DNA of 64,000 nucleotides. Origin: a virus. The stretch's first letter is position 1, and each line of letters opens with the position of its first letter. The stretch is from the IMG/VR virus record IMGVR_UViG_3300022752_000020, positions 32,001 through 96,000 of that record. One strand, written 5' to 3'. This document shows positions 1-64,000 of this stretch, piece by piece. The position numbers and the translations under genes are program-made. Below the pieces are notes generated by a model. That model was not told the origin of the DNA. It worked only from the letters and a program-made list of their open reading frames with translations, and made no database searches.

Positions 1-3000
1 AGAGCAGGAGCAGTGCCATCAGTCTCTATGTATGTACAAGTGACTGCATAGTATGTTGTTTGGTTGCTAACAGCAGTTACACGGCCAATTAATCGTTTTG
101 TTGGGTCACCGTTTACAAACAGGCTTAATGTGCCAAAATAACTACTGCTTGTACCAAATCCACTTAATGAGCTTAACCAGCTAGTTGTTGTATTTCCATC
201 AGCATTACTATTGTTTAGATATACAACAAAGTTTGTGCCAGCTGTCCAACTTGTGCTTATTCTAACCTTATTAGCTGTTGTTCCTGCTGCTGTTGATGAT
301 GAATCAAATAACCAATCTTGGCTATAGCCGCCAGCTGTACCATATATACCTTGTATACCCTGTTGTCCTTGGATACCCTGTTGTCCTTGGATACCTTGGA
401 TACCCTGTTGTCCTTGGATACCTTGACTACTAATTTGTTGCCAAGATGTTGATGATGACTGTGGATATCCTGTTGCTGTATTAGCATTATTTGTACTTGT
501 ATGAGCAGTTACGCAGATCCAGCTTGTGCCTTGATAGAACACCATATCATTTACAGCATATACTGTTGCTGCAAATGTTGTAGTATAACTACTCCAATTT
601 CCTTTCCAAGTTACACCAAAACCTTGTATACCCTGAATACCCTGTACACCTTGTACACCCTGTACACCCTGTACACCCTGTACACCCTGTACACCTTGTA
701 CACCTTGTACACCCTGTACGCCTTGTACTCCTTGTACTCCTTGGATACCCTGAATACCTTGACTGGTCATCTGGCTCCAATATGTACTGTTAATTATAAG
801 TGTCTTGTTAACATTATCAAATACAGCAGGTCTAATATTAAAGAATACTGTTGCACCATTACTATGGCTTGCTGCTATTGTTGAACTTGCACCTCTAGTT
901 AATCCATTTAGAGTGTTGACTGATTTACTAGTATATGTGATATACTCATTATCAATAACAATTTGACCTGAACTTGGGAAAGCACTGGCATTAGTCAATA
1001 CAATTGATGTTGAACTTGCTGTTATTGCTCCGTTTAATGTTGTACTTGTGCTACTGAATGATCCATTTGAGAATGGGTAAACAGCAATATATGAAGCACC
1101 ATCATAGAATACAATATCATTTTGAGTGTATGTAGTAGAAGTATTGAAAATACCTCTATAAGTTACACCAAGACCTTGAATACCCTGTACGCCTTGTACG
1201 CCTTGTACGCCTTGTACGCCTTGTACGCCTTGAATACCCTGTACGCCTTGTACGCCTTGTACACCCTGTACACCCTGTACACCTTGTACACCTTGTACAC
1301 CTTGAACGCCCTGTACACCTTGTACGCCCTGTACGCCCTGTACACCTTGAATACCTTGAATACCCTGTGAACCTGCTAGCTCCCATCTTTCTAAATCAGA
1401 CTCGGGACTTGGACCAATTGCATTATAAATTGTACTTGTATGATAATTAGGAACATAAGTTGGGAGATAGAAACTAATACCTGTACTTGTACCTGCTGTA
1501 CTGGTTATAGTTGCTCCATCTGCTCTAAATGTAATTGCTCCATTAGTTGTTGCTGAAGTGCTTATGGTAATTTGAGTAGCACTATCTACACTAACAATAG
1601 TTGGGGCTCCATTGAAAACACCAGTACCTGATGTTTTGGTTAAAACCATTCCAGCATATAACAATGTTGTACTGGCTAATCCAGTTATTGTTGTACCAGT
1701 TAATGTACCTGTTAAGTTGGTTCTTGGTGCAGTTAAACTCAGTGTTACTGTAGTACGGCCAGCACTAGGTGTGTTAACAGCAGCAGTCTTGACATAGTAT
1801 ATTACTCCTGTGCTTGAATAGCCTTGTAATACTCCTGTACCAGTCTTGGTATTAATACCATATAAGACCTGACCTACAGCAGCAGCACTTGTTGGATTAT
1901 CAAAGCTGATTTGACCACTACTTAGTATTGATACATTGGCCAATAACTGTGGTGTATATTGTGACAAGCTAACATATGTACTACCCAAGTGTGAAACCAT
2001 ATCACTAACAGCATAGTCATTCTCTGGCTTCCAAACACCACGCCACTTAAAGCCTGAACCTTGAATACCTTGTTGACCTTGTACACCTTGAACGCCTTGT
2101 ACGCCCTGTACACCCTGTACGCCCTGTACACCTTGTACGCCCTGTACGCCCTGAACACCTTGGACACCTTGACGTCCTTGTACGCCTTGAACACCTTGAA
2201 CGCCTTGTACGCCTTGAACACCTTGAACGCCTTGGACACCTTGTACGCCCTGAACACCTTGAACGCCTTGGACACCTTGTACGCCCTGAACACCTTGAAC
2301 GCCCTGTACACCCTGTACACCTTGTACACCCTGTACACCTTGCACACCCTGTACACCTTGTACACCCTGTGTAGTTAATTGATTCCAATATGTAGTATTG
2401 ACATAGAAACCACTGGTATTTGGTGTACCATATGCAGGTCTTGTATCTAATAATACCCTTGCACCATTGCTATGTGTTGATGCTGTAGTTCCTTGATATC
2501 CTCTTGTTGTTATAGTTAATGTATTACCTACTATACCATTATACAACATTCTTTCAGCAGTAGCAGGCATTGAGTCTATTGATGCTGCACTGGCTACACG
2601 AATTACACCGCTAGTTGGGAATCCTACTACACTTGTTAATGTTATAGTACTCTGATTTATAGTTGTGATAGCAGCACTTAATGTTGTACTTATGTCACCT
2701 CTAAATGTCCCACTTGAGAATGGATAAACAACAACATAACTTGATCCATCATAGTATACAACGTCGTTTTGAGTATAGTCATAATTATTAACATAGGTGC
2801 CTCTCCAAGTAAAGCTTAAACCTTGAATACCTTGTACACCCTGTACTCCTTGTACACCTTGTACACCCTGTACTCCTTGTACACCCTGTGCTCCTTGTAC
2901 ACCTTGTACACCCTGTACACCTTGTACACCCTGTACGCCCTGTACACCTTGTATGCCTTGAATACCTTGGCTTGTTAATTGATTCCAGTAAGTTGTATTA

Positions 3001-6000
3001 ACTATTAGTTGTTTTGTACCTGCATTGTATATTGAAGGTCTTGTGTTCAACCAAACTGTAGCACCATTATTATGGCTTGCTGCTACAGTACCGTCGGCAG
3101 CCCTTGTTAATCCGCTTAAGGTATTTGAGGTCTTTGTAGTGTATGTAACATATTCATTATCAATAACTACCTGACCTGAGCTTGGGAATAAGCTAGCATC
3201 AGTTAATACTATTGATGTTGAACCTGCTGTAAGAGCTCCGTTTAATGTAGTACTAGTATTACCAAATGATCCGTTAGTATATGGATATACAGCAACAAAT
3301 GCAGCACCATCATAGAATACAATATCATTTTGAGCATAGCTTCCAGAAGTTGTCCAATTACCTTTGAATACTAATCCAAATCCTTGGATACCTTGTATAC
3401 CTTGTGTACCCTGTACGCCCTGTACACCCTGTACACCTTGAACTCCTTGAACTCCTTGAACTCCTTGAACTCCTTGAACACCTTGAACACCCTGAATACC
3501 TTGTGTACCTTGAACACCCTGTAGACCCTGTACACCCTGTACACCCTGTACACCCTGAATACCTTGAATACCTTGTGTACCTTGAACACCCTGTACACCT
3601 TGACGACCCTGTACACCTTGTACACCTTGGATACCCTGAATACCTTGGATACCCTGCGTACCTTGAACACCTTGAACACCTTGTACTCCTTGTGTACCTT
3701 GTACACCCTGTACACCTTGTACGCCTTGAACGCCCTGTACACCTTGAACACCCTGTACACCCTGTACACCCTGTACACCCTGTACACCCTGTACACCTTG
3801 TACGCCTTGTACACCTTGAATACCTTGACGTCCTTGTACACCTTGTACACCTTGTACTCCTTGTACACCCTGAATACCTTGTACGCCTTGTACACCTTGT
3901 ACACCTTGTACACCTTGGACACCCTGTACACCTTGTACACCTTGAACGCCCTGTACGCCTTGTACGCCTTGTACGCCTTGTACACCCTGTACGCCTTGAA
4001 TACCTTGTTGACCCGCAGGCTGGAAGCTGATTCCTAATTTTTGTCCAACTATTGGTGGTGTTCCTGCACTATCAACAAATGTTAATTGTAGTCTAAAATA
4101 ACTTGCATAATCAAATACTGTGGTTATAACACCTGTCCAACGCTGTAAAGTAGCACCTTCTGGCATAATTGTTATAACACCAAAATAACTACTTGAACTA
4201 CCAAAGAACTTAATAGAATTTACCCAAGCTGCACGATCTTGTCCATCAGCATCGTATTTGTCAAGATTAACGTATACTTGGCCACCGGTTTGATCTGTCC
4301 AAGCACGCTCAATTGTAACATTACCTACTCCTGGATCGCCAATAGCTGTACTATTGCTCCAAGCATAATTAGCTGTATAACCACCAGGAGTACCAATAAT
4401 ACCTTGTATACCTTGTACGCCTTGTATACCCTGAGTACCTTGTATACCTTGTATACCTTGTACACCTTGTATGCCTTGTATACCTTGTGTTCCTTGTACT
4501 CCTTGAACACCTTGGACTCCTTGGACTCCTTGAACACCCTGTATGCCCTGTATACCTTGAATGCCCTGTATGCCCTGTATGCCTTGAATACCCTGAACAC
4601 CTTGAGCACTAATGATCAACCATGGAACAGCTTTAAATGTTAATCCTGTTAAGCTACCTGTTCCAGTTGTTAAGATTGAAGCTACAGCAAATTGACTTCG
4701 TCCAAGGCTAAATGTTGTAGTTGGATTATTTGGATAATCAATTACATAATAATCATTATCAATTTTATCGCCAGCAGCATAAAAGGTTGGAGCTAGTGCA
4801 GGACTATCTGGATTCTCAATGGTAAATCCAACTGGTACTATACCACTTACTCTAATAATTTCTGATTTATAAATGTCTACTGGATTACAACTGAATTGAC
4901 CATTTCCAGTTAAGCTAACATTTGATAAAGGTACAGTTTGACCAGGAATTTGACCTACATTTACATAGGCGCCACCGGTATAAGTTTCATCACCATATGT
5001 ACTAGTATATGCTGATCCATTATAATATACAGAATCATTCTTAATGTATCTTGAAATTGAGCTCCACTCACCTAAGAATGTAAATCCTTCACCTTTAGTG
5101 CCTTGGAAGCCTTGTACACCTTGGATACCCTGAATACCTTGGATACCCTGCGTACCTTGAACACCTTGAACACCTTGTACTCCTTGTGTACCTTGTACAC
5201 CCTGTACACCTTGTACACCTTGTACGCCTTGAACACCCTGTACTCCTTGTACACCTTGAACACCCTGTACGCCTTGTACACCTTGAACACCCTGTACGCC
5301 TTGTACACCTTGAATACCTTGAATACCTTGGACGCCTTGGATACCTTGATTGCCTTGTACGCCTTGTACGCCCTGTACACCCTGTACGCCTTGAACGCCC
5401 TGTAGACCCTGTACACCTTGTACACCTTGAACACCTTGTACGCCTTGAACACCTTGTACACCTTGAATACCTTGGACGCCTTGGACGCCTTGGACGCCTT
5501 GGACGCCTTGGACGCCTTGATTGCCTTGTACGCCTTGTACGCCTTGTATACCCTGAATACCTTGTGTACCTTGTACGCCTTGTACGCCTTGTACGCCTTG
5601 AACGCCTTGTACACCTTGTACACCCTGTACGCCTTGGACGCCTTGGACGCCTTGGACGCCTTGGACGCCTTGGACGCCTTGGACGCCTTGTAAACCTTGG
5701 CTGCTCATTAAATTCCAATAGGCTGTATTATCTAAAGTAGGCTCTTGACCATTCCACGAACCTAAAGTGCTTACTCCTATCCAACTAGATCCTTTATAGG
5801 ATACAACATCATTAAAATTATATGTTGTAGTAGAATTATAAATTCCTCTCCAAAGAATACTGAATCCCTGTATACCTTGAACACCTTGAACACCCTGTAC
5901 GCCTTGGACGCCTTGAACACCTTGGACGCCTTGTACGCCTTGTATACCCTGTACGCCCTGTACGCCCTGTACACCTTGACGTCCTTGTACACCTTGTACA

Positions 6001-9000
6001 CCTTGTACGCCTTGTACGCCTTGTACGCCTTGGACACCTTGAACACCTTGAACACCTTGAACACCCTGTACGCCCTGTACGCCCTGTACGCCCTGTACGC
6101 CTTGAACACCTTGTACGCCTTGGATGCCTTGGATGCCTTGGACACCTTGGACACCTTGGATGCCTTGAGCAGATACTTGATTCCAATAAGTTAGTGAAGT
6201 TAAAGGTATATTTCCTAAATTATTAGATTGAATAGCTATATAGGAACCACCACTGTAATAGACTACATCATTGATAGTATAACTTAAATTGGCTAGCCAA
6301 TCACCTCGCCATGTAATTCCAACACCTTGAATACCCTGTACACCCTGTACACCCTGTACGCCTTGTACGCCTTGTACGCCTTGTACGCCTTGTACGCCTT
6401 GTACGCCTTGTACGCCTTGTACGCCTTGTACACCTTGTACGCCTTGTACACCTTGGATACCCTGACGACCCTGTACACCTTGAACGCCCTGTACACCTTG
6501 GACACCTTGAACGCCCTGTAGACCCTGTACACCTTGTACACCTTGTACACCTTGTACACCTTGGATACCCTGAATACCTTGGATACCCTGAATACCTTGA
6601 TCACCCTGTACGCCTTGTACACCCTGTACACCCTGTACACCCTGTACACCTTGTACACCTTGAACGCCTTGAACGCCTTGAACGCCTTGTACGCCTTGTA
6701 CGCCTTGTACACCTTGTACACCTTGAATACCCTGTACACCCTGTACGCCTTGTACACCCTGTACGCCCTGTACTCCTTGTACACCCTGTATACCTTGAAT
6801 ACCCTGAATACCTTGATCGCCCTGTACGCCTTGTACACCTTGTACGCCCTGTACTCCTTGAATACCCTGAATGCCTTGGATACCCTGAATACCTTGATCA
6901 CCCTGTACACCTTGAACGCCTTGTACACCTTGAATGCCTTGAATACCCTGTATACCTTGAATGCCCTGTATGCCTTGGATACCTTGGCTAGCCAAGGTAT
7001 CCCAAACAGTTGATCCTACTGTAGGTATATTACCTAGATTAACTGTTTCACTTACGCTGATCCAAGAACTGCCGTTATAAAATACAGCATCATTTTTAAT
7101 GTATTCCTTGGTTACATCGTACATTCCTCTCCAAGTTACACCGCCACCTTGAATACCCTGTTGTCCTTGTACACCTTGGATACCTTGTACACCTTGTACA
7201 CCTTGTACACCTTGTACACCTTGAACGCCTTGTACACCTTGTACACCTTGAATACCTTGAATACCCTGTATTCCCTGTATACCTTGGTCACCCTGTACGC
7301 CTTGTACACCTTGTACACCTTGAATGCCCTGTATACCCTGTACGCCTTGGATACCTTGATCACCTTGTACGCCTTGTACACCTTGTACACCTTGTACACC
7401 TTGAACGCCCTGTATACCTTGGATACCTTGGACACCCTGTAGACCTTGGACTCCCTGTAGACCTTGTACACCTTGGATGCCCTGTATACCTTGAATACCT
7501 TGAATACCTTGATCACCCTGTACGCCTTGTACACCTTGTACACCTTGAATACCCTGGATACCTTGGATGCCCTGTATACCTTGATCACCCTGTACACCCT
7601 GTACACCTTGTACGCCTTGTACACCTTGTACACCTTGTACACCCTGTACACCTTGGATACCTTGAATACCTTGGATACCCTGTATACCTTGATCACCTTG
7701 TACACCTTGTACACCTTGAACGCCTTGAATACCCTGTACACCCTGTACACCCTGTACACCCTGTACACCCTGTACGCCTTGAATACCCTGTACGCCTTGG
7801 ATACCTTGAACACCCTGACTAGCTAATCTTTCCCAATAACCATCGTTATCTTGTGGTCCTGGAATTGCTGCTGGATCATTTATTCCTTTTGGAACTCCCT
7901 CGACTCCAGAATAACGTACTATCCAACTATTGCCGTCATAGAATACAACTTCGTTTTGGAAATATGTAGTATTAAAATCATAATATCCACGCCAAATGAC
8001 ACCAAATCCTTGGATACCTTGAACGCCCTGTACTCCCTGTACACCTTGAATACCTTGGGTACCTTGTACACCTTGTACACCTTGAATACCTTGAACGCCC
8101 TGTATACCCTGTACACCTTGGATACCTTGTAAGCCCTGTACACCTTGGATGCCTTGTACGCCTTGAACGCCCTGTATACCTTGAATGCCCTGTACACCTT
8201 GTACACCTTGTAAGCCCTGTACACCTTGGATGCCTTGTACGCCTTGAACGCCCTGTATACCTTGAATGCCCTGTATACCTTGATCGCCTTGTACACCCTG
8301 TACACCTTGAATACCCTGTACACCTTGAATACCTTGTGTACCTTGTATACCTTGTGTACCTTGTATACCTTGAAGGCCTTGGACGCCTTGTATACCCTGA
8401 ATACCTTGTACGCCTTGTACACCTTGTACGCCTTGTACACCTTGTACGCCTTGTACACCTTGGATACCTTGTACACCTTGTACGCCTTGTACACCTTGTA
8501 CGCCTTGTATACCCTGAATACCTTGTGTACCTTGTACACCTTGTACGCCTTGTACGCCTTGAACGCCTTGTACACCTTGTACACCTTGAACACCCTGTAC
8601 GCCTTGAACGCCTTGGACGCCTTGGACGCCTTGTGTACCTTGTACACCTTGGACGCCTTGTACACCTTGTACGCCTTGTACACCTTGGACACCTTGTACA
8701 CCTTGGACACCTTGTACACCTTGGACGCCTTGGATGCCTTGTACGCCTTGTACGCCTTGTACGCCCTGTACACCTTGTACACCTTGTACGCCTTGTACAC
8801 CTTGAACGCCTTGTACGCCTTGTACGCCTTGTAAACCTTGGGCAGTCATTCTAGCCCAATATGTGCTATTTAGAGTTCCTGGCTCTCCATATACTCCAAT
8901 AACCTCAGGTACCTCACCACTAAACTGACTTCCAGGTACATCATATGGATCAATTGGCCAAACAGCAATAAAACTAGTACCATTATAATAAACTACATCA

Positions 9001-12000
9001 TTTTGTTGGTACTGTGCAGCATTATTATAAATGCCTTTCCATACAATACTAAAGCCTTGAATACCTTGAACGCCCTGTACACCTTGGACTCCTTGGACTC
9101 CTTGGATACCTTGCAATCCTTGGACACCCTGTATACCCTGTACACCTTGTACACCCTGAGCAGCAATGATATCCCAATCTGAACCTAATGTTACTGGAGG
9201 CAGATTTCCTAAATTATCCATAATTAAGGATACATAGGATTCCCCATTATATCTTACAGCATCATTCTTAGCATAAGATTCTGTTGGGACCCATTGACCA
9301 CGCCAATTAAATCCAAGACCTTGAATACCTTGTTGACCCTGTACACCCTGTACACCTTGAACGCCCTGCACACCTTGAACGCCCTGCACACCCTGTGTTC
9401 CTTGTACGCCTTGAACACCCTGTACGCCTTGAACACCTTGTATACCTTGTGTACCTTGGATACCTTGTTGTCCTAGTACACCTTGAATACCTTGTACACC
9501 TTGAACGCCTTGTAAACCTTGAATACCCTGTATACCTTGGTCACCCTGTACACCTTGTACGCCTTGTACGCCCTGTACACCTTGGATACCTTGGATGCCC
9601 TGTATACCTTGATCACCCTGTACACCTTGAACACCTTGAACACCTTGAACACCCTGTACACCTTGAATACCCTGTATTCCCTGTATACCTTGGTCACCCT
9701 GTACACCTTGAACACCCTGTACACCCTGTACACCTTGGATACCTTGAATACCTTGGATACCTTGATCACCCTGTACACCTTGTACACCTTGTACGCCTTG
9801 TACACCCTGTACACCCTGTACGCCTTGTACACCCTGTACGCCTTGTACACCCTGTACGCCCTGTACGCCTTGTACACCCTGTACGCCTTGAACGCCTTGA
9901 ACGCCTTGAACGCCTTGGACGCCTTGGACACCTTGTGCTGTCATGCGCTCCCAATAAGTATCATTTACATCGCCTGGACTAAATTCTGGAACTTGATTAC
10001 TAAACTTTCCATAAGGAGATGTTAGACTAATTGGATAAACAGCAATAAAACTATTACCGTCATAATAAACTACATCATTTTGTGAATACTCTACGTCTGG
10101 TTGCCAAATACCACGCCATGTAAAGCTAAAACCTTGAATACCCTGTACACCCTGTACGCCTTGTACGCCTTGTACACCTTGAACACCCTGTACACCTTGG
10201 ATACCTTGTACACCTTGGATACCTTGTACACCTTGTAAGCCCTGTACACCTTGAATACCTTGATCACCCTGTACACCCTGTACACCCTGCACACCCTGTA
10301 TACCCTGTACACCCTGTACACCCTGTACACCCTGTACACCTTGGATACCTTGGATACCTTGGATACCTTGGATACCTTGGATACCTTGGATACCTTGATC
10401 ACCTTGGACACCTTGTACACCCTGTATGCCTTGTATGCCTTGGATACCTTGGATACCTTGAATACCCTGAATACCTTGATCGCCCTGTACACCTTGAACG
10501 CCTTGGACACCTTGAATACCCTGAATACCTTGGATACCTTGGATACCTTGATCACCCTGTACACCCTGTACACCCTGTACACCCTGTACACCCTGTACAC
10601 CTTGGATACCTTGAATACCTTGGATACCTTGGATACCTTGATCACCCTGTACGCCTTGTACTCCTTGTACACCCTGTACTCCTTGTACACCCTGTATACC
10701 TTGAATACCCTGAATACCTTGATCGCCCTGTACACCCTGTACACCCTGTACACCTTGTACACCCTGTACACCCTGTACACCCTGTACACCCTGTACACCT
10801 TGTACACCTTGTACACCCTGTACACCTTGGATACCTTGAATACCTTGGGTACCTTGGATACCTTGTATACCTTGAACAGCTAACCTATTCCAGTAAGTAT
10901 CATTTAATGTACCTGGCTCACCATTATTTCCTATGTATTCTGGAACTTGACCACTAAATTTACTACCTTCTAGGTCATAAAAATCAATTGGATATACAGC
11001 AATATAACTACTACCATTAAAATAGACTACATCATTTTGTTGATATGAAGCTGTAGAATCGTAAGGACCTTTCCATACTAGGCTAAAACCTTGGATACCT
11101 TGGACACCTTGAACGCCCTGTACTCCCTGTACACCTTGAATACCTTGGGTACCTTGAATGCCTTGAATACCTTGGATACCTTGGATACCTTGGATACCTT
11201 GAATACCTTGATCACCTTGGACACCTTGAACGCCCTGTACGCCCTGTACGCCCTGTACACCTTGTATGCCTTGAATACCTTGAACACCCTGTACACCTTG
11301 AATACCTTGAACACCCTGTACACCCTGTACACCTTGAATACCTTGGATGCCCTGTATACCTTGATCACCCTGTACACCTTGTACACCTTGAATACCTTGG
11401 ATGCCCTGTATACCTTGGATGCCCTGTATACCTTGATCACCCTGTACGCCTTGTACGCCCTGTACGCCTTGTACGCCCTGTATACCTTGGATGCCCTGTA
11501 TACCTTGATCGCCTTGTACACCCTGTACACCTTGGACACCTTGGACACCCTGAATACCTTGGATTCCCTGTACACCTTGTACGCCTTGTACGCCCTGCAC
11601 ACCTTGGATACCTTGTACACCTTGTACACCTTGTACACCTTGTACACCTTGTACGCCTTGGATACCTTGTATACCTTGATCACCTTGGACGCCTTGAACA
11701 CCTTGAACGCCTTGTACGCCTTGAACACCTTGAACGCCTTGTACACCTTGTACACCTTGTACGCCTTGTACACCTTGTACGCCTTGTACACCTTGTACAC
11801 CTTGTACACCCTGTAGACCTTGGATACCCTGTGCGGTCATCCTATTCCAGTATGTTGTATTAACTACTCCTGGATAGCCTGCTCCTGGTTCGCTTAATAA
11901 TGGACGAGTAGCCTCGCCACTAAATGTGTTGTTTACATCACCTGTGATGGCAATAAATGTATTACCATCATAGTAAACCATATCATCTGTTGAATACTTC

Positions 12001-15000
12001 TCAGTTGGACTCCAATCACCTTTCCAAACTGGGCCACGACCTTGGATACCTTGGACACCTTGAATACCTTGAATACCCTGTAATCCTTGAATACCCTGAA
12101 TACCCTGTACACCTTGAATACCTTGATCGCCTTGTATGCCTTGTACACCCTGTATACCTTGAATGCCTTGTACACCTTGAATGCCTTGTACACCCTGTAC
12201 ACCTTGAATACCTTGTACGCCTTGTATACCCTGTACACCTTGTATACCTTGATCACCCTGTACACCTTGAACGCCCTGTATACCTTGAACACCCTGTACA
12301 CCCTGTACACCCTGTACACCTTGAACACCCTGTACACCTTGAATGCCTTGTATACCCTGTACGCCTTGTATACCTTGATCACCCTGTACACCCTGTACAC
12401 CTTGTACGCCTTGTACACCTTGAATACCTTGTATACCCTGTACGCCTTGTATACCTTGATCGCCTTGGACGCCCTGTACACCTTGGACGCCCTGTACACC
12501 TTGAATACCTTGGATGCCCTGAATACCTTGTATACCTTGATCGCCTTGGACGCCCTGTACACCTTGGACGCCCTGTACACCTTGAATACCTTGGATGCCC
12601 TGAATACCTTGTATACCTTGATCGCCTTGGACGCCCTGTACACCTTGTACGCCTTGCACACCTTGTACACCTTGTACACCTTGTACACCTTGTACGCCTT
12701 GAACTCCTTGTACACCTTGTACACCTTGCAAGCCCTGTATACCTTGACTTACAATCATATCCCAAGCACGAGGATCAAAAACTAGATCTGGTTGTTTACC
12801 TATATTACCATCATATAAGCTATTGTAAGCACTACCATTATAAAATACGGCATCGTTCGTAAAGTAGGTTGCTGTTGGATCCCAAACACCTTTCCAGTTA
12901 AATCCAAGACCCTGAATACCCTGTATACCTTGTATACCCTGTATACCTTGTGTACCTTGAATACCCTGGATACCTTGGATGCCCTGTATACCTTGATCGC
13001 CTTGGACACCCTGTACACCCTGTACACCCTGTACACCCTGTACACCCTGTACACCCTGTACACCCTGTACACCTTGTACGCCCTGTATACCTTGAATACC
13101 CTGTACACCTTGTATACCTTGATCGCCTTGGACGCCCTGTACACCCTGCACACCCTGCACACCCTGTATACCTTGTATACCTTGGATACCCTGTATACCT
13201 TGATCGCCTTGGACGCCCTGTACACCCTGTACACCTTGAACACCCTGTACACCTTGAACACCCTGTACACCCTGTACACCTTGAACGCCCTGTACGCCTT
13301 GCACGCCCTGTACACCCTGTACACCTTGAACGCCCTGTACACCCTGTACACCTTGCAAGCCTTGAATACCTTGGCTTGCTAATAGTTCCCAATATGTGTC
13401 ATTATATTCTGGGCCTGGTACCGTTGTTGGGTCTTGTATTCCAGGAGTAAGACCATCCACATCCTTGTTAATAACAATCCAACTTGCACCGTTGTAGAAT
13501 ACTACCTCATTTTGATAATACCTTGTATTAAAGTCATATTGGCCTCGCCAAATTAGACCAAAACCTTGAATACCTTGAATACCTTGAATACCTTGTACGC
13601 CTTGTATTCCCTGTTGACCTTGAACGCCCTGTACACCTTGTACACCTTGTACACCTTGAACGCCCTGTACACCTTGTACACCTTGTACGCCTTGTACGCC
13701 TTGTACGCCTTGTACGCCTTGTACACCTTGTACACCTTGTACACCTTGTACACCTTGTACGCCTTGTACGCCTTGAATACCTTGGGCACTCATTAATGAC
13801 CAATGAGCATCCTCTGTCACTGGCCATTCTGGTGGTTCATTATTGAAATTGTTATCGTGTAAACTAATCCAGCTGCTACCTCTGTGGTAAACAACATGAT
13901 TAGTGTAATATGCTACATTTGGATACCACTGACCTTGCCATAAAATACTGAAACCTTGGATACCCTGTATACCCTGTATACCTTGTACGCCTTGAATACC
14001 CTGTATACCTTGTATACCTTGATCACCTTGTATACCCTGTACACCCTGTACACCCTGTACGCCTTGTACACCTTGGACTCCTTGTACACCCTGTACGCCT
14101 TGTATACCTTGTACACCCTGTACGCCTTGTATACCTTGTACACCCTGAGCAGCAACAATATCCCAATCTGTTCCAAGATATAAATCAGGTTGTTTGCCTT
14201 GATTAAATCTTGTCAAACTTACATAACTGAAACCATTATAGTAAACGGTATGATTTATATCATAGACACCATCTACGCTCCAAGTGCCTTTCCATTGGAA
14301 GCCAACACCTTGAATACCCTGTACGCCTTGTACGCCTTGTACACCTTGTATGCCTTGTACGCCCTGTACACCTTGAACGCCTTGGATACCCTGACTGGTC
14401 GATTTTTCCCAATTATTACTACCAAAATATGGTCTATTATTAATATTATTATCAGTGATACTTACCCAGCTACCACCATCATAATAAACCATATCTCCAA
14501 TAAAATATTCAGCAGTAGGAGCCCAGTATCCTTTCCATAAAATACTGCGTCCTTGAATACCTTGAATACCCTGGATACCTTGTAAGCCTAAGTCACCCTG
14601 TAAACCCTGTGTACCTTGTGGTCCCTGTGGTCCCTGTGGTCCTAAGCGACCTTGTATACCTTGAATACCCTGTGGTCCTTGGGCTGTCATTATCTGCCAA
14701 TAAGCACTACCTACAAATGGAGCAGGTTGTCCTTGATTGGGCTGTAGAGCTACCCATGATCCACCATTATAATATACAACATCATTAAAGCTATATGTTT
14801 CGCCTGCTTGCCAAAGACCACGCCATACAAAGCCTAAACCTTGAATACCTTGTTGACCTTGTATACCTTGACGACCTTGAATACCTTGTGGACCAAGACC
14901 ACCTTGTATACCCTGTATACCCTGTATACCCTGTATACCCTGTAGACCACCACCACTAGTAATAGCAGCATAACCAGCTTGTGGACTGGAAAATACAACA

Positions 15001-15290
15001 CGAATATTACCAGCATCCAAAAATTCAATATATGGACTTCCTGGTAAACCCTCTCTTATACTTTGTTTATTAAGATCGCTGAGTTGTACAACAACAATTT
15101 CAGCGCCTAATCGATGATTAATTTCCCATACTGTAGCAGCAGTAAGTTGTTTGTGTAGGAAGAATCCACCAACAGCACTATCACCTTGGAGACCTTGAGC
15201 ACCTTGGGCTCCTTTTTCTCCAATCATTACGGAGCGCCAACCGTCTTGGACTCCTTGTATGCCTTGGAAATATCGCTTTAGTACACTCAT
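1..15290 (-). CDS. Giant collagen-like fibre protein (>5096 aa, truncated at left edge): Gly-X-Gln blocks alternating with CBM5/12-like modules
   Basis: Not in the ORF track because no stop is reached. ATG at 15290 overlaps the upstream TGA (ATGA). N-terminus [31 protein letters not shown] checked the frame at about 25 points down to position 3 and it stays in one open frame (GVQ/GIQ repeats plus linkers such as [26 protein letters not shown]). Confidence 0.93.
345..14950 (-). repeat. 23 blocks of degenerate 9-bp coding repeat (GGN-NNN-CAR, mostly Gly-Val/Ile-Gln)
   Basis: On the + strand ccttgtaca/ccctgtaca/ccttgaata/ccttggata units run in blocks of about 80-830 bp, separated by unique 150-680 bp linkers. 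Confidence 0.97.
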
Positions 15291-15523
15291 CTGCTATTTC
15301 TACCACTACTGTCCAAAGCAAGGCGAGTTATATCGTTGTTAGGCCAATAGTGTGAAGAAAATAGCTCGTTAAATTTTATTTGTAGTATGCTATCGACATC
15401 ATATTTTACTGGCTTACAGTAAAAAATATTCTCGTAATTGTTATCTAATAGAGTTAAAGGATCCTGAACATAGTTAAAACCTATGTCTATGGGCATTAAA
15501 CCAATGTTCCAGCGCAACGTCAT
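15287..15523 (-). CDS. Hypothetical 78-aa protein, translationally coupled to the collagen-like gene
   Basis: Fills the gap between two structural genes. Its TGA overlaps the next ATG, and there is a TAAATA upstream at 15559-15564. Confidence 0.65.
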   Translation of the reverse strand: MTLRWNIGLMPIDIGFNYVQDPLTLLDNNYENIFYCKPVKYDVDSILQIKFNELFSSHYWPNNDITRLALDSSGRNSR

Positions 15524-15535
15524 CGTCGTCGTCCC

Positions 15536-16945
15536 TTAAGTCTCGTAGATATCCAAAGTATTTATCGCTACCAACCATTTGATAGTTTTATCTGGATCAC
15601 CTCCACTTAATTTGGAAGGACCCTTAACTAATATTTTAATCGATCCATTAGAAGTGTCTGCTTCAGCTTTTACTGCCCAACTATAAGTTCTTTGATCAGC
15701 AGGTGTAAGATATTTATCAGCAGTACCTGTACCAGTACCCACTGTACTGTTAGCTGTAAACACTGTACCTACTAAGTAGTCCCTTGTTTCACCATCTGTG
15801 CTTAATGCAGCCCAGTTGGTTCCAGTTCCTAATGTTTTGATTTTATATACGTTACCACTAATTAGTGATGTAGCTGCAACTGTTACTGTAGTTACTGTGG
15901 TCGTAGGTGACCCAGCAACTTTTTCCGTAATTGTGTTTCCTATAATAGCTGTTGTCGATGCATTGGCTCCTCTGGTTGCTAATAAATCTATGTTCCATAT
16001 GGCACTCTCTGTGCCGCCGTCTAACCTACCTGTTATGTTTACATTAATCTTATAGGTCGTATGATTAGATAGATAAAATCTATTTGTTACACTTGGTGGT
16101 AATCCATCTAATGTAACTTCTAATTCTTGACCATTTGTAGTACTGGTTCTTGCTAATAAACTTGTTTTTTCATATAAAGTATTAAAAGGATTATCTGGAT
16201 CATAATTATCACTGGTTAATGTATCAGTTGCATGTTGAGTAAATCTACTACCCTGTAGCCTAACTACACCATCTAATCTTGGCTGAATTATAACATCGCC
16301 TGTGTCAGGATCATCTGAACTATCTTTATTAACAGCAACAATAGTATTATCAATCAACTGTAAATTACCAAATTTACCTTGTTGTTGATCTGAAATACCT
16401 ACAAATCCAATATATCTATAACCTCTAACCCATATACTATTACCACCTAATCCATCTGGTATTACATTACTATTATTACCATTATCTAAATAATTAGTAA
16501 AATTAAGCACACCTGACATATAGTCAAAATAGTATGCACCTTTGTCATTAATACCAGCATCAAATATTTTAGTACCACTACTAGCAGGATTGCCTATAAA
16601 AACTTCAATTAAATACCCAGGGCCAAACTCTGGTGGAATCCAATTAGTGTATCTTGTAGCACCTGCTTTGGCTATCCATGTAGGGTAGATACCGCTAATA
16701 GGTGTTGTTGTATTATCTGCTATACATTCTATTGTACGATATTCAACTATATTAGGTACAGCAGCTGGAGCTGATGGTGGCTGTAAAATACTATTACTTT
16801 GAGTCCATACTGTGTCACCGCGGATCAGTGCTGGACTGGGTATAACCTCGTTGCTAGCACCTTTTAGTGTGTTAAAATCAGTCTTTGCTACACCAAATAG
16901 CTTTTTATATAAGAGGTCAACCTTCTGTTTATCAACAACAGCCAT
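15536..16945 (-). CDS. Putative virion structural protein (469 aa); N-terminal domain paralogous to 41398..43485
   Basis: Shared motifs: VDLLxKKLxGVAKTD, SNExIxSP, WIPPEF, YFDYxxGxLxF, GYRYxG. Confidence 0.75.
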   Translation of the reverse strand: MAVVDKQKVDLLYKKLFGVAKTDFNTLKGASNEVIPSPALIRGDTVWTQSNSILQPPSAPAAVPNIVEYRTIECIADNTTTPISGIYPTWIAKAGATRYTNWIPPEFGPGYLIEVFIGNPASSGTKIFDAGINDKGAYYFDYMSGVLNFTNYLDNGNNSNVIPDGLGGNSIWVRGYRYIGFVGISDQQQGKFGNLQLIDNTIVAVNKDSSDDPDTGDVIIQPRLDGVVRLQGSRFTQHATDTLTSDNYDPDNPFNTLYEKTSLLARTSTTNGQELEVTLDGLPPSVTNRFYLSNHTTYKINVNITGRLDGGTESAIWNIDLLATRGANASTTAIIGNTITEKVAGSPTTTVTTVTVAATSLISGNVYKIKTLGTGTNWAALSTDGETRDYLVGTVFTANSTVGTGTGTADKYLTPADQRTYSWAVKAEADTSNGSIKILVKGPSKLSGGDPDKTIKWLVAINTLDIYET

Positions 16946-19056
16946 TAGTTAGTTGCTCCTGATAGTGTTAATGCTGTTACAACATCACCTGCCTGTAGTT
17001 TAATCCTTATATATACTTCTTGTGTAGCTGTTCCACTGGTGCTCAATGTACCAAATGTACATGTTCTACTCTGTGTAACATTACTGCCTAAAGTGACTAC
17101 ACCGCCCAAGCTACAACCATTTGAGCCATTTCCACCTGTGCCTGTTCCAGGAACACCTGAACCAGCATATGGTTGATCCATTCTCAACCATCCATTTAAT
17201 CCGTTGTTTGTACCAATACCAGCTGGTACTGCTACCCATAATCCTCTGATAGTTCCAGTAATATTGATATTAAACTTACTAACAGCACCTCTTACAAAAG
17301 CAAAAGTAAAGTATTGATTTGCTGCTTGTCCGCTTCTATTTGGCCCTACTGGTAAAAATCCTGTGCTATAATCTGTAGCGTCATGCTTTAACACTGCTTG
17401 ATTACCTTGTCCTACCACTACAGCATCATAAGTTTCTATAGTACCTGACTGGCTGTTAAAGGCTGCTGCACTGGCTGTAAACGAAGGAGTATCACCGCTT
17501 CCTGGATTTACAATACGATATGCACTGGCACTTCCACTACCAAACCCCGCAGCAGCCGCTATATTAGTTTCTTCTATAGTATTTGTATTACTTGTTCCTG
17601 TTTTGAATAATACACCACCGCTAGGAGTAAAATTCTGTGTAGTTGAACCATAGCTATTAAGTGCTTGCAATGTTACAGGTGCGTTACTAAGTCCAACACC
17701 ACTTTTTACAGTAACAGTAGTTGATAAACTTAGTGTTGAACTAGCCAAATAGTTTCTTGGTAATGGGGTCGTTATCCCTGCACTAGTATAGGTCAATGGA
17801 GTTGGTGCGTTAAATGCTCCGCCGCCTCCGCTAGTTATAAATGTATCACTTACTGGGTACATGTCACCACTTAATTTGGCAATATCAAAACTTAGTGTAA
17901 ATGTTGTAGCATTTGCATAATGTGGAATTCCGCTACTATATGTTAATGTTGCTGATGTAGGAGTAAATGCTACATTAGTAAATTCTGGGCTACCTGGGGC
18001 ACTGGCATCATAATACCAAACTGCTGTGTTGGTTGTGCCTGTTGTTGCTGGGACTGTTTCTGGAAATAAATTATTATGTCTAATATATACTTCATTCCAG
18101 CCTTCTTGGACTGAACCTGATGCTGTAGCGTCAAATGTTTGCCAAAATAATGGACTTATTGCTGGTACTGCTATACGTGAATAATCCTGATCATCTGTAA
18201 TAACTAGATCACCATAAGTACCATTATCTGTTCCTAGTAAATATACAGCACTGCTTTCATTTTCACTCTCTTGTAAACCATCAGTGAATGTCTTATTTCC
18301 GCTAGCTACACCATTTTTCCATACTGTTATACTTCCTCTATCACCTGGTCCACAGTCCTGTATAGTACTAGATGTATATGTATTACTGCGTCTAGTCACA
18401 CTGACTACAGTTCCGCCTGCAACGCTTTTATTTTGTCCAGGTGTACGATCAGTTTGAGTAAAATTACACATTCTATAACTAGATACACCTAATATAGACA
18501 GTGTTTGACTATTACCATTTTTAAGTTTAGGGAAATTTGGAGGTGGTTTAGGTACGAGTTTACCCAATATAAAATTCATTTGTGCCATTCCTCTGCTTAC
18601 AGGTGTGGCTGTATTCATTGCTACTGCTCTACTTACTAGTCCTGGTTGATCTGGGTTTCCTATTTTTACACCCATAGCACTGTCAAATTTAACTAGACCA
18701 GTAGTTTGTAGGTCTCCAGCAGTGTCAAGTGTTATATCTTCGCCGTAGAATCTAGCTTCTATGCCCTGATCAGTTAATTGAATTCTTTCTGTATGAAATG
18801 CTTCTGCTTGAATTTGTCCAGTGGCTTGAAAATCGCCATTATCATCTATCTGTAGAGTATCACTCCAATAGCGTTTACCATATTTGTCTGTGAGCAGAAC
18901 ACGTCTGACATCTGCACTATCAGTGGTCTCTGGGACTCCTAGATCAGGTTCCGCTTCACTTAACTTTAAAAAGTCGTATCTTTGTTCACTGACTTCAGTG
19001 GGTTTGATCTTTTTGACACGGCCACTGAACAGTTCTACTCTTTGTTGTGCAGCCAT
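16945..19056 (-). CDS. Putative virion structural protein (703 aa); C-terminal two-thirds paralogous to 43498..46350, N-terminus paralogous to 19202..20182
   Basis: N-terminus VELFSGRV..LKLxEAEPxLxVP. Shared C-terminal motifs LVPxPPPxFP, TYSSxIPHY, LKHDxTxYSTGxLPxGP, QYFTFxFVR. Thr/Gly/Ser-rich beta composition. Confidence 0.75.
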   Translation of the reverse strand: MAAQQRVELFSGRVKKIKPTEVSEQRYDFLKLSEAEPDLGVPETTDSADVRRVLLTDKYGKRYWSDTLQIDDNGDFQATGQIQAEAFHTERIQLTDQGIEARFYGEDITLDTAGDLQTTGLVKFDSAMGVKIGNPDQPGLVSRAVAMNTATPVSRGMAQMNFILGKLVPKPPPNFPKLKNGNSQTLSILGVSSYRMCNFTQTDRTPGQNKSVAGGTVVSVTRRSNTYTSSTIQDCGPGDRGSITVWKNGVASGNKTFTDGLQESENESSAVYLLGTDNGTYGDLVITDDQDYSRIAVPAISPLFWQTFDATASGSVQEGWNEVYIRHNNLFPETVPATTGTTNTAVWYYDASAPGSPEFTNVAFTPTSATLTYSSGIPHYANATTFTLSFDIAKLSGDMYPVSDTFITSGGGGAFNAPTPLTYTSAGITTPLPRNYLASSTLSLSTTVTVKSGVGLSNAPVTLQALNSYGSTTQNFTPSGGVLFKTGTSNTNTIEETNIAAAAGFGSGSASAYRIVNPGSGDTPSFTASAAAFNSQSGTIETYDAVVVGQGNQAVLKHDATDYSTGFLPVGPNRSGQAANQYFTFAFVRGAVSKFNINITGTIRGLWVAVPAGIGTNNGLNGWLRMDQPYAGSGVPGTGTGGNGSNGCSLGGVVTLGSNVTQSRTCTFGTLSTSGTATQEVYIRIKLQAGDVVTALTLSGATN

Positions 19057-19086
19057 TTATCAAACTCCCACTCTATCAGTGCATAC

Positions 19087-19116
19087 AAAAACGGGCCTAC
19101 TCAAAGACCCTTTTTT
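19087..19116 (-). terminator. Intrinsic terminator-like hairpin in the leader of the 703-aa gene
   Basis: Minus strand GGGTCT-ttgagt-AGGCCC-GTTTTT (one G.U pair), flanked by A/T runs. Confidence 0.5.
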
Positions 19117-19201
19117 GCTCAAAATAATAGATTCAATACATTCATGGATCATTTTAACTCTTTGATTCAAAAGTCTTTACAGACTATTTAACAAATTTTG
19201 G

Positions 19202-20182
19202 TTAGTATGTTCCGCAATCTACTATGTTGCTAAAATAAGGTCTACCCCCTTTGTCACTTTGCAATAAACTACCATTGACCAATGCTGGATTAGTAACTCC
19301 TAATGGACCATCGCCTTGTCCAAAAAGCATACCGCCTTCTGGTAATTCAACACGACCTGTACCACCATATGCTACCTCAATCACATCAGCTTGCCAACTA
19401 CCTTGTGTAATAGCACTTTCAATGACCACTGTGCCAGTACCACTTGGTGCAATTCTTAAATTCTGATTAAGAGCTGTAGTAATATTCTCAGTTTGTAAGT
19501 TTGGAACTTGAAAAGCACCTTCACTTGTTCCACTGTCACCAGTAAATATTTCATTATTATTAGTACCACTGGGTATGAATGTAAAAGTCTTAGTTGCTGC
19601 TTTAAAACCAAAAAAACCTAATTTGGCCTTACCTAAACCATCATTTGCGTCTGGATCCCACCAACGGAATTCAATACCACGATCTTTGCCTCCATCATAC
19701 TCTTGTGGGGGTGTATCACCACCAATTGTAATGATAGGATCATCAATTGTAGTTTGAACTGTGTTAACTTCTACGGTAGTTCCATTAACAAACAAGTTGC
19801 TATTAATGATCATGTTGTCATTGGCATCAATAGCAATTTTATTGGTCCAACTTCTATTACCATAATTGTCTGATACCAGCATAGCACGTAGAGTAGTGCT
19901 TGTAGGTGCTGTCATACCAGCATAGAAATCAGCTGTAACACCAACTACAGATTTTGGATTTTGATCTGTAGCAATGTTAGTTTCTGGATCAACTGTTCTC
20001 CATGGTACAAACAAGTTTGGTTCAGCTTCTGCTAACTTTAAATAACCATTCTTTTCTGGTTCGCCTGGGGTGCGTACTTCGTATCTGCTTTTACCAGATC
20101 CAAAGCCCTTGGTCATTATATCACGAGCCGGGACTTTTCTTACACGACCACTAAATAATTCAACTTTGGGTTGAGCTGCCAT
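19202..20182 (-). CDS. Putative tail-fibre/adaptor structural protein (326 aa)
   Basis: Fibre-like motifs (TTIDDPIITIGG..DRGIEF, IEVAYGGTG) and C-terminal IVDCGTY; located in the structural operon. Confidence 0.7.
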   Translation of the reverse strand: MAAQPKVELFSGRVRKVPARDIMTKGFGSGKSRYEVRTPGEPEKNGYLKLAEAEPNLFVPWRTVDPETNIATDQNPKSVVGVTADFYAGMTAPTSTTLRAMLVSDNYGNRSWTNKIAIDANDNMIINSNLFVNGTTVEVNTVQTTIDDPIITIGGDTPPQEYDGGKDRGIEFRWWDPDANDGLGKAKLGFFGFKAATKTFTFIPSGTNNNEIFTGDSGTSEGAFQVPNLQTENITTALNQNLRIAPSGTGTVVIESAITQGSWQADVIEVAYGGTGRVELPEGGMLFGQGDGPLGVTNPALVNGSLLQSDKGGRPYFSNIVDCGTY

Positions 20183-20214
20183 TTTTATCTATCCTTTATT
20201 AGTCCTTTGGACTA

Positions 20215-20553
20215 TTAATCGTTAGCTGATTCTAGAATACTTAAAGTAACTTTCAATGCGCCATTTTGACTACCTTGCACACGAAGACTATCACCTGATT
20301 CTAATACCAACTTTCCTGCAACAAAGCTAATAGCATCGCTGTTTGGAATTTCAAAATCATTAACTAATTCACTACTTACAACACCACGAACATGCCATGC
20401 TGTGAATGCTGCACTTGTACTATCTGTTATGTTTGTGACCTGGGTACCAAGTATAATACCTGTTACACCAGCTGGTGTTGTGTAGATATTAGTTGGGCTT
20501 GCTGTTACGCTTGCTGTCACGGTTTTAAATGCGTTTAAGGGTACTGTTGCCAT
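20215..20553 (-). CDS. Small beta-rich structural protein (112 aa), paralog of 47175..47564
   Basis: IYTTPAG..QVTN..IPxxD..GKLVLESGDSL pattern, typical of small phage partners encoded after long fibre genes. Confidence 0.7.
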   Translation of the reverse strand: MATVPLNAFKTVTASVTASPTNIYTTPAGVTGIILGTQVTNITDSTSAAFTAWHVRGVVSSELVNDFEIPNSDAISFVAGKLVLESGDSLRVQGSQNGALKVTLSILESAND

Positions 20554-20578
20554 TTATTAAATCCTTTCTTTATTATTT

Positions 20579-20610
20579 GTTACTTACCTGCCTCCTGACA
20601 GGTAAGTAAC
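20579..20610. other. Perfect 12-bp inverted repeat (stem-loop) just downstream of the 6904-aa gene
   Basis: gttacttacctg-cctcctga-caggtaagtaac. There is no U-tract on the coding strand, so an mRNA stabilising or processing hairpin is more likely than a terminator. Confidence 0.7.
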
Positions 20611-20622
20611 CCTTTTCAACTA

Positions 20623-23600
20623 TTAACTCTGCAATGCTAGGATGTATGGTGTCACTACCCCTAACAAGCTCTTGTTAAATGCTCTACCTATAATACTACC
20701 TGAGTCACGCTTGATTGTTAAGTCTGGACCAATTCTAAAGTCACCCTTTTCATCTGTACTGGTGAAGTTAATAAATCCGCCCTTGTCACTTACAAGCTGA
20801 TTCTGGGGTTTTGGTACACCGCCGTTGTATGGTAAAGCACTATCTACGTCAATACCAGTTCCAACCCACTCTAGTGTGTGACCAGTTGTAGTAATTGTAC
20901 TAACTTGGTGGAATGTTGCGTATGTATTATCATTTACAGCACTTGTAAATGTTGCATCTAGCTGTATTACACTGATGTAACCATTTGTCAAGATATCTGT
21001 GAATGCATCAAACAATATTCCTAGGTTAGTAACTTCACTACTTGTAGCCGCTGTATTACTCTTGTCTTGATCTACATAGTTTTGGAAAGTCACTATTGGT
21101 TCGTTTCTTACAACTTTTGCAGCCAATGCACCTAGATATACAAAGCAAGCCACTGTAGCACTCTTACTATCAGCTGGGATCTGGAAACGACCACCACTGA
21201 AGTACTGTTCAGCAGCAAACTTGGTTCTACTATTACCACCATAGATCAAGTCATATGCTACAGCATCAATTGTAAGTCCTACATCACGCTTACATGTGTC
21301 TTGTAAGTAGCCAAATCCAGCATATGTTTCATTGATGAATGTAATTGTCTCTGCTGCGATTCTAGGAATAGCATCACGAGCTACTGCACGGATAATCAAG
21401 TATTCTGGATCAACTGTCTTATTAGCAATAACATCTGGTTCAACTAGAGCTGGTAATGTTTGACCTTTTAGTGCTTGATTAACATAACCAGCCTTTGTTA
21501 CAACATTTGAAATTGTTGTAGCATCAGAGACCACTGTTGTTGTTACTGGGGTTTGATTATTGCCTGCTGTTTTTGCTAGACCAGTTGTACCATTATTCAT
21601 TGTACCATCTAGTACATCTTCAAGGATAGCTTCTAATCTCTTGAATCCGCCAATAGTTGGAGCCTTTGTTGCTAGAGGAATAACTAGTCCGCCCTTGTAA
21701 GCATATTGTAATGCTACTTCTCTTGACTCTTTATTACCACCATGTAGTGCATCAAATGCTAGACCTTCTACAACAAATCCTACATCCTCTTCACACTTGG
21801 CTTGTCTGTATACAAAGAACTGAATCTTTGTACCAGTACCATCACCATTTGTATCCATGAATGCTTTCTTGATTTCAATACTTACTAGTGACTTCAAGCT
21901 CTGATTACCTGCCGTTCCACTATCAGCATCTGTCTTCAATCCTAATAGAGTAGCATTTCCACCTGTTGTTGGATTTGCTGGAGCTGCTATAGAACTTGCG
22001 GCTGCTGCTGTTAGAGCTGCTGTTAAATCAGCACTATCAATAATATCAATGATTCTATCAATAGCATTGCCAGCTTGTGTTGACTTAGTATTATCTCCTG
22101 CACCTGCTACACGACTTGTTATACTTTGTAACACTGTATAAGCACCATTATTTAATAGAGCCTGTACCACTGTCTTGAGTTGAGCGTAGGCTGCTAGAGT
22201 AGCTTCCTTCTCATTCTCACCACCTGTTATATCTGGATCATCAATATCAGTTGCATGTGTACCTAATGTTAGGCTGTTACCCTCCCAATATGCTAGACCA
22301 GCTTCAGTTGTAGCATTATTGCCACCATATGCAATATCATAACGTAGTGCATCTAATATTAGAGCAACGTCACGCTCACACTTGGCCTTGTTATAATCAA
22401 GCTCTGGATAATTTCTATCAATGAAAGCACGTACTTCAGCTTTGACAAAGTCATAGTTATTAGTTATAACAGTTGTTGCTGCATTAGCTGTGATACTTAA
22501 TGCTGGAGCTGCAACTGCACCACGATTCACGATATCAATGATTTCATTCATTCTAGCACGAGCTCTAGCAAGAGCTGTTGCATCTCCGCTTAATGCTGTT
22601 GAAAACACTTTCTTGATAAAGTATAAAGCACCAATTGTAGCTGATTTTTGCTCTGCTGTTACAACTTTACTATAACTTCTTAAGTATGACAAGCCTGCTG
22701 TTACACTTCTATAGTTAGTATTATTAGCAACATCTAATGCTACACTATCTACAATAATGTCAACATCACGTTCACACTTACCAACAATAGTTGTTGCATC
22801 GCCAGCATTACCTGTATAATCAAGATATGGTCTGCTGTTCATATACTCGAACACTTTCCATTGATTTAGTTCAGCTGCATTGGCTAATATTAGTGCTGCT
22901 GGAGCATATGTGCCATAACCATCTGGTAAGTCAAGAGCTGTCATACTACTAAAGCTTTCAGCAGTTACTACAGCAATGATTATATCAATCAATGTGTTTG
23001 CATCAGCTGATAATGTACCTTGTGTCAAATACCCTGTAGCTATAGTATTACCTCCTGATATACTATTACCACCAGTTGTGAATGGAGCACCTCCAGTACC
23101 ACTAGCTAATACAACTTTTAGAGCTGCCAACACTGCTAACATTGTAGCCTTCTCACCTGTAACATTACCAAGTGTTAGAGCATTACCTGTAATATATGCA
23201 CGGGCAGCAACTCTTGTAGCAGTATTACCACCATGATATAGATCATGAACAATTGCATCTACAATAAGCTTAATATCTCTTTGACATTCATCTAATTTAC
23301 CTGCTGCTGTTAGAGCTTGATAGGTAGAATTAAATTGATCCTGCATATATTCTGACAGTGCATCACTAATTTTATCTTTTGATGCTGTTAGAGCTAGTGT
23401 ATCAATCTGAGTTTTTTCAGCTGCTGCTCTGCCTGTGCTTGCTGCTGCTAGATCAACTGTGACATTTGCATTTGACTCTTCGTTAAGAATATCAATAACT
23501 ACCTGTAGTCTTGAACGAATTCTTGCACCTGCATCAGCATTGGTACTTACTAGATCACCAAGAGCTGCTTTTGCATACTCAAGAGCAGCAATGTGTGCCC

Positions 23601-26600
23601 ACTTCTGACGTGGTGTCTTGGCTATTGCATTGCTTGCAAGATTACGTAAGTATGCTTCACCAGCAGTCTTTGATAAGAAGTTACTGCCTGTAGCCACATC
23701 ACCGTAAATAGCCTCTAGTATATAACCTAGATCACGCTCACACTTCAATACATCATATACAAAGTATGCTCTATTATTGACCCAACGAATTACCTTATCC
23801 TGAGCGTTCTTCTTATTGCTTAGTAGAACATTTCTTGATACTTCTTTAGCAGTATCACTGCCTAGTAGTTCTGGATACTCGATAGCTGGTAGAGCACTTA
23901 AACCACCTGTGATTGTAGCTCTAATGATCTCAATCAATTGGCCTACTCTTGTAGCTGCTGTTACACCATTTACTGTACCACCAATATTAGCTAGTAAATC
24001 TATCTGTGTCTTTAAGTAGTTATAAGCTGCTAGAGTAGCTGTAGTCTCATCACTGTCAGGTCCTAGTTGGTTCGCTGTACCTACATAGTAGCTGCGAGCA
24101 TTGATTACAGTTGCCCAGTTTCCACCATGTGTTAGGTCATAACGTAATCCTTCTAGGATATACTGTAAGTCTCTTCTACATTTAGCCACAGTGTAAGCAC
24201 TTGGAGGATTATTAGCACCAATCCATGCGATAACATCATTAATAATAGTATCAATAACTGTTCCAGTAGAACCATTAGCACCTGCTAATGTTGTTGCTGT
24301 CCATTTTGCTGGGGTTGGAGCTGTACCGTAGTTCAGTGCTGGAACAGCATATTCACCACTAGCAGCAGCAGTTGGAACACCACCTACTAGACTTGAACCA
24401 TATAATACCTTGGTTATTGTCTCGATTCTGTTCTTAACTTCTGTACTGGCAGTTGCATTATTACCAACATAATTACCTAGTAACTGCTTGAGATACTTCA
24501 TTGCTAGTAATGTGATATGCTTCTGTTCTGCATCAAATACTTTTACAGCATTAGCACGGAGATAACCTTGAGCAGCACGAACTGTCATATAGTTACCACC
24601 TTGTACCATATCATAACCAACAGCTTCTGTAATAAATCCTACATCACGATAGCAACTAGCTTCATTGTACTGATACTGATTATAAGTTGCATTTATGTAA
24701 GCACTAATTTCCTTCTGCAAGAACGTCTTATTATTGATTAGAGCCTTAGCAGCCTTTTGTGCATTAGTTGTTGTAGCACTTGGCCAATTGATTGCTGGTG
24801 TTGCTTGATCATTTAGACCATTCTGGATTATCTCTAGGATAATGTCCATGTTAGCTGTCACACGCTCGTATGCAATACTATTTGTAGCACTAATACTTTG
24901 TAGTCTATCCTTCAAGTATGTAAATGCTGCTATAGTTGCTGACTTTTGTTGTTGAGTTGCTAGAGCATCTGCATTGAGCATTACTGCATTTCTCCAATAG
25001 CTACGTCCTGCTGTTACGCTACGGAAGTTGCTGTTCAATAACATATCCCAACGAACTGCATCAATTAACAATCCTGCATCACGTACACACTTATCCTTCT
25101 GAGTAGAAGTCATTAAGCCTGGGAAATTGGTATCTACATAAGCACCAACATCTGTCTTAATTGTGTTAGTCTGTAGTCTCATTGCTACACTGATTTCCTG
25201 TAGAGGAACTTCAGCCCAGCTTGCATCAGCTACTACTTCCTTAACACTGGTGTCAGCAGCACTAGTGATCAACTGATTAACTGTGTCAATCAATGCATCA
25301 ACGGCTGTCTTAACAGCAGTACCATTTCCAGCACTGCTTAATTCAGCTTTGATATATGTACCTAACTGTGTAAATGCTGTTTTTGTTAGATTTATATGAG
25401 CAGTAGTTCCTACTTCATTAGGTGCTGTACCTGTTGGGCCTAACACTGCACCACTGTAATAGCTCTGACCTGCTACCCATGATTCCATATTACCACCATA
25501 AGTTAGGTCAAATCTAATTGCATCAATCAAGTATCCAACATCACGTAAACAAGTTGCTTCATTATATCCTAAGAAGCTTGTTGTTTGTGTACCTAACCAT
25601 GTCTTCATTGAAGCTAGTAGACTATCCTTCTTGGCAGCAATTGTAGCTACTGCTGCTTGCCAGGTTGGATTGTAAGCGTTACGTGCATATGTATCTGTAC
25701 CATAATCCATTGTACCACTTACAGTTACTCCATACTCTAATACATCAATTACAACATTCATTGCAGCTCTTACTCTATTACTTGCTGTTTGATTGTTACC
25801 TGTTACAGCCAATAATAGTGACTTCAAGAATCTAAAGCTGGCTAGTGTTGCTTCTTTTTGTTGTAGTGTAGTAAAGTTTCCTGTTACTACTTGACTACGT
25901 AGGTATGCACGACCAGCTGTCCAGCTGCGGAATACATTACCAAACATCATGTCATAACGTACTGCATCAACTACATATCCAACATCACGCTGACACTTGG
26001 TTTTATCATAACTAAATCCTTGGAATGTAGCATCAATATAGTCAGTTACCTGTAGTCCCAAGCTTGTTTTACGATCTAACATTGTACTTGCGAACAATGC
26101 TAGATTATTGTCAACCCAACTTGTACTTGGTTTTGTAGCTGTTGGCTTATTAGTTATTGTACTATCCAAATAATCTCTTACAATGTTTACAAGAGCTTTA
26201 GCTTGAGCAGCAGCTTCAGCACTACCTGCATTTAAACTCCTAATTTGAGCAATGCTGTGACTTGCACTTTCATTAACATCTGTGTTCAATATCACTTGTT
26301 CGATCACTGTTGCTATTCTACTAAATGCATTTTTAGTAGCTGTTAGTTGTGCGAGTGGTAAACTATCAGGTACTGCTGCATCTGGGCTGTTAGCCTCATA
26401 GTATGCAATAGCTGCTGTTACAGTTTCTAAACTACCACCGTAGGTTAAATCATATAATACAGCATCTAAAATCAAGCCTACGTCACGCTTACATTTAGCT
26501 ACATTATATCCAGCTGGAGGACTATTCGCCTGTACAAATCTATAAGCTTCTTCAATTAAGTATTCAAAGTTAGCTTTAACAACATTTGTAGCGTTCAAAT

Positions 26601-29600
26601 AACCAATGTCCACTGCATTTGGTGTAGCACCATATGGAGTTGAAATTTGTGGTATAGCTCCAGTACCTGTATTTAGAATATTTAGAACTAGATCCATTAG
26701 AGCTGCAACACGATCTTTGGCTAAATCATCGCTCTTAACGATTTCATCAAGAGCAACTTTAACTACACCAAAGGCTGCTATTGTAGCTGGCTTTTGACTG
26801 CCACTACCATTACTACCATTTGTGAATGTACCAGTAAGCACTTGACTACGATAATAGCTACGAGCAGCAACGATAGTTCTAAAGTTACTGTTAAACATCA
26901 TATCCCAACGTACAGCTTCAACAACCAACTGTACATCACGCTGACATTTTTCTATGTTATAGTTTCCTGCTAGTACTGGGAAGTTAGCATTCACATAGTC
27001 TGTTGTAGCTTTAGCTACTGTAGCAGCTTCAGATTTTAACTTGTCGCTGAATACATATAACTCACTATCAACCCAACTTGTGTCTGCTTCAACTTTAATT
27101 GGATCTTCAATCTTTGGATCAATGAAACTGATTATTTGATCAACCAATGTAGTTGCTGTAGCTACTGCACCACCTGCTGCTGCTGTAGTAATCAAGTTCT
27201 TAAAGTAAGCATATGCATCTGCTGTACCTAATTTTTCTGTACCAAGAGCTTCACCATCATAGTAGGCCTTACCTGCTACAATAGTTTCTTGATTACCACC
27301 ATAGGTCAAGTCATATGTAATTGCATCTAATATAAACTTGATATCTTGACGACACTTGGCCTTATTGGCGTTGCTATTTTGCGTCCAATATGTTTCAAAA
27401 GTTGTGTCAAAATTACCGTTTTTATTAGTAACTTGATCATCAATCCACTGTATTAGATCTCTTTCAAGAGTCAGTCTAGCTTGATTAATCTTATTTCTTG
27501 CTGTGATTCTTGATGTTTGATCAGCTACAGCAGCATCATAATCAGCTTGTACATCAAAGTCATTTACATCTAATACTGGAGTTGGATGGATATAGAACGA
27601 TGCGGTGCTATTCTTAACTACTGCACCACTAGCATGACTAAATCCTTGTCTTACTGTGGCACCGTTGATAGCACTGGCAGCAGTTGTAGTACCACTACCT
27701 CTGGTTAAACCTACAAATGTAGTAGCAGTTTTACCTGTGTATGTAATCTGCTCTGTACCAATTACTAGGAAACCTTTATTTGGGAATCCAGTTGTGCTGG
27801 CCACTGTGATTGCTGTGACACTAGCATCTATGGCACCATTCAATGTTGTTGTAGCAGCACCAACTGCTCTTGTACATCCAGTAAATGTATTTGATGTTTT
27901 ATTTGTATAACTAATAGTTTCATCACCAATTACTATACTACCTGCACTTAAGAAATTAGCTGTACCATTATTCACTGTTGTAATTGTACCAACTACAGCA
28001 TTGTTAATAGCACCTAGTGTAGTAGTTACATAACCATCCTTGGCTGGTGTATCTAGACCTGTATCTAAATTAAAGCCTAGGCTTGTTAATGTAGCATTAC
28101 CAGCATCACCTTGTAAAATTGCTAGGAAGATATCAAATAATCTTTCTGCTCTTTCACGTATAGCTATTGTCTTAACTTGACCACTACCACCTGTTGTTGT
28201 ACTTGGAGTACCTGTAGCAACAAACACTTGGTTAGCACTATTACTTAAAGCACCTAACTTGGTATAATCTGTGATATAACGAGCAGTACCTGTACCTGAA
28301 CCAATATCAGCAGCAGTAAATTCATTACCAGCTGCGTAGGTAATACCTGTTGTACCAGCAGCACCATTAAAGTCTGTAATACCTAGTAATACAACCTTAT
28401 ACTTGCCACCAACTACAAAGCTACCTGCTGTTTGTACATCAGCACCTTCTGTTACAATCTTATACTCAACACCTGGTCTCAATGCATCAGCAGCAACTTT
28501 AGCATCTAGAGTTTGTGTATCTAACAAGCCCTGTGTAATAACTTCATCTAATACATCTAGACTTGGTCTTACTTCAAATGTTAGACCTGCTGTAGTACCT
28601 GGAGTTACTCTAATTGGAGCACCATCAATAGTTTCACTTAGCTGGAAACTGGTTGTTGTTGGTGTACCAATGATGTAGTAGGTCTTTGGCTGTGTAGCAA
28701 TGTTGCTGAAATCCTCAAGAGTAGCTGTACCTGTTTGATATGTACCTGCAACACGAACTGGAAGGTCTTTTCTTAATAGACCTGCTCTTGTAGTTGTAGT
28801 ATCTGTACATGTAAACTTGCCAGTAGTTCTTGTGAATATTAGACCAGTTGTGGTATTATTAGCACCAGTAATGGTTGTTACAGCAACAGGATTTGTAGCA
28901 GTTGAACTCAACTTCAACAGTGTTAGTGTTGTAGTATTTGCACCTTTGGTGATTGCACTGACTTTAAATGTCTGTGGTGCTGTGAATTGAGCACCAGCAG
29001 TTACAGTATCATCATCAATGCTTGCTGTACCTGTGGTTACTGTACCTGTTACAGTGATATAATCAGTAGGAGCAATATCTACGGCTGGATTAGGGAAAGT
29101 AATCTGACCAGTAGTATTGTTAATTGTAACAATACTGCTTGTAGCACTTTGAACAAATGTAATTATATCATTAGCGCCATGTGCTTCTGCCACTGTACCG
29201 CCAGTAGCTCTTGTTACACCAGTAAATGTTGTTGCACCTTTACCTGTATATGTAAAGAACTCTGCTCCAATACTAATTGTACCAGCTGTTGGGAATCCAA
29301 CTGTGCTGGCCACTGTTATTGTACCTGCACCTGCTAGTGTATCACCAGATAAAATACCTGTGCTTAGAGTAGTTGTACCAGCATTAAGCACTGTACTATC
29401 TACTGTAACACCACTTAATTTCTTACCTAAAATTCTTTCCTTTAATTCTTGGAATGCTTTTAGGTTAGCAGCAGCTTGAGCACCACTGTTTACCACGTTA
29501 GCAAAACTTCTGCGATAGCTACGTCCTGCACTGATTGTTCTAAAGCTTGTACCAAACATCATATCATAGCGAATAGCATCTAGTACTAGTCCAACATCTC

Positions 29601-32600
29601 TACGACATTTTTCAACATCATAGTTATTTGGTATTTGTACCACATTATTAGTAAATGTATTGATATTGTTTACATAATCAATAATATTGTCTTGATATAT
29701 AGACTTATTATTGTTTAGGGTACTGCTAATTTCCTGTAGCAATGGATCAACCCAAATTTGACCTGGAGCTGTTACACCTGGGATAGCATTATTTCTAGCA
29801 TCAATTAAATTTCTAACTAGTAAAATTAAATCTCTAGCTTCGTTACTAATTTCTGCACTTGCAATTGTAATATCAGCAAGAAGAATAGCTCTAACCTGTT
29901 CTGCTAGGAACTCATAAGCAGCCATTGTTGGCTTAACTTCTGCATCTTGTAGGCTATCAGTAACACCGTCACCTGTACCTTCATAATAAGCATAACCTGC
30001 ATTGAGAGTTTCCATGTTTCCGCCGTAGGTTAAATCATATGCTATAGCATCAATAATAAATCCTACATCTTCTTCACACTTGGTTACTCTTGTACCAGTA
30101 TATGTAAATGTGTACCAAATACTGTCAAGTGGTTGTCCTGCTGCGCTATCATTAATCTGTGTAGTAATCCATGCACTTACAGCAGCCTTCAAATTGGCTT
30201 TTTCATTGCGTAATTTAGTAGCAGCTAGAGCATATTTTGGATTACGTGTTCTGATACCAGCTGGTCTTGGTAATGCATATACACTACCACCAGGAATTGG
30301 CATAGCTGGGCTCTTTGGAACACTGCCACCACCAATAATACTACTGATTAATTCAAAACTCTGTGTTACACTTGCTATAGCAGCAGCATCGTCCAATAGC
30401 TCAACTAGTTTATCCTTGGCAAAATCAATACCACCTAGTGTTTCTTGTAGTTGATCTGTTAGAACCAAGCTACTTGCTGCGCGACGATATGATAGACCTG
30501 CCTTAACACTGTTATAATTTGTACCTAGTAATAGGTCATATAAAGCAGCGTCAATGATCAATCCAACGTCACGACTGCAACGACTTTGATCATAGGTCTT
30601 GTAGTTAGCTGTAATATAAGCAACCACTTCTTCCTTCAAGAATTCCTTATTAGCGATCAAGCTAGCAGCAGCGTTTACAGCATTTGGATTAAATGCAGCA
30701 CCTAATGGAGCTGTATTAACTATTGAGGGAGCTACTTCTACGCCCTTATCAATAATGTCAAACATTAGATCAAACAAGTTTGTAATACGTGCTATAGCAG
30801 CCTCATTCTTTACTAGAGGTGGCTTCTGGCTAACTGCAATTACCTGATCACGAATAAACTTGATAGCCTGTAGTTGTGGACCAATCTGTGTGCTTGTTAC
30901 AACTTGTGCAGCCTTCTGTAAGTATACGCTACCTGCTGTTACACTTTGGAAGTTACTGTTTAGTACCAAGTCATACATAGCAGCATCTATGATCAAGCCT
31001 ACGTCACGAGCACATTTTTCTGTGTTGTATTGTAGGATAAAGCTATCAATATAGTCTGCAATACGAGCCTGTAGTTCACGCTTCTGTTCTTGTACTGCAA
31101 TGCGTACATAGGCCAGTGTTTCGTCACCTGCTAGGAAGTTTGGTTCTTCTCTAACTGGTACTTGTTTTACACCACCTTTAACAACATTAATTACAATGTC
31201 AATTAATTGACTTAATTTCTGTGCTGTTTCTACGCTACCTGCTGTACCTCTGATCTGTTCTAGTTCTGACTGTACACTCTTAACAGTTACATTTTTAGCA
31301 ACGTCAGCTAAAATATAACCAAGATGATTGTAAGCACGGATTGTTGCTTCTTTTTCATCAGATTGCACACTGTCATTTACTGTTACACCTGAGTAGTAGG
31401 CTAGACCAGCTGTATAGCTTTCCATATTACCACCATAGGTTAGGTCGTAATACACAGCATCTAGAATAAAGTCAATATCTTCCTTACACTTAGTTCTATT
31501 GAATACAAATGGACTTGCGAAGCCTTCTCTGTTTTCACGCTTCTGTTGATCAATCCAAGCAATTAATTCTGCTTTGATGAACTCTCTATTTTCTTCAATT
31601 AGATCACGAGCAAGACGATAACCTTCATCTCTACTATTGTTTAAGCCGCCACCTGGTAATGGTAAGCTATATGGTTTCTGTGGTAGAGCTGCTAGTAGGG
31701 CTGCTTCATTTGCTGCCTGTGTAGCATCAATAATATAGTCCATCAATGTGCCAATTCTAGTATAGGCTACACTGTTGGCTACAATACCTGGAATACCGCC
31801 GCCACCTGCTGCATAACCAGCAGCATTTTCATAGGTCTCACCTAGTGTACGCATTCTTGTCTTCAAGAATTCAAACAATAGTTCAGTTGGTTTTGTCTGT
31901 GGATAGTTACTTAGGCTGGTACTACCTGTTGCTAGAGCAGCATTAGCCTGTTGTCTCCAATAGCTACGAGCAGCAGTAATTGTACGGAACTGTGTATTAA
32001 ACATCATGTCATAACGTACTGCATCAATAACTAGACCAACGTCACGCTCACATTTGTCAATGTCATATGTAAACATTTCATAGACTGTGCCTTCACCTGC
32101 TACAGCATTTAGAGGTGTTGTGTTACGAATAAACACATCATCTTGAGCACCTACAGGAGTTGTAGCATATGTAGTCCAACTGGTTGTACCAATAGTCTTG
32201 ATCTTGTATCTCTTACCTGCTACTGTTTGGCTAGCTTTTAGTACTTTTACTACACGACCAGTAGTACCAGTAATAAGAGCATTGTTATATACAAATTCTG
32301 TTCCAGCTGTTTGAGCCCCAGCACTACCAATAGCAGACCAATTTGTGTTACCAACTGTATGAATTACATAACTTTGTCCATTAACTAGGTTATTTGTACC
32401 TGAAACACCAGGTTTTACAGTTGTAGCACCAAACCAATCTGTCCATGTACCATCTCTTGTTACTGTAACTTGAGCTAATGGTCCTGTACCTTCTTGGTTA
32501 CTTGCTGGAGCACTTGTATTGTTTACTCTAGCCATCTTGAGCTGTTGTCTAATGTACTCTGTTACTTGACTCTGTAGACTACTTCTACCTGGATAGCTTG

Positions 32601-35600
32601 TACCGCTGACCACTTGAGCAGCATCACTGGTCTTGTAAAGTACTAATAGGTCATTAGGGAACTTGAGATCATTTGGTACCCAACCATAGCTTGGCTCAAC
32701 AAACGCTGGAGCAGCTACAGCAAAGCTACCATCTTGATTACACAAGTTTCTAATTACCCATGCTAGACTTTGAGCTGTTTGAGCAGCAGCACTGCTACCT
32801 GCATCACCTGGGCTCTGTTTAGCAATAATTCTTAAATCAGCTACATCATCACCTTGTGCTACTAGTTTAACTAGATTAGATAGACGAGTAAATGCAGCAA
32901 TGCTGGCTGTTAGATCATCACCACTAATTGACTCAGTTTGAGATCCTACAAGTTCTCCACTTGCAACGCCGCCAATATAATATGCACCACCAGCAATAAT
33001 ACTTTCCATATTACCGCCATAGGTCATATCATAATATAGTGCATCTAGTATAAGATCCATATCTCTCAAGCATTTTGACTCTACGAAATCTAATGTAGCA
33101 AATGCTGCATCACTTAAGATGTATTTGAGTATTTCAGCTTTTAAGAACTCTCTATTACTTTCAATTAGGTTACGTGCATAACCATAGCTGGCCAAATAGG
33201 TTGTATTATAACCTGTTGGACTTGGGCATGAATATGCTGGGATAACTACTTCACCTTTTGTTACAATATTAATTAATAGATCCATTCTGTCTGCTACACG
33301 CTCTGAAGCTACAGCAACATTCTTTGTTAGATCAACTAATTTTTCTTTTAATAATTTAAATGCTTCAATAGTAGGTACTTTTTGATCACCAACTACCTTG
33401 CTAGCCTGTGCTCTATAGTAAGCACGAGCAGCAGTGATAGTTCTGAAGTTACTATTAAACATCATATCATAACGTACTGCATCAATAATGCTTTCAATAT
33501 CTTCTTGGCAATCAGTTACACTATATTGTAACTCTGGGAAACGATCACTAATATATGTTGTGATAGCTGCCTTAATAGTTGCTGCATTTGAATTCATTAG
33601 TGTACTGCTGGCCACTAGATCAGGATCAACCCAATCTGTTGTAGCTAGTGTTTCGTCAGCTTTAATGCGAGTAAATGTTAGTCCAGTTGTAGATCCTGCT
33701 GTTGTTCCAATCGCTGCATTTGCCAATGTTTGTAGAGTAAATGTAGTTGTACCATTTGTTGCACTGATTTTGTAAGTGCCATTAGTCACTACACCATTTC
33801 CACTATTTGTACCACTAATTGTTACTTGATGTCCAACAACTAAAGTAGTTGCGGCACATTGGAATTGGCCTGCTGTGCCTGTAATAGCGACATTTGTAAG
33901 TGTGGTATTATTAAGGAAACTATTTACATCTAAAATACGATCTCGAGCAAAATCACCAGCACCACTGCTACCAGCACTACCGTTCTTATTTTGTTCCTCT
34001 GTATAAAGAGCAACTTTTTCTAGTACCCAATCTCTTAATTCTTCATACACAGCAATACTTGCATCTTTTTGGTTAGCTAGTACATTTTTTGCACCAGTTA
34101 CACCACGATAGTAAGCATTAGCAGCAAGTTGTGTACGGTAATTTGTACCAAACATTACATCAAATCTTACTGCATCAATAACTGCATCAATGTCCTGCTC
34201 ACATTCAACTTGTAGAGTTTGACCAGTACTGGCTTGAGTTGTTGTATATCCTAGTCCTGGGAACTTATCAGCCATCAATGCTGTTACAGCAGCCTTAACA
34301 TCTACTCTAAACTGTGCTGCATTAATTGCTGTGTTAAGAGTTTGTAGTGTAGTATCAACCCATGTAATTACTGGAGCATCTTTAGCTGTTGCTGTTGCAC
34401 CATCTGTAATAATATCTACAAGTAGTGTCTTAACTAATTCTCTAGCTTTATCGCTGGCTGTGCCTGTAGCATCACCTACACCAACACGCTGTACTTCACG
34501 ACTCTGCTGTTGATTTCTGGTAAATGTTAGACCAGTAGTTGTACCACTTGCACCTGGAGCTGTTACAATAGCTGTACCATCAACATTGGCTAGTCTAATC
34601 TCAGTGCTACTTGTTACTGCAACAACCTTATAAGTCTTAATAACCTGTGTAGCAGGATCTGCACCACCGACTACTAGACCTGTAATTGTTGCGGTACCTG
34701 TATAAGTAGCTGTCTTAGTTGCTGTAATTAAATCACCAACAATCAATGGATTGCTTGGAGCAGTTAGAGTAAATGTACCATCTGTTGTAGCAGTTTTTAC
34801 TGTCATACCTGCTAGAGATTGGCTAATTACTCTTGAACCACTTGTCACAAACTTCAATAAGTTACCTAAGAATCTAAATGCTTGTTGAGTAGCATTTAAT
34901 TCACCAGCACCCAATGTACCTTGAGGACCGCTACCATTAGCATAGTAACTATCAGCAGCGATAAATGTTGCTGTATTACCACCATAGGTTAAGTCATACA
35001 TGATAGCATCTAGAACTAGATCTACATCTCTTTCACACTTAACTTTATTATAATTTGCTGGAGGACTATTAGCATCAATAAATGCTGTTGTCTCTGCAAT
35101 TAAGAACTGCTTATTGCTAGCAATCATCTTTACTGCATTGAAATAGTCTGTATTACCAGCATGAGCACCTGTGGCTGTTGGTTTTGGCATTACGAATGGT
35201 TTTCTTGGAGTAAATCCTGGACCATCTAAAATGATTTTATTCAACAAGTCAAAACTAGCATTTATTCTATCTTTGGCTTGGAATTGACCACTTGGCTTAA
35301 CATCTTTTAGCTGTACAACTTGATCAACAACTTCTTTTAGTCTTTCATAAGCAGCCACTGTTTGAATAATCTGCTTTGGAATTGTTGATTTTGGTGTTAC
35401 TGCACCATCAAAATATGCGATAGCTGCCTGTGTTGTATCAACATTACCACCGTATAACAAGTCATAGCACATGGCATCAATTAAGAAACCAACGTCACGA
35501 GCACACTTGTCTTTGTTATAGGCAAAATTCATATCAACAAAGTCACTTACAGCATTCTTTAACTTGTTAATTGTAGCTGTTGTTGCTAACAATGTATTAA

Positions 35601-38600
35601 ACTTAAGAATATTAGCATCTACCCATGATGTTACTGGTGTTGATGGACTAAATGTGTAGGTTGTTGGATCATTAATATAATTTTTAATAATTGTTACAAG
35701 AGTTTTTGCCTTATCACCACTGGTTCCATTTCCAGCATTGGCTGTTACAGGTTGATTTTGTGTGTAAGCATTGCCATCAGCATCATTATTTGTTGTTAGA
35801 GCCGTACCTTCAGCAACATCTTCAACTAGATCTGCTAGGAAGTTATAAGCAGCCACAGTAGCGGCTGTTTCACCTGCACCTAATGCTAGATTTACACCAC
35901 TTGTACCACCATAATATGCCTTAGCAGCAATAATAGTTTCTAAATTACCACCATATGTTTGGTCATAATAAATTGCATCTAAGATATATTCAACATCTCT
36001 GCGACATGCTGTTTCATCATAGTCTAAACTTGGATAATTTAATGTAATATATGCAACTACTCTATCCTCAATCCAAGCACGATTTGCCTCAATTAAGTTA
36101 CGTGCTTTTAGTCTTTCTGCATTGCTGGCATTATCAGATCCGCTTGTTGGATCTGTTATAATAAATGCTGGCTCAACTGCTAGACCATTCTCAAGTATCT
36201 TAAGAATAGTATCCATGCTACGGCTTACACGCTGAATACTAGCACTTTCTGCTGTAGTTGGATTGTCTGGATCTACTGCTTTAACAATTTCTAATAGTTT
36301 TCCTTTTAAGTATTGGAAACTGGCCAATGTAGCTGTCTTTTGATCTTTAACTACTGTACTAGCCATAGCACGATAATAGCTACGACCAGCTACAATACTA
36401 CGGAAGTTACTGTTAAACATCATGTCATAGCGTACAGCTTCAACTACATAGCCTACATCACGACGACATTTTTCTCTATCATAGCCAAATAGAACATAGT
36501 TATCGTCTACAAAATCTGCAACTTTATTTTTAACATCTTCTTTATTAGCTTGTAATATATCAAAAGATTTCTTAAGAGCTGTATCAATCCAATCTAAACT
36601 AGGTACACTTGGCACTGTGGCTAAATCGGCTACTGGTGGACTCTCAGCCACGCTGTCATCAATCAATTTGATGATTAAATCTACGCATGTACCAATTTCT
36701 TTGGCTGCTGTAGCACTACCATCACTGCCGTTTGGACTACGAACCTGTGTAGTAATATTACCAACTGTTGGTGTCCATACAAGGTCTTGAGCTACACTTT
36801 GTACAACTAACTTCAAGTATTGATATGCACGTAGAGTAGCACTAACTTCATCCATTTGAGTACCGCTTGGATCTAGTTGGCTTAGTGTGCCTACTGCATA
36901 GCTTAAACCTGCTACCTTACTTTCTAGTGTACCACCATAAGTTGTATCATAAAATAGTGCATCAAGAATCAAGTTTAGATCACGACGGCACTTGTCTACA
37001 TCAAATCCAGCTGGGTTAGCATAAGTTGAACTGGTTGCACCTGGAGTAATCTTTTCAAATCTCATTGTAGTTGTGAAACCAGATGAGCTTGTTGTAACAA
37101 CTGGGCTACCGTCTAGGTTAACAATCTTGAATCCTGGTGTATATTCAGTGGCTGTACCTGGATTAGCTCTAGCTTCAACTGTAGCTACCTTGTACACGCT
37201 TGGGCTGTTATAACCACTAATACTTGCACCAGAGAACATCTTACCACTAATTCTAATCAAATCACCAACTGCTAGAGTTGTGAATTCTGATTGTCCAGTT
37301 ACTGGGTTAACACTAAATGAGCCATCTGTTGAAAAAGCACCAATAACACCTTTGAACTTTACAACTCCTTTGACTAGTTCTAATCCTGGTGTGTTAATAT
37401 ATGTTAGAACATCATCAATAATAAACTCTCTATTCTTCTCAACTAGGTCACGAGCACGTTTGTACTCAATGGCACGACCTTTCTCTGGGAATGGCATACG
37501 ATATTTTGGAACTGTTTCTAAACCTTTATCCACAATATCAATAATAATATCCATATTGCTTTCTATACTGTTAACTGCTAATGAGTTAGTCTTAACTAAT
37601 TCTTTAGCTAATTTCCTCAAGTGTCTGAAAGCACCCACTGTGGCTAGTTTTTGATCGCCTTTAACCTTAGCAGCATTAGCTCTATAATAAGCACGACCAG
37701 CACTAATACTACGGAAGTTGCTGGTAAATGCTAGGTCATATGATAATGCATCTACAATTAGTTCAACATCTCTAGCACACTTATCTCTATCAAACTCATT
37801 TAGAGTAAAGTTAGCATCAATGAATCCTACAATTTCATCTTTGATGAATTCAACATTATTACGTAGGATATTAACTGCTGTTTTACGATCTAGGTCTTCC
37901 TCGTTATTTCTTGTTGGGATTGGGAATGTTAATGCTGTACCATAACCATTGATTGGATCATAGCCATAAGCAACACCATTCACTGTAACCTTAGCATTTG
38001 TGATAATATCACCATCTTCATTAACTCTTGCACCGTCTAAAATATCAATAACAATATCAAATCTTGTACTGATTTCTTCTTTAGCACTTGGAGCAACGAT
38101 TCTCTTTAGTGTAATATTTTTGGCAGCTTTCAAGCTGGCTACAGTTTGTACTTTTTGAGCACCAACTACTTCGCTAGCATAAGCACGTAGGTAACTGATA
38201 GCAGCATTAATAGTCTTATAATTACTGCCAAAAACCATGTCACTTAAAATAGCGTCTAAAATTAAACCAACGTCTCTATAGCACTTTGGCTTATTAAAGC
38301 TAAAGTTATCAAAGAAGCTGTTAGCCATAAACTTGATTGTTTCTGTTTTAATATCTTCCTTGGCTGCTAGAACTGCATCACGAATAGCCTTATATGTTGT
38401 AGGCTGATATGTAACAGTTGGATAACCTGTTGTAGTTGTACCTAATGTTAGATCTGTTGCTGTGTTAACACGAGCAAACTTAGTATCACCATCACTAATT
38501 GTATACCAGTTAATGTTAATATATGCTAACATTTCAGCACGGATGAAATCTCTGTTAGCCATCAATAGATCAAAGGCACGTATTTTGTTTGTATCTGTGC

Positions 38601-41337
38601 TGGCAACAAGATTAATAGGCTGCTTTAGTCTTTGAACACTATCTTCACTGTTGTTTGGACCTTCTTGTAAGATCTCGTTAATAATGTCAATTAAATTACC
38701 AATAGCTACAACTTCTGTACTAGTAGCTGGAGGTAAATCTGTACGTTGTGGTACAGCCTCTTGCCATGGATTTGGAGTTGGGCTGCAAGTAATTACATCA
38801 CGTACAAGTTCCTTCATGTACTTGTAAGCATTTACTGTCTGCTTGATCTGATTTGGTAATACACTCTTTAATACATTTGTGTCTTCATTAAAGTCAAAGT
38901 AATAAATGCCTGCTGTAACAGCTTGACGATTACCACCGTGTACAAGGTCAAAACAGATACTGTCAATAATGTAACCTACATCACGGCTACACTTAACTCT
39001 ATCATAATCAAATCCTGGGAATGCTCTACCTAAATAACTGATAACGTCATCTCTAATTGCTTGTTTATTTGTTTGTAGTGCTGTAAATGCAGCTTCAAGA
39101 TCAGCATCATTTAGACGCTTACCATTTGGCTGAATAAAATCACTTGTTCCTACGATTTCATTATCTAGTCCTTTTAAGAACAAACTAAACAAGGCACCAA
39201 GTCTATTAACCTGTGTTTGAGTAGTTGCTACTAGACCATTAGCTTCTTTAAACTGAGTTATTCCAGCTTGAGCACTTTCAATGGTATCTAAAATTACCAC
39301 ACGCTGTGAAAATAATTGAGCACGACCATAGGCATCAACAGTTGCTGGGACTTCTTCAGCTGCCTTAAGTTGGCTTAGACCATTTGCATAATTGTAATAA
39401 CGCTTGGCAGCATCTACTGTTTGGCTATTACCACCATAGATCAAGTCATAGCAAATTGCATCAATTGTATAACCAATATCTCTACCGCATGTAGCCTGCT
39501 TGTCTGCATCAAAGCCATAAATTACAATCTGTGGCCAGTTTTTCTTAATATAGTCAATAACTTCAGCTACAACAAATTTCTTATTAGCCTGTAAGTTCTT
39601 TACTAGATTAACTACACTTGCTTCTGTATCCTGTAAAGCTGGATATGCTAGCTTGTAATTATTTGTATCTCTATAATCTAAATAAGTTGTTAAAGTTGCT
39701 AGACCACCTGATGACATTGCTGTAGTAAGAATATCAAAATTGCTCTGTACTCTTGATAATAACACTGCATCTTCTTGCACAATAGGAGCAATTTGATCTC
39801 TTACAAACTTATAAGCTTCAATAGTTGGTACTCTTTGTTCTTCACTAATAGTATATGTTCCAGCAACGGCTGTCAAATATGTAATAGCAGCCTTGATAGT
39901 TCTATAGTTTGTACCAAATATAATATCATCTGCCACTGCTTCAATAACTAGTCCAACATCACGCTTGCACTTTGAACTTACAAAGGCTAAAGTTGGATAA
40001 TTCTTTTTCAAGAAAGCAATAGCAGCATCTTCAATTTGAGCTTTTCTATCTAATATAGTTTGTCTTAATACCTTATATTCTGGTTCTGCTGCATCTAGAT
40101 CAGGACCAACAATTAATGTTGGACTTAATGGACCTTCTGCTACAATTTTACTGATGATGGCAAATTCATCTTTTACAATACGCTTGGCTGTGGCTGTAGC
40201 ACTAGCAGTAGTCAATACACTGGCGGCAGTAACTTGAGCACGTTGAATAGCTGCTGCTGTTTGAACTTGTTGTTCAATACCAGTTGTAATATTATCTTTG
40301 GCCCAATAACGTAGGCCAGCAAATGTACTTTGTGTAGTACCTTCATATAATAGGTCAAATGCTAGACCATCTACTACAAGACCGTTATCTCTATCACATG
40401 TTGTTTGGTTGTAATTGGCAAAAAGTACACCATCACCAATGTTAGGACGTCTTGCTAAATTCTTAAATGTGATCTGACGACCAGCTGACTTCTTAACAAT
40501 ACCACGATATAATGGATCACTGGCACCACGACTAACTAGACCGTAGTTACCAAATGAGCTGTTGGACAAGTTAACTGAACAGAATCCACCGTTCTCACAC
40601 ATAAATGATATGTCACAGCAAATTGTAAAGATGGACACTAACTGTGTATTACCTCTGTTCAACATGTGAATACCAATACCACCTTGGTTATACTGTGTAA
40701 ACGCATCACAAACCATTGAACGTAAGCCTGTGGTCAATGCACCGTCAACACGCATACCTGTACCAGTAGTTGTAATACTTGTAACAGCCTGTGTGTATGG
40801 TGATGTTACGATTTCACCAGCACTACCGTCTGGTGGGAAACATACCGCAGCACTTGGTGCAATATGTCCTTTAAAGTTCATACAGAAGATGTAAGCGCCA
40901 TTGTATACCCAGAAGATATCCTTGGTTGGATTCTTTGGACGAACTGTGGTGTTACGCAAGTTGTCACCAACAACTGACACACGAGCTGGAACACGTAGTG
41001 GGTTATCTTCAATATACTCCCCACTCTTTAAGAATATAGTTGTGCCAGGAGTCGCTATGCTCAGTGCCTTCTTTAGTGTCAAAAAAGCTTGACCTAATGT
41101 CTTTCCGCTGTTACTATCATCACCGTTCTTGGCCACATAAAGTACATTAGGTACTTCCATTGCTCCAATTTCAATAATTTTCTGAATAGCAGCGAAACCT
41201 TCTGGTTGCTTGATTTCTTGTTTTGTAAACAGTTTACCATCGGCTGTGTTAAGTGCTAATTCGCCTAGGTCAATGCTATCTAGTGATGGTACTTTGCCAG
41301 GTATATCACTACGCTTAAATCTAATATTTGTGCTCAT
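20623..41337 (-). CDS. Giant virion fibre protein (6904 aa): gp37-like N-terminus, pectin-lyase-like beta-helix, 34 phycobiliprotein/globin-like CxxD repeats, inserted beta-domains
   Basis: N-terminus IRFKRSDIPGKVP..LGELALNTADGKLFTK resembles the T4 gp37 N-terminus. VLYVAKNGDDSNSG..TIFLKSGEY..VSVVGDNLR is a beta-helix cap. 34 copies of C-x-(R/E/Q)-D-h-x-x-h-h-(D/E). SD-like AAGGA and TAAATA upstream. Confidence 0.85.
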   Translation of the reverse strand: MSTNIRFKRSDIPGKVPSLDSIDLGELALNTADGKLFTKQEIKQPEGFAAIQKIIEIGAMEVPNVLYVAKNGDDSNSGKTLGQAFLTLKKALSIATPGTTIFLKSGEYIEDNPLRVPARVSVVGDNLRNTTVRPKNPTKDIFWVYNGAYIFCMNFKGHIAPSAAVCFPPDGSAGEIVTSPYTQAVTSITTTGTGMRVDGALTTGLRSMVCDAFTQYNQGGIGIHMLNRGNTQLVSIFTICCDISFMCENGGFCSVNLSNSSFGNYGLVSRGASDPLYRGIVKKSAGRQITFKNLARRPNIGDGVLFANYNQTTCDRDNGLVVDGLAFDLLYEGTTQSTFAGLRYWAKDNITTGIEQQVQTAAAIQRAQVTAASVLTTASATATAKRIVKDEFAIISKIVAEGPLSPTLIVGPDLDAAEPEYKVLRQTILDRKAQIEDAAIAFLKKNYPTLAFVSSKCKRDVGLVIEAVADDIIFGTNYRTIKAAITYLTAVAGTYTISEEQRVPTIEAYKFVRDQIAPIVQEDAVLLSRVQSNFDILTTAMSSGGLATLTTYLDYRDTNNYKLAYPALQDTEASVVNLVKNLQANKKFVVAEVIDYIKKNWPQIVIYGFDADKQATCGRDIGYTIDAICYDLIYGGNSQTVDAAKRYYNYANGLSQLKAAEEVPATVDAYGRAQLFSQRVVILDTIESAQAGITQFKEANGLVATTQTQVNRLGALFSLFLKGLDNEIVGTSDFIQPNGKRLNDADLEAAFTALQTNKQAIRDDVISYLGRAFPGFDYDRVKCSRDVGYIIDSICFDLVHGGNRQAVTAGIYYFDFNEDTNVLKSVLPNQIKQTVNAYKYMKELVRDVITCSPTPNPWQEAVPQRTDLPPATSTEVVAIGNLIDIINEILQEGPNNSEDSVQRLKQPINLVASTDTNKIRAFDLLMANRDFIRAEMLAYININWYTISDGDTKFARVNTATDLTLGTTTTGYPTVTYQPTTYKAIRDAVLAAKEDIKTETIKFMANSFFDNFSFNKPKCYRDVGLILDAILSDMVFGSNYKTINAAISYLRAYASEVVGAQKVQTVASLKAAKNITLKRIVAPSAKEEISTRFDIVIDILDGARVNEDGDIITNAKVTVNGVAYGYDPINGYGTALTFPIPTRNNEEDLDRKTAVNILRNNVEFIKDEIVGFIDANFTLNEFDRDKCARDVELIVDALSYDLAFTSNFRSISAGRAYYRANAAKVKGDQKLATVGAFRHLRKLAKELVKTNSLAVNSIESNMDIIIDIVDKGLETVPKYRMPFPEKGRAIEYKRARDLVEKNREFIIDDVLTYINTPGLELVKGVVKFKGVIGAFSTDGSFSVNPVTGQSEFTTLAVGDLIRISGKMFSGASISGYNSPSVYKVATVEARANPGTATEYTPGFKIVNLDGSPVVTTSSSGFTTTMRFEKITPGATSSTYANPAGFDVDKCRRDLNLILDALFYDTTYGGTLESKVAGLSYAVGTLSQLDPSGTQMDEVSATLRAYQYLKLVVQSVAQDLVWTPTVGNITTQVRSPNGSDGSATAAKEIGTCVDLIIKLIDDSVAESPPVADLATVPSVPSLDWIDTALKKSFDILQANKEDVKNKVADFVDDNYVLFGYDREKCRRDVGYVVEAVRYDMMFNSNFRSIVAGRSYYRAMASTVVKDQKTATLASFQYLKGKLLEIVKAVDPDNPTTAESASIQRVSRSMDTILKILENGLAVEPAFIITDPTSGSDNASNAERLKARNLIEANRAWIEDRVVAYITLNYPSLDYDETACRRDVEYILDAIYYDQTYGGNLETIIAAKAYYGGTSGVNLALGAGETAATVAAYNFLADLVEDVAEGTALTTNNDADGNAYTQNQPVTANAGNGTSGDKAKTLVTIIKNYINDPTTYTFSPSTPVTSWVDANILKFNTLLATTATINKLKNAVSDFVDMNFAYNKDKCARDVGFLIDAMCYDLLYGGNVDTTQAAIAYFDGAVTPKSTIPKQIIQTVAAYERLKEVVDQVVQLKDVKPSGQFQAKDRINASFDLLNKIILDGPGFTPRKPFVMPKPTATGAHAGNTDYFNAVKMIASNKQFLIAETTAFIDANSPPANYNKVKCERDVDLVLDAIMYDLTYGGNTATFIAADSYYANGSGPQGTLGAGELNATQQAFRFLGNLLKFVTSGSRVISQSLAGMTVKTATTDGTFTLTAPSNPLIVGDLITATKTATYTGTATITGLVVGGADPATQVIKTYKVVAVTSSTEIRLANVDGTAIVTAPGASGTTTGLTFTRNQQQSREVQRVGVGDATGTASDKARELVKTLLVDIITDGATATAKDAPVITWVDTTLQTLNTAINAAQFRVDVKAAVTALMADKFPGLGYTTTQASTGQTLQVECEQDIDAVIDAVRFDVMFGTNYRTQLAANAYYRGVTGAKNVLANQKDASIAVYEELRDWVLEKVALYTEEQNKNGSAGSSGAGDFARDRILDVNSFLNNTTLTNVAITGTAGQFQCAATTLVVGHQVTISGTNSGNGVVTNGTYKISATNGTTTFTLQTLANAAIGTTAGSTTGLTFTRIKADETLATTDWVDPDLVASSTLMNSNAATIKAAITTYISDRFPELQYSVTDCQEDIESIIDAVRYDMMFNSNFRTITAARAYYRAQASKVVGDQKVPTIEAFKLLKEKLVDLTKNVAVASERVADRMDLLINIVTKGEVVIPAYSCPSPTGYNTTYLASYGYARNLIESNREFLKAEILKYILSDAAFATLDFVESKCLRDMDLILDALYYDMTYGGNMESIIAGGAYYIGGVASGELVGSQTESISGDDLTASIAAFTRLSNLVKLVAQGDDVADLRIIAKQSPGDAGSSAAAQTAQSLAWVIRNLCNQDGSFAVAAPAFVEPSYGWVPNDLKFPNDLLVLYKTSDAAQVVSGTSYPGRSSLQSQVTEYIRQQLKMARVNNTSAPASNQEGTGPLAQVTVTRDGTWTDWFGATTVKPGVSGTNNLVNGQSYVIHTVGNTNWSAIGSAGAQTAGTEFVYNNALITGTTGRVVKVLKASQTVAGKRYKIKTIGTTSWTTYATTPVGAQDDVFIRNTTPLNAVAGEGTVYEMFTYDIDKCERDVGLVIDAVRYDMMFNTQFRTITAARSYWRQQANAALATGSTSLSNYPQTKPTELLFEFLKTRMRTLGETYENAAGYAAGGGGIPGIVANSVAYTRIGTLMDYIIDATQAANEAALLAALPQKPYSLPLPGGGLNNSRDEGYRLARDLIEENREFIKAELIAWIDQQKRENREGFASPFVFNRTKCKEDIDFILDAVYYDLTYGGNMESYTAGLAYYSGVTVNDSVQSDEKEATIRAYNHLGYILADVAKNVTVKSVQSELEQIRGTAGSVETAQKLSQLIDIVINVVKGGVKQVPVREEPNFLAGDETLAYVRIAVQEQKRELQARIADYIDSFILQYNTEKCARDVGLIIDAAMYDLVLNSNFQSVTAGSVYLQKAAQVVTSTQIGPQLQAIKFIRDQVIAVSQKPPLVKNEAAIARITNLFDLMFDIIDKGVEVAPSIVNTAPLGAAFNPNAVNAAASLIANKEFLKEEVVAYITANYKTYDQSRCSRDVGLIIDAALYDLLLGTNYNSVKAGLSYRRAASSLVLTDQLQETLGGIDFAKDKLVELLDDAAAIASVTQSFELISSIIGGGSVPKSPAMPIPGGSVYALPRPAGIRTRNPKYALAATKLRNEKANLKAAVSAWITTQINDSAAGQPLDSIWYTFTYTGTRVTKCEEDVGFIIDAIAYDLTYGGNMETLNAGYAYYEGTGDGVTDSLQDAEVKPTMAAYEFLAEQVRAILLADITIASAEISNEARDLILLVRNLIDARNNAIPGVTAPGQIWVDPLLQEISSTLNNNKSIYQDNIIDYVNNINTFTNNVVQIPNNYDVEKCRRDVGLVLDAIRYDMMFGTSFRTISAGRSYRRSFANVVNSGAQAAANLKAFQELKERILGKKLSGVTVDSTVLNAGTTTLSTGILSGDTLAGAGTITVASTVGFPTAGTISIGAEFFTYTGKGATTFTGVTRATGGTVAEAHGANDIITFVQSATSSIVTINNTTGQITFPNPAVDIAPTDYITVTGTVTTGTASIDDDTVTAGAQFTAPQTFKVSAITKGANTTTLTLLKLSSTATNPVAVTTITGANNTTTGLIFTRTTGKFTCTDTTTTRAGLLRKDLPVRVAGTYQTGTATLEDFSNIATQPKTYYIIGTPTTTSFQLSETIDGAPIRVTPGTTAGLTFEVRPSLDVLDEVITQGLLDTQTLDAKVAADALRPGVEYKIVTEGADVQTAGSFVVGGKYKVVLLGITDFNGAAGTTGITYAAGNEFTAADIGSGTGTARYITDYTKLGALSNSANQVFVATGTPSTTTGGSGQVKTIAIRERAERLFDIFLAILQGDAGNATLTSLGFNLDTGLDTPAKDGYVTTTLGAINNAVVGTITTVNNGTANFLSAGSIVIGDETISYTNKTSNTFTGCTRAVGAATTTLNGAIDASVTAITVASTTGFPNKGFLVIGTEQITYTGKTATTFVGLTRGSGTTTAASAINGATVRQGFSHASGAVVKNSTASFYIHPTPVLDVNDFDVQADYDAAVADQTSRITARNKINQARLTLERDLIQWIDDQVTNKNGNFDTTFETYWTQNSNANKAKCRQDIKFILDAITYDLTYGGNQETIVAGKAYYDGEALGTEKLGTADAYAYFKNLITTAAAGGAVATATTLVDQIISFIDPKIEDPIKVEADTSWVDSELYVFSDKLKSEAATVAKATTDYVNANFPVLAGNYNIEKCQRDVQLVVEAVRWDMMFNSNFRTIVAARSYYRSQVLTGTFTNGSNGSGSQKPATIAAFGVVKVALDEIVKSDDLAKDRVAALMDLVLNILNTGTGAIPQISTPYGATPNAVDIGYLNATNVVKANFEYLIEEAYRFVQANSPPAGYNVAKCKRDVGLILDAVLYDLTYGGSLETVTAAIAYYEANSPDAAVPDSLPLAQLTATKNAFSRIATVIEQVILNTDVNESASHSIAQIRSLNAGSAEAAAQAKALVNIVRDYLDSTITNKPTATKPSTSWVDNNLALFASTMLDRKTSLGLQVTDYIDATFQGFSYDKTKCQRDVGYVVDAVRYDMMFGNVFRSWTAGRAYLRSQVVTGNFTTLQQKEATLASFRFLKSLLLAVTGNNQTASNRVRAAMNVVIDVLEYGVTVSGTMDYGTDTYARNAYNPTWQAAVATIAAKKDSLLASMKTWLGTQTTSFLGYNEATCLRDVGYLIDAIRFDLTYGGNMESWVAGQSYYSGAVLGPTGTAPNEVGTTAHINLTKTAFTQLGTYIKAELSSAGNGTAVKTAVDALIDTVNQLITSAADTSVKEVVADASWAEVPLQEISVAMRLQTNTIKTDVGAYVDTNFPGLMTSTQKDKCVRDAGLLIDAVRWDMLLNSNFRSVTAGRSYWRNAVMLNADALATQQQKSATIAAFTYLKDRLQSISATNSIAYERVTANMDIILEIIQNGLNDQATPAINWPSATTTNAQKAAKALINNKTFLQKEISAYINATYNQYQYNEASCYRDVGFITEAVGYDMVQGGNYMTVRAAQGYLRANAVKVFDAEQKHITLLAMKYLKQLLGNYVGNNATASTEVKNRIETITKVLYGSSLVGGVPTAAASGEYAVPALNYGTAPTPAKWTATTLAGANGSTGTVIDTIINDVIAWIGANNPPSAYTVAKCRRDLQYILEGLRYDLTHGGNWATVINARSYYVGTANQLGPDSDETTATLAAYNYLKTQIDLLANIGGTVNGVTAATRVGQLIEIIRATITGGLSALPAIEYPELLGSDTAKEVSRNVLLSNKKNAQDKVIRWVNNRAYFVYDVLKCERDLGYILEAIYGDVATGSNFLSKTAGEAYLRNLASNAIAKTPRQKWAHIAALEYAKAALGDLVSTNADAGARIRSRLQVVIDILNEESNANVTVDLAAASTGRAAAEKTQIDTLALTASKDKISDALSEYMQDQFNSTYQALTAAGKLDECQRDIKLIVDAIVHDLYHGGNTATRVAARAYITGNALTLGNVTGEKATMLAVLAALKVVLASGTGGAPFTTGGNSISGGNTIATGYLTQGTLSADANTLIDIIIAVVTAESFSSMTALDLPDGYGTYAPAALILANAAELNQWKVFEYMNSRPYLDYTGNAGDATTIVGKCERDVDIIVDSVALDVANNTNYRSVTAGLSYLRSYSKVVTAEQKSATIGALYFIKKVFSTALSGDATALARARARMNEIIDIVNRGAVAAPALSITANAATTVITNNYDFVKAEVRAFIDRNYPELDYNKAKCERDVALILDALRYDIAYGGNNATTEAGLAYWEGNSLTLGTHATDIDDPDITGGENEKEATLAAYAQLKTVVQALLNNGAYTVLQSITSRVAGAGDNTKSTQAGNAIDRIIDIIDSADLTAALTAAAASSIAAPANPTTGGNATLLGLKTDADSGTAGNQSLKSLVSIEIKKAFMDTNGDGTGTKIQFFVYRQAKCEEDVGFVVEGLAFDALHGGNKESREVALQYAYKGGLVIPLATKAPTIGGFKRLEAILEDVLDGTMNNGTTGLAKTAGNNQTPVTTTVVSDATTISNVVTKAGYVNQALKGQTLPALVEPDVIANKTVDPEYLIIRAVARDAIPRIAAETITFINETYAGFGYLQDTCKRDVGLTIDAVAYDLIYGGNSRTKFAAEQYFSGGRFQIPADSKSATVACFVYLGALAAKVVRNEPIVTFQNYVDQDKSNTAATSSEVTNLGILFDAFTDILTNGYISVIQLDATFTSAVNDNTYATFHQVSTITTTGHTLEWVGTGIDVDSALPYNGGVPKPQNQLVSDKGGFINFTSTDEKGDFRIGPDLTIKRDSGSIIGRAFNKSLLGVVTPYILALQS
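20980..40415 (-). repeat. Array of 34 diverged, roughly 130-150-aa helical protein repeats with invariant Cys and Asp
   Basis: Counted by eye in the translation: 28 CxRD plus CEQD, CQED, CKED, CEED (x2) and CRQD. Confidence 0.9.
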
Positions 41338-41370
41338 TTATTTTCCTTTAACATGAAAATTCATACTTTA

Positions 41371-41376
41371 TATTTA
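41371..41376 (-). promoter_or_regulatory. T4-late-like promoter core TAAATA upstream of the 6904-aa gene
   Basis: Intergenic; the same motif recurs upstream of many genes in the window. Confidence 0.6.
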
Positions 41377-41397
41377 CCAAAAATGCAGGAAATACTG

Positions 41398-43485
41398 TTA
41401 GTACTCCCCACAATCGATCACTGTGTCCACTAACTTTCCACCTTTGATGTACCCTCCTACATTAAGGTCTTTGGTTATGTTAGTGTCGCCCTCTACTTCT
41501 AATTCTCTCTGAACTTTTACACTATCTTCTACCTCCAAGCTTTGGCTAACTCTTGCAGATGCTTCAACGTACAAGTTGTTGTCCACTGCAAAATTACCAG
41601 CGATAGCTAAATCTCTATTAATCTGTAGATTTCCATCTACTTCCAAATTATTATTAACATTGGTAACACCTTCACTACTACCAATTTCAATGTTTGTTGC
41701 TTCACCTGCAAAATTCACAGTCTTGGCTGTGGTATTTGCTAGATTAAATTCTGATGTACTAACTCTTAAATCACCACCATCAATATTAACATCACCATCA
41801 ACATCTAAGTTATTATTAATATTGGTTGTACCAGTACTAGCACCTATTTCAATATTTGTAGCAGCACCAGCAAAATTAACATTCTTAGCTGTGTTATTTG
41901 CAAGGTTAAATGTTTCTGTGCTGACTGTTAGATCTCCACCATCAATATTAACATCACCATCTACATCTAAATTATTATTAATATTGGTTGTACCAGTACT
42001 AGCACCTATTTCAATATTTGTTGCAGCACCAGCAAAGTTTACTGTGGTTGTTGTCTCATTTAATAAATTAAAAGTAGATGTACTGGCACGTAAATCTCCG
42101 CCATCAATGTTAACGTCACCATCAACATCTAAATTATTGTTAATATTGGTTGTTCCGGTACTAGCACCTATTTCAATATTTGTTGCAGCACCACCAAAGT
42201 TAATTGTTGTAGCATTGGCATTAGCTATATTAAATGTTGGTGTACTAACTGTTAAATCACCACCGTCAATATTCAAATCACCATCAACATCTAAATTTTG
42301 TCCGATATGAAAGTTACCGTCTACATTAAGATTACCATCAACATCTAAATTATTACGAACATTTGTTGTACCTGTTGTTGCACCAAGAACAATACTGGTA
42401 GCTGCTTTGGCAAAATTCACTGTAGTTGCTACATCTGGAATTAGGTTAAAAGTTTGACTAGTTGTCTTTAAGTCATCTCCATCAATAACTACATCACCAT
42501 CAACTTCAAGATTATTACGAACATTTGTTGTACCTGTTGTTGCACCAAGTAAAAGACTAGTAGCAGCACCAGCAAAGTTAATAGTTGTAGCAGTTGTGTT
42601 TAAAAGATTAAACACACTTTGACTAGTAGTTAAATCACCACCATCAATATTAACATCACCATCTACATCTAAATTATTATTAATATTGGTTGTACCAGTA
42701 CTAGCACCTATTTCAATATTTGTTGCAGCACCACCAAAGTTAATTGTTGTAGCAGTTGTGTTTAAAAGATTAAACACACTTTGATTAGTAGTTAAATCAC
42801 CACCTTGTATTTCTAAATCTTTCTTAATTACTGCATTTTCTTCAACAACAATATCACCTCTTAGTGTAATTAGAGTAGGTAAGGCTGGATTACCACGCAT
42901 TATGGGACTATCTACCTTAAATGCATAGTCAAATCCTTTTGGTCCTACATACCTATATCCAAATACATAGATAACATGACTACCGGTCATACCTGTTGGT
43001 ATTGTATTTCCATAAAAATGTAGTATACCAGCTTGATAATCAAAATACCATTCACCAGCACCTAATATACCATCAGCAAATATTTGTGTACCACCACTTG
43101 TACTTGGGTCTGTTAAACCACTATTACCGTAATAAACTTTTACTCTATAACTATTTGTAACATTAACTGTATCAAATTCAGGAGGGATCCAATCTGTGAG
43201 ACCAGTTTTCCATGTAGGATAAACAGTACCACTCATTCTTTGACTAGTAGTATCTGCTGTACATTCTACTCTATTATTTTGTAAGTAGCCTGTGACGGTG
43301 CCTATTGTTGCATTTGCAGTAGCAGGAACCAAATAGGCATTGAGCCAGATACTGTCCCCTCTATTTAGAGAGGGGCTGGCTATAGATTCATTACTTACAC
43401 TCTTGTTGGCAGCGGTATCAGTTTTAGCTACACCTGCTAACTTCTTTAGTAATAAATCAACTCTGGTTGTATCAGTTACGGCCAT
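41398..43485 (-). CDS. Putative fibre shaft/adaptor protein (695 aa) with seven 54-aa repeats
   Basis: N-terminal domain paralogous to 15536..16945. Repeats GGDLT..FNLLNTTATTINFGGAATNIEIGASTGTTNINNNLDVDGDVNID. C-terminal VIDCGEY. Confidence 0.8.
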   Translation of the reverse strand: MAVTDTTRVDLLLKKLAGVAKTDTAANKSVSNESIASPSLNRGDSIWLNAYLVPATANATIGTVTGYLQNNRVECTADTTSQRMSGTVYPTWKTGLTDWIPPEFDTVNVTNSYRVKVYYGNSGLTDPSTSGGTQIFADGILGAGEWYFDYQAGILHFYGNTIPTGMTGSHVIYVFGYRYVGPKGFDYAFKVDSPIMRGNPALPTLITLRGDIVVEENAVIKKDLEIQGGDLTTNQSVFNLLNTTATTINFGGAATNIEIGASTGTTNINNNLDVDGDVNIDGGDLTTSQSVFNLLNTTATTINFAGAATSLLLGATTGTTNVRNNLEVDGDVVIDGDDLKTTSQTFNLIPDVATTVNFAKAATSIVLGATTGTTNVRNNLDVDGNLNVDGNFHIGQNLDVDGDLNIDGGDLTVSTPTFNIANANATTINFGGAATNIEIGASTGTTNINNNLDVDGDVNIDGGDLRASTSTFNLLNETTTTVNFAGAATNIEIGASTGTTNINNNLDVDGDVNIDGGDLTVSTETFNLANNTAKNVNFAGAATNIEIGASTGTTNINNNLDVDGDVNIDGGDLRVSTSEFNLANTTAKTVNFAGEATNIEIGSSEGVTNVNNNLEVDGNLQINRDLAIAGNFAVDNNLYVEASARVSQSLEVEDSVKVQRELEVEGDTNITKDLNVGGYIKGGKLVDTVIDCGEY
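41625..42805 (-). repeat. Seven ~162-bp (54-aa) coding repeats
   Basis: Near-identical DNA segments such as atattggttgtaccagtactagcacctatttcaatatttgt recur. Confidence 0.9.
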
Positions 43486-43497
43486 TATCTATCCCTA

Positions 43498-46350
43498 TTA
43501 TTGATCGCTCACATCTAAATATAAACTAGTCATTGACTGACCTTGATTTAATCTAATTCTTACCCATATTTCATTGTTAGTACTATTGGTACTACTCAAT
43601 GTTCCAAAACTAATATTAACTTGATTAGTACCTGCTGCTGTTGGGAGATTACCGCCTAATGCACAACCGCCTGCTAGACTATTGTCTATGGCTGCACTTA
43701 ACCAACTGTTAACATGTCCTGATTTTAAACTAGTTCCATTTGCTCCTGGTAATGCTGCCCAAATACCTGCTATACCCCCTGGTGTAGTCCAACGTATTCT
43801 AAACTTGCTTACTCCGCTTCTTACAAATCTAAAAGTAAAATATTGTGGATTAGCCGCTGTTCTTGTACTTAAATTTGGTCCTGCAGGAAGATATCCTGTT
43901 GAATAATTTGTTACATCATGTTTAAGACTATTAACACCTGTTCCTGTTCCTACTACTGTAGCATCTGTAGCTAATAATGTACTTGTTTGACTGTTGAACA
44001 ATGTGCTACCTGCTGTGAATACTGGATTATCTGTGCTGGCAACTCCTGCATCTGGATTCTGACATCTTGTAGCACCAGTTGTACTACCACCTACTGCTGC
44101 ATTAAAAAATATATTAGTTTCATCTAAAAATGATGTGCTACTTGTTGTTCCAGTTTTATAAAGAACTATAGCATTTAGTGTTGGTAATGCTGAATTAGCT
44201 GTAAGATAACTATTATCTGCTGTGAATTGTGGCACAGTAGTTGTAGTTGTCCAAGCACCAAATCCTGTAATTATGTTAACAACAAAGTTTGTACTATTTG
44301 GGCCTGCTCCTGTTGTAACCGTAGTTGTTGCTGGCAATGTTGTATAGGCAAAATTAGCCAATGTTTTATTACCTGCACTGGTCCATGGTCCTACTGCACT
44401 AGTAGTTAGACATGTGCTGGCTGTACTAGGTAAACTGGTTTGTCCTGGATTCCAAGTTACGACAAATCCTATGTTATAAATTGTACTACTATTGTAATGT
44501 GGAATAGTACTACTATAGGTTATATTGCTTGTACCAAGAGTAAAAGTTTGAGCGCTGAATACAGGGGCTAGTGGGCTAGTACTATCATAGTACCAAATAC
44601 CTATATTACTGGTATTAGCTCCAATTGTAGTTGATCCTGCCGCATCATGAGCTATTTGCACTGTATTCCATCCTGCTGGCACTGATGTTCCAGTAACGCT
44701 TAAATCTACTGTCTCATGAAATCCTGGCTTGTCAACAGGATAAGCTACATTATTACCTACAACAAGACTAGTATTATATGCTGTATATGTATTATTATCG
44801 TTCTGTGTAGTAAATTGTAAACTTTGTCCACTTGTTGTAGCATTGGCTACTATATTGGTTGCACTTTGTTGACCAGTTACAGTATTATAACTGGCCAATT
44901 TTAAAATCTTTGAACTAATAAAAGTTATAACATATGTACCATTAAGTGCTAGTCCACCAAAAGCAGTACCACTTGCTGATATTTTAATCAAATAACCTGG
45001 AACTAATACGCCTGTAGTTGGCTGTGTGTACTTGAATTCTTCACTGCCATTAGTTGATCCTGTTAGCACTGTAGTTATTACTTGGGTAGTATTACCATAA
45101 GTTAATTTCTTTGTAACCGCTGCACTATTATTTCTATTAACTGTTATAATACCACGATTGCCTGGACCAGTGTCTGATATTGTATTGGTACTAAATGTAC
45201 TGACTCTTGCCACATATACTACTGTTCCAGCTGCTGGTGCAGTAATACCTGTACCATTTGTTGATTGACTAACAGCATCAATATTCATAATACGTTGTGT
45301 TAGACTATTAATAGTTAAATTTGTAGCATTTGGAAAACTTGGGGGTGGTAGAGGAACTAATAATGTTAATGTTAAATTAAGTTGAGCTACACCATCTGTT
45401 AAACTGGTCTGCTGCGTCATATCCACTGCACCAGCTAGTATTCCATATTCTGGATCACCCATTAAAATATAGTTTGCGTTATCTGTAGCTACATCTCCAA
45501 GGACATTTAGATCATTATGTATTCTGGTATCATTAATAAGTTCGATCAGCCCATTACCATTTGACGCTAATGTTAAATGTCCTTGGCTAAATGTATTGCT
45601 AACTTTTGTATAATTCTGTGGATTGTTTATGCCAGTAAATGTTTTAGCTGGTAGTGTACCAGATCCGGGGATAGATGTTTGAGTAAAGTTATAAGTGTCA
45701 CCAACTTCTGGACCACCTAATCTCATATCATCAACATAAACTTGACGCCATGATTTAGTCAAACTTCCCAGATCATAAGTATCATCTACATCGGGAATAA
45801 TATCACTTATAATATCTGCATTAAATTGAATAGTATCTGTATTTTGATCACCTAAGACCAAATTGCCATCTGCTGTAATACTACCGGTAGCATGTATATT
45901 ACCATTAACTTCTAAATTACCTCTTAAATCTAACTGGCTAAATCCGTTAACTGAATCTGTTGTTGTAATTTTAAATGTTCTACTATCAAAAGTTATGTAG
46001 TCTAAAACTGTATTAGTTTTAAAACTAAGTCCTTGACTATAACTTTTTATTTCATTACCATCAATTTGAACATTATCTATTCTAAGATAATCACCAAGAT
46101 ATGTATTACTAAAAGTTGTACCTGAAACATCTAATGGATATATAGGGTTTACTTTGTTTATACCTACACCAACTATCTTAGTAGGATCATTATCCTTAGG
46201 AACTGATAGGTATAACAGAGCTCTATTTACATTGGTAGTTACGCCACCTACTGTTTCTGGTACAGATCTCTCCTCAAAAGACATATCTTCTCCATATCTG
46301 AGAAGATTCTTTCTGAGCATCGAACCTGAAATACGACCTACATTGGCCAT
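43498..46350 (-). CDS. Putative virion structural protein (950 aa), paralog of 16945..19056 with a different N-terminus
   Basis: N-terminus MANVGRISGSML; fibre motifs VGINKVNPIYPLDVSG and IIPDVDDTYDLGSLTKSWRQVY; shared C-terminal motifs with the 703-aa protein. Confidence 0.8.
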   Translation of the reverse strand: MANVGRISGSMLRKNLLRYGEDMSFEERSVPETVGGVTTNVNRALLYLSVPKDNDPTKIVGVGINKVNPIYPLDVSGTTFSNTYLGDYLRIDNVQIDGNEIKSYSQGLSFKTNTVLDYITFDSRTFKITTTDSVNGFSQLDLRGNLEVNGNIHATGSITADGNLVLGDQNTDTIQFNADIISDIIPDVDDTYDLGSLTKSWRQVYVDDMRLGGPEVGDTYNFTQTSIPGSGTLPAKTFTGINNPQNYTKVSNTFSQGHLTLASNGNGLIELINDTRIHNDLNVLGDVATDNANYILMGDPEYGILAGAVDMTQQTSLTDGVAQLNLTLTLLVPLPPPSFPNATNLTINSLTQRIMNIDAVSQSTNGTGITAPAAGTVVYVARVSTFSTNTISDTGPGNRGIITVNRNNSAAVTKKLTYGNTTQVITTVLTGSTNGSEEFKYTQPTTGVLVPGYLIKISASGTAFGGLALNGTYVITFISSKILKLASYNTVTGQQSATNIVANATTSGQSLQFTTQNDNNTYTAYNTSLVVGNNVAYPVDKPGFHETVDLSVTGTSVPAGWNTVQIAHDAAGSTTIGANTSNIGIWYYDSTSPLAPVFSAQTFTLGTSNITYSSTIPHYNSSTIYNIGFVVTWNPGQTSLPSTASTCLTTSAVGPWTSAGNKTLANFAYTTLPATTTVTTGAGPNSTNFVVNIITGFGAWTTTTTVPQFTADNSYLTANSALPTLNAIVLYKTGTTSSTSFLDETNIFFNAAVGGSTTGATRCQNPDAGVASTDNPVFTAGSTLFNSQTSTLLATDATVVGTGTGVNSLKHDVTNYSTGYLPAGPNLSTRTAANPQYFTFRFVRSGVSKFRIRWTTPGGIAGIWAALPGANGTSLKSGHVNSWLSAAIDNSLAGGCALGGNLPTAAGTNQVNISFGTLSSTNSTNNEIWVRIRLNQGQSMTSLYLDVSDQ

Positions 46351-46482
46351 TACGCTCCCCTATACCCCGTGTTTCACGGTTAACCTTTGTTTGAGCTTGC
46401 GCTCGCATCCCTTACGGGCTCTTTGCCGGTTTACCACAGTTTGATGTGATACTCACAGAATCATGAGTACCAATCTTATTTA
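46351..46482 (-). promoter_or_regulatory. TAAATA promoter plus ~125-nt structured 5' leader (candidate cis-regulatory RNA)
   Basis: Minus strand: TAAATA (46477-46482), then GTACTCA/TGAGTAT, CCC-GTAA-GGG, GAGC-GCAA-GCTC, CCGTG-AAA-CACGG, then SD GGGGAG. Confidence 0.6.
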
Positions 46483-46500
46483 GCTAGATTTGGGAAAAGG

Positions 46501-47175
46501 TTAGTCAAACCCGTGAATTACAGTCACCGTTTTACCAGGAGGTGGTGGACTAAAAAATTGAATATATTTTCCAGTAGGGTAGGATTTTGAGCTTGGGGCA
46601 TTAACCATGATATAATTCGTATATGGTATTTGAAAAACATTTTCAACATATACAAATATGTTAGCAGCACTCTTTGGTACAAGTGCATTTACATCTCTTA
46701 TAGGACCAAAATTTAATTCTGTCCCATCAACAAAGCTTATAGTATTAAGATTTTCAATTTCACTATCAGCATCGCCTTCATAAGATGGATAAGTTTCTTC
46801 ATCTGCTAGAAATATTCCGCTGCTTGCTGGATCTGCACCAAATCTTTGTATGGTTACTAGAGCAGGTTGTTTAGCTTTTAACTGAATCCAGATACCATTA
46901 GTTAATACTTCAAGAGCATCTTCATCAAGATTATATCTTATTAAACCGCTATTTTTATACCATGTTGTGGGTGCAGGTCTTTCGTCAGTATATCCTGTGG
47001 GTAAAAATAAAGCTTTTAACTGAGGCAATCCTGTATACCAAGTAGCACCTGGAGCAGTTCTATCATAACTATATGGAATATCCATTATGACCTGTCCATC
47101 ATACCTACTGCTATAGGTCAATTCTAAACTTTTAGCACTATTATTATTAATTTTATTTTGTTTATAAAATTTCAT
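46501..47175 (-). CDS. Putative tail/baseplate-associated structural protein (224 aa)
   Basis: LPTGxTxERP..GLIRYN..LEV fibre-type motif and IFVYVENVFQIP..FFSPPP beta-domain motif. Confidence 0.65.
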   Translation of the reverse strand: MKFYKQNKINNNSAKSLELTYSSRYDGQVIMDIPYSYDRTAPGATWYTGLPQLKALFLPTGYTDERPAPTTWYKNSGLIRYNLDEDALEVLTNGIWIQLKAKQPALVTIQRFGADPASSGIFLADEETYPSYEGDADSEIENLNTISFVDGTELNFGPIRDVNALVPKSAANIFVYVENVFQIPYTNYIMVNAPSSKSYPTGKYIQFFSPPPPGKTVTVIHGFD

Positions 47176-47564
47176 TACTGTACCTGCACAACGCTTAAAA
47201 AAGCATTGATAGCACTGGGGCGATCAGCACTGGCCCAAATAGCATCCAGTTCGCCTAAAATAATTTTTTCGCTATCAAAAGCAAATGTATCACCTACATT
47301 AATAGCAAGTTCCTTAATACATACATTAGTACTACTAGGATTCCTCCCTTTCTCTACAAGATATATGGTAAGCAAGGCTGGTTGAGTATCTCTATTACAG
47401 AAAAACATACTAGTAATAGCATATGCTTTACCTGGAAAGTTTGGAGCGGTGAAAGGAGGAGTGTTAACTTGAAAAAGAGCAGTGCCACCTGCAACAGTGC
47501 CTGGTGTTGTCACCGTTGCTTCTGTTACACTTAACACTGGTACTAGAGCTGTTACTAAAGCCAT
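47175..47564 (-). CDS. Small beta-rich structural protein (129 aa), paralog of 20215..20553
   Basis: AITSMFFCN..INVGDTF..EKIILGELDAI aligns by eye with the 112-aa protein. Confidence 0.65.
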   Translation of the reverse strand: MALVTALVPVLSVTEATVTTPGTVAGGTALFQVNTPPFTAPNFPGKAYAITSMFFCNRDTQPALLTIYLVEKGRNPSSTNVCIKELAINVGDTFAFDSEKIILGELDAIWASADRPSAINAFLSVVQVQ

Positions 47565-47574
47565 AAAAATTCCT

Positions 47575-48777
47575 TTAAAATATTAGCCCATAAACTAGAG
47601 CATTAGCAGCACTACACAGTTCACCAGTGGTATTATTGTTAGTAAAAAATATACCTGTTCCACCTGATCCTTGTGTGGCTCTACTATATATAGTATTTGT
47701 TCCCGTTGTACTTGTAGGATCAGAAAGAGCTGGACTGAGATAATCAATCTTAACTATGCTCCTTATCACTACATTTCCTGTAGAAGGATTGATTACTAGA
47801 TCAGCATTATCTGTTTTAATTATTGCCTGATCACCAATATCTATAACGACCTTAAGATTCCTATCAGCTAATCCGCCTCGACCAACAACTAAGCCTTGAT
47901 CCGTACCTACTTTACCTATTCTAGCCACAGCCAATTGAGCTAAATCTCCAGGTGGTGTTCTTGGAAAACTACCTAAATCACTACCTACAGTAAACAATAC
48001 TCCACTAAATCCATCACCTGTTTGACTTATATCCTTGGCCTGTGCACCACTATAAGTATTTAGAGTGTTTAAATCAGTATATCTAAAAAACTGTTGAATA
48101 ACAGCTTGACCTGCTTCAGCTCTTACATAATCCCTAATGAACTGTATGTTAGGTATAGCATTATTACCTTCTTCTTGCATTGTTATATCAGGATTATCAA
48201 TTAATTTTTTAATACGTATATGATAAGCATCATAAAGCTGATCCTCATTTAGATCGGAAGCTTTATAATCAACTTTTAAAAGTCCTTCATATCCAACAAA
48301 AAAACTTAAATCTTTATTTGGTTGCACACCATAAGTTTGTATTCTATTAGTTGTTATCGGTAATAAAGACTTATTAGGTAAAGTACTTTTACTGACAAAC
48401 GATTCTAAAACAGGATATGCAGTTTTATCTTCTAAACTGTCACCACCTAAAACATAACCTCTTAAAGGAACTTCATCAAACACAAATAATGCGTCTACAT
48501 TTCCTCTATCTATTTCTATTCCAGACATTGGTTCAACACCGCTTATGCCACTCTGACCATTTCCTGGACCTTGTTCACCTCTGTTCAGTCTTATAATACG
48601 GTCTTCAATTTCTAAATTTGTGGAATTTACATAGGTGGCACCACCTTCTACATAAAGATCTCCTGTTACAGTAACTCTACCAGAATTACCTGGTCCAGGA
48701 TTCAATAGAATTTCACTACCTGTTTCTTCGGCAATGATCTTATAACCACCTTTCTGTATTCTTAAAACTTTAGACAT
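47575..48777 (-). CDS. Putative virion structural protein (400 aa)
   Basis: VTGDLYVEG..VNSTNLEIEDRIIRLN..GIEIDRG fibre-like motif; hydrophobic C-terminus ALVYGLIF. Confidence 0.7.
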   Translation of the reverse strand: MSKVLRIQKGGYKIIAEETGSEILLNPGPGNSGRVTVTGDLYVEGGATYVNSTNLEIEDRIIRLNRGEQGPGNGQSGISGVEPMSGIEIDRGNVDALFVFDEVPLRGYVLGGDSLEDKTAYPVLESFVSKSTLPNKSLLPITTNRIQTYGVQPNKDLSFFVGYEGLLKVDYKASDLNEDQLYDAYHIRIKKLIDNPDITMQEEGNNAIPNIQFIRDYVRAEAGQAVIQQFFRYTDLNTLNTYSGAQAKDISQTGDGFSGVLFTVGSDLGSFPRTPPGDLAQLAVARIGKVGTDQGLVVGRGGLADRNLKVVIDIGDQAIIKTDNADLVINPSTGNVVIRSIVKIDYLSPALSDPTSTTGTNTIYSRATQGSGGTGIFFTNNNTTGELCSAANALVYGLIF

Positions 48778-48778
48778 T

Positions 48779-49165
48779 TTAGACTGCTGTTAGTTTAATA
48801 ATATCCCCAGTGCTATCTTCGTATTGTGTTAGAAACCATGTATAACGATTTCCACTAAAATCTGTAGCAATACGCTTGGTAAGTTTAGCTACACTTACAC
48901 TACCTGGACTTAATCCATCTGTACTGCCTGTAATTAAAATTTGACCATTTGCTATGGCATTGTCAATAGAATTAACCAGTGTTCCTACTCTATATGTTGA
49001 ACCATCTCTTGTTACTAGATATGTTCTAGCACCTCTTTGTTTTACAATCCAGTAGTCTGTGTTAGTTGTTCCACCAAATCTACCAGTTACTCTAATACCT
49101 GCATCACCTACATATGTGCCAATAACTTTGACACCATTAACATCTTTGCTTAACGGACGTCCCAT
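48779..49165 (-). CDS. Conserved-looking phage hypothetical protein (128 aa), possibly head-associated
   Basis: Strong SD AAGGAG, its own TAAATA promoter (49231-49236), MGRP start and IVKQRG motif. Confidence 0.7.
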   Translation of the reverse strand: MGRPLSKDVNGVKVIGTYVGDAGIRVTGRFGGTTNTDYWIVKQRGARTYLVTRDGSTYRVGTLVNSIDNAIANGQILITGSTDGLSPGSVSVAKLTKRIATDFSGNRYTWFLTQYEDSTGDIIKLTAV

Positions 49166-49236
49166 TTGTTTCTCCTTTAATGGCGTTCTAGGCCTACGGG
49201 GAGGGTTACCCCGTAATAGCTCTGACTATGTATTTA
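49166..49236 (-). promoter_or_regulatory. TAAATA promoter plus leader hairpin
   Basis: Minus strand TAAATA..TACGGGG-taaccct-CCCCGTA..AAGGAG-ATG. Confidence 0.55.
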
Positions 49237-49244
49237 CCAAAAAA

Positions 49245-49943
49245 TTAATTTAGTAAGTTACTATTCCTCAAATGTTCAGGATTTTTTCCATCTGTGTGTA
49301 CTATAGTTGGAGGGTGTCCTCTTGGTCCATATATTGCACCTCGAATAGGACTACCTGTCAAATATTCTTCTAAGCCATATTCCTGACCAAAACCTACATA
49401 ATGAGTATGTTTTGCAGCTTCATTTAACCAACGCTGACGGTTAATAATATGTGGATTATTACTTACTGCATTTACCATAGCATAGGGAAATACGCTGCCT
49501 TCATAGTCAACCCAATCCATATCATGACCAAAACTTGCATGTACGTCTGGATGATTTCCGTGTACTTTACGATTAAATCTCATATGCAAAATATCGTCTT
49601 TACGCATTCCATCTACTATTTGATCTAGGGTATGATGTATATGTTCTTTGTTAAACAACCAATCATGTTCTAACATAAACAAAAATTCTTTATTACTACC
49701 TCTAACAGCTAAATGATAACCATGACTTAACCCGCCTACTTCATGATTAACTACGGGAAAAATTTTATTAAGAGCTTCAATGTATTCGTAACATTTTTCT
49801 TTGTTTGGATTTTTATCACACCATACTGTTACAGGAATATCTGCATTAAAAGTATCCATAAAACTTTTATATGTTGATTCAATATGCCAAGTATCAGGTG
49901 CGTTTATAGTACTGTTTGTAAAAATATGCAATTCTATATCCAT
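49245..49943 (-). CDS. Glycosyltransferase (GT-A/GT2-like) fold protein
   Basis: FLFMLEHDW (hhhh-DxD-like metal/nucleotide-sugar motif), SNNPHI, C-terminal IVHTDG; TAAATA at 49965-49970. Confidence 0.55.
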   Translation of the reverse strand: MDIELHIFTNSTINAPDTWHIESTYKSFMDTFNADIPVTVWCDKNPNKEKCYEYIEALNKIFPVVNHEVGGLSHGYHLAVRGSNKEFLFMLEHDWLFNKEHIHHTLDQIVDGMRKDDILHMRFNRKVHGNHPDVHASFGHDMDWVDYEGSVFPYAMVNAVSNNPHIINRQRWLNEAAKHTHYVGFGQEYGLEEYLTGSPIRGAIYGPRGHPPTIVHTDGKNPEHLRNSNLLN

Positions 49944-49970
49944 AATGATTCCTAAATAATAGCATATTTA

Positions 49971-50000
49971 AAAAAAAAGGCACCAAGTAGGGTGCCTTTT
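49971..50000 (-). terminator. Intrinsic terminator after the major capsid gene
   Basis: Minus strand AAAAGGCACC-ctactt-GGTGCC followed by a run of 8 or more T. Confidence 0.85.
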
Positions 50001-50032
50001 ATAATAGAACAAATTCTTGGTCTATTGAATGA

Positions 50033-51211
50033 TTAGCTAAACTTGACGTTAGCTGTGTTCAATCCAACTTTACCCAAATAGTCTTGAGCGTTACCAAGAG
50101 AACTTGCTGTATTTGTCAACTCTACATAACCATAACGTGTCATAAATGATACGACTGGTTCAAATGTAGATGGATCCAATACAACACCACTGCTCATCAA
50201 TGGAATGTATGGGCAGTAGAATGCAGCAGCATCACTCTCGCTTGTACCTTTGTAACCAATTAGGATATCAGAGGTATCGCTAGCATATGTGTTTACATAT
50301 ACTTTCATAGCACTATTTAATGTACCAACTAGCTTGGTGTTAGTTGGAGCTTCAAATGTGCCTTCTGTTGTACGAGCAAATGCGCTGGTTGTAGCACTTT
50401 GTAGAATAGTTAGTACAAATGGACTTACTACTGCCCAGTTAGCAGCACCACGACGTGTGCGTTGAGCAATAATATTAGCAACACGGTTGATTAAAACTGC
50501 TAAAGCAGCATGTTCATCACCAACGAATGTAGCTGTACCACTTACAGTAGCTTGATTATATGTAGCAAGTGCAGGTCCGGCCAAGTTATTTAGACTTGCT
50601 AGAATTTCTTGATCGATTTCAGCAGTAATTTCCTGTGCTAGAGCAGCCATGATCTCTGCTTCAACATCAATGCCGTGTTGTGCTTGCATATCCTGAGCAG
50701 CCTCAAATGTCCAGCGAGCGCTTAACTTACGAGTTTTCGCTTCAACTGTTTGTTTGAGGATTTGAATGCTCATTCTACGACCAGCAACACCTTCCATTGT
50801 AGCTGTACTAGCAGCTTTGCCACTAGAAGCACCGGAATACTGTTCTGCAATCTTGAATGGGCTTAGTGCCTCTTCACCAGCAGTTGTTCCAACAATGTCA
50901 CCGTTAGCACCGACTGTGTCAGCATAACGTACTCTCAATGTATGGATTTGACCAACTGGTCCAGTTAGTGGTTGTACACCAACCAACTCGTTAGCAATAA
51001 CGGTTGGCATAACACGACGGATCACTGGAAGGATCACGCGGTTTAAAGTTGCGACGTTGCCAGCAGAAGTAGTACCAGCTGAAGCGGTTTCTGCGAGATA
51101 CTTACGAGTATTCTCTAGTGCTACACCCATCACTGATTTCTTTGTGCCTTGGAGGCCTTCGAGTAGAGCCTCTTTTGTCTCCTGCCAACGGTTTGTTAGT
51201 AGTTCAGACAT
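50033..51211 (-). CDS. gp23: Major capsid protein, T4 gp23-like
   Basis: PVIRRVMPTVIANELVGVQPLTGPVG, VEAKTRKLSARWTFEAAQD, EITAEIDQEI, GYKG, AFYCPYIPL, FMTRYG. Confidence 0.96.
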   Translation of the reverse strand: MSELLTNRWQETKEALLEGLQGTKKSVMGVALENTRKYLAETASAGTTSAGNVATLNRVILPVIRRVMPTVIANELVGVQPLTGPVGQIHTLRVRYADTVGANGDIVGTTAGEEALSPFKIAEQYSGASSGKAASTATMEGVAGRRMSIQILKQTVEAKTRKLSARWTFEAAQDMQAQHGIDVEAEIMAALAQEITAEIDQEILASLNNLAGPALATYNQATVSGTATFVGDEHAALAVLINRVANIIAQRTRRGAANWAVVSPFVLTILQSATTSAFARTTEGTFEAPTNTKLVGTLNSAMKVYVNTYASDTSDILIGYKGTSESDAAAFYCPYIPLMSSGVVLDPSTFEPVVSFMTRYGYVELTNTASSLGNAQDYLGKVGLNTANVKFS

Positions 51212-51221
51212 TTCTTTCTCC

Positions 51222-52322
51222 TTAATTAAGTCCAGCTAGGCGACGGATATCAACGATGTTACTATCGGGTTCGCTGCTGTTTGTCTTTTGTGTGGTAACC
51301 TTGTTACCGGTAATTTCCTTTGCCTCTACAAGTGCCTGTCTTTTCTTGGTTGTACCAGCACTACCTTCTATAATAGTTGGTAGATACTTGTTAAAACTTT
51401 CTGTTAGTCGTGTTGTTTGTACGCTTTCTAAAAGTTCACTCATAATTCCCTTTTGTTCTGCGTTTAATGGAGCAAGCAGTTCACCCATTACTTCTCTACG
51501 CTTGGCTGCTTCTTTTAGACGACGAATTTCCATTTCCTTGGTTTCTATAACTCTCTGTGCTTTCACTGCCACTGTATTAGCCATAGTGATGGCAGAGTCT
51601 TTCTTGTTTATAACCTTGAGCAATTTACTTGTTTCTGATTTCTCATTCAAGTAACTATTCTGGTATTCGTTGCTAAATGCTTCAAATATCTTACGACCAA
51701 AGTCTGCTCTACGGGCTGCTTCAATGTCCTCTTTAAGTTGTACAAGCTCTTTATTCAAGCTCTTTGTTACAACTTGCTCGACCATTACTGCGGCACGCTT
51801 CACAAAATCCTTTTTCATCTTTCCTAGCTGTTGGCGACCTTCTTTAATTAACTTAACTTTGGTCTGAGCTAGATCCTTCTTATCTGCATAAAATTCAGCA
51901 ATTTCATTAGCGAGAGCTTCAACCACAAATTCTTCTAGTTTAAAGAATTTTGTAGCCATAGACTTTTGATCTTCATGCAATTCTTTTACTTCTTTGGCGA
52001 GACTACGTGTGATGAACTCTTTGAGTACAGCACTGTCTTGCTTCATTTTCATTGCATACTTGGCTTTGGCTTCGGCTAATTGTTTACGATCTTCTGCGAA
52101 CTCAGCAATTTCAGGTGCTAGTTGATCTGCTACCATTCTGTCAATGGCTTCAATCATGACCGTACGATCATGCTCATAACGCTGAGCAAATTCTTCCCTT
52201 AATTGTTGGCTTAGCTGTTCACGATTTTCGGCAACACGGGCTTCCCATGCTTCCTCAATTTGAGATCTAATATCCTCACTAATCACATTGTTTTCAAATA
52301 AGCTTTTTAATACATCCAACAT
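51222..52322 (-). CDS. gp22: Prohead scaffold/core protein, T4 gp22-like
   Basis: Glu/Lys-rich coiled-coil composition; sits between the protease and the major capsid gene. Confidence 0.8.
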   Translation of the reverse strand: MLDVLKSLFENNVISEDIRSQIEEAWEARVAENREQLSQQLREEFAQRYEHDRTVMIEAIDRMVADQLAPEIAEFAEDRKQLAEAKAKYAMKMKQDSAVLKEFITRSLAKEVKELHEDQKSMATKFFKLEEFVVEALANEIAEFYADKKDLAQTKVKLIKEGRQQLGKMKKDFVKRAAVMVEQVVTKSLNKELVQLKEDIEAARRADFGRKIFEAFSNEYQNSYLNEKSETSKLLKVINKKDSAITMANTVAVKAQRVIETKEMEIRRLKEAAKRREVMGELLAPLNAEQKGIMSELLESVQTTRLTESFNKYLPTIIEGSAGTTKKRQALVEAKEITGNKVTTQKTNSSEPDSNIVDIRRLAGLN

Positions 52323-52338
52323 TGTGATTCTCCTCTTG

Positions 52339-52965
52339 TTATCGGAGCTTGCCTATTACTGCTAATAGGCTCTCTTTAATATACTTCTGTGCCTTGGCAT
52401 CTTTCTTCACTTCCTCCGCTATGCGTAAGGCTCTATAACCACCACGACTATTCATCAAGTGTTCATAGATTGGTGTAGGATATGCACCTGGGGCACTAGG
52501 TTGAGCTACCACATCCACTGTGATAATCTCAAAATCACTGACCTTGCCAGTACCATCTCCACTGACATTGCCGGATCCTCTACTACTTACTCCCAACTTA
52601 ACTCCACTTTCTAACATGGTACGAACTAATTGTCCCATGGGTGTTGGCAGTATTTTAAACTTTCCATAACCATTTGGACCGTCCATCCACATTTCTGTAA
52701 TCATGTGGCTTACACGGTCCAAATTAATTTTTAAATCATCTGGATGATCTACTTCACCGAGAACGCTATATCCTCCTGATATCTGATCGTTCAAAGTTTT
52801 GACAGCTCGCTCTATCTCATCAACAGGATATATTCTCTGGTTGGCATTTTTAATACCACCTTGAATACAAATACCTTTCATAAAAAGGTCTTTACCATTT
52901 TCACCTTGACTTTCGACCACGACACGAGCCTGATCGAAACTCAAGTTTTCACGTAAGTAGCTCAT
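52339..52965 (-). CDS. gp21: Prohead core protease, T4 gp21-like
   Basis: KNANQRIYP, LGEVDHP, INLDRVSH, TPMG, LGVSSRGSG, DVVAQPSAPGAY. Confidence 0.95.
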   Translation of the reverse strand: MSYLRENLSFDQARVVVESQGENGKDLFMKGICIQGGIKNANQRIYPVDEIERAVKTLNDQISGGYSVLGEVDHPDDLKINLDRVSHMITEMWMDGPNGYGKFKILPTPMGQLVRTMLESGVKLGVSSRGSGNVSGDGTGKVSDFEIITVDVVAQPSAPGAYPTPIYEHLMNSRGGYRALRIAEEVKKDAKAQKYIKESLLAVIGKLR

Positions 52966-52975
52966 CTATCTGTGT

Positions 52976-54013
52976 TTACTTGGCTCTTTTTGGTGCGCCG
53001 TTTAGTGGACTCTTTGTGTTTAGTCCACCAACTTGACCTGCTGCGCCGCCTGTACCTGCACCCCAAGCTTTACCTTCTGCTTCACCTTTCTTCTCTGCAC
53101 CGTGTCCAGGCTCTTTCTTCTTAAAGCCTGTCTTACCAGCATTGCCACCTGGCTTGTTTACATTGCCAAAATCTTCAATTTGTGGCTTGCTTTGTTTAAA
53201 CACACCGTTACCTTGTATAGTACGTCCTGCACCTACTTCTACAGGAGCAGCACCATTACGGCCACTTAGAATGTTTTGATTTGTACCACCCATGTCATTT
53301 TTCATGTTGTCGATGATACTTTTTGTGTTAACACCATCATCACCCATTTTACCCCAGGTGTTATAGTTACCACCACCTACTTTCTCTACATATTCACGGA
53401 TGAAGTCTTCATCACTGCGTGACTCTTCTTCCTCTTCTTCCTCTTCCTCTTCTTCACTACGCTTTTCAAAGTACATACTGTCTTTTGTAGGTTCTTCTTC
53501 ACCGCCCATGTCATCGCCGCCCATGCCCATGTCATCGCCGCCCATGCCCATGTCGTCGCCTTCTTCACCACCTTCATCACCCATTAGACTTTCAAACTCG
53601 TCTCTTAGTGCTTCAAGTTCTGATTCTAGATCGTCCAAACGGTCACCAAGTTCTTCTTCTCCACCAGCACCCATGTCCATGTCGCCGCCCATTTCATCGT
53701 CGCCGCCCATGTCCAACTCATCACCACCTTCATCACCAACGTCACCTAGCATGTCGTCGGATGAATCACCACCGAAGGCTTCCATACCTGGCTCTGTTGG
53801 CTCAGGTAACATACCCATGTTTTCTTCGACATCGTCCTCATCGTCATCACGTGACTCTTCGGTTTCCTCTTCTTCGAAATCATCGGCTAATAAATTCTCG
53901 TAAATCTCGCGGCTTTTAGCCACGACTATATCATGAAATAACTCTCGTGCTCGTGCTTCCTCATCGTTAATAAGGTACTCAAGCATCTGTTCGAACTTTG
54001 AACGATCTCCCAT
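52976..54013 (-). CDS. Acidic low-complexity prohead core-like protein (345 aa)
   Basis: Very D/E/G/M-rich with a basic C-terminus; position equivalent to T4 gp67/gp68; SD AGGAG and TAAATA at 54048-54053. Confidence 0.6.
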   Translation of the reverse strand: MGDRSKFEQMLEYLINDEEARARELFHDIVVAKSREIYENLLADDFEEEETEESRDDDEDDVEENMGMLPEPTEPGMEAFGGDSSDDMLGDVGDEGGDELDMGGDDEMGGDMDMGAGGEEELGDRLDDLESELEALRDEFESLMGDEGGEEGDDMGMGGDDMGMGGDDMGGEEEPTKDSMYFEKRSEEEEEEEEEEESRSDEDFIREYVEKVGGGNYNTWGKMGDDGVNTKSIIDNMKNDMGGTNQNILSGRNGAAPVEVGAGRTIQGNGVFKQSKPQIEDFGNVNKPGGNAGKTGFKKKEPGHGAEKKGEAEGKAWGAGTGGAAGQVGGLNTKSPLNGAPKRAK

Positions 54014-54090
54014 TTTGGTCTCCTATAGGTTATGAGCTGTCAAGTATTATTTACATATAACTGTAAAAAAGGGTGTCTAATGGCTAAAAT

Positions 54091-54702
54091 TTAACGTATT
54101 TTATCCCATGTTGATATCATTTTTCTAAAATCTTCGTATAGTATTTGGTAATAGTTATCATATGTCCATTTGGTCTCAAAGAAATTTGGAATAGTCACTC
54201 TAAAATATTTGATATGCGTATTTTCTTTAATAATATTTTCTGTTTGTTTGAGCCAATTGCCATAGAATGTAGCGGCATGATCAGCAGGTCTATAGTTAAT
54301 TGTGCCTGCAAATACGTTATTAATTTTACCATCAATGCCTTCAAAATCAAACCCAAATATATAGACTTCATCAGGACAATGAGTCTTACTTAGATACAAG
54401 GCAGTGGGACCACTACTATAGCCTAAAGCTGGATCTATATAGTTTAAATTTTGATATTTTAAGGTTTTTTGAGTTATATATGTATAGACATTATGATCCT
54501 GCATATAGCCAGTGTTATGCAATTCTTCTAACATTTTTTTATCAACGGCTATGAGGTAATCAGGCTTATAAACCCTATAAACAGCATTACATGCATATAT
54601 TGTTCCATAGGGCTTAACTTCATCAAAATCTATATTTAGGCGTGTTTTTCCGTTGCCAAATATAAAATGTCGTATTACATTGGCTTTCTTCGACACATCC
54701 AT
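54091..54702 (-). CDS. MptE/Maf (DUF115)- or sialyltransferase-like Rossmann protein
   Basis: FIFGNGKT, IYACN, PDYLIAVD, YSSGPTA, VYIFGFD motif order. Confidence 0.55.
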   Translation of the reverse strand: MDVSKKANVIRHFIFGNGKTRLNIDFDEVKPYGTIYACNAVYRVYKPDYLIAVDKKMLEELHNTGYMQDHNVYTYITQKTLKYQNLNYIDPALGYSSGPTALYLSKTHCPDEVYIFGFDFEGIDGKINNVFAGTINYRPADHAATFYGNWLKQTENIIKENTHIKYFRVTIPNFFETKWTYDNYYQILYEDFRKMISTWDKIR

Positions 54703-55271
54703 GCTACGTTTTGAAACTCATCATACATATAATCTTCTAGTTTATTTCTATCAATTGTTTCTTGTATGTCAGCATCTACTATCTCACACCAATTCCAGAT
54801 ACGACGATTAATATTTTGTTCAAAAATATCTCTATCTTTACAATAATCATGGGCCATGATGAAATCACCGGGCTTTAAATAATCTGTAAGTAAATTTACT
54901 TCCATTTGCTTTAATCCACCGTCGCAGAGTAAAACAGTGGTGCCACTACGCTGTAGATTAGCTATAATTTCTTCTTTATTATCTGGTCTTAGATTCATGT
55001 AATCATCAGTAAAAAGATTACATATTCTAACATTAATACCTTCATTACTTAACATTACATACCAACCTTGTGGATATAGTTCATAACTGATCATTTCATA
55101 TTCATGACCAACTTCTTTTAAAAGTCTGTTTAGTGCCAAGCTAGTAGCACCTTGAGCTATACCAATTTCTATAACTGTTGTGGGCTTTATTTTATGAAAA
55201 AAATCCCTAAAAACTTCCTGAAATCTATAATGTTGCTGGCACACTAGGCCATCAATTGGTGGATGTTCCAT
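54675..55271 (-). CDS. Class I SAM-dependent methyltransferase (CmcI/Methyltransf_24-like)
   Basis: KPTTVIEIGIAQGAT (motif I), LLCDGG, LKPGDFIMAHD. Confidence 0.7.
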   Translation of the reverse strand: MEHPPIDGLVCQQHYRFQEVFRDFFHKIKPTTVIEIGIAQGATSLALNRLLKEVGHEYEMISYELYPQGWYVMLSNEGINVRICNLFTDDYMNLRPDNKEEIIANLQRSGTTVLLCDGGLKQMEVNLLTDYLKPGDFIMAHDYCKDRDIFEQNINRRIWNWCEIVDADIQETIDRNKLEDYMYDEFQNVAWMCRRKPM

Positions 55272-55290
55272 ATTATTCCTTTATAAATGA

Positions 55291-55533
55291 TTAGGCAGCA
55301 GGCTGTGCAGGTTCAGTGCCGTACATTTTTTGAACAAACTCCATTTCTTCTTCTGTTTCTAAAATGTGTGCTTCCGAAGCCTTACGTAAATCATTTATCT
55401 GTTTCAGGGTTAACCTAGTTTTTCTTTGGTCTGTACGCATTAGTTCATCAAGATCCCGTGCAGAATCAAATCTGAAATCATTCACAATCTTATTTGTTTC
55501 TGTATTAAGGTAAAATAGTTCTCGAAGTATCAT
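55291..55533 (-). CDS. Small head-module protein (80 aa)
   Basis: Directly after the portal gene; MILRELF start and RKTRLTLKQIN; TAAATA 4 nt before the ATG. Confidence 0.7.
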   Translation of the reverse strand: MILRELFYLNTETNKIVNDFRFDSARDLDELMRTDQRKTRLTLKQINDLRKASEAHILETEEEMEFVQKMYGTEPAQPAA

Positions 55534-55544
55534 AGTGTATTTAT

Positions 55545-57269
55545 TTACATTGGAGCCTGTACTGGAGGTGTTGCTCCCATACCTGTATCCATACCCGGTG
55601 GCATAGCTCCTTGCTGTGTCATATCTTCTGGTGCAGTAGTATCGCTGCTCATCTCTAAATCGCTGTCAATTCCTGCTGCACTAATGCCTGCACCGCGTAA
55701 TTCTCCGCTGGAATCAGTACCTGTGATAGGTGCCATGCCCTTCTCTTGACGCCATAGATTTTCGTTTTCTGCCATCTCTTCTTCACTTAAACCTAGGAAT
55801 CTCTTTAGGGCAAAACGCTTACTGATATAAGGAACTTGTTGTATGGTATTAAATGTATTGATCCTCTGTCCATCCATCTCACTTTGACGATAAGCAGCAA
55901 AGTTTAATGGTGCTTGAAATTTTAACTCAAACAAACTTGTGTCAATGTTTACACCTTTACTATAGAGGAACCTCTTAAATTCCTCATCAAAAACACTGGT
56001 TAACAATGTTTGTAGTCTCATACAATAATTATTAAAACGTAGTTCTTGTATATAGGCTGTACCTACACGACCATCGTTATATTGCTGTTGTCCATCATCT
56101 GGACCGCTGGGAAGATAGCTACTCGGTATACGCAAAGCTCTAAATAATTTGTTTGTAAAATATCTTAAATCGTCAATTTCACCAAGATTTTGACCGCCTG
56201 CTAGTGTTTCTACCTTACTGCCTCTACCGCCTTCAGTCTGCGGGAAGAAATAGTCTTCACCAATACTCAATGGGTTGTAAGCACTATCAATAATGTTCAT
56301 ACCACCGCCATTTTGACTAGGAATACGACGTTGATGTATTTCATTTTTAACACGCTCTACAAAGCTCATAGCCATATGACTGGGCATATTTCCCACATCA
56401 ATATAGAAAATTCTACGCTCTGGAGCACGTTGTATACGATAGATTAAAATAGCATCTTCTAATAATTCTTTTTGTTTATAAACTTTAAAAACTTGTTCAA
56501 GTAGACTAGTACCAAATGGATAATTGTTGTCAAGACCTTCACTTAAACTCAAATGTATAACGTGAGCAGCATCAATGGCCATCTCATTTTCGTTGATACT
56601 AAAGCGATCTCCGTACTGACTAGGATATGCACCTGTAGCACCACGAGCCATACCTCCACCTGCTACATAATTACTACCTCTATTGTTAGTTTGATATGGA
56701 CTTAATTGAATTTGAGTAGCTACTAAATGTGTAAAATTAGGATTTAAATCTCTAATTACATATTGTTCAGGCTTTTTACCTTCACTTTCATTAACAATTA
56801 CCTTGACTAATTTACTGGGGTCTATGTAAAACCATTTCTGTGTTTCTGGATCACGAATAAAAAAACTATCACCAAATTTAAAAGTATTTCGTACCATACG
56901 AAAAAATCTTACATCAAATTGTTGTAGTTTGAACCATTGCTGTAAGTATTCTCTGAGCACACGAATTTCTGTATTTGTGGCACGATCCTTAAAACTTAGA
57001 CTAAAAGTTGTATTATTTTCTTTATTTTTTTGTGTACAAAATTCTGCAAGTATATCCAATGCTGCATTAACTTCTGGATCCATGTCCATGGTCTCATATT
57101 GCATATATCTTTCAATACGATTTGGACTACCGGTGTAGATATCAGGTAGATAACTGCTATAATTACTACGAGCAGGTCCTGGCTTATTACCTGAATTCAT
57201 ACCATTAATCACGCTAAGGCCTGATTGATTACTGGTATCAACAGGTGTAAAGTATCTACGCCAACTCAT
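55545..57269 (-). CDS. gp20: Portal vertex protein, T4 gp20-like
   Basis: LLEDAILIYRIQRAPERRIFYIDVGNMP, EDYFFP, GRGSKVETLAGGQNLGEIDDLRYF, LRIPSSYL. Confidence 0.96.
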   Translation of the reverse strand: MSWRRYFTPVDTSNQSGLSVINGMNSGNKPGPARSNYSSYLPDIYTGSPNRIERYMQYETMDMDPEVNAALDILAEFCTQKNKENNTTFSLSFKDRATNTEIRVLREYLQQWFKLQQFDVRFFRMVRNTFKFGDSFFIRDPETQKWFYIDPSKLVKVIVNESEGKKPEQYVIRDLNPNFTHLVATQIQLSPYQTNNRGSNYVAGGGMARGATGAYPSQYGDRFSINENEMAIDAAHVIHLSLSEGLDNNYPFGTSLLEQVFKVYKQKELLEDAILIYRIQRAPERRIFYIDVGNMPSHMAMSFVERVKNEIHQRRIPSQNGGGMNIIDSAYNPLSIGEDYFFPQTEGGRGSKVETLAGGQNLGEIDDLRYFTNKLFRALRIPSSYLPSGPDDGQQQYNDGRVGTAYIQELRFNNYCMRLQTLLTSVFDEEFKRFLYSKGVNIDTSLFELKFQAPLNFAAYRQSEMDGQRINTFNTIQQVPYISKRFALKRFLGLSEEEMAENENLWRQEKGMAPITGTDSSGELRGAGISAAGIDSDLEMSSDTTAPEDMTQQGAMPPGMDTGMGATPPVQAPM

Positions 57270-57272
57270 ATG

Positions 57273-60200
57273 TTATGCCCTATTATAAAGATTGCCGTTA
57301 TTGGCTTTTACTGCACTTACCTGTGCTCTACCAGTCTCTTCAACCTTATTGATTAGTTTATTCATGCTACTATTTAATGATTCTAAAGTTTTAACTACAT
57401 CATCAAGAGTTTTAGTTGCTTGCTTTTCTGTACCAGTTGTACTAGTTTTCTTATCATCATTCTTTTTAGAATCTTCTTTGTCCTTATCCTCTTTCTTGGC
57501 GTCATTTTGTCTTTGTAATCTTCTTGTTTCAGCATCGCTTTGATTTTCTATAGTTTTAGCTTGACTTCTTGGCTTGGGTATAGGTAGTCCATCAGGACCC
57601 ATAGTAAAGTCGCCCATACTTAATGGTGCTACATCTGCTTGTCCCTCCTGTTCTGCTGCCTTGGGATTAGATTCACCAAAATCTACAAAATTGTTGCTCA
57701 TGGCCAAAGGTTCAGCTGCATCAAAACCTGCTACACTGGCATCACCAGGATCTGTTCCACCTATTAGATCGTTACCTGCACCATATTCATCTTCCTCAAA
57801 GCTACGATCTAGTTCTCCACCAATAGCTTCACCACCTTCACCATATTCATCTTCCTCAAATTCTTTCAACCCTGATACTTGATCTTTAAACTCTTTTAAT
57901 GCAAGTCCTATATAATCTTCTTCTGGCTCTTTAGGTAGCACTATGTCCTCACCACCTTCACCATATTCATCTTCCTCAAACTCGCCACGCTCTGGCATGT
58001 CAAACATTTCATTGAGCTCTTGCATCATAGAATCTTGTGCATCAGATATAACTTGTGATGGCATGTCAAACATTTCATTGAGCTCTTGCATCATAGAATC
58101 TTGTGCATCAGATATAACTTGTGATGGCATGTCAAACATTTCATTGAGCTCTTGCATCATAGAATCTTGTGCATCAGATATAACTTGTGATGGCATGTCA
58201 AACATTTCATTGAGCTCTTTCATCATAGAATCTTGTGCGTCAGATATAACTTGTGATGGCATGTCAAACATTTCATTGAGCTCTTGCATCATAGAATCTT
58301 GTGCATCAGATATAACTTGTGATGGCATGTCAAACATTTCATTAGTTTCTTGCATCATAGAATCTTGTGCATCAGATATAACTTGTGATGGCATGTCAAA
58401 CATTTCATTGAGCTCTTTCATCATAGAATCTTGTGCATCAGATATAACTTGTGATGGCATGTCAAACATTTCATTAGTTTCTTGCATCATAGAATCTTGT
58501 GCATCAGATATAACTTGTGATGGCATGTCAAACATTTCATTGAGCTCTTTCATCATAGAATCTTGTGCGTCAGATATAACTTGTGATGGCATGTCAAACA
58601 TTTCATTAATTTCTTGCATAAATGCTGATTGTGCAGCCACAGCAGCATCAGTCATTCCACCTACACTTTCTATTTGTGCCTCATTAGCTTTTTCTGTTTG
58701 TTCTAAAATTTTATTATCAGATTCTTTTTTAGCTATCCCAAGTGCTTCATCTAATTCTTTTTGTTGTTCTAGATTAGATTTAAGATTATTCTGAGCTCTT
58801 ATTACACCGTTTTCCGCCAACTTCAACTGTGCCTGCTCTTCTTCTGTCAGTGCTCTTTCATTAGCTAGAGCTTTTAGTCCGTCTACTTCACCTTGACGCT
58901 CTAATAGTCTTTCTTCAATTTCTGTTCTTCTCTCTGCCAATTTGTTCATTTCTTCAGTCTTGTCTCTTATACCTTGAACTGGCAGTGCTTCCTTCATATC
59001 CTCTTTGATTTTTTCACTATTAGACTTAACTTCTACCTTAGCATCAGTTAATGGCGCCACTATTAGCTTGCCCATATCTTTACTGATATTTTCAGCTTCC
59101 CTATAAGCCTGTTTCATTTCTTGATTGGCTTTTTTAAATGCTTCACTGCCTTCAATTTCTTCTTTGCTCTTGCCTTCTCTCTGCCCTTTAGCCATCATAG
59201 TGTCCATAGCTGCGCTTGCTTGATCTCCTCGTTCAGTGGCAGCTTCTTTGGCCTTGGCTAAATCGTTTATTTTTGCCTGTCTCTCCATTTGGCGTTGATA
59301 GAGTTCTTCTCGTTTCTTCTCCTGCTCTGCTTCTTCGGCATTACGACGAACTATATTATCCCCGCCACCAGTTACATTCTGTGTTTCAGTGATCATAGTC
59401 TCGGCATTTTTTAGTTTCATTCCTGTGGATTCTTCTATCTTAGGTACTGGCATTGTACCCTGTAGATCCTTAACCATATCCATGGCTTTTTGTGTATCAA
59501 ACTTTCCGTTGAATAACTCTCTTAACTTTTTCTCTTCATTCTCTAGTTTCTTAATTACTGCTTGACCTTCTGGACTATTTGGATCAACATCTTTACCATC
59601 TATAGTGACCTTCGTATTACTCTTTTTATTTTCTATAGCATTATCTACAGCACGTACACTAGCTTGGGTAGGAATTTGATTATTGAGATCTCTTTGTTTT
59701 TCCTCCCACATTTTCCTAGCTTCTGCTTCTGAAATTTTTGGAGTTTCAGATTTCTTATCTTCAGCTTTTTTGTCTTCAGCTTTTTTGTCTTCAGCTTTTT
59801 TGTCTTCAGCTTTCTTTTCAGTTGCAACTTGTACTTGTCCAAAGTTTTTAGGCCAATTAATGATTTCAACTTTGCTAGTGGTTGTTGCAATATCTTTAGC
59901 AATTTTTTGTAGATCAATTCCTGGAAGCTTTGTAGCATCACTAGTTCTAGATCCTTGTGCAGCTACCACTCTGTTCAACACATCACCTATAGCTTCTGTC
60001 CTTACATTTTGTATTAGATTTTTCTGTTGCTCAGGTGTCAGTACCATTTCACCTTTGTGTAATAAGGCCATTACATCTTTTGTTTCTATGGCTCTACCAG
60101 TTTCACCTAAAGTACCGCCAGCACGACCAGTTTCTTCTTTGGTAACCTTTAGAGTACCTACATTCATTATACCCACTTTTGCATCTTGTAGTGCTCCTTG

Positions 60201-61586
60201 TATAGCGGGTATAATGCCCTTATCATAGGCAGTAGTGACTGCTTTGGCAGTTCCTTGTGCTAGGCCTGTACCTATATCAGTAAACATTCCTACTGTACCT
60301 TCCAGTCGATCTTGTCTAGTAGCTGGACTGAATTTGCCCTTTTCTGCATCCTTCTCCTGCTGTATTCTAGCCTGATTATACCTTCTAGCAATGTCTTCAG
60401 GGTTATCCCCTGCCTTGGTCATGAGCATTGATTCACTTAATCTTCTACCTGCTTTGTCAATGTCACCGCCTTTTCTATTCAGTTCTCCTAAAGTTCTAGT
60501 AGATGCAGCAGCATTTAAATCATCTATAACAATGCCTAAAGTTCTTATACTTTGAGTAATACCTGAACGTGCCTTTTGTTCTTCTTGTATGGCTGCTACT
60601 TGTTTTTTCATAGCAGCTTCAACATCTCCGCTACCTTTGGCAACATTTTGCATACCATGATAGGCAGTGTCATTAGCCTTCATCAAATTTCTACTGGCTT
60701 CACCTGCTTCGCCGCCTGCATAGATTGATGTTTGTAAAAATGCTTTATCCTTTTGCAACTTCATAGCTTCAATACTAGCACGCTCTGTATAAACTTTTGC
60801 TAGTTCTGTATTACCTCGACTGAGCTCTGTAGCACTTTTAGCAGCATTCATACCTGCCTGACCATACATGCCCATCTGTGTCTGAGCACTTTTACTCATG
60901 GCTGTACCAGTGGCAAAATACTCCTTATATAGGTCTCCCATGCCCTTAGCAGCCATTTGAGCATAGTTATTTTTAAATTGATCTCTTGCTCTTTTCTCTG
61001 CTTCTTCACCTTGTTCCAGACCAATTAGTCTAAACTTGGCCTCTAACTTCATATCAGCTTGAGCTTTTTTGAGGTTGTCTTCTTGTTCCTTACGACTTAC
61101 ACCTGTTAATTGTGTTAACTGATCTAATTCTAATGCAAATTGAGCAGCACTGGCCGCTGCCTTAGCCTGACCTTCTTTGGTATTTTCAAATGTACTTTTT
61201 TGAAATCCTACAGTAAGAGCTAAAACTTCATTAAGTTCACCAGTAGTAAAACCCATTTGACGTAGGTTTTCTGTGAGACCACTACTATGATATACCTTGG
61301 CTAGATCTGAGAATACTTGAGTACCTTTGCTAACACTACCGCCCAAGGTGCCCATGATATCATTATTACTTTGTAGTAATTCAGCAAACTTTTCAATAGG
61401 CATGCGAGCATTGGTAGCTGCCATCTGCATCTTGATCATATCATTGCCAAAGGTATTACCCGTGACACTGAGCTGCTCAAAGGTTTGATTCATCCTCTCA
61501 ATAGGTGTTTTAGCCTTTTCAACAGTTTGACCAAACTTTCTAACACTATCTACAGCACTACCTAACATACCCTTTTCATCTGCCAT
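57273..61586 (-). CDS. Tape-measure-like protein (1437 aa)
   Basis: Ala/Gln/Glu/Lys-rich helical N-terminal half, ALLHKGEMVLTPEQ motif seen in tape-measure C-terminal regions, 22-aa repeats, adjacent to a chaperone-like gene. Confidence 0.65.
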   Translation of the reverse strand: MADEKGMLGSAVDSVRKFGQTVEKAKTPIERMNQTFEQLSVTGNTFGNDMIKMQMAATNARMPIEKFAELLQSNNDIMGTLGGSVSKGTQVFSDLAKVYHSSGLTENLRQMGFTTGELNEVLALTVGFQKSTFENTKEGQAKAAASAAQFALELDQLTQLTGVSRKEQEDNLKKAQADMKLEAKFRLIGLEQGEEAEKRARDQFKNNYAQMAAKGMGDLYKEYFATGTAMSKSAQTQMGMYGQAGMNAAKSATELSRGNTELAKVYTERASIEAMKLQKDKAFLQTSIYAGGEAGEASRNLMKANDTAYHGMQNVAKGSGDVEAAMKKQVAAIQEEQKARSGITQSIRTLGIVIDDLNAAASTRTLGELNRKGGDIDKAGRRLSESMLMTKAGDNPEDIARRYNQARIQQEKDAEKGKFSPATRQDRLEGTVGMFTDIGTGLAQGTAKAVTTAYDKGIIPAIQGALQDAKVGIMNVGTLKVTKEETGRAGGTLGETGRAIETKDVMALLHKGEMVLTPEQQKNLIQNVRTEAIGDVLNRVVAAQGSRTSDATKLPGIDLQKIAKDIATTTSKVEIINWPKNFGQVQVATEKKAEDKKAEDKKAEDKKAEDKKSETPKISEAEARKMWEEKQRDLNNQIPTQASVRAVDNAIENKKSNTKVTIDGKDVDPNSPEGQAVIKKLENEEKKLRELFNGKFDTQKAMDMVKDLQGTMPVPKIEESTGMKLKNAETMITETQNVTGGGDNIVRRNAEEAEQEKKREELYQRQMERQAKINDLAKAKEAATERGDQASAAMDTMMAKGQREGKSKEEIEGSEAFKKANQEMKQAYREAENISKDMGKLIVAPLTDAKVEVKSNSEKIKEDMKEALPVQGIRDKTEEMNKLAERRTEIEERLLERQGEVDGLKALANERALTEEEQAQLKLAENGVIRAQNNLKSNLEQQKELDEALGIAKKESDNKILEQTEKANEAQIESVGGMTDAAVAAQSAFMQEINEMFDMPSQVISDAQDSMMKELNEMFDMPSQVISDAQDSMMQETNEMFDMPSQVISDAQDSMMKELNEMFDMPSQVISDAQDSMMQETNEMFDMPSQVISDAQDSMMQELNEMFDMPSQVISDAQDSMMKELNEMFDMPSQVISDAQDSMMQELNEMFDMPSQVISDAQDSMMQELNEMFDMPSQVISDAQDSMMQELNEMFDMPERGEFEEDEYGEGGEDIVLPKEPEEDYIGLALKEFKDQVSGLKEFEEDEYGEGGEAIGGELDRSFEEDEYGAGNDLIGGTDPGDASVAGFDAAEPLAMSNNFVDFGESNPKAAEQEGQADVAPLSMGDFTMGPDGLPIPKPRSQAKTIENQSDAETRRLQRQNDAKKEDKDKEDSKKNDDKKTSTTGTEKQATKTLDDVVKTLESLNSSMNKLINKVEETGRAQVSAVKANNGNLYNRA
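57993..58619 (-). repeat. About 9.5 near-perfect 66-bp tandem repeats (MFDMPSQVISDAQDSMMQELNE)
   Basis: Unit tggcatgtcaaacatttcattgagctcttgcatcatagaatcttgtgcatcagatataacttgtga; no spacers. Confidence 0.97.
59752..59816 (-). repeat. Four 15-bp repeats (KKAED)
   Basis: tcttcagcttttttg units. Confidence 0.9.
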
Positions 61587-61610
61587 ATTTTTTCTCGTAA
61601 AATAAACACA

Positions 61611-61634
61611 TATAAATATGTTTCTATATATTTA
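61611..61634. promoter_or_regulatory. Face-to-face late promoter cores: TATAAATA (+, 61611-61618) and TAAATA (-, 61629-61634)
   Basis: Both lie in the 56-bp divergent gap between the tape-measure-like and gp26-like genes. Confidence 0.6.
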
Positions 61635-61642
61635 TTGGAGCT

Positions 61643-62482
61643 GTGATGACTGGAAATCCCTTACAAAAATACTTTCGTCAACCTAAAATCTTCATTGATT
61701 TACCCAGCAAAGGACGCTATTATGACCCTAATAGTTTAGATAAAAAGAATGATCAATTACCTATTTTTGGTATGACAGGTATGGATGAGATCATAATGAA
61801 AACTCCAGATGCTTTGTTTAGCGGTGAAGCCACAGTAAAAGTTATTGAAAGTTGCTGCCCCGCTATAAAAGATGCTTGGAAAATGCCCAGTATTGATGTA
61901 GATTGTCTATTAGTCAGTATAAGAATTGCAACATTTGGATCAAATATGAATGTGACTCATAGATGCCCAGCTTGTCAAAGTTATAACGATTATGAAATTG
62001 ATCTAAGCAAAGTATTAAGTTATCTAGGCTCACAAGAATATGACAGTGTTATAGACTGTGGTGATCTAAAAATTGTTATACGTCCTTTACGCTACGAAGA
62101 AATTACTCGATTTAACATAGAAAACTATAAGCTACAAAGAATGTTAGGTCAACTCAGTAAGATGGAAACACAGGGTGATGATGACGGTAGTATACGTAGT
62201 CAAAACGAAGTTTATCAAAAAATCAGTGACATGCAACTAAACTTGTTTCAAATCAGTGTGGAAAAAATTATTACACCAGAAGGTGAAGTCACCGACAAAA
62301 ACTTTATTGCCGAATGGATTCAAAATAGTGACAAAGAATATTTTAAATTTATTAAGAAAAAACTAGAAAGTAATAAAGCACAATGGGACGTGCCCAGTCA
62401 AGATGTTGTATGTCCTGAATGTGAACATGCCAGTAAGGTAGTTGTTACTATGGATCAAACAAGTTTTTTCGAAAAAGGCTAA
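61643..62482 (+). CDS. T4 gp26-like baseplate hub assembly/tail chaperone protein
   Basis: IDLPSKG, IDVDCLLVSIRIATFG, CPAC and CPEC zinc pairs, C-terminal SFF; SD GGAG (start may be the ATG at 61646). Confidence 0.75.
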   Translation: MMTGNPLQKYFRQPKIFIDLPSKGRYYDPNSLDKKNDQLPIFGMTGMDEIIMKTPDALFSGEATVKVIESCCPAIKDAWKMPSIDVDCLLVSIRIATFGSNMNVTHRCPACQSYNDYEIDLSKVLSYLGSQEYDSVIDCGDLKIVIRPLRYEEITRFNIENYKLQRMLGQLSKMETQGDDDGSIRSQNEVYQKISDMQLNLFQISVEKIITPEGEVTDKNFIAEWIQNSDKEYFKFIKKKLESNKAQWDVPSQDVVCPECEHASKVVVTMDQTSFFEKG

Positions 62483-62703
62483 TAACAATACCGGATTCTG
62501 ACTTAGAAGATTTCCTAAATAGCTACGATCTACACTGTAAACAAATTAAAGATGATATCTTTACCATAAGCTGGTATATGCGTGGTGGTGTCACAGCCAA
62601 CGACTTATTTCATATCTATAGCTATGAAGATCGTAATATTATGAATGGTATAATCAAAAATAATATAGAACTTACTAAGAAAAGCGGTTTACCTTTGATG
62701 TGA
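62464..62703 (+). CDS. Start-less ORF in the -1 frame; probable frameshift extension of the gp26-like gene (gp51/gpT-like)
   Basis: Open from 62437 to TGA at 62701-62703: FFRKRLITIPDSDLEDFLNSYDLHCKQIKDDIFTISWYMRGGV..KKSGLPLM. No ATG/GTG/TTG until 62578. Slippery T TTT TTC at 62464-62470. Confidence 0.65.
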   Translation, partial: FFRKRLITIPDSDLEDFLNSYDLHCKQIKDDIFTISWYMRGGVTANDLFHIYSYEDRNIMNGIIKNNIELTKKSGLPLM

Positions 62704-63627
62704 TTCAAATGCAGGCAAGCTAAGATTACTAACAGTGCCAGGACGATCAGTATACCGATAAGCATCACCTACTTTAGGCAATTTATTTTTTATCTTATCC
62801 AAGGCTCCACCAATAGCACCAATTGGTCCTTTATCAATTACTTCCTTACCAAATTCTATTACCTTTTCTAATGCGTATCCTGCTGATGTAAATAAACCCA
62901 TAATTACTGGAAAAGTTTCAGCAAACCATTTTTTACCGGCATCAGTACGAAACCATGCCATGGCAGCAACTTCACCCACACGGGCAACATGTCCCAACCA
63001 ACGTCTACTAACTTCAGCAGCTCTAGGAAATCCAGTAGCCTGTATCATTTTTGCTATAGTTTTACTACCAACTTTGCCTATAGCCCCAACGACTTTGGGC
63101 ATAATAAGTCCCATAATAAATTCACCATTAAGTTTAGCCAATTGTTCTTCATAATTTGGGTCTTTAGGATCTAATGCCCATCTACTCATCAAATAGTCAT
63201 AAGTTCCATAAAGTAAACTTGCTGTTGTAGCAAATGATACACCCAAGTTAGCCAGTTTTTCTTGAGCTGCTGTAGCTGCCTGCATATTGTTCACTATAGC
63301 TGCTTGATGATTTTTTTCTCCTTGCCTTATTATAGCTTTTTTCATACTATCAATACGCCACTTACCAACAGTTGAATTTTTACTAAAGCCAATTTTATTC
63401 CACCAAGTGCCAGCATATTGTTGTGCTGCTTGTCTTTGAGCAGCTACTTGTCCAGGTATTTTAGGTATAGGAACTCGTGAAACATTTGCAGGTAGTGTAC
63501 GTGATCCACGCCATAATCCACCTAAAGCTCTAGCACCCGCACTAATCAGTTTACCAGTTCCAATAGCAGCTAACGGTATTATGAATTCATCTAATTCTTC
63601 TTCTGTCAACAATTCATTAAGTTTCAT
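62689..63627 (-). CDS. Hypothetical 312-aa protein with hydrophobic helices, possible internal virion protein
   Basis: MKLNELLTEEELDE N-terminus; Gly/Ala-rich hydrophobic segments; TAAATA 4 nt before the ATG. Confidence 0.7.
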   Translation of the reverse strand: MKLNELLTEEELDEFIIPLAAIGTGKLISAGARALGGLWRGSRTLPANVSRVPIPKIPGQVAAQRQAAQQYAGTWWNKIGFSKNSTVGKWRIDSMKKAIIRQGEKNHQAAIVNNMQAATAAQEKLANLGVSFATTASLLYGTYDYLMSRWALDPKDPNYEEQLAKLNGEFIMGLIMPKVVGAIGKVGSKTIAKMIQATGFPRAAEVSRRWLGHVARVGEVAAMAWFRTDAGKKWFAETFPVIMGLFTSAGYALEKVIEFGKEVIDKGPIGAIGGALDKIKNKLPKVGDAYRYTDRPGTVSNLSLPAFESHQR

Positions 63628-63643
63628 CTTATATTTATTTAGG

Positions 63644-63690
63644 AGAGTGAAGCTACGCTCACTCTTTTTTAGGACTTATCGTCCTAAAAA
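63644..63690. terminator. Two adjacent hairpins with T-runs (terminator-like)
   Basis: agagtga..tcactct-ttttt and ttttaggac-ttatc-gtcctaaaa. Confidence 0.5.
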
Positions 63691-63719
63691 CTTTTTTCTT
63701 TCTTCTTTGTTTTTTTTAA

Positions 63720-64000
63720 TATTATGCAGATTGTGACGTCACTCTTCGCCCGTCCGAGGGCGAAAGGAACATTATGCGAGTTGCTCAGTCCATAGCATTA
63801 GTGCATTACAGAGGCGGTTGTCCGGTACCTCGAGCACAGTCTTCATACAACGGCGGTTAATATACAGTATGCTATCACTATATACTAACGTGCTGCGTTT
63901 TTACAGCGTCTTTTAGCCTTTTAATCCTGTTCAAACAGCCAAATCACGGCATTTAAGTGATCGTCATCCTTGCGGGTAGTGGCTGAGTACTCACTACGGC
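63720..64000 (-). ncRNA. Candidate large structured non-coding RNA, 3' part (truncated at right edge); family not identified
   Basis: No listed ORF; dense helices including a 13-bp stem (63856-63889) that is fully paired only on the minus strand via two G.U pairs, TTCGCCC/GGGCGAA, and CC-GCAA-GG. Confidence 0.5.

What the first reader, a model, noticed from the sequence alone, without database searches (positions are those of the whole stretch)
1..15290. Hidden >5000-aa collagen-like gene missed by the ORF track: potentially a near-micron beaded filament
Seen: a single minus-strand frame from ATG 15290 running off the left edge. It has 23 Gly-X-Gln blocks totalling roughly 8.9 kb (about 900-1000 triplets, manual estimate). 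Established: a collagen triple helix rises about 0.29 nm per residue. Inference: about 0.8-0.9 micron of collagenous rod punctuated by more than 20 globular beads, longer than typical tails. It could be a capture line for dilute aquatic hosts, particles or capsule, or a drag/buoyancy device. All the YTL/VYK/CTR ORFs in the track are shadows of this gene.
Basis: partly seen in the sequence, partly recalled or inferred. Interest (0 to 1): 0.88.

Follow-up and report, generated by a model that had tools for sequence, protein, structure and literature searches.

The report
Micron-long beaded collagen fibre gene
An uncultured 400-kb lake phage encodes a real, conserved 6,481-residue collagen-like protein, which if it forms a triple helix would be a beaded thread about one micrometre long, far longer than any phage fibre found here's searches, though where it sits on the virus and what it binds are still unknown.

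Summary
A single minus-strand frame runs from ATG 15290 off the left edge with no stop.

**The gene.** On the whole contig it is 6,481 aa (661 kDa). It has 33 Gly-[Val/Ile]-Gln blocks totalling 1,196 triplets, about 1.03 µm if triple-helical. The overlapping ORFs are off-frame or antisense shadows.

**Not an assembly artefact.**
- The window part has no repeated 127-mer.
- Wobble positions vary while the Gly and Gln codons are fixed.
- Five contigs from four metagenomes keep the gene in the same synteny, with intact orthologs of 6,000 and 6,247 aa.

**Architecture.**
- The blocks are joined by small modules: 51–70-aa CBM5/12-like beads, beads with inserted domains, and a 120-aa β-sandwich that otherwise turned up only in viral collagen-repeat proteins.
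- A three-copy model of block-bead-block passed its controls (0.54 vs 0.00).

**Context.** The gene lies in a fibre gene cluster of a T4-like jumbo myovirus. A two-gene cassette precedes it, and the same cassette precedes φCbK's proposed head-filament gene.

**Reading.** It is most likely a virion-attached, segmented trimeric tether. The attachment site and the ligand are unresolved. It is a new, extreme variant of the known collagen-like phage fibres. The scan had already noted this gene from the neighbouring window of the same genome, not on other DNA.

The parts
1..15290 (-). In-window part (aa 1-5096) of the 6,481-aa collagen-like fibre gene. The stop lies 4,155 nt beyond the left edge (genome 27845).
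14946..15290 (-). Conserved N-terminus. It holds a 23-aa leader ([10 protein letters not shown]...), 5 triplets, and a 76-aa beta-rich module (M01) ending in SGGG.
   Evidence: 55-77% identity across 4 contigs. The M01 type is a widespread internal module of other collagen-bearing proteins: 632 clusters.
8001..8837 (-). Longest uninterrupted Gly-X-Gln block: 93 triplets, about 80 nm (aa 2152-2430).
6165..6317 (-). Example of a short bead (M15, 51 aa, CBM5/12-like; motif W-[KR]-G-x-[WY]...Y-x-x-N-D-x-V-x-Y-x-G...P...W). There are 16 such beads of 51-70 aa in the N-terminal two thirds.
   Evidence: 18 of 27 beads hit PF02839 at E<=0.01.
4602..5084 (-). M17, a 161-aa bead with a large insert. Together with the next block and M18 it forms the central '161-[25]-121' core (163 aa in L017; next block 25-33 triplets) kept in all three full-length orthologs.
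4014..4376 (-). M18, the type-B module (121 aa), a beta-sandwich. There are 7 copies in this protein (6 near or beyond the window edge) and one in each ortholog.
   Evidence: Fold pLDDT 86.6. No PDB match. 38 BFVD matches in viral collagen-repeat proteins, TMq up to 0.80.
2967..3374 (-). M19, a bead with a roughly 70-aa inserted domain that is shared with the 6,904-aa neighbour and with tail-fibre and baseplate PHROGs.
1374..2051 (-). M21, the largest bead (226 aa), with a Thr/Ser/Gly-rich insert.
   Evidence: no PHROG hit
15536..16945 (-). p469, a cassette protein. Its N-terminal 180 aa (phrog_9417 type) are shared with p695 and with phiCbK-group gp074/gp088/gp089.
16945..19056 (-). p703, a cassette protein (phrog_8578 type, homolog of phiCbK gp073). 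It is a string of beta-sandwich domains ending in a jelly-roll of CBM/MAM type.
41398..46350 (-). Second copy of the cassette (p950 and p695), upstream of the 6,904-aa giant ORF.

Best explanation
**What it is.** It is a genuine structural gene of an uncultured T4-like jumbo myovirus from lakes. A complete relative has a 400-kb genome. The product is a 661-kDa chain.

**How it is built.**
- Three chains most likely assemble in parallel into a segmented collagen-like rope. It has 33 triple-helical Gly-[Val/Ile]-Gln segments of 3-80 nm, about 1.03 um in total, joined by 32 small trimeric nodes.
- The nodes are beta-rich modules derived from a CBM5/12-like fold. Some carry inserted domains. Seven are a virus-specific beta-sandwich.
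- Inferred: each node sets and locks the register of three otherwise identical, slippage-prone repeat chains. The rope can then fold segment by segment rather than as one 1,200-triplet zipper.
- Inferred: the nodes also give hinges and, at least in the insert-bearing ones, binding surfaces.
- Inferred: a conserved 25-residue amphipathic C-terminal tail after the last long block (74-93 triplets across the orthologs) is a candidate terminal trimerisation element.

**What it does (inferred).**
- One end of the rope is fixed to the virion through the products of the conserved fibre cluster (p703, p469 upstream; p1035 downstream).
- It then serves as a long, flexible, multivalent tether. It makes the first weak contact with glycans on the host surface or on particles. 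This enlarges the capture radius of a large, slowly diffusing virion from about 0.1 um to several tenths of a micrometre.
- After that contact the conventional baseplate fibres engage.

**Attachment site.** It is not resolved. I put the tail periphery slightly ahead of the capsid or neck.
For: **Shown**
- The ORF is intact.
- Coding-type selection: Gly and Gln codon positions 1-2 are fixed and wobble positions carry 1.1-1.5 bits; GVQ is written 16 different ways.
- Five contigs from four samples keep the same synteny. Full orthologs are 6,000 aa with 1,209 triplets and 6,247 aa with 1,438 triplets. They share the N-terminus, the central core, the last long block and the C-terminal tail.
- Pfam Collagen is well over threshold.
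- Bead junctions are tightly conserved, so the collagen runs straight in and out. 18 of 27 beads hit CBM_5_12.
- The gene lies among virion genes: sheath, gp15-like, Gp23, portal.
- Modules hit tail-fibre, baseplate and virion-protein PHROGs.
- The type-B fold recurs in viral collagen-repeat and tail-fibre proteins.
- In three other T4-like jumbo contigs the p703-type gene occupies the same slot and is followed by large or giant proteins. In one of them GP38-type tail-fibre adhesins follow.

**Model only**
- Three copies of 10 triplets + bead + 10 triplets: ipSAE 0.54 (runs 0.56, 0.52, 0.54) against a best control of 0.00.
- At least 95% of contacts were shared between runs. Partner pLDDT was at least 76.
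- The mark was reached by 20 of 30 solved homo-pairs and 1 of 23 single chains. These counts hold only roughly here, because my own alignment and three copies were used.
- Contacts run Gly-to-Gly along both flanks. The conserved Trp33 packs on the neighbouring chain.
- Triple helices are well represented among solved structures, so part of this pass may be memory.

**From the literature**
- Phage collagen-like tail-fibre proteins are trimeric triple helices capped by trimerisation domains (PMC3368898).
- Without small trimerisation domains of 30-54 residues, collagen chains form misregistered local associations and gels (PMC13138384).
Against: - There is no expression, proteomic or imaging evidence. 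The phage is uncultured.
- The blocks hold only 10 Pro, 41 Asp+Glu and 14 Lys+Arg in 3,588 residues. The usual stabilisers of bacterial and phage collagens are therefore missing: Pro fills about half of X and charged residues are common in EPclA (PMC3368898). The stability of a Gly-Val-Gln helix is untested.
- The giant has no recognisable virion-attachment domain. The M01 module is a general internal module, not an anchor. The only T4 gp9/gp10-N baseplate plug on the contig belongs to a different, 422-aa collagen-like ORF.
- In the trimer model the conserved Trp is buried between chains. This argues for a structural role of the beads rather than sugar binding.
- CBM_5_12 hits cover only profile positions 2-31 of 44, and many fall below Pfam's cut-off.
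- Copy number in the C-terminal sixth, outside the window, rests on 401-bp exact repeats.
Confidence: 0.55

Rival explanations
1. It is a capsid- or neck-anchored filament, the counterpart of the phiCbK head filament or of the 'hairs' of Asteriusvirus-type jumbo phages. It would wrap or entangle a host appendage (flagellum, pilus, stalk) or capsule rather than act from the tail.
For: The two-gene cassette upstream (p703 and p469 types) is homologous to phiCbK gp073/gp074 and CcrColossus gp087-gp089. There it sits directly upstream of gp76/gp091, the 2,750-2,800-aa protein proposed as the head filament (PMC3556154). The cluster lies next to the head genes. The major capsid protein is 66-70% identical to that of GAP32, Serratia BF and related jumbo phages. 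phAPEC6, assigned to that group from recalled taxonomy (it was not among the rows listed), carries unassigned hairy fibres on the capsid and at three rings on the sheath (PMC7247149). The giant lacks a gp9/gp10-type baseplate plug.
Against: The phiCbK assignment is itself only bioinformatic; gp76 was not detected in virions (PMC3556154). The giant shows no similarity to gp76, which is built of ALK/LTK-type glycine-rich domains rather than collagen. In a relative the same cassette type is followed by GP38-type tail-fibre adhesin genes. One family member carries a T4 gp9/10 N-terminal domain.
Confidence: 0.25
2. The Gly-[Val/Ile]-Gln blocks do not form a collagen triple helix. They would be disordered or beta-rich Gln-rich spacers (an entropic brush or gel) between folded domains, so the physical length and stiffness would differ greatly.
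For: Pro and charged residues are nearly absent in the blocks. The beta-branched residues in X have only middling triple-helix propensity in host-guest peptides (recalled: Persikov et al. 2000). The trimer pass may reflect the model's memory of collagens.
Against: Gly sits at every third residue without a single lapse over runs of up to 93 triplets and is conserved in the orthologs. A spacer does not need this. Gln is among the better non-imino residues at Y (recalled). Imino-poor collagen regions still form 10/3 helices (PMC13138384). The model passed with controls at 0.00. Conserved trimer-type junctions flank every block.
Confidence: 0.12
3. It is not a virion part. It would be made in or released from the infected cell, for example as a net that aggregates cells or particles, or as a scaffold used only during assembly.
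For: There is no direct evidence of virion association. No attachment domain was recognised. Glycosyltransferase genes lie just downstream.
Against: It is embedded among structural genes on the same strand. Its modules are shared with tail-fibre, baseplate and virion proteins. No signal peptide or lysis context was seen. No gene-calling or signal-peptide tool was run, so this last point is weak.
Confidence: 0.07
4. It is an assembly expansion or a decaying pseudogene.
For: The DNA is highly repetitive. There are 401-bp exact repeats and identical module copies in the C-terminal part beyond the window.
Against: There are no repeated 127-mers in the window part. There is no stop in 19.4 kb. Orthologs of similar size are intact in independent assemblies. 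Substitutions follow a coding pattern.
Confidence: 0.03

Closest known systems
Prophage collagen-like tail-fibre proteins of E. coli O157:H7 (EPclA-D; PMC3368898)
   Same: They are phage fibre proteins that use a Gly-X-Y triple helix. They are trimeric, and globular trimerisation modules flank the collagen part.
   Different: They have one collagen domain in a much shorter protein (sizes recalled, not checked here), against 33 blocks in 6,481 aa. Pro fills about half of X and charges are common there; here X is Val/Ile and Y is Gln, with almost no Pro or charge. Their PfN, PfC and Pf2 domains were not found here.
phiCbK gp76 / CcrColossus gp091, the proposed head-filament protein (PMC3556154)
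   Same: It is a giant protein in the structural region, directly preceded by homologs of the same two cassette proteins. It is thought to be a long flexible host-capture filament.
   Different: It is 2,750-2,800 aa, not collagen (about 40 triplets), and built of ALK/LTK-type glycine-rich domains. The virus is a siphovirus. Its role is unproven.
Viral 'collagen triple helix repeat' proteins of uncultured tailed phages, cyanophages (S-CAM7, S-H34) and giant viruses (Marseillevirus, Klosneuvirus, Indivirus)
   Same: They carry the same type-B beta-sandwich next to collagen repeats (TMq 0.63-0.80, E down to 4e-9).
   Different: The matched proteins are 180-1,400 aa. None seen here has the 30-fold alternation of blocks and beads.
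Other block-bead collagen proteins in metagenomes (P0003, P0004, P0006, P0007)
   Same: Collagen blocks alternate with roughly 50-aa modules.
   Different: They have at most 499 triplets and 18 blocks. Several start with a hydrophobic, Ala-rich stretch that looks like a signal peptide (not tested), so they may be bacterial surface proteins. Their X/Y usage is Pro/Ala/Thr-rich.
Bacillus BclA and Mimivirus fibril collagen-like proteins (recalled, not tested here)
   Same: They are collagen-like surface hairs with a globular trimerising head. They are glycosylated, and here glycosyltransferase genes lie next to the cluster.
   Different: Those hairs are on the order of tens to about 140 nm (recalled). 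The BclA head is C1q-like, whereas the type-B module found no C1q/TNF match.

Membership tests
Collagen triple-helix repeat proteins (PF01391) | Gly at every third residue over long uninterrupted runs | tested here: met
   33 runs, 1,196 triplets, longest 93. Pfam Collagen scores 57.6-116.2 bits against a cut-off of 27.2.
Collagen triple-helix repeat proteins (PF01391) | Three chains form a staggered triple helix | tested here: inconclusive
   This is a model only. Three copies gave ipSAE 0.54 against a best control of 0.00, with partner pLDDT at least 76, at least 95% shared contacts, and Gly-Gly contacts along both flanks. The pass may be memory of solved collagens.
Collagen triple-helix repeat proteins (PF01391) | High imino-acid or charged-residue content that stabilises the helix | tested here: not met
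   10 Pro, 41 Asp+Glu and 14 Lys+Arg in 3,588 block residues.
EPcl-type phage collagen-like tail fibres | PfN (PF08400), PfC (PF06820) or Pf2 (PF03406) capping domains | tested here: not met
   None was reported by Pfam scans of four segments covering all module types or of the N-terminus at E<=1.
CBM family 5/12 (PF02839) | Match to the family profile above the curated cut-off | tested here: met
   The bead at aa 160-190 scores 34.3 bits and the bead at aa 4907-4937 scores 48.6 bits, against a cut-off of 26.2. 18 of 27 beads match at E<=0.01, though many fall below the cut-off and only profile positions 2-31 of 44 are covered.
CBM family 5/12 (PF02839) | Exposed aromatic residues that bind chitin or cellulose | tested here: inconclusive
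   In the trimer model the conserved Trp33 contacts the neighbouring chain. Binding itself cannot be tested with these tools.
phiCbK-type giant filament locus | Giant gene directly preceded by gp073- and gp074-type genes | tested here: met
   p703 aligns to gp087/gp088 at 31-35% identity. p469 aligns to gp088/gp089 at 33-35% over 190-216 aa. Synteny is shown.
phiCbK-type giant filament locus | The giant protein is homologous to gp76 | tested here: not met
   BLASTP found no hit better than E 0.07. The domain families differ: PF12810 in gp76 against Collagen and CBM_5_12 here.
phiCbK-type giant filament locus | Filament emanates from the capsid apex | not testable with these tools
   This needs imaging.
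T4-type baseplate-attached fibres | gp9/gp10-type N-terminal baseplate plug (PF07880), or homology to gp34-gp37 | tested here: not met
   The only PF07880 match on the contig is at the N-terminus of the 422-aa collagen ORF (genome 125557-125667, 25.3 bits). One distant p703-family member has the domain (27.1 bits). PHROG scans of the modules returned only unnamed tail-fibre, baseplate-wedge and virion-protein families, none labelled gp34-gp37.
Tail tape-measure proteins | Largely helical protein encoded between the tail chaperones and the baseplate hub | tested here: not met
   The composition is collagen plus beta modules. The gene sits in a fibre cluster between the neck and head genes.

The most novel reading that the evidence does not exclude
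The phage carries the longest appendage seen for any virus: a thread about 1.1 um long, eight times its head diameter. The thread would be built on a previously unseen collagen design, a proline-free Gly-Val-Gln helix kept in register by about 30 CBM-like trimeric clamps. It would work as a fishing line that multiplies the encounter rate of a giant virion with sparse hosts or particles in lake water. The same cassette-plus-giant locus would be the genetic basis of the phiCbK head filament and of the unexplained 'hairs' of jumbo phages.
Probability: 0.25. Interest if true: 0.88.

Novelty: new variant of a known kind. Interest (0 to 1): 0.66.

Why it matters
**Size.** Collagen-like segments in phage fibres are known, but only as short single domains. 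Here a virus spends 19.4 kb, about 5% of a 400-kb genome, on one protein. That protein should reach about 1 µm. A search of 5.8 billion protein clusters for giants sharing its first 330 residues found nothing above 499 triplets among those examined.

**If it is on the virion:**
- It changes the estimate of how far a phage can reach for its host.
- It offers a genetic handle on the unassigned filaments of jumbo phages and of φCbK.

**For protein science.** A proline-free, charge-free, hydroxylation-free triple helix kept in register by 50-residue nodes would be a simple recombinant route to very long, defined collagen rods.

**A practical point.** The blocks contain almost no Lys or Arg. Tryptic proteomics would see only the beads, which may be why such proteins escape virion proteomes.

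Tried and rejected
- **PDB top hit.** The best sequence hit for the collagen part (8zxl/9ius, 'spindlefibril | axialfibril') is a collagen assembly studied by time-resolved cryo-EM with a (GSQGAPGLQGAPGAP)n repeat. The match is compositional only.
- **Type-B module as a C1q/TNF head.** I expected this. Foldseek against the PDB gave nothing at E<=0.001. The wide structural search gave a best Z of 6.3, within the background range. There is no support.
- **M01 as a dedicated virion anchor.** Rejected. Its profile finds 632 clusters, mostly at internal positions and in several copies. It has no Pfam family.
- **Similarity of the giant to φCbK gp76.** BLAST found none. The Gly-rich insert in the G001 ortholog is PF21722, while gp76 carries PF12810. 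BLAST between them found nothing. This is a weak resemblance only.
- **Cassette proteins against the PDB by sequence or profile.** Nothing.
- **ESM Atlas look-alikes of p703 and p469.** All scores were below 0.9, so they are leads only.
- **p703 fold.** It is a run of beta-sandwich domains. The best Foldseek hit is a φ812 baseplate chain at TM 0.11. The C-terminal jelly-roll gives Z 6-8 to MAM, Eph and CBM domains. None of this decides the location on the virion.
- **GP38 adhesin search in this genome and in G001.** There was no match, but the control genomes were silent too, so this says little.
- **N-glycosylation sequons in the modules.** The counts were 54 against 45.6±5.5 here and 36 against 32.8 in one ortholog. 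Only the third ortholog exceeded all shuffles. The pattern is not consistent.
- **T4 late promoter TATAAATA upstream of the gene.** Absent. There is one copy in the whole window. No σ70-like site or terminator of note flanks the gene.
- **Phage database searches.** DNA-level (megablast) searches found only short capsid-gene matches. The N-terminal 130 aa had no tblastn match in 50,697 phage records.

Full report
**1. The observation**

With open-ended ORFs allowed, the window holds a single minus-strand frame from ATG 15290 to the left edge. It is 5,096 codons long with no stop.

The window is bases 32001-96000 of one 159,920-bp virus contig. Read on that contig, the gene ends 4,155 nt further on, at genome 27845..47290. 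The product is 6,481 aa, 661.5 kDa, with pI 4.5.

Counting runs of at least four Gly-X-Y triplets gives these figures:

| | Window part | Whole gene |
|---|---|---|
| Blocks | 24 | 33 |
| Triplets | 1,010 | 1,196 |
| Block DNA | 9,090 nt | – |
| Residues in blocks | – | 3,588 |
| Length at 0.286 nm per residue | about 0.87 µm | about 1.03 µm |

- The longest single block has 93 triplets, about 80 nm.
- Position Y is Gln in 95% of triplets. Position X is Val in 50% and Ile in 30%.
- The blocks contain only 10 Pro, 41 acidic and 14 basic residues.
- The many 150-300-aa ORFs that overlap the gene on both strands are made of KVY, VYR, YTL and PVH repeats. They are the other frames and the antisense of the 9-nt unit.

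**2. Is it real?** Three lines say yes.

- *The DNA is not a perfect repeat.*
  - The tripeptide GVQ is written in 16 different ways.
  - Across all 1,196 units, Gly codon positions 1-2 never vary and Gln positions 1-2 hardly vary (0.3 bits).
  - The three wobble positions carry 1.1-1.5 bits. This is the pattern of a translated, selected frame.
- *The window part is uniquely assemblable.*
  - Its longest exact repeat is 122 bp, and no 127-mer occurs twice.
  - Longer exact repeats (401 bp) and identical module copies occur only in the C-terminal sixth, beyond the window. Copy number there needs long reads.
- *The gene is conserved.*
  - Five IMG/VR contigs from four samples carry the same gene order, with a giant collagen ORF in the same place.
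  - I fetched two of these orthologs in full. They are intact at 6,000 aa (33 blocks, 1,209 triplets) and 6,247 aa (29 blocks, 1,438 triplets).
  - They share the N-terminus, a central '161-[25]-121' core, a last block of 74-93 triplets and a 25-residue C-terminal tail. Block lengths and module numbers differ.

**3. The virus**

- The major capsid protein is of the T4 Gp23 type. It is 66-70% identical to that of the 350-470-kb myoviruses GAP32, Serratia BF, Vibrio 2.275.O and Sinorhizobium Phosso.
- Sheath, gp15-like, portal, gp6-like baseplate wedge and hub genes are present.
- One relative is a 399,796-bp contig rated 100% complete. Our contig is rated 45% complete.
- An earlier follow-up in this scan calls it a lake phage. 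I did not test that.

**4. Anatomy of the protein**

The first 23 residues ([10 protein letters not shown]...) are nearly invariant among relatives. They are followed by five triplets and a 76-aa module, M01.

M01 is not a special anchor. Its profile finds 632 clusters in an exhaustive search, mostly at internal positions and in several copies. The carriers often also contain collagen repeats. M01 has no Pfam family.

*Short beads.* Sixteen beads of 51-70 aa follow, with the motif W-[KR]-G-x-[WY]-x5-Y-x2-N-D-x-V-x-Y-x-G ... P ... W.
- Pfam reads them as CBM_5_12. Two exceed the curated cut-off, and 18 of 27 match at E<=0.01. Only two thirds of the profile is covered.
- The junctions are strongly conserved (...G-I-Q-G-x-G-φ-x-W... 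on the way in...W-x-x-φ-x-[SA]-Q-G-I-Q-G... on the way out). The collagen therefore runs directly into and out of each bead.

*Larger modules in the C-terminal third.*
- Some beads carry inserted domains of 70-170 aa. One insert type is shared with the neighbouring 6,904-aa protein and with tail-fibre, baseplate-wedge and virion-protein PHROGs.
- There are seven copies of a 120-aa 'type-B' module. It folds confidently (pLDDT 86.6, pTM 0.82) as a β-sandwich.
- The type-B fold has no convincing solved counterpart. It recurs in 38 predicted viral structures at E<=0.001, with TMq up to 0.80.
- Almost all of these are 'collagen triple helix repeat' proteins of uncultured tailed phages. Others are cyanophage tail-fibre or baseplate-connector proteins and giant-virus proteins. 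It is a virus-specific companion of collagen repeats.

**5. Does it trimerise?**

- The score was 0.54 (runs 0.56, 0.52, 0.54). The best of three controls was 0.00.
- At least 95% of contacts were shared between runs, and pLDDT was at least 76.
- In calibration the mark was reached by 20 of 30 solved homo-pairs and 1 of 23 single chains. These counts hold only roughly here.
- Contacts follow both collagen flanks Gly-to-Gly with a one-triplet offset. Within the bead, the conserved Trp33 packs against residues 46, 57, 59 and 76 of the next chain.

This supports a parallel trimer with the beads on the axis. It does not prove it, and triple helices are familiar to such models.

**6. How I think it works**

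*Shown:* the periodicity, the conserved junctions, the conservation of the gene and its structural-gene context.

*Inferred:*
- Three identical chains of 1,200 near-identical triplets could pair in countless wrong registers.
- Reviews of recombinant collagen note that chains without small trimerisation domains of 30-54 residues form local misregistered associations and gels (PMC13138384).
- Trimeric nodes at most every 80 nm would set the register locally, let each segment fold on its own, and act as hinges.
- With no proline there is no slow prolyl isomerisation step.
- Gln at Y is among the better non-imino residues for the helix, and Val/Ile at X are middling. This is recalled from host-guest peptide work and was not tested here.
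- As a worm-like chain with a 1,125-nm contour and a persistence length of 15-160 nm, the rope would have an rms reach of 0.18-0.56 µm. That is several times the radius of the virion.
- I therefore read it as a long, multivalent first-contact tether. Binding surfaces are more likely on the insert-bearing beads and type-B modules than on the buried aromatic core of the short beads.

**7. Where is it attached?** This is unresolved.

The gene order on the minus strand is p950 - p695 - 6,904-aa giant - p112 - p326 - p703 - p469 - collagen giant - p1035.
- p950 and p703 are paralogs (phrog_8578). p695 and p469 share a 180-aa N-terminal domain (phrog_9417).
- Each giant therefore follows the same two-gene cassette.

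*For the capsid.* Homologs of both cassette proteins occur in the φCbK-like Caulobacter and Brevundimonas phages. There they sit directly upstream of gp76/gp091, the protein proposed (never shown) to be the head filament that catches the flagellum (PMC3556154). phAPEC6, an Asteriusvirus by recalled taxonomy like the GAP32-type capsid relatives, has unassigned hairy fibres on the capsid and sheath (PMC7247149).

*For the tail.*
- The p703 family has more than 230 clusters, all unnamed.
- In three other T4-like jumbo contigs it occupies the same slot after portal-protease-scaffold-Gp23, and is followed by proteins of 598 to more than 2,478 aa.
- In one of these contigs GP38-type tail-fibre adhesins follow.
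- One family member carries a T4 gp9/gp10 N-terminal domain.

*Other points.*
- p703 itself is a string of β-sandwich domains ending in a lectin-like jelly-roll. It looks like a short receptor-binding fibre.
- On our contig the only gp9/gp10-type plug belongs to a separate 422-aa collagen-like ORF in the baseplate cluster.

I put the tail periphery slightly ahead of the capsid or neck.

**8. Comparison and novelty**

- Collagen-like phage fibre proteins are established: EPclA-D are trimeric and capped by trimerisation domains (PMC3368898). This protein is not a new kind of thing.
- What is new is the scale and the design.
  - Searching 5.8 billion clusters for proteins of 2,802-8,918 aa that share its first 330 residues gave 25 hits. 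Among the eight best examined, none had more than 499 triplets or 18 blocks.
  - The chemistry is Pro-free and nearly charge-free.
  - The thirty-fold block-bead alternation with CBM-like nodes was not seen in any phage protein retrieved here.
- I class it as a new variant of a known kind.
- The scan had already noted this same gene from the adjoining window of the same genome. My counts agree with that note, except that I find 24 CBM-like beads plus 7 type-B modules and M01.

**9. Caveats**

- There is no evidence of expression.
- The triple helix and the trimer are predictions.
- The ligand is unknown.
- Copy number in the C-terminal sixth is uncertain.
- The protein database did not contain the 6,000-aa orthologs, so its silence on other giants is weak evidence of rarity.

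Noticed in passing
window 20623-41337 (-): A second giant ORF of 6,904 aa, with a 6,682-aa open frame at the same place in the complete relative. It is preceded by a second copy of the same cassette (p950, p695). It has no collagen repeats. It shares a roughly 70-aa insert domain with the collagen giant (48% identity over 72 aa). Other first-stage notes read it as tandem phycobiliprotein-like domains; I did not test that.
   Followed up: partly
L001 9893-12667 (-) = genome 21893-24667, downstream of the collagen gene and p1035: There are three genes on the same strand: a DUF4422 protein (Pfam E 1.7e-23; weak match to the O-antigen glycosyltransferase WbbM), a 417-aa protein with weak TPR hits, and a GT2 glycosyltransferase. 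The order giant - p1035 - DUF4422 - TPR is kept in both orthologous contigs (74-85% identity). The fibre may be glycosylated. N-X-S/T sequons are not consistently enriched.
   Followed up: partly
L001 12690-12717 (-): A perfect sigma-70 consensus promoter (TTGACA, 16 nt, TATAAT; 12 of 12) lies between p1035 and the DUF4422 gene. The glycosyltransferase genes may therefore be a separate, host-polymerase-read unit.
   Followed up: no
L003 9551-10819 (+) = genome 125551-126819: A small 422-aa collagen-like ORF (79 triplets) lies in the baseplate cluster. It has a T4 gp9/gp10-type N-terminal domain (25.3 bits) and strong tail-fibre PHROG hits. It looks like the phage's conventional baseplate collagen fibre.
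   Followed up: partly
genome 110801-125548 (+), spanning L002 and L003: A third giant ORF of 4,915 aa lies directly after the gp6-like baseplate wedge gene. Its N-terminus weakly matches a baseplate-wedge tail-fibre connector PHROG. It is followed by three proteins (745, 1,012 and 609 aa) that share an N-terminal domain, as in branched fibre sets.
   Followed up: partly
L001 6315-7619 (+) = genome 18315-19619: The 434-aa neck-region structural protein (read as gp14-like by another first-stage note) carries one copy of the bead-type CBM5/12-like module near its C-terminus (aa 351-396; E 3e-5 to bead M22).
   Followed up: partly
L016 about 9200-10200 (aa about 2999-3330 of the 6,000-aa ortholog): The ortholog in the complete 400-kb relative has a Pfam Gly_rich_2 domain (32.4 bits) inserted in one bead. 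It is absent from our copy. phiCbK gp76 is built of glycine-rich domains of another Pfam family (ALK_LTK_GRD).
   Followed up: partly
L001 15848-20000 (-), aa about 5100-5950 of the giant: The C-terminal part has near-identical tandem units: three pairs of identical modules, a 735-bp period and a 401-bp exact repeat. It has seven type-B modules against one in each ortholog. This is either a recent lineage-specific expansion or an assembly uncertainty.
   Followed up: partly
whole window: The T4 late-promoter octamer TATAAATA occurs once in 64 kb. Shuffles give 7.9 +/- 3.2, and all 100 shuffles had at least one. If this phage has T4-like late promoters, their sequence differs.
   Followed up: no

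Follow-up and report, generated by a model that had tools for sequence, protein, structure and literature searches.

The closest described counterparts of the domains reported here are the phycobiliproteins and the bilin biosynthesis-associated globins (BBAGs). In both families, a Cys residue forms a thioether with ring A of the bilin, while an Arg and an Asp hold the pigment. Phycobiliproteins are free 160-aa subunits, and an X-Y helix hairpin at their N-terminus allows them to form the alpha-beta protomer and, in turn, the (alpha-beta)3 disc. In phycocyanin, the loop between helices B and E helps to cover the bilin. BBAGs are phycobiliprotein paralogues of heterotrophic bacteria that stand outside photosynthesis (Rockwell, Martin and Lagarias 2023, PMC10151467). 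Where BBAG-1 and BBAG-3 occur, the genome encodes heme oxygenase together with an FDBR from the PcyA/PcyX lineage, and these BBAGs, which bear the phycobiliprotein bilin-attachment motif CXRD, attach bilins without lyases (PMC10151467).

Genes of bilin synthesis are known from phages as well. Cassettes of the hemO-pcyX and hemO-pcyA types occur in marine and freshwater phages, where their purpose in phages of non-cyanobacteria is “still enigmatic” and no phage-encoded acceptor has been named (PMC11480375; bioRxiv 10.1101/2020.02.13.942896). A paper of 2024 can “only speculate” on the benefit of the cassette in phages of non-photosynthetic hosts (PMC11480375). Another published open question concerns cyanophages whose adsorption depends on light but does not require photosynthesis by the host.

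The window analysed here, 64,000 nucleotides of a viral record, includes the gene of a single 6,904-aa chain with 34 copies of a domain resembling the phycobiliprotein subunit. A literature search, with thin coverage of subscription journals, found no link between phycobiliprotein-like or globin domains and phage fibres.

The giant fibre gene and its layout

The main features of the gene and of the encoded protein are as follows.

20623..41337, minus strand: gene of the 6,904-aa fibre-like virion protein, a single open frame with PHROG fibre matches and a position in the structural module
41338..41397, minus strand: upstream region in which a TAAATA-type box and a Shine-Dalgarno sequence can be read directly
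40438..41337, minus strand: N-terminal ~300 aa, non-globin, a fibre-type N-terminus matching phrog_17885 and phrog_3442
21046..40443, minus strand: 34 CXRD globin (phycobiliprotein-like) domains in tandem at residues 299-6764, delimited by a local HMM, an alignment and a motif list with Cys codon coordinates
36733..37554, minus strand: one globin domain split by an insertion of ~105 aa between helices B and E (residues 1262-1323 and 1429-1535)
27571..29352, minus strand: Thr/Gly-rich non-globin insert of 594 aa between repeats 20 and 21 (residues 3996-4589), seen as a gap in the HMM domain table, its composition taken from the translation
20626..21045, minus strand: C-terminal 140 aa, non-globin, after the last domain; the final 110 residues match the end of phrog_3442

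The sequence-only reading had taken the protein for a phage fibre, and the profile searches agree with it. The best PHROG matches are phrog_5342 (2e-143), phrog_4527 (2e-139) and phrog_701, annotated as tail fiber, short tail fiber or virion structural proteins, and residues 1-202 match phrog_17885, a “tail fiber protein” (1.5e-63), and phrog_3442. Among the neighbours are genes with matches to virion structural PHROGs; that of the major head protein lies at 50033-51211. Likeness to fibre families and the position in the structural module together assign the product to tail fibre or virion structural proteins.

Upstream of the fibre ATG, the sequence G-TAAATA-TAAAG is located at a distance of ~40 nt, and AAAGGA precedes the ATG. 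Judging by its sequence, the TAAATA-type box may act as the promoter of the fibre gene. The T4 consensus TATAAATA is nearly missing from the window (1 site vs 7.9 expected).

The array is interrupted in several places. Two domains contain insertions between helices B and E, and the split domain listed above appears in the HMM search as two half-matches, covering HMM positions 1-54 and 54-142, on either side of a 105-aa gap.

Phycobiliprotein-like repeats and their C-x-R-D site

A scan of the 6,904-aa protein for C-x-x-D gave 35 matches, one of them a chance match (residue 2866) and the other 34 placed in the repeat context K-C-x-R-D-V-G-x-I-x-D-A-x-x-Y-D, with a spacing of mostly 145-170 aa. 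The counts proposed earlier from the sequence were reproduced by this motif scan: the Cys and the Asp three residues further on are present in all 34 repeats, and Arg precedes the Asp in 28, its place being taken by Gln or Glu in the other six. Motifs that had been quoted as examples lie at 35446-35514 and 25054-25098. The motif Cys makes up 34 of the 52 Cys residues of the protein and 34 of the 45 in the array, in accordance with the earlier estimate of three-quarters for the latter; six of the non-motif Cys are clustered in the N-terminal ~300 aa. Cys, Asp(+3), Asp(+14) and Tyr(+30) are the columns that do not vary when the 34 units are aligned. Along the array, the repeats form two alternating sub-types, one marked by “YDLTYGGN” (19 copies) and the other by sequences like “YDMMFNSNFR” (15 copies).

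Three repeats are referred to below in connection with profile matches and structure models.

39241..39702, minus strand: repeat 3 (Cys617), which matches PF00502 best among the single repeats, with residues 570-639 on profile positions 26-98
35248..35715, minus strand: repeat with Cys1945 (“GGN” sub-type), first AlphaFold2 model, pLDDT 85, pTM 0.72, all-helical
36211..36678, minus strand: repeat with Cys1624 (“MMFNSNFR” sub-type), second AlphaFold2 model from a 109-row alignment, pLDDT 87, pTM 0.79

The phycobiliprotein family PF00502 was the sole significant Pfam match of the protein, at 22.6 bits against a cut-off of 22.2 and located in its N-terminal half. Six of the 34 single repeats match PF00502 at E<=1, and the region of repeat 3 reaches an E-value of 8.6e-5 in a six-frame search. 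The same profile exceeds the cut-off in the fibres of cyanophages S-PM2 and S-RSM4 and scores 30.6 bits in a fibre of G005, the closest complete relative of the present virus. The NCBIfam search returned only CpeA (1.1e-6) and phycocyanin alpha. When repeat profiles were compared with PDB sequences, phycobiliproteins accounted for 31 of 32 and 36 of 37 matches, with the repeat Cys on Cys84, and the alpha-phycocyanin motif cited in the sequence-only reading agrees with the PDB chains found in this search. In the HMM alignments, Cys, Arg and Asp of the repeats correspond to Cys84, Arg86 and Asp87. The E-values to phycobiliproteins are marginal, from about 1e-3 to 1e-8.

The models of single repeats, a check suggested together with the first reading, have a globin-like fold with helices A, B, E, F, G and H, and phycobiliproteins rank first in Foldseek. 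For the Cys1945 repeat, nearly all top matches are phycobiliproteins, with a VIA-wide Z of 11.7 to the bilin domain of ApcE. For the Cys1624 repeat, the best Foldseek match is the ApcE bilin-binding domain (TM 0.56-0.61), and the top 50 VIA matches are all phycobiliproteins, with Z of 13-14 (up to 14.1) and an rmsd of 2.3-3.1 A over 120-133 residues. A search of the ESM Atlas gave no usable match. Three profile libraries and two predicted structures thus support the assignment of the repeats to phycobiliprotein-like globin domains, as had been proposed for helices A-B-E-F-G-H.

The comparison with known systems reveals both likenesses and differences. With phycocyanin alpha, phycoerythrin alpha and the ApcE domain, the models share the fold over A-B-E-F-G-H (Z 13-14), as well as the helix E motif K-C-x-R-D-(V/I)-G-...-Y-x-L-x-x-G-G. 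ApcE, like some of the phage copies, has a large B-E insertion, and in the absence of a lyase the phage domains, too, would need self-attachment. In contrast to phycobiliproteins, the phage repeats are encoded among virion genes of a phage, match tail-fibre families and have two extra invariant residues, Asp+14 and Tyr+30. Their B-E loop is ~10 residues shorter than that of phycocyanin in the alignments. The X-Y hairpin, which had been noted as missing, is found in neither model, where helix A follows a coil, a Pro-rich linker or the final helix of the preceding repeat. Type 1 and 3 BBAGs, compared by their published description, share the fold and CXRD with the phage repeats, but they are small stand-alone cytoplasmic proteins encoded in an operon with a reductase, whereas the phage domains follow one another like beads within a structural protein.

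The site is conserved far beyond this protein. Among 1,615 repeats from 151 proteins, with a mean identity of about 16-25%, Cys is conserved in 95%, Arg in 95% and Asp in 99%. Cys accounts for 0.69% of the residues in the family, and 53% of all Cys fall in the single motif column. Repeats that have no Cys retain Arg in 53% of cases (97% in Cys-bearing repeats), Asp in 77% (vs 100%) and Tyr+30 in 70% (vs 99%), while Asp+14 is kept in 97% of them. Each of the 150 best relatives has 5-37 repeats in a chain of 844-6,382 aa; no stand-alone relatives of one repeat, 85-273 aa in size, were found. In prokaryotes, represented by one genome per species, the repeats occurred only on one 4.8-kb contig of a Crocinitomicaceae MAG, which is probably a mis-binned phage piece. 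The repeat family is large and essentially phage-only.

Bilin-synthesis genes in jumbo relatives and light-dependent adsorption of cyanophages

The sequence-only reading had pointed out that no bilin genes are present in the window, and this is correct. It can be explained by the incompleteness of the record, which is ~45% complete and lacks the cassette, and by the location of the cassette of G005 outside the part that the record covers. G005 is 399,796 bp in length, syntenic with the record and 74-84% identical to it at the nucleotide level. Adjacent heme oxygenase and FDBR genes are present in five of ten long repeat-bearing IMG/VR contigs (G001-G005), including two of the three contigs that are at least 90% complete and three of the four that are at least 85% complete. 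The FDBRs of the relatives belong to the PcyX clade, and the G005 enzyme matches the PcyX structure 5owg at 2.7e-66. Conversely, when contigs >120 kb were picked for PcyX alone, repeats were found in seven of eight. The heme oxygenase and PcyX cassette is borne by G001-G005 and G011-G018. The contigs with both repeats and cassette come from one broad clade, and their counts do not represent independent events. No FDBR is present in related jumbo phages that are in culture and have no repeats.

The association exists at the level of genomes, and the genes are not adjacent: unlike in the BBAG operons, the cassette of G005 is far from the repeats (about 340 kb vs about 105 kb). There are also two exceptions. 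The G007 contig, 93% complete, has repeats and neither heme oxygenase nor FDBR. Pelagibacter phage Mosig, the only cultured non-cyanophage with hemO-pcyX, encodes heme oxygenase and PcyX; its first 100 kb, including the structural genes, yielded no repeats with two HMMs run with filters off and a motif scan, and its last 41 kb was covered by a six-frame search only. The cassettes of the jumbo relatives are of the same kind as the published hemO-pcyX, and the repeat fibre is a possible acceptor of their product, yet no such fibres were found alongside the cassette of Mosig.

No bilin lyases (CpeT, CpeS, HEAT_PBS) and no phytochrome PHY domain were found in the ten jumbo relatives, and elsewhere in these genomes PF00502 gave just two weak matches in small frames. 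The genes psbA and psbD are absent from this record and from the long repeat-bearing relatives, among them the four with a completeness of at least 85%. For the capsid protein, the nearest counterparts are those of jumbo phages of Proteobacteria, and the jumbo relatives probably infect non-cyanobacteria. Since these phages do not have psbA/psbD and their hosts are probably not cyanobacteria, an antenna and the mimicry of host proteins or phycobilisomes, both of which had been suggested, look unlikely.

The same K-C-x-R-D repeats occur in giant fibres of cultured T4-like cyanophages (S-PM2p091 and T4-GC 734 of S-PM2, SRSM4_214, and large ORFs of Syn9, P-HM1, P-HM2 and P-SSM4), with HMM E-values down to 6e-27. 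These proteins are annotated as tail fibres or short tail fibres and encoded beside gp12 and baseplate genes; the annotations do not mention a relation to globins or phycobiliproteins. Compared with the jumbo phage protein, they have fewer repeats, five in S-PM2p091 and seven in SRSM4_214, mixed with other domains. The source of bilins also differs, as the hosts of cyanophages make bilins and the phages have cpeT instead of hemO-pcyX. Repeats and cpeT are found together in S-PM2, S-RSM4, P-HM1, P-HM2, P-SSM4 and Syn9, and both are missing from P-SSM2. In S-PM2 and S-RSM4, cpeT is located 1-1.5 kb upstream of the repeat-bearing fibre gene. The repeats are present in three cyanophages with light-dependent adsorption, S-PM2, P-HM1 and P-HM2, and missing from P-SSM2, whose adsorption takes place in the dark.

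Proposed pigment carriage and other readings of the array

According to the best explanation, which as a whole is given about an even chance, the protein is made late in infection as a virion fibre by an uncultured T4-like jumbo phage of a lake, and the shaft of this fibre, composed of 34 globin domains homologous to phycobiliproteins and BBAGs, is a candidate carrier of bilins. Because G005 makes this class of pigment itself, bilins of phage origin may have their place in the fibre. During infection, the phage heme oxygenase would convert host heme to biliverdin, and the PcyX-type reductase would convert biliverdin to a phycobilin. The fibre domains would then attach the phycobilin, probably unaided, as in BBAG-1/3 and ApcE, since genes of known lyases are lacking. 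Cyanophages would receive the bilin from the host, perhaps delivered by the phage CpeT. A released virion would carry dozens of bilins per fibre chain. Most plausibly, these bilins would sense light and thereby gate adsorption; a role as structural cofactor or in photoprotection may be considered as an alternative.

It is also conceivable, though rather unlikely, that the domains descend from bilin-binding ancestors and now serve as rigid units of the fibre, free of pigment, with C-x-R-D maintained for folding or inter-domain packing. G007 and Mosig indicate that the repeats and the cassette can be separated, lyase genes are absent from the jumbo relatives, and phycocyanin has a longer B-E loop. 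To our knowledge, neither coloured virions in general nor a pigmented cyanophage particle in particular have been reported, although virions of S-PM2 and Syn9 have been purified and subjected to mass spectrometry. Packing, however, hardly explains a lone Cys conserved in 95% of repeats at ~20% identity in a family so poor in Cys, nor why repeats without it tend to lose Arg, Asp and Tyr+30 as well but retain the structural Asp+14. Besides, it would have to be a coincidence that repeats and bilin synthesis are found together in psbA-less phages.

The binding of another ligand in the globin pocket, for instance biliverdin held non-covalently, as in BBAG-2 and photocobilins, or heme, appears improbable. 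Photocobilins and sensor globins are also among the top structural matches of the repeat models, BBAG-2 binds biliverdin without CXRD (PMC10151467), and phages of the G007 type, which have no FDBR, could obtain biliverdin via a host heme oxygenase. Against this, the conserved CXRD is the signature of covalent attachment, the associated reductase is PcyX-like and would yield reduced bilins, and the column statistics of the family show no conserved proximal-His pattern of the heme-globin type.

Finally, the conserved Cys might form disulfides or other covalent links between chains or domains that toughen an extracellular fibre, as a single conserved Cys per domain of an extracellular protein and the cross-links established in phage particles such as HK97 capsids would allow, but this is very improbable, as it explains neither the equal conservation of Arg and Asp in the same helix turn, nor the identity of the motif with the bilin site of the homologous family, nor the link with heme oxygenase and PcyX, and in the homologous fold the Cys probably faces a cleft rather than a symmetry axis.

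Returning to the bilin carrier, the further proposal that covalently bound bilins make the fibre an adsorption-gating photoreceptor in many aquatic T4-like phages is tentative and, on present evidence, distinctly unlikely as a general statement. Besides cyanophages from the sea, the photoreceptor reading would take in a clade of jumbo phages that live in lakes and infect non-cyanobacteria.

The results extend the range of the phycobiliprotein/BBAG superfamily to structural proteins of virions and assign a domain to giant phage proteins labelled “hypothetical” that make up at least 1,500 sequence clusters. The fibres are phage-encoded proteins with dozens of canonical bilin sites, found in the same genomes as the enigmatic cassette, and two published open questions, the purpose of the cassette and the light-dependent adsorption of cyanophages, become directly testable. 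Simple bench tests are possible since the cultured light-dependent adsorbers S-PM2, P-HM1 and P-HM2 carry the repeats. If the domains attach bilins by themselves, they may be a source of small fluorescent tags. If the photoreceptor reading is true, it would account for the photosynthesis-independent, light-dependent adsorption of S-PM2 and P-HM1/2, it would supply the hemO-pcyX cassette and the phage cpeT with a phage-encoded target, and these phages would represent the first virus particles with a light sensor of their own.

The giant fibre-like gene and its repeat array

The window contains a giant fibre-like ORF, which comprises the following features:

20623-41337, minus strand: giant fibre-like ORF, 6,904 residues, a single open frame
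21046-40443, minus strand: repeat array, residues 299-6764, delimited by a local HMM
36733-37554, minus strand: interrupted globin domain 1 (N-terminal half-match to the HMM, an insertion of ~105 aa, then the remainder)
38041-38691, minus strand: interrupted globin domain 2 (N-terminal half-match to the HMM, an insertion, then the remainder)
residues 3996-4589, minus strand: Thr/Gly-rich insert, 594 residues

A motif scan found 35 C-x-x-D sites in the protein, 34 of them in the common repeat context K-C-x-R-D-V-G-x-I-x-D-A-x-x-Y-D, mostly at intervals of 145-170 residues. The Cys, Asp+3, Asp+14 and Tyr+30 are invariant across the 34 aligned units, Arg precedes the motif Asp in 28, and the motif Cys makes up 34 of the 45 Cys residues of the array. 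The sequence-only reading had described 34 such repeats, the same share of Arg and about three-quarters of the array's Cys, and every checkable number in it proved right. Two repeat sub-types, 'YDLTYGGN' (19 copies) and 'YDMMFNSNFR'-like (15 copies), alternate along the array, which might reflect a pairing of domains as pseudo alpha/beta units. The alternation is fairly regular, most of all in the C-terminal half. Both interrupted domains are split in the loop from helix B to helix E, the same place where ApcE has its loop insertion.

At either end the protein is non-globin, with matches to phage fibre families; PHROG matches and gene context are the basis for its identity as a putative fibre. 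A similar two-gene pair stands on each side of the gene (15536-19056 and 41398-46350, both minus strand), one protein beginning with phrog_9417 (469 and 695 aa) and the other ending with phrog_8578 (703 and 950 aa), which suggests duplication of a fibre-accessory module. Only one site in 64 kb has the T4 late-promoter consensus TATAAATA, versus 7.9 expected from shuffles, and G-TAAATA-TAAAG is found instead about 40 nt upstream of the fibre gene, which points to the probable use of a shorter late box.

Relationship of the repeats to phycobiliproteins

PF00502 'Phycobilisome protein' was the sole significant Pfam family (22.6 bits, cut-off 22.2), and nothing in NCBIfam matched except C-phycoerythrin alpha (1.1e-6) and phycocyanin alpha. 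When the 34-repeat profile was compared with all PDB sequences, 31 of 32 matches were phycocyanin or phycoerythrin alpha chains (best 8.9e-4), with the motif Cys falling on Cys84. With the profile widened to 109 repeats, 84 of which came from 79 other phage contigs at <45% mutual identity, there were 36 phycobiliproteins among 37 matches, and beta chains and allophycocyanin now appeared as well (best 5.7e-4). The three profile libraries, each independent of the others, agree on phycobiliproteins and bring up no competing family; the E-values are marginal, and the weight comes from the near-exclusive phycobiliprotein make-up of the match lists.

Template-free AlphaFold2 models, one for each sub-type, were all-helical and confident (pLDDT 85 and 87, pTM 0.72 and 0.79). 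For both, the best 45-50 Foldseek matches in the PDB were almost wholly phycobiliproteins, the ApcE bilin-binding domain, smURFP and photocobilins. A Foldseek-independent scan placed ApcE first with Z 11.7, in the range under about 13 where helical proteins may merely have a common arrangement; allophycocyanin, photocobilin and sensor globins came next. A second structure look gave Z 13-14 and rmsd 2.3-3.1 Å across 120-133 residues, the top 50 being all phycobiliproteins. The fold proposed from sequence was thereby recovered in the single-repeat models. The structure match and the sequence signal fall on the same helix, and homology to phycobiliproteins is the economical reading and very probably correct.

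When 1.84 billion cluster representatives were searched exhaustively with an HMM, 1,536 proteins reached E<=1e-3, and the top 150 of these have 844-6,382 residues and 5-37 repeats apiece. No stand-alone single-repeat form was found by search. The family is essentially phage-only, since a scan of prokaryotes, one genome per species, gave a single contig with the repeat. This 4.8-kb contig, JBDNIA010000452.1, binned in a Crocinitomicaceae MAG, is probably a phage fragment, and its binning is possibly a host hint for some family members.

Across 1,615 repeats from 151 proteins, Cys is kept in 95%, Arg in 95%, Asp in 99%, Asp+14 in 100% and Tyr+30 in 98%, the remainder of the domain being merely about 16-25% identical. 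Cys is rare (0.69% of residues), and the motif column alone accounts for 53% of it. The 77 Cys-less repeats have jointly lost Arg (kept in 53% vs 97% otherwise), Asp (77% vs 100%) and Tyr+30 (70% vs 99%), which argues that these residues and the Cys form one functional unit; Asp+14, kept in 97% of them, looks structural. In phycobiliproteins the chromophore is bound at the CXRD motif, and the bacterial CXRD paralogues BBAG-1 and BBAG-3 (bilin biosynthesis-associated globins) attach bilins without lyases (PMC10151467).

Bilin genes in related jumbo phages

The source record (159,920 bp, estimated completeness 45%) contains no heme oxygenase, ferredoxin-dependent bilin reductase (FDBR), CpeT or psbA/psbD, in agreement with the earlier statement that bilin synthesis and lyase genes are missing from the window. 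This absence is uninformative, because in the closest complete relative (G005; 399,796 bp, syntenic, 74-84% nucleotide identity) the record corresponds by synteny to about 16-176 kb and the cassette of adjacent heme oxygenase and FDBR genes (hemO-pcyX) lies at 340 kb. This nearest complete genome has a full predicted heme-to-phycobilin route.

The capsid protein is nearest (66-70%) to jumbo phages of Proteobacteria; in three of these, Phosso, Vibrio 2.275.O and GAP32, neither repeats nor FDBR were found. At least 582 IMG/VR loci share the repeat. The ten longest contigs have no psbA/psbD, and five carry heme oxygenase and FDBR side by side. Among the contigs >=90% complete these are two of three, and among those >=85% complete they are three of four. 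The reductase is PcyX-like (5owg, 2.7e-66). In reverse sampling, contigs were picked solely for PcyX (at least 570 loci); eight of them exceed 120 kb, and seven of those carry repeats, the lone exception being half a genome. On the opposing side, the contigs where cassette and repeats co-occur form one broad clade, so that the counts are not independent.

Upstream of the cassette, on the same strand, lie an Hsp70-like fragment, an Hsp20-like gene and a small ClpS-like ORF whose stop overlaps the heme oxygenase start (locus L090:804-3380 of G005; also L088 and L089 of relatives G001 and G002), which places the bilin genes in a chaperone/protease-adaptor block and not among structural genes. The presence of ho1 and pcyX-like genes in large lake phages was described in 2020 (bioRxiv 10.1101/2020.02.13.942896). 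A literature search, with many subscription journals outside its coverage, found no paper tying phage heme oxygenase/pcyX genes or cpeT to a virion protein.

No CpeT, CpeS, HEAT_PBS lyase or phytochrome PHY domain was found in the ten jumbo relatives, where PF00502 matches giant ORFs and, weakly, two small frames. With no lyase encoded, the repeats would need either to attach bilin autocatalytically or to rely on an unknown factor. This lack counts against attachment, as do a B-E loop shorter than that of phycocyanin, the cultured Pelagibacter phage Mosig (heterotroph host), which has hemO-pcyX and no repeats found, and a 93% complete relative (G007) with repeats and no cassette found.

Cyanophage homologues and light

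Among deposited phages, tblastn matches to the repeat were confined to cyanophages, Synechococcus phages included (40 records). K-C-x-R-D occurs five times in S-PM2p091 and seven times in SRSM4_214, and PF00502 exceeds its cut-off in both S-PM2 and S-RSM4. HMM searches detected repeats in S-PM2, S-RSM4, P-HM1, P-HM2, P-SSM4 and Syn9, and not in P-SSM2; cpeT tracks them, being present in the same six genomes and absent from P-SSM2. In S-PM2 and S-RSM4, which represent two cyanophage genera, cpeT lies 1-1.5 kb upstream of the giant CXRD-globin 'short tail fiber' gene on the same strand, between the baseplate hub gene and gp12 (NC_006820 163952-177267; NC_013085 162121-177047). It is not adjacent to the repeat-bearing fibre gene in P-HM2 or Syn9. 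RefSeq NC_006820 annotates sixteen tRNA features within the giant fibre gene's coding region (165928-177267), and that gene's CDS bears the tRNA-style locus tag S-PM2t009; the record seems to contain a mistake in its coordinates or annotation.

According to published phenotypes, S-PM2, P-HM1 and P-HM2 adsorb in light only, the light need of S-PM2 being independent of host photosynthesis, and P-SSM2 adsorbs in the dark. Repeat presence lines up with light-dependent adsorption, which, with four phages, seven genomes and related lineages, is a lead and not a test.

Homology of fold and site to phycobiliproteins is well supported. The chances of chromophore attachment to the repeats, backed by genomic context and the motif, appear evenly balanced, and a light-gating role of the fibre is rather unlikely. 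As it stands, the protein is a new virion-borne, tandem-array variant of bilin-binding globins; should the pigment and the light response be confirmed, it would represent a system of a new kind.
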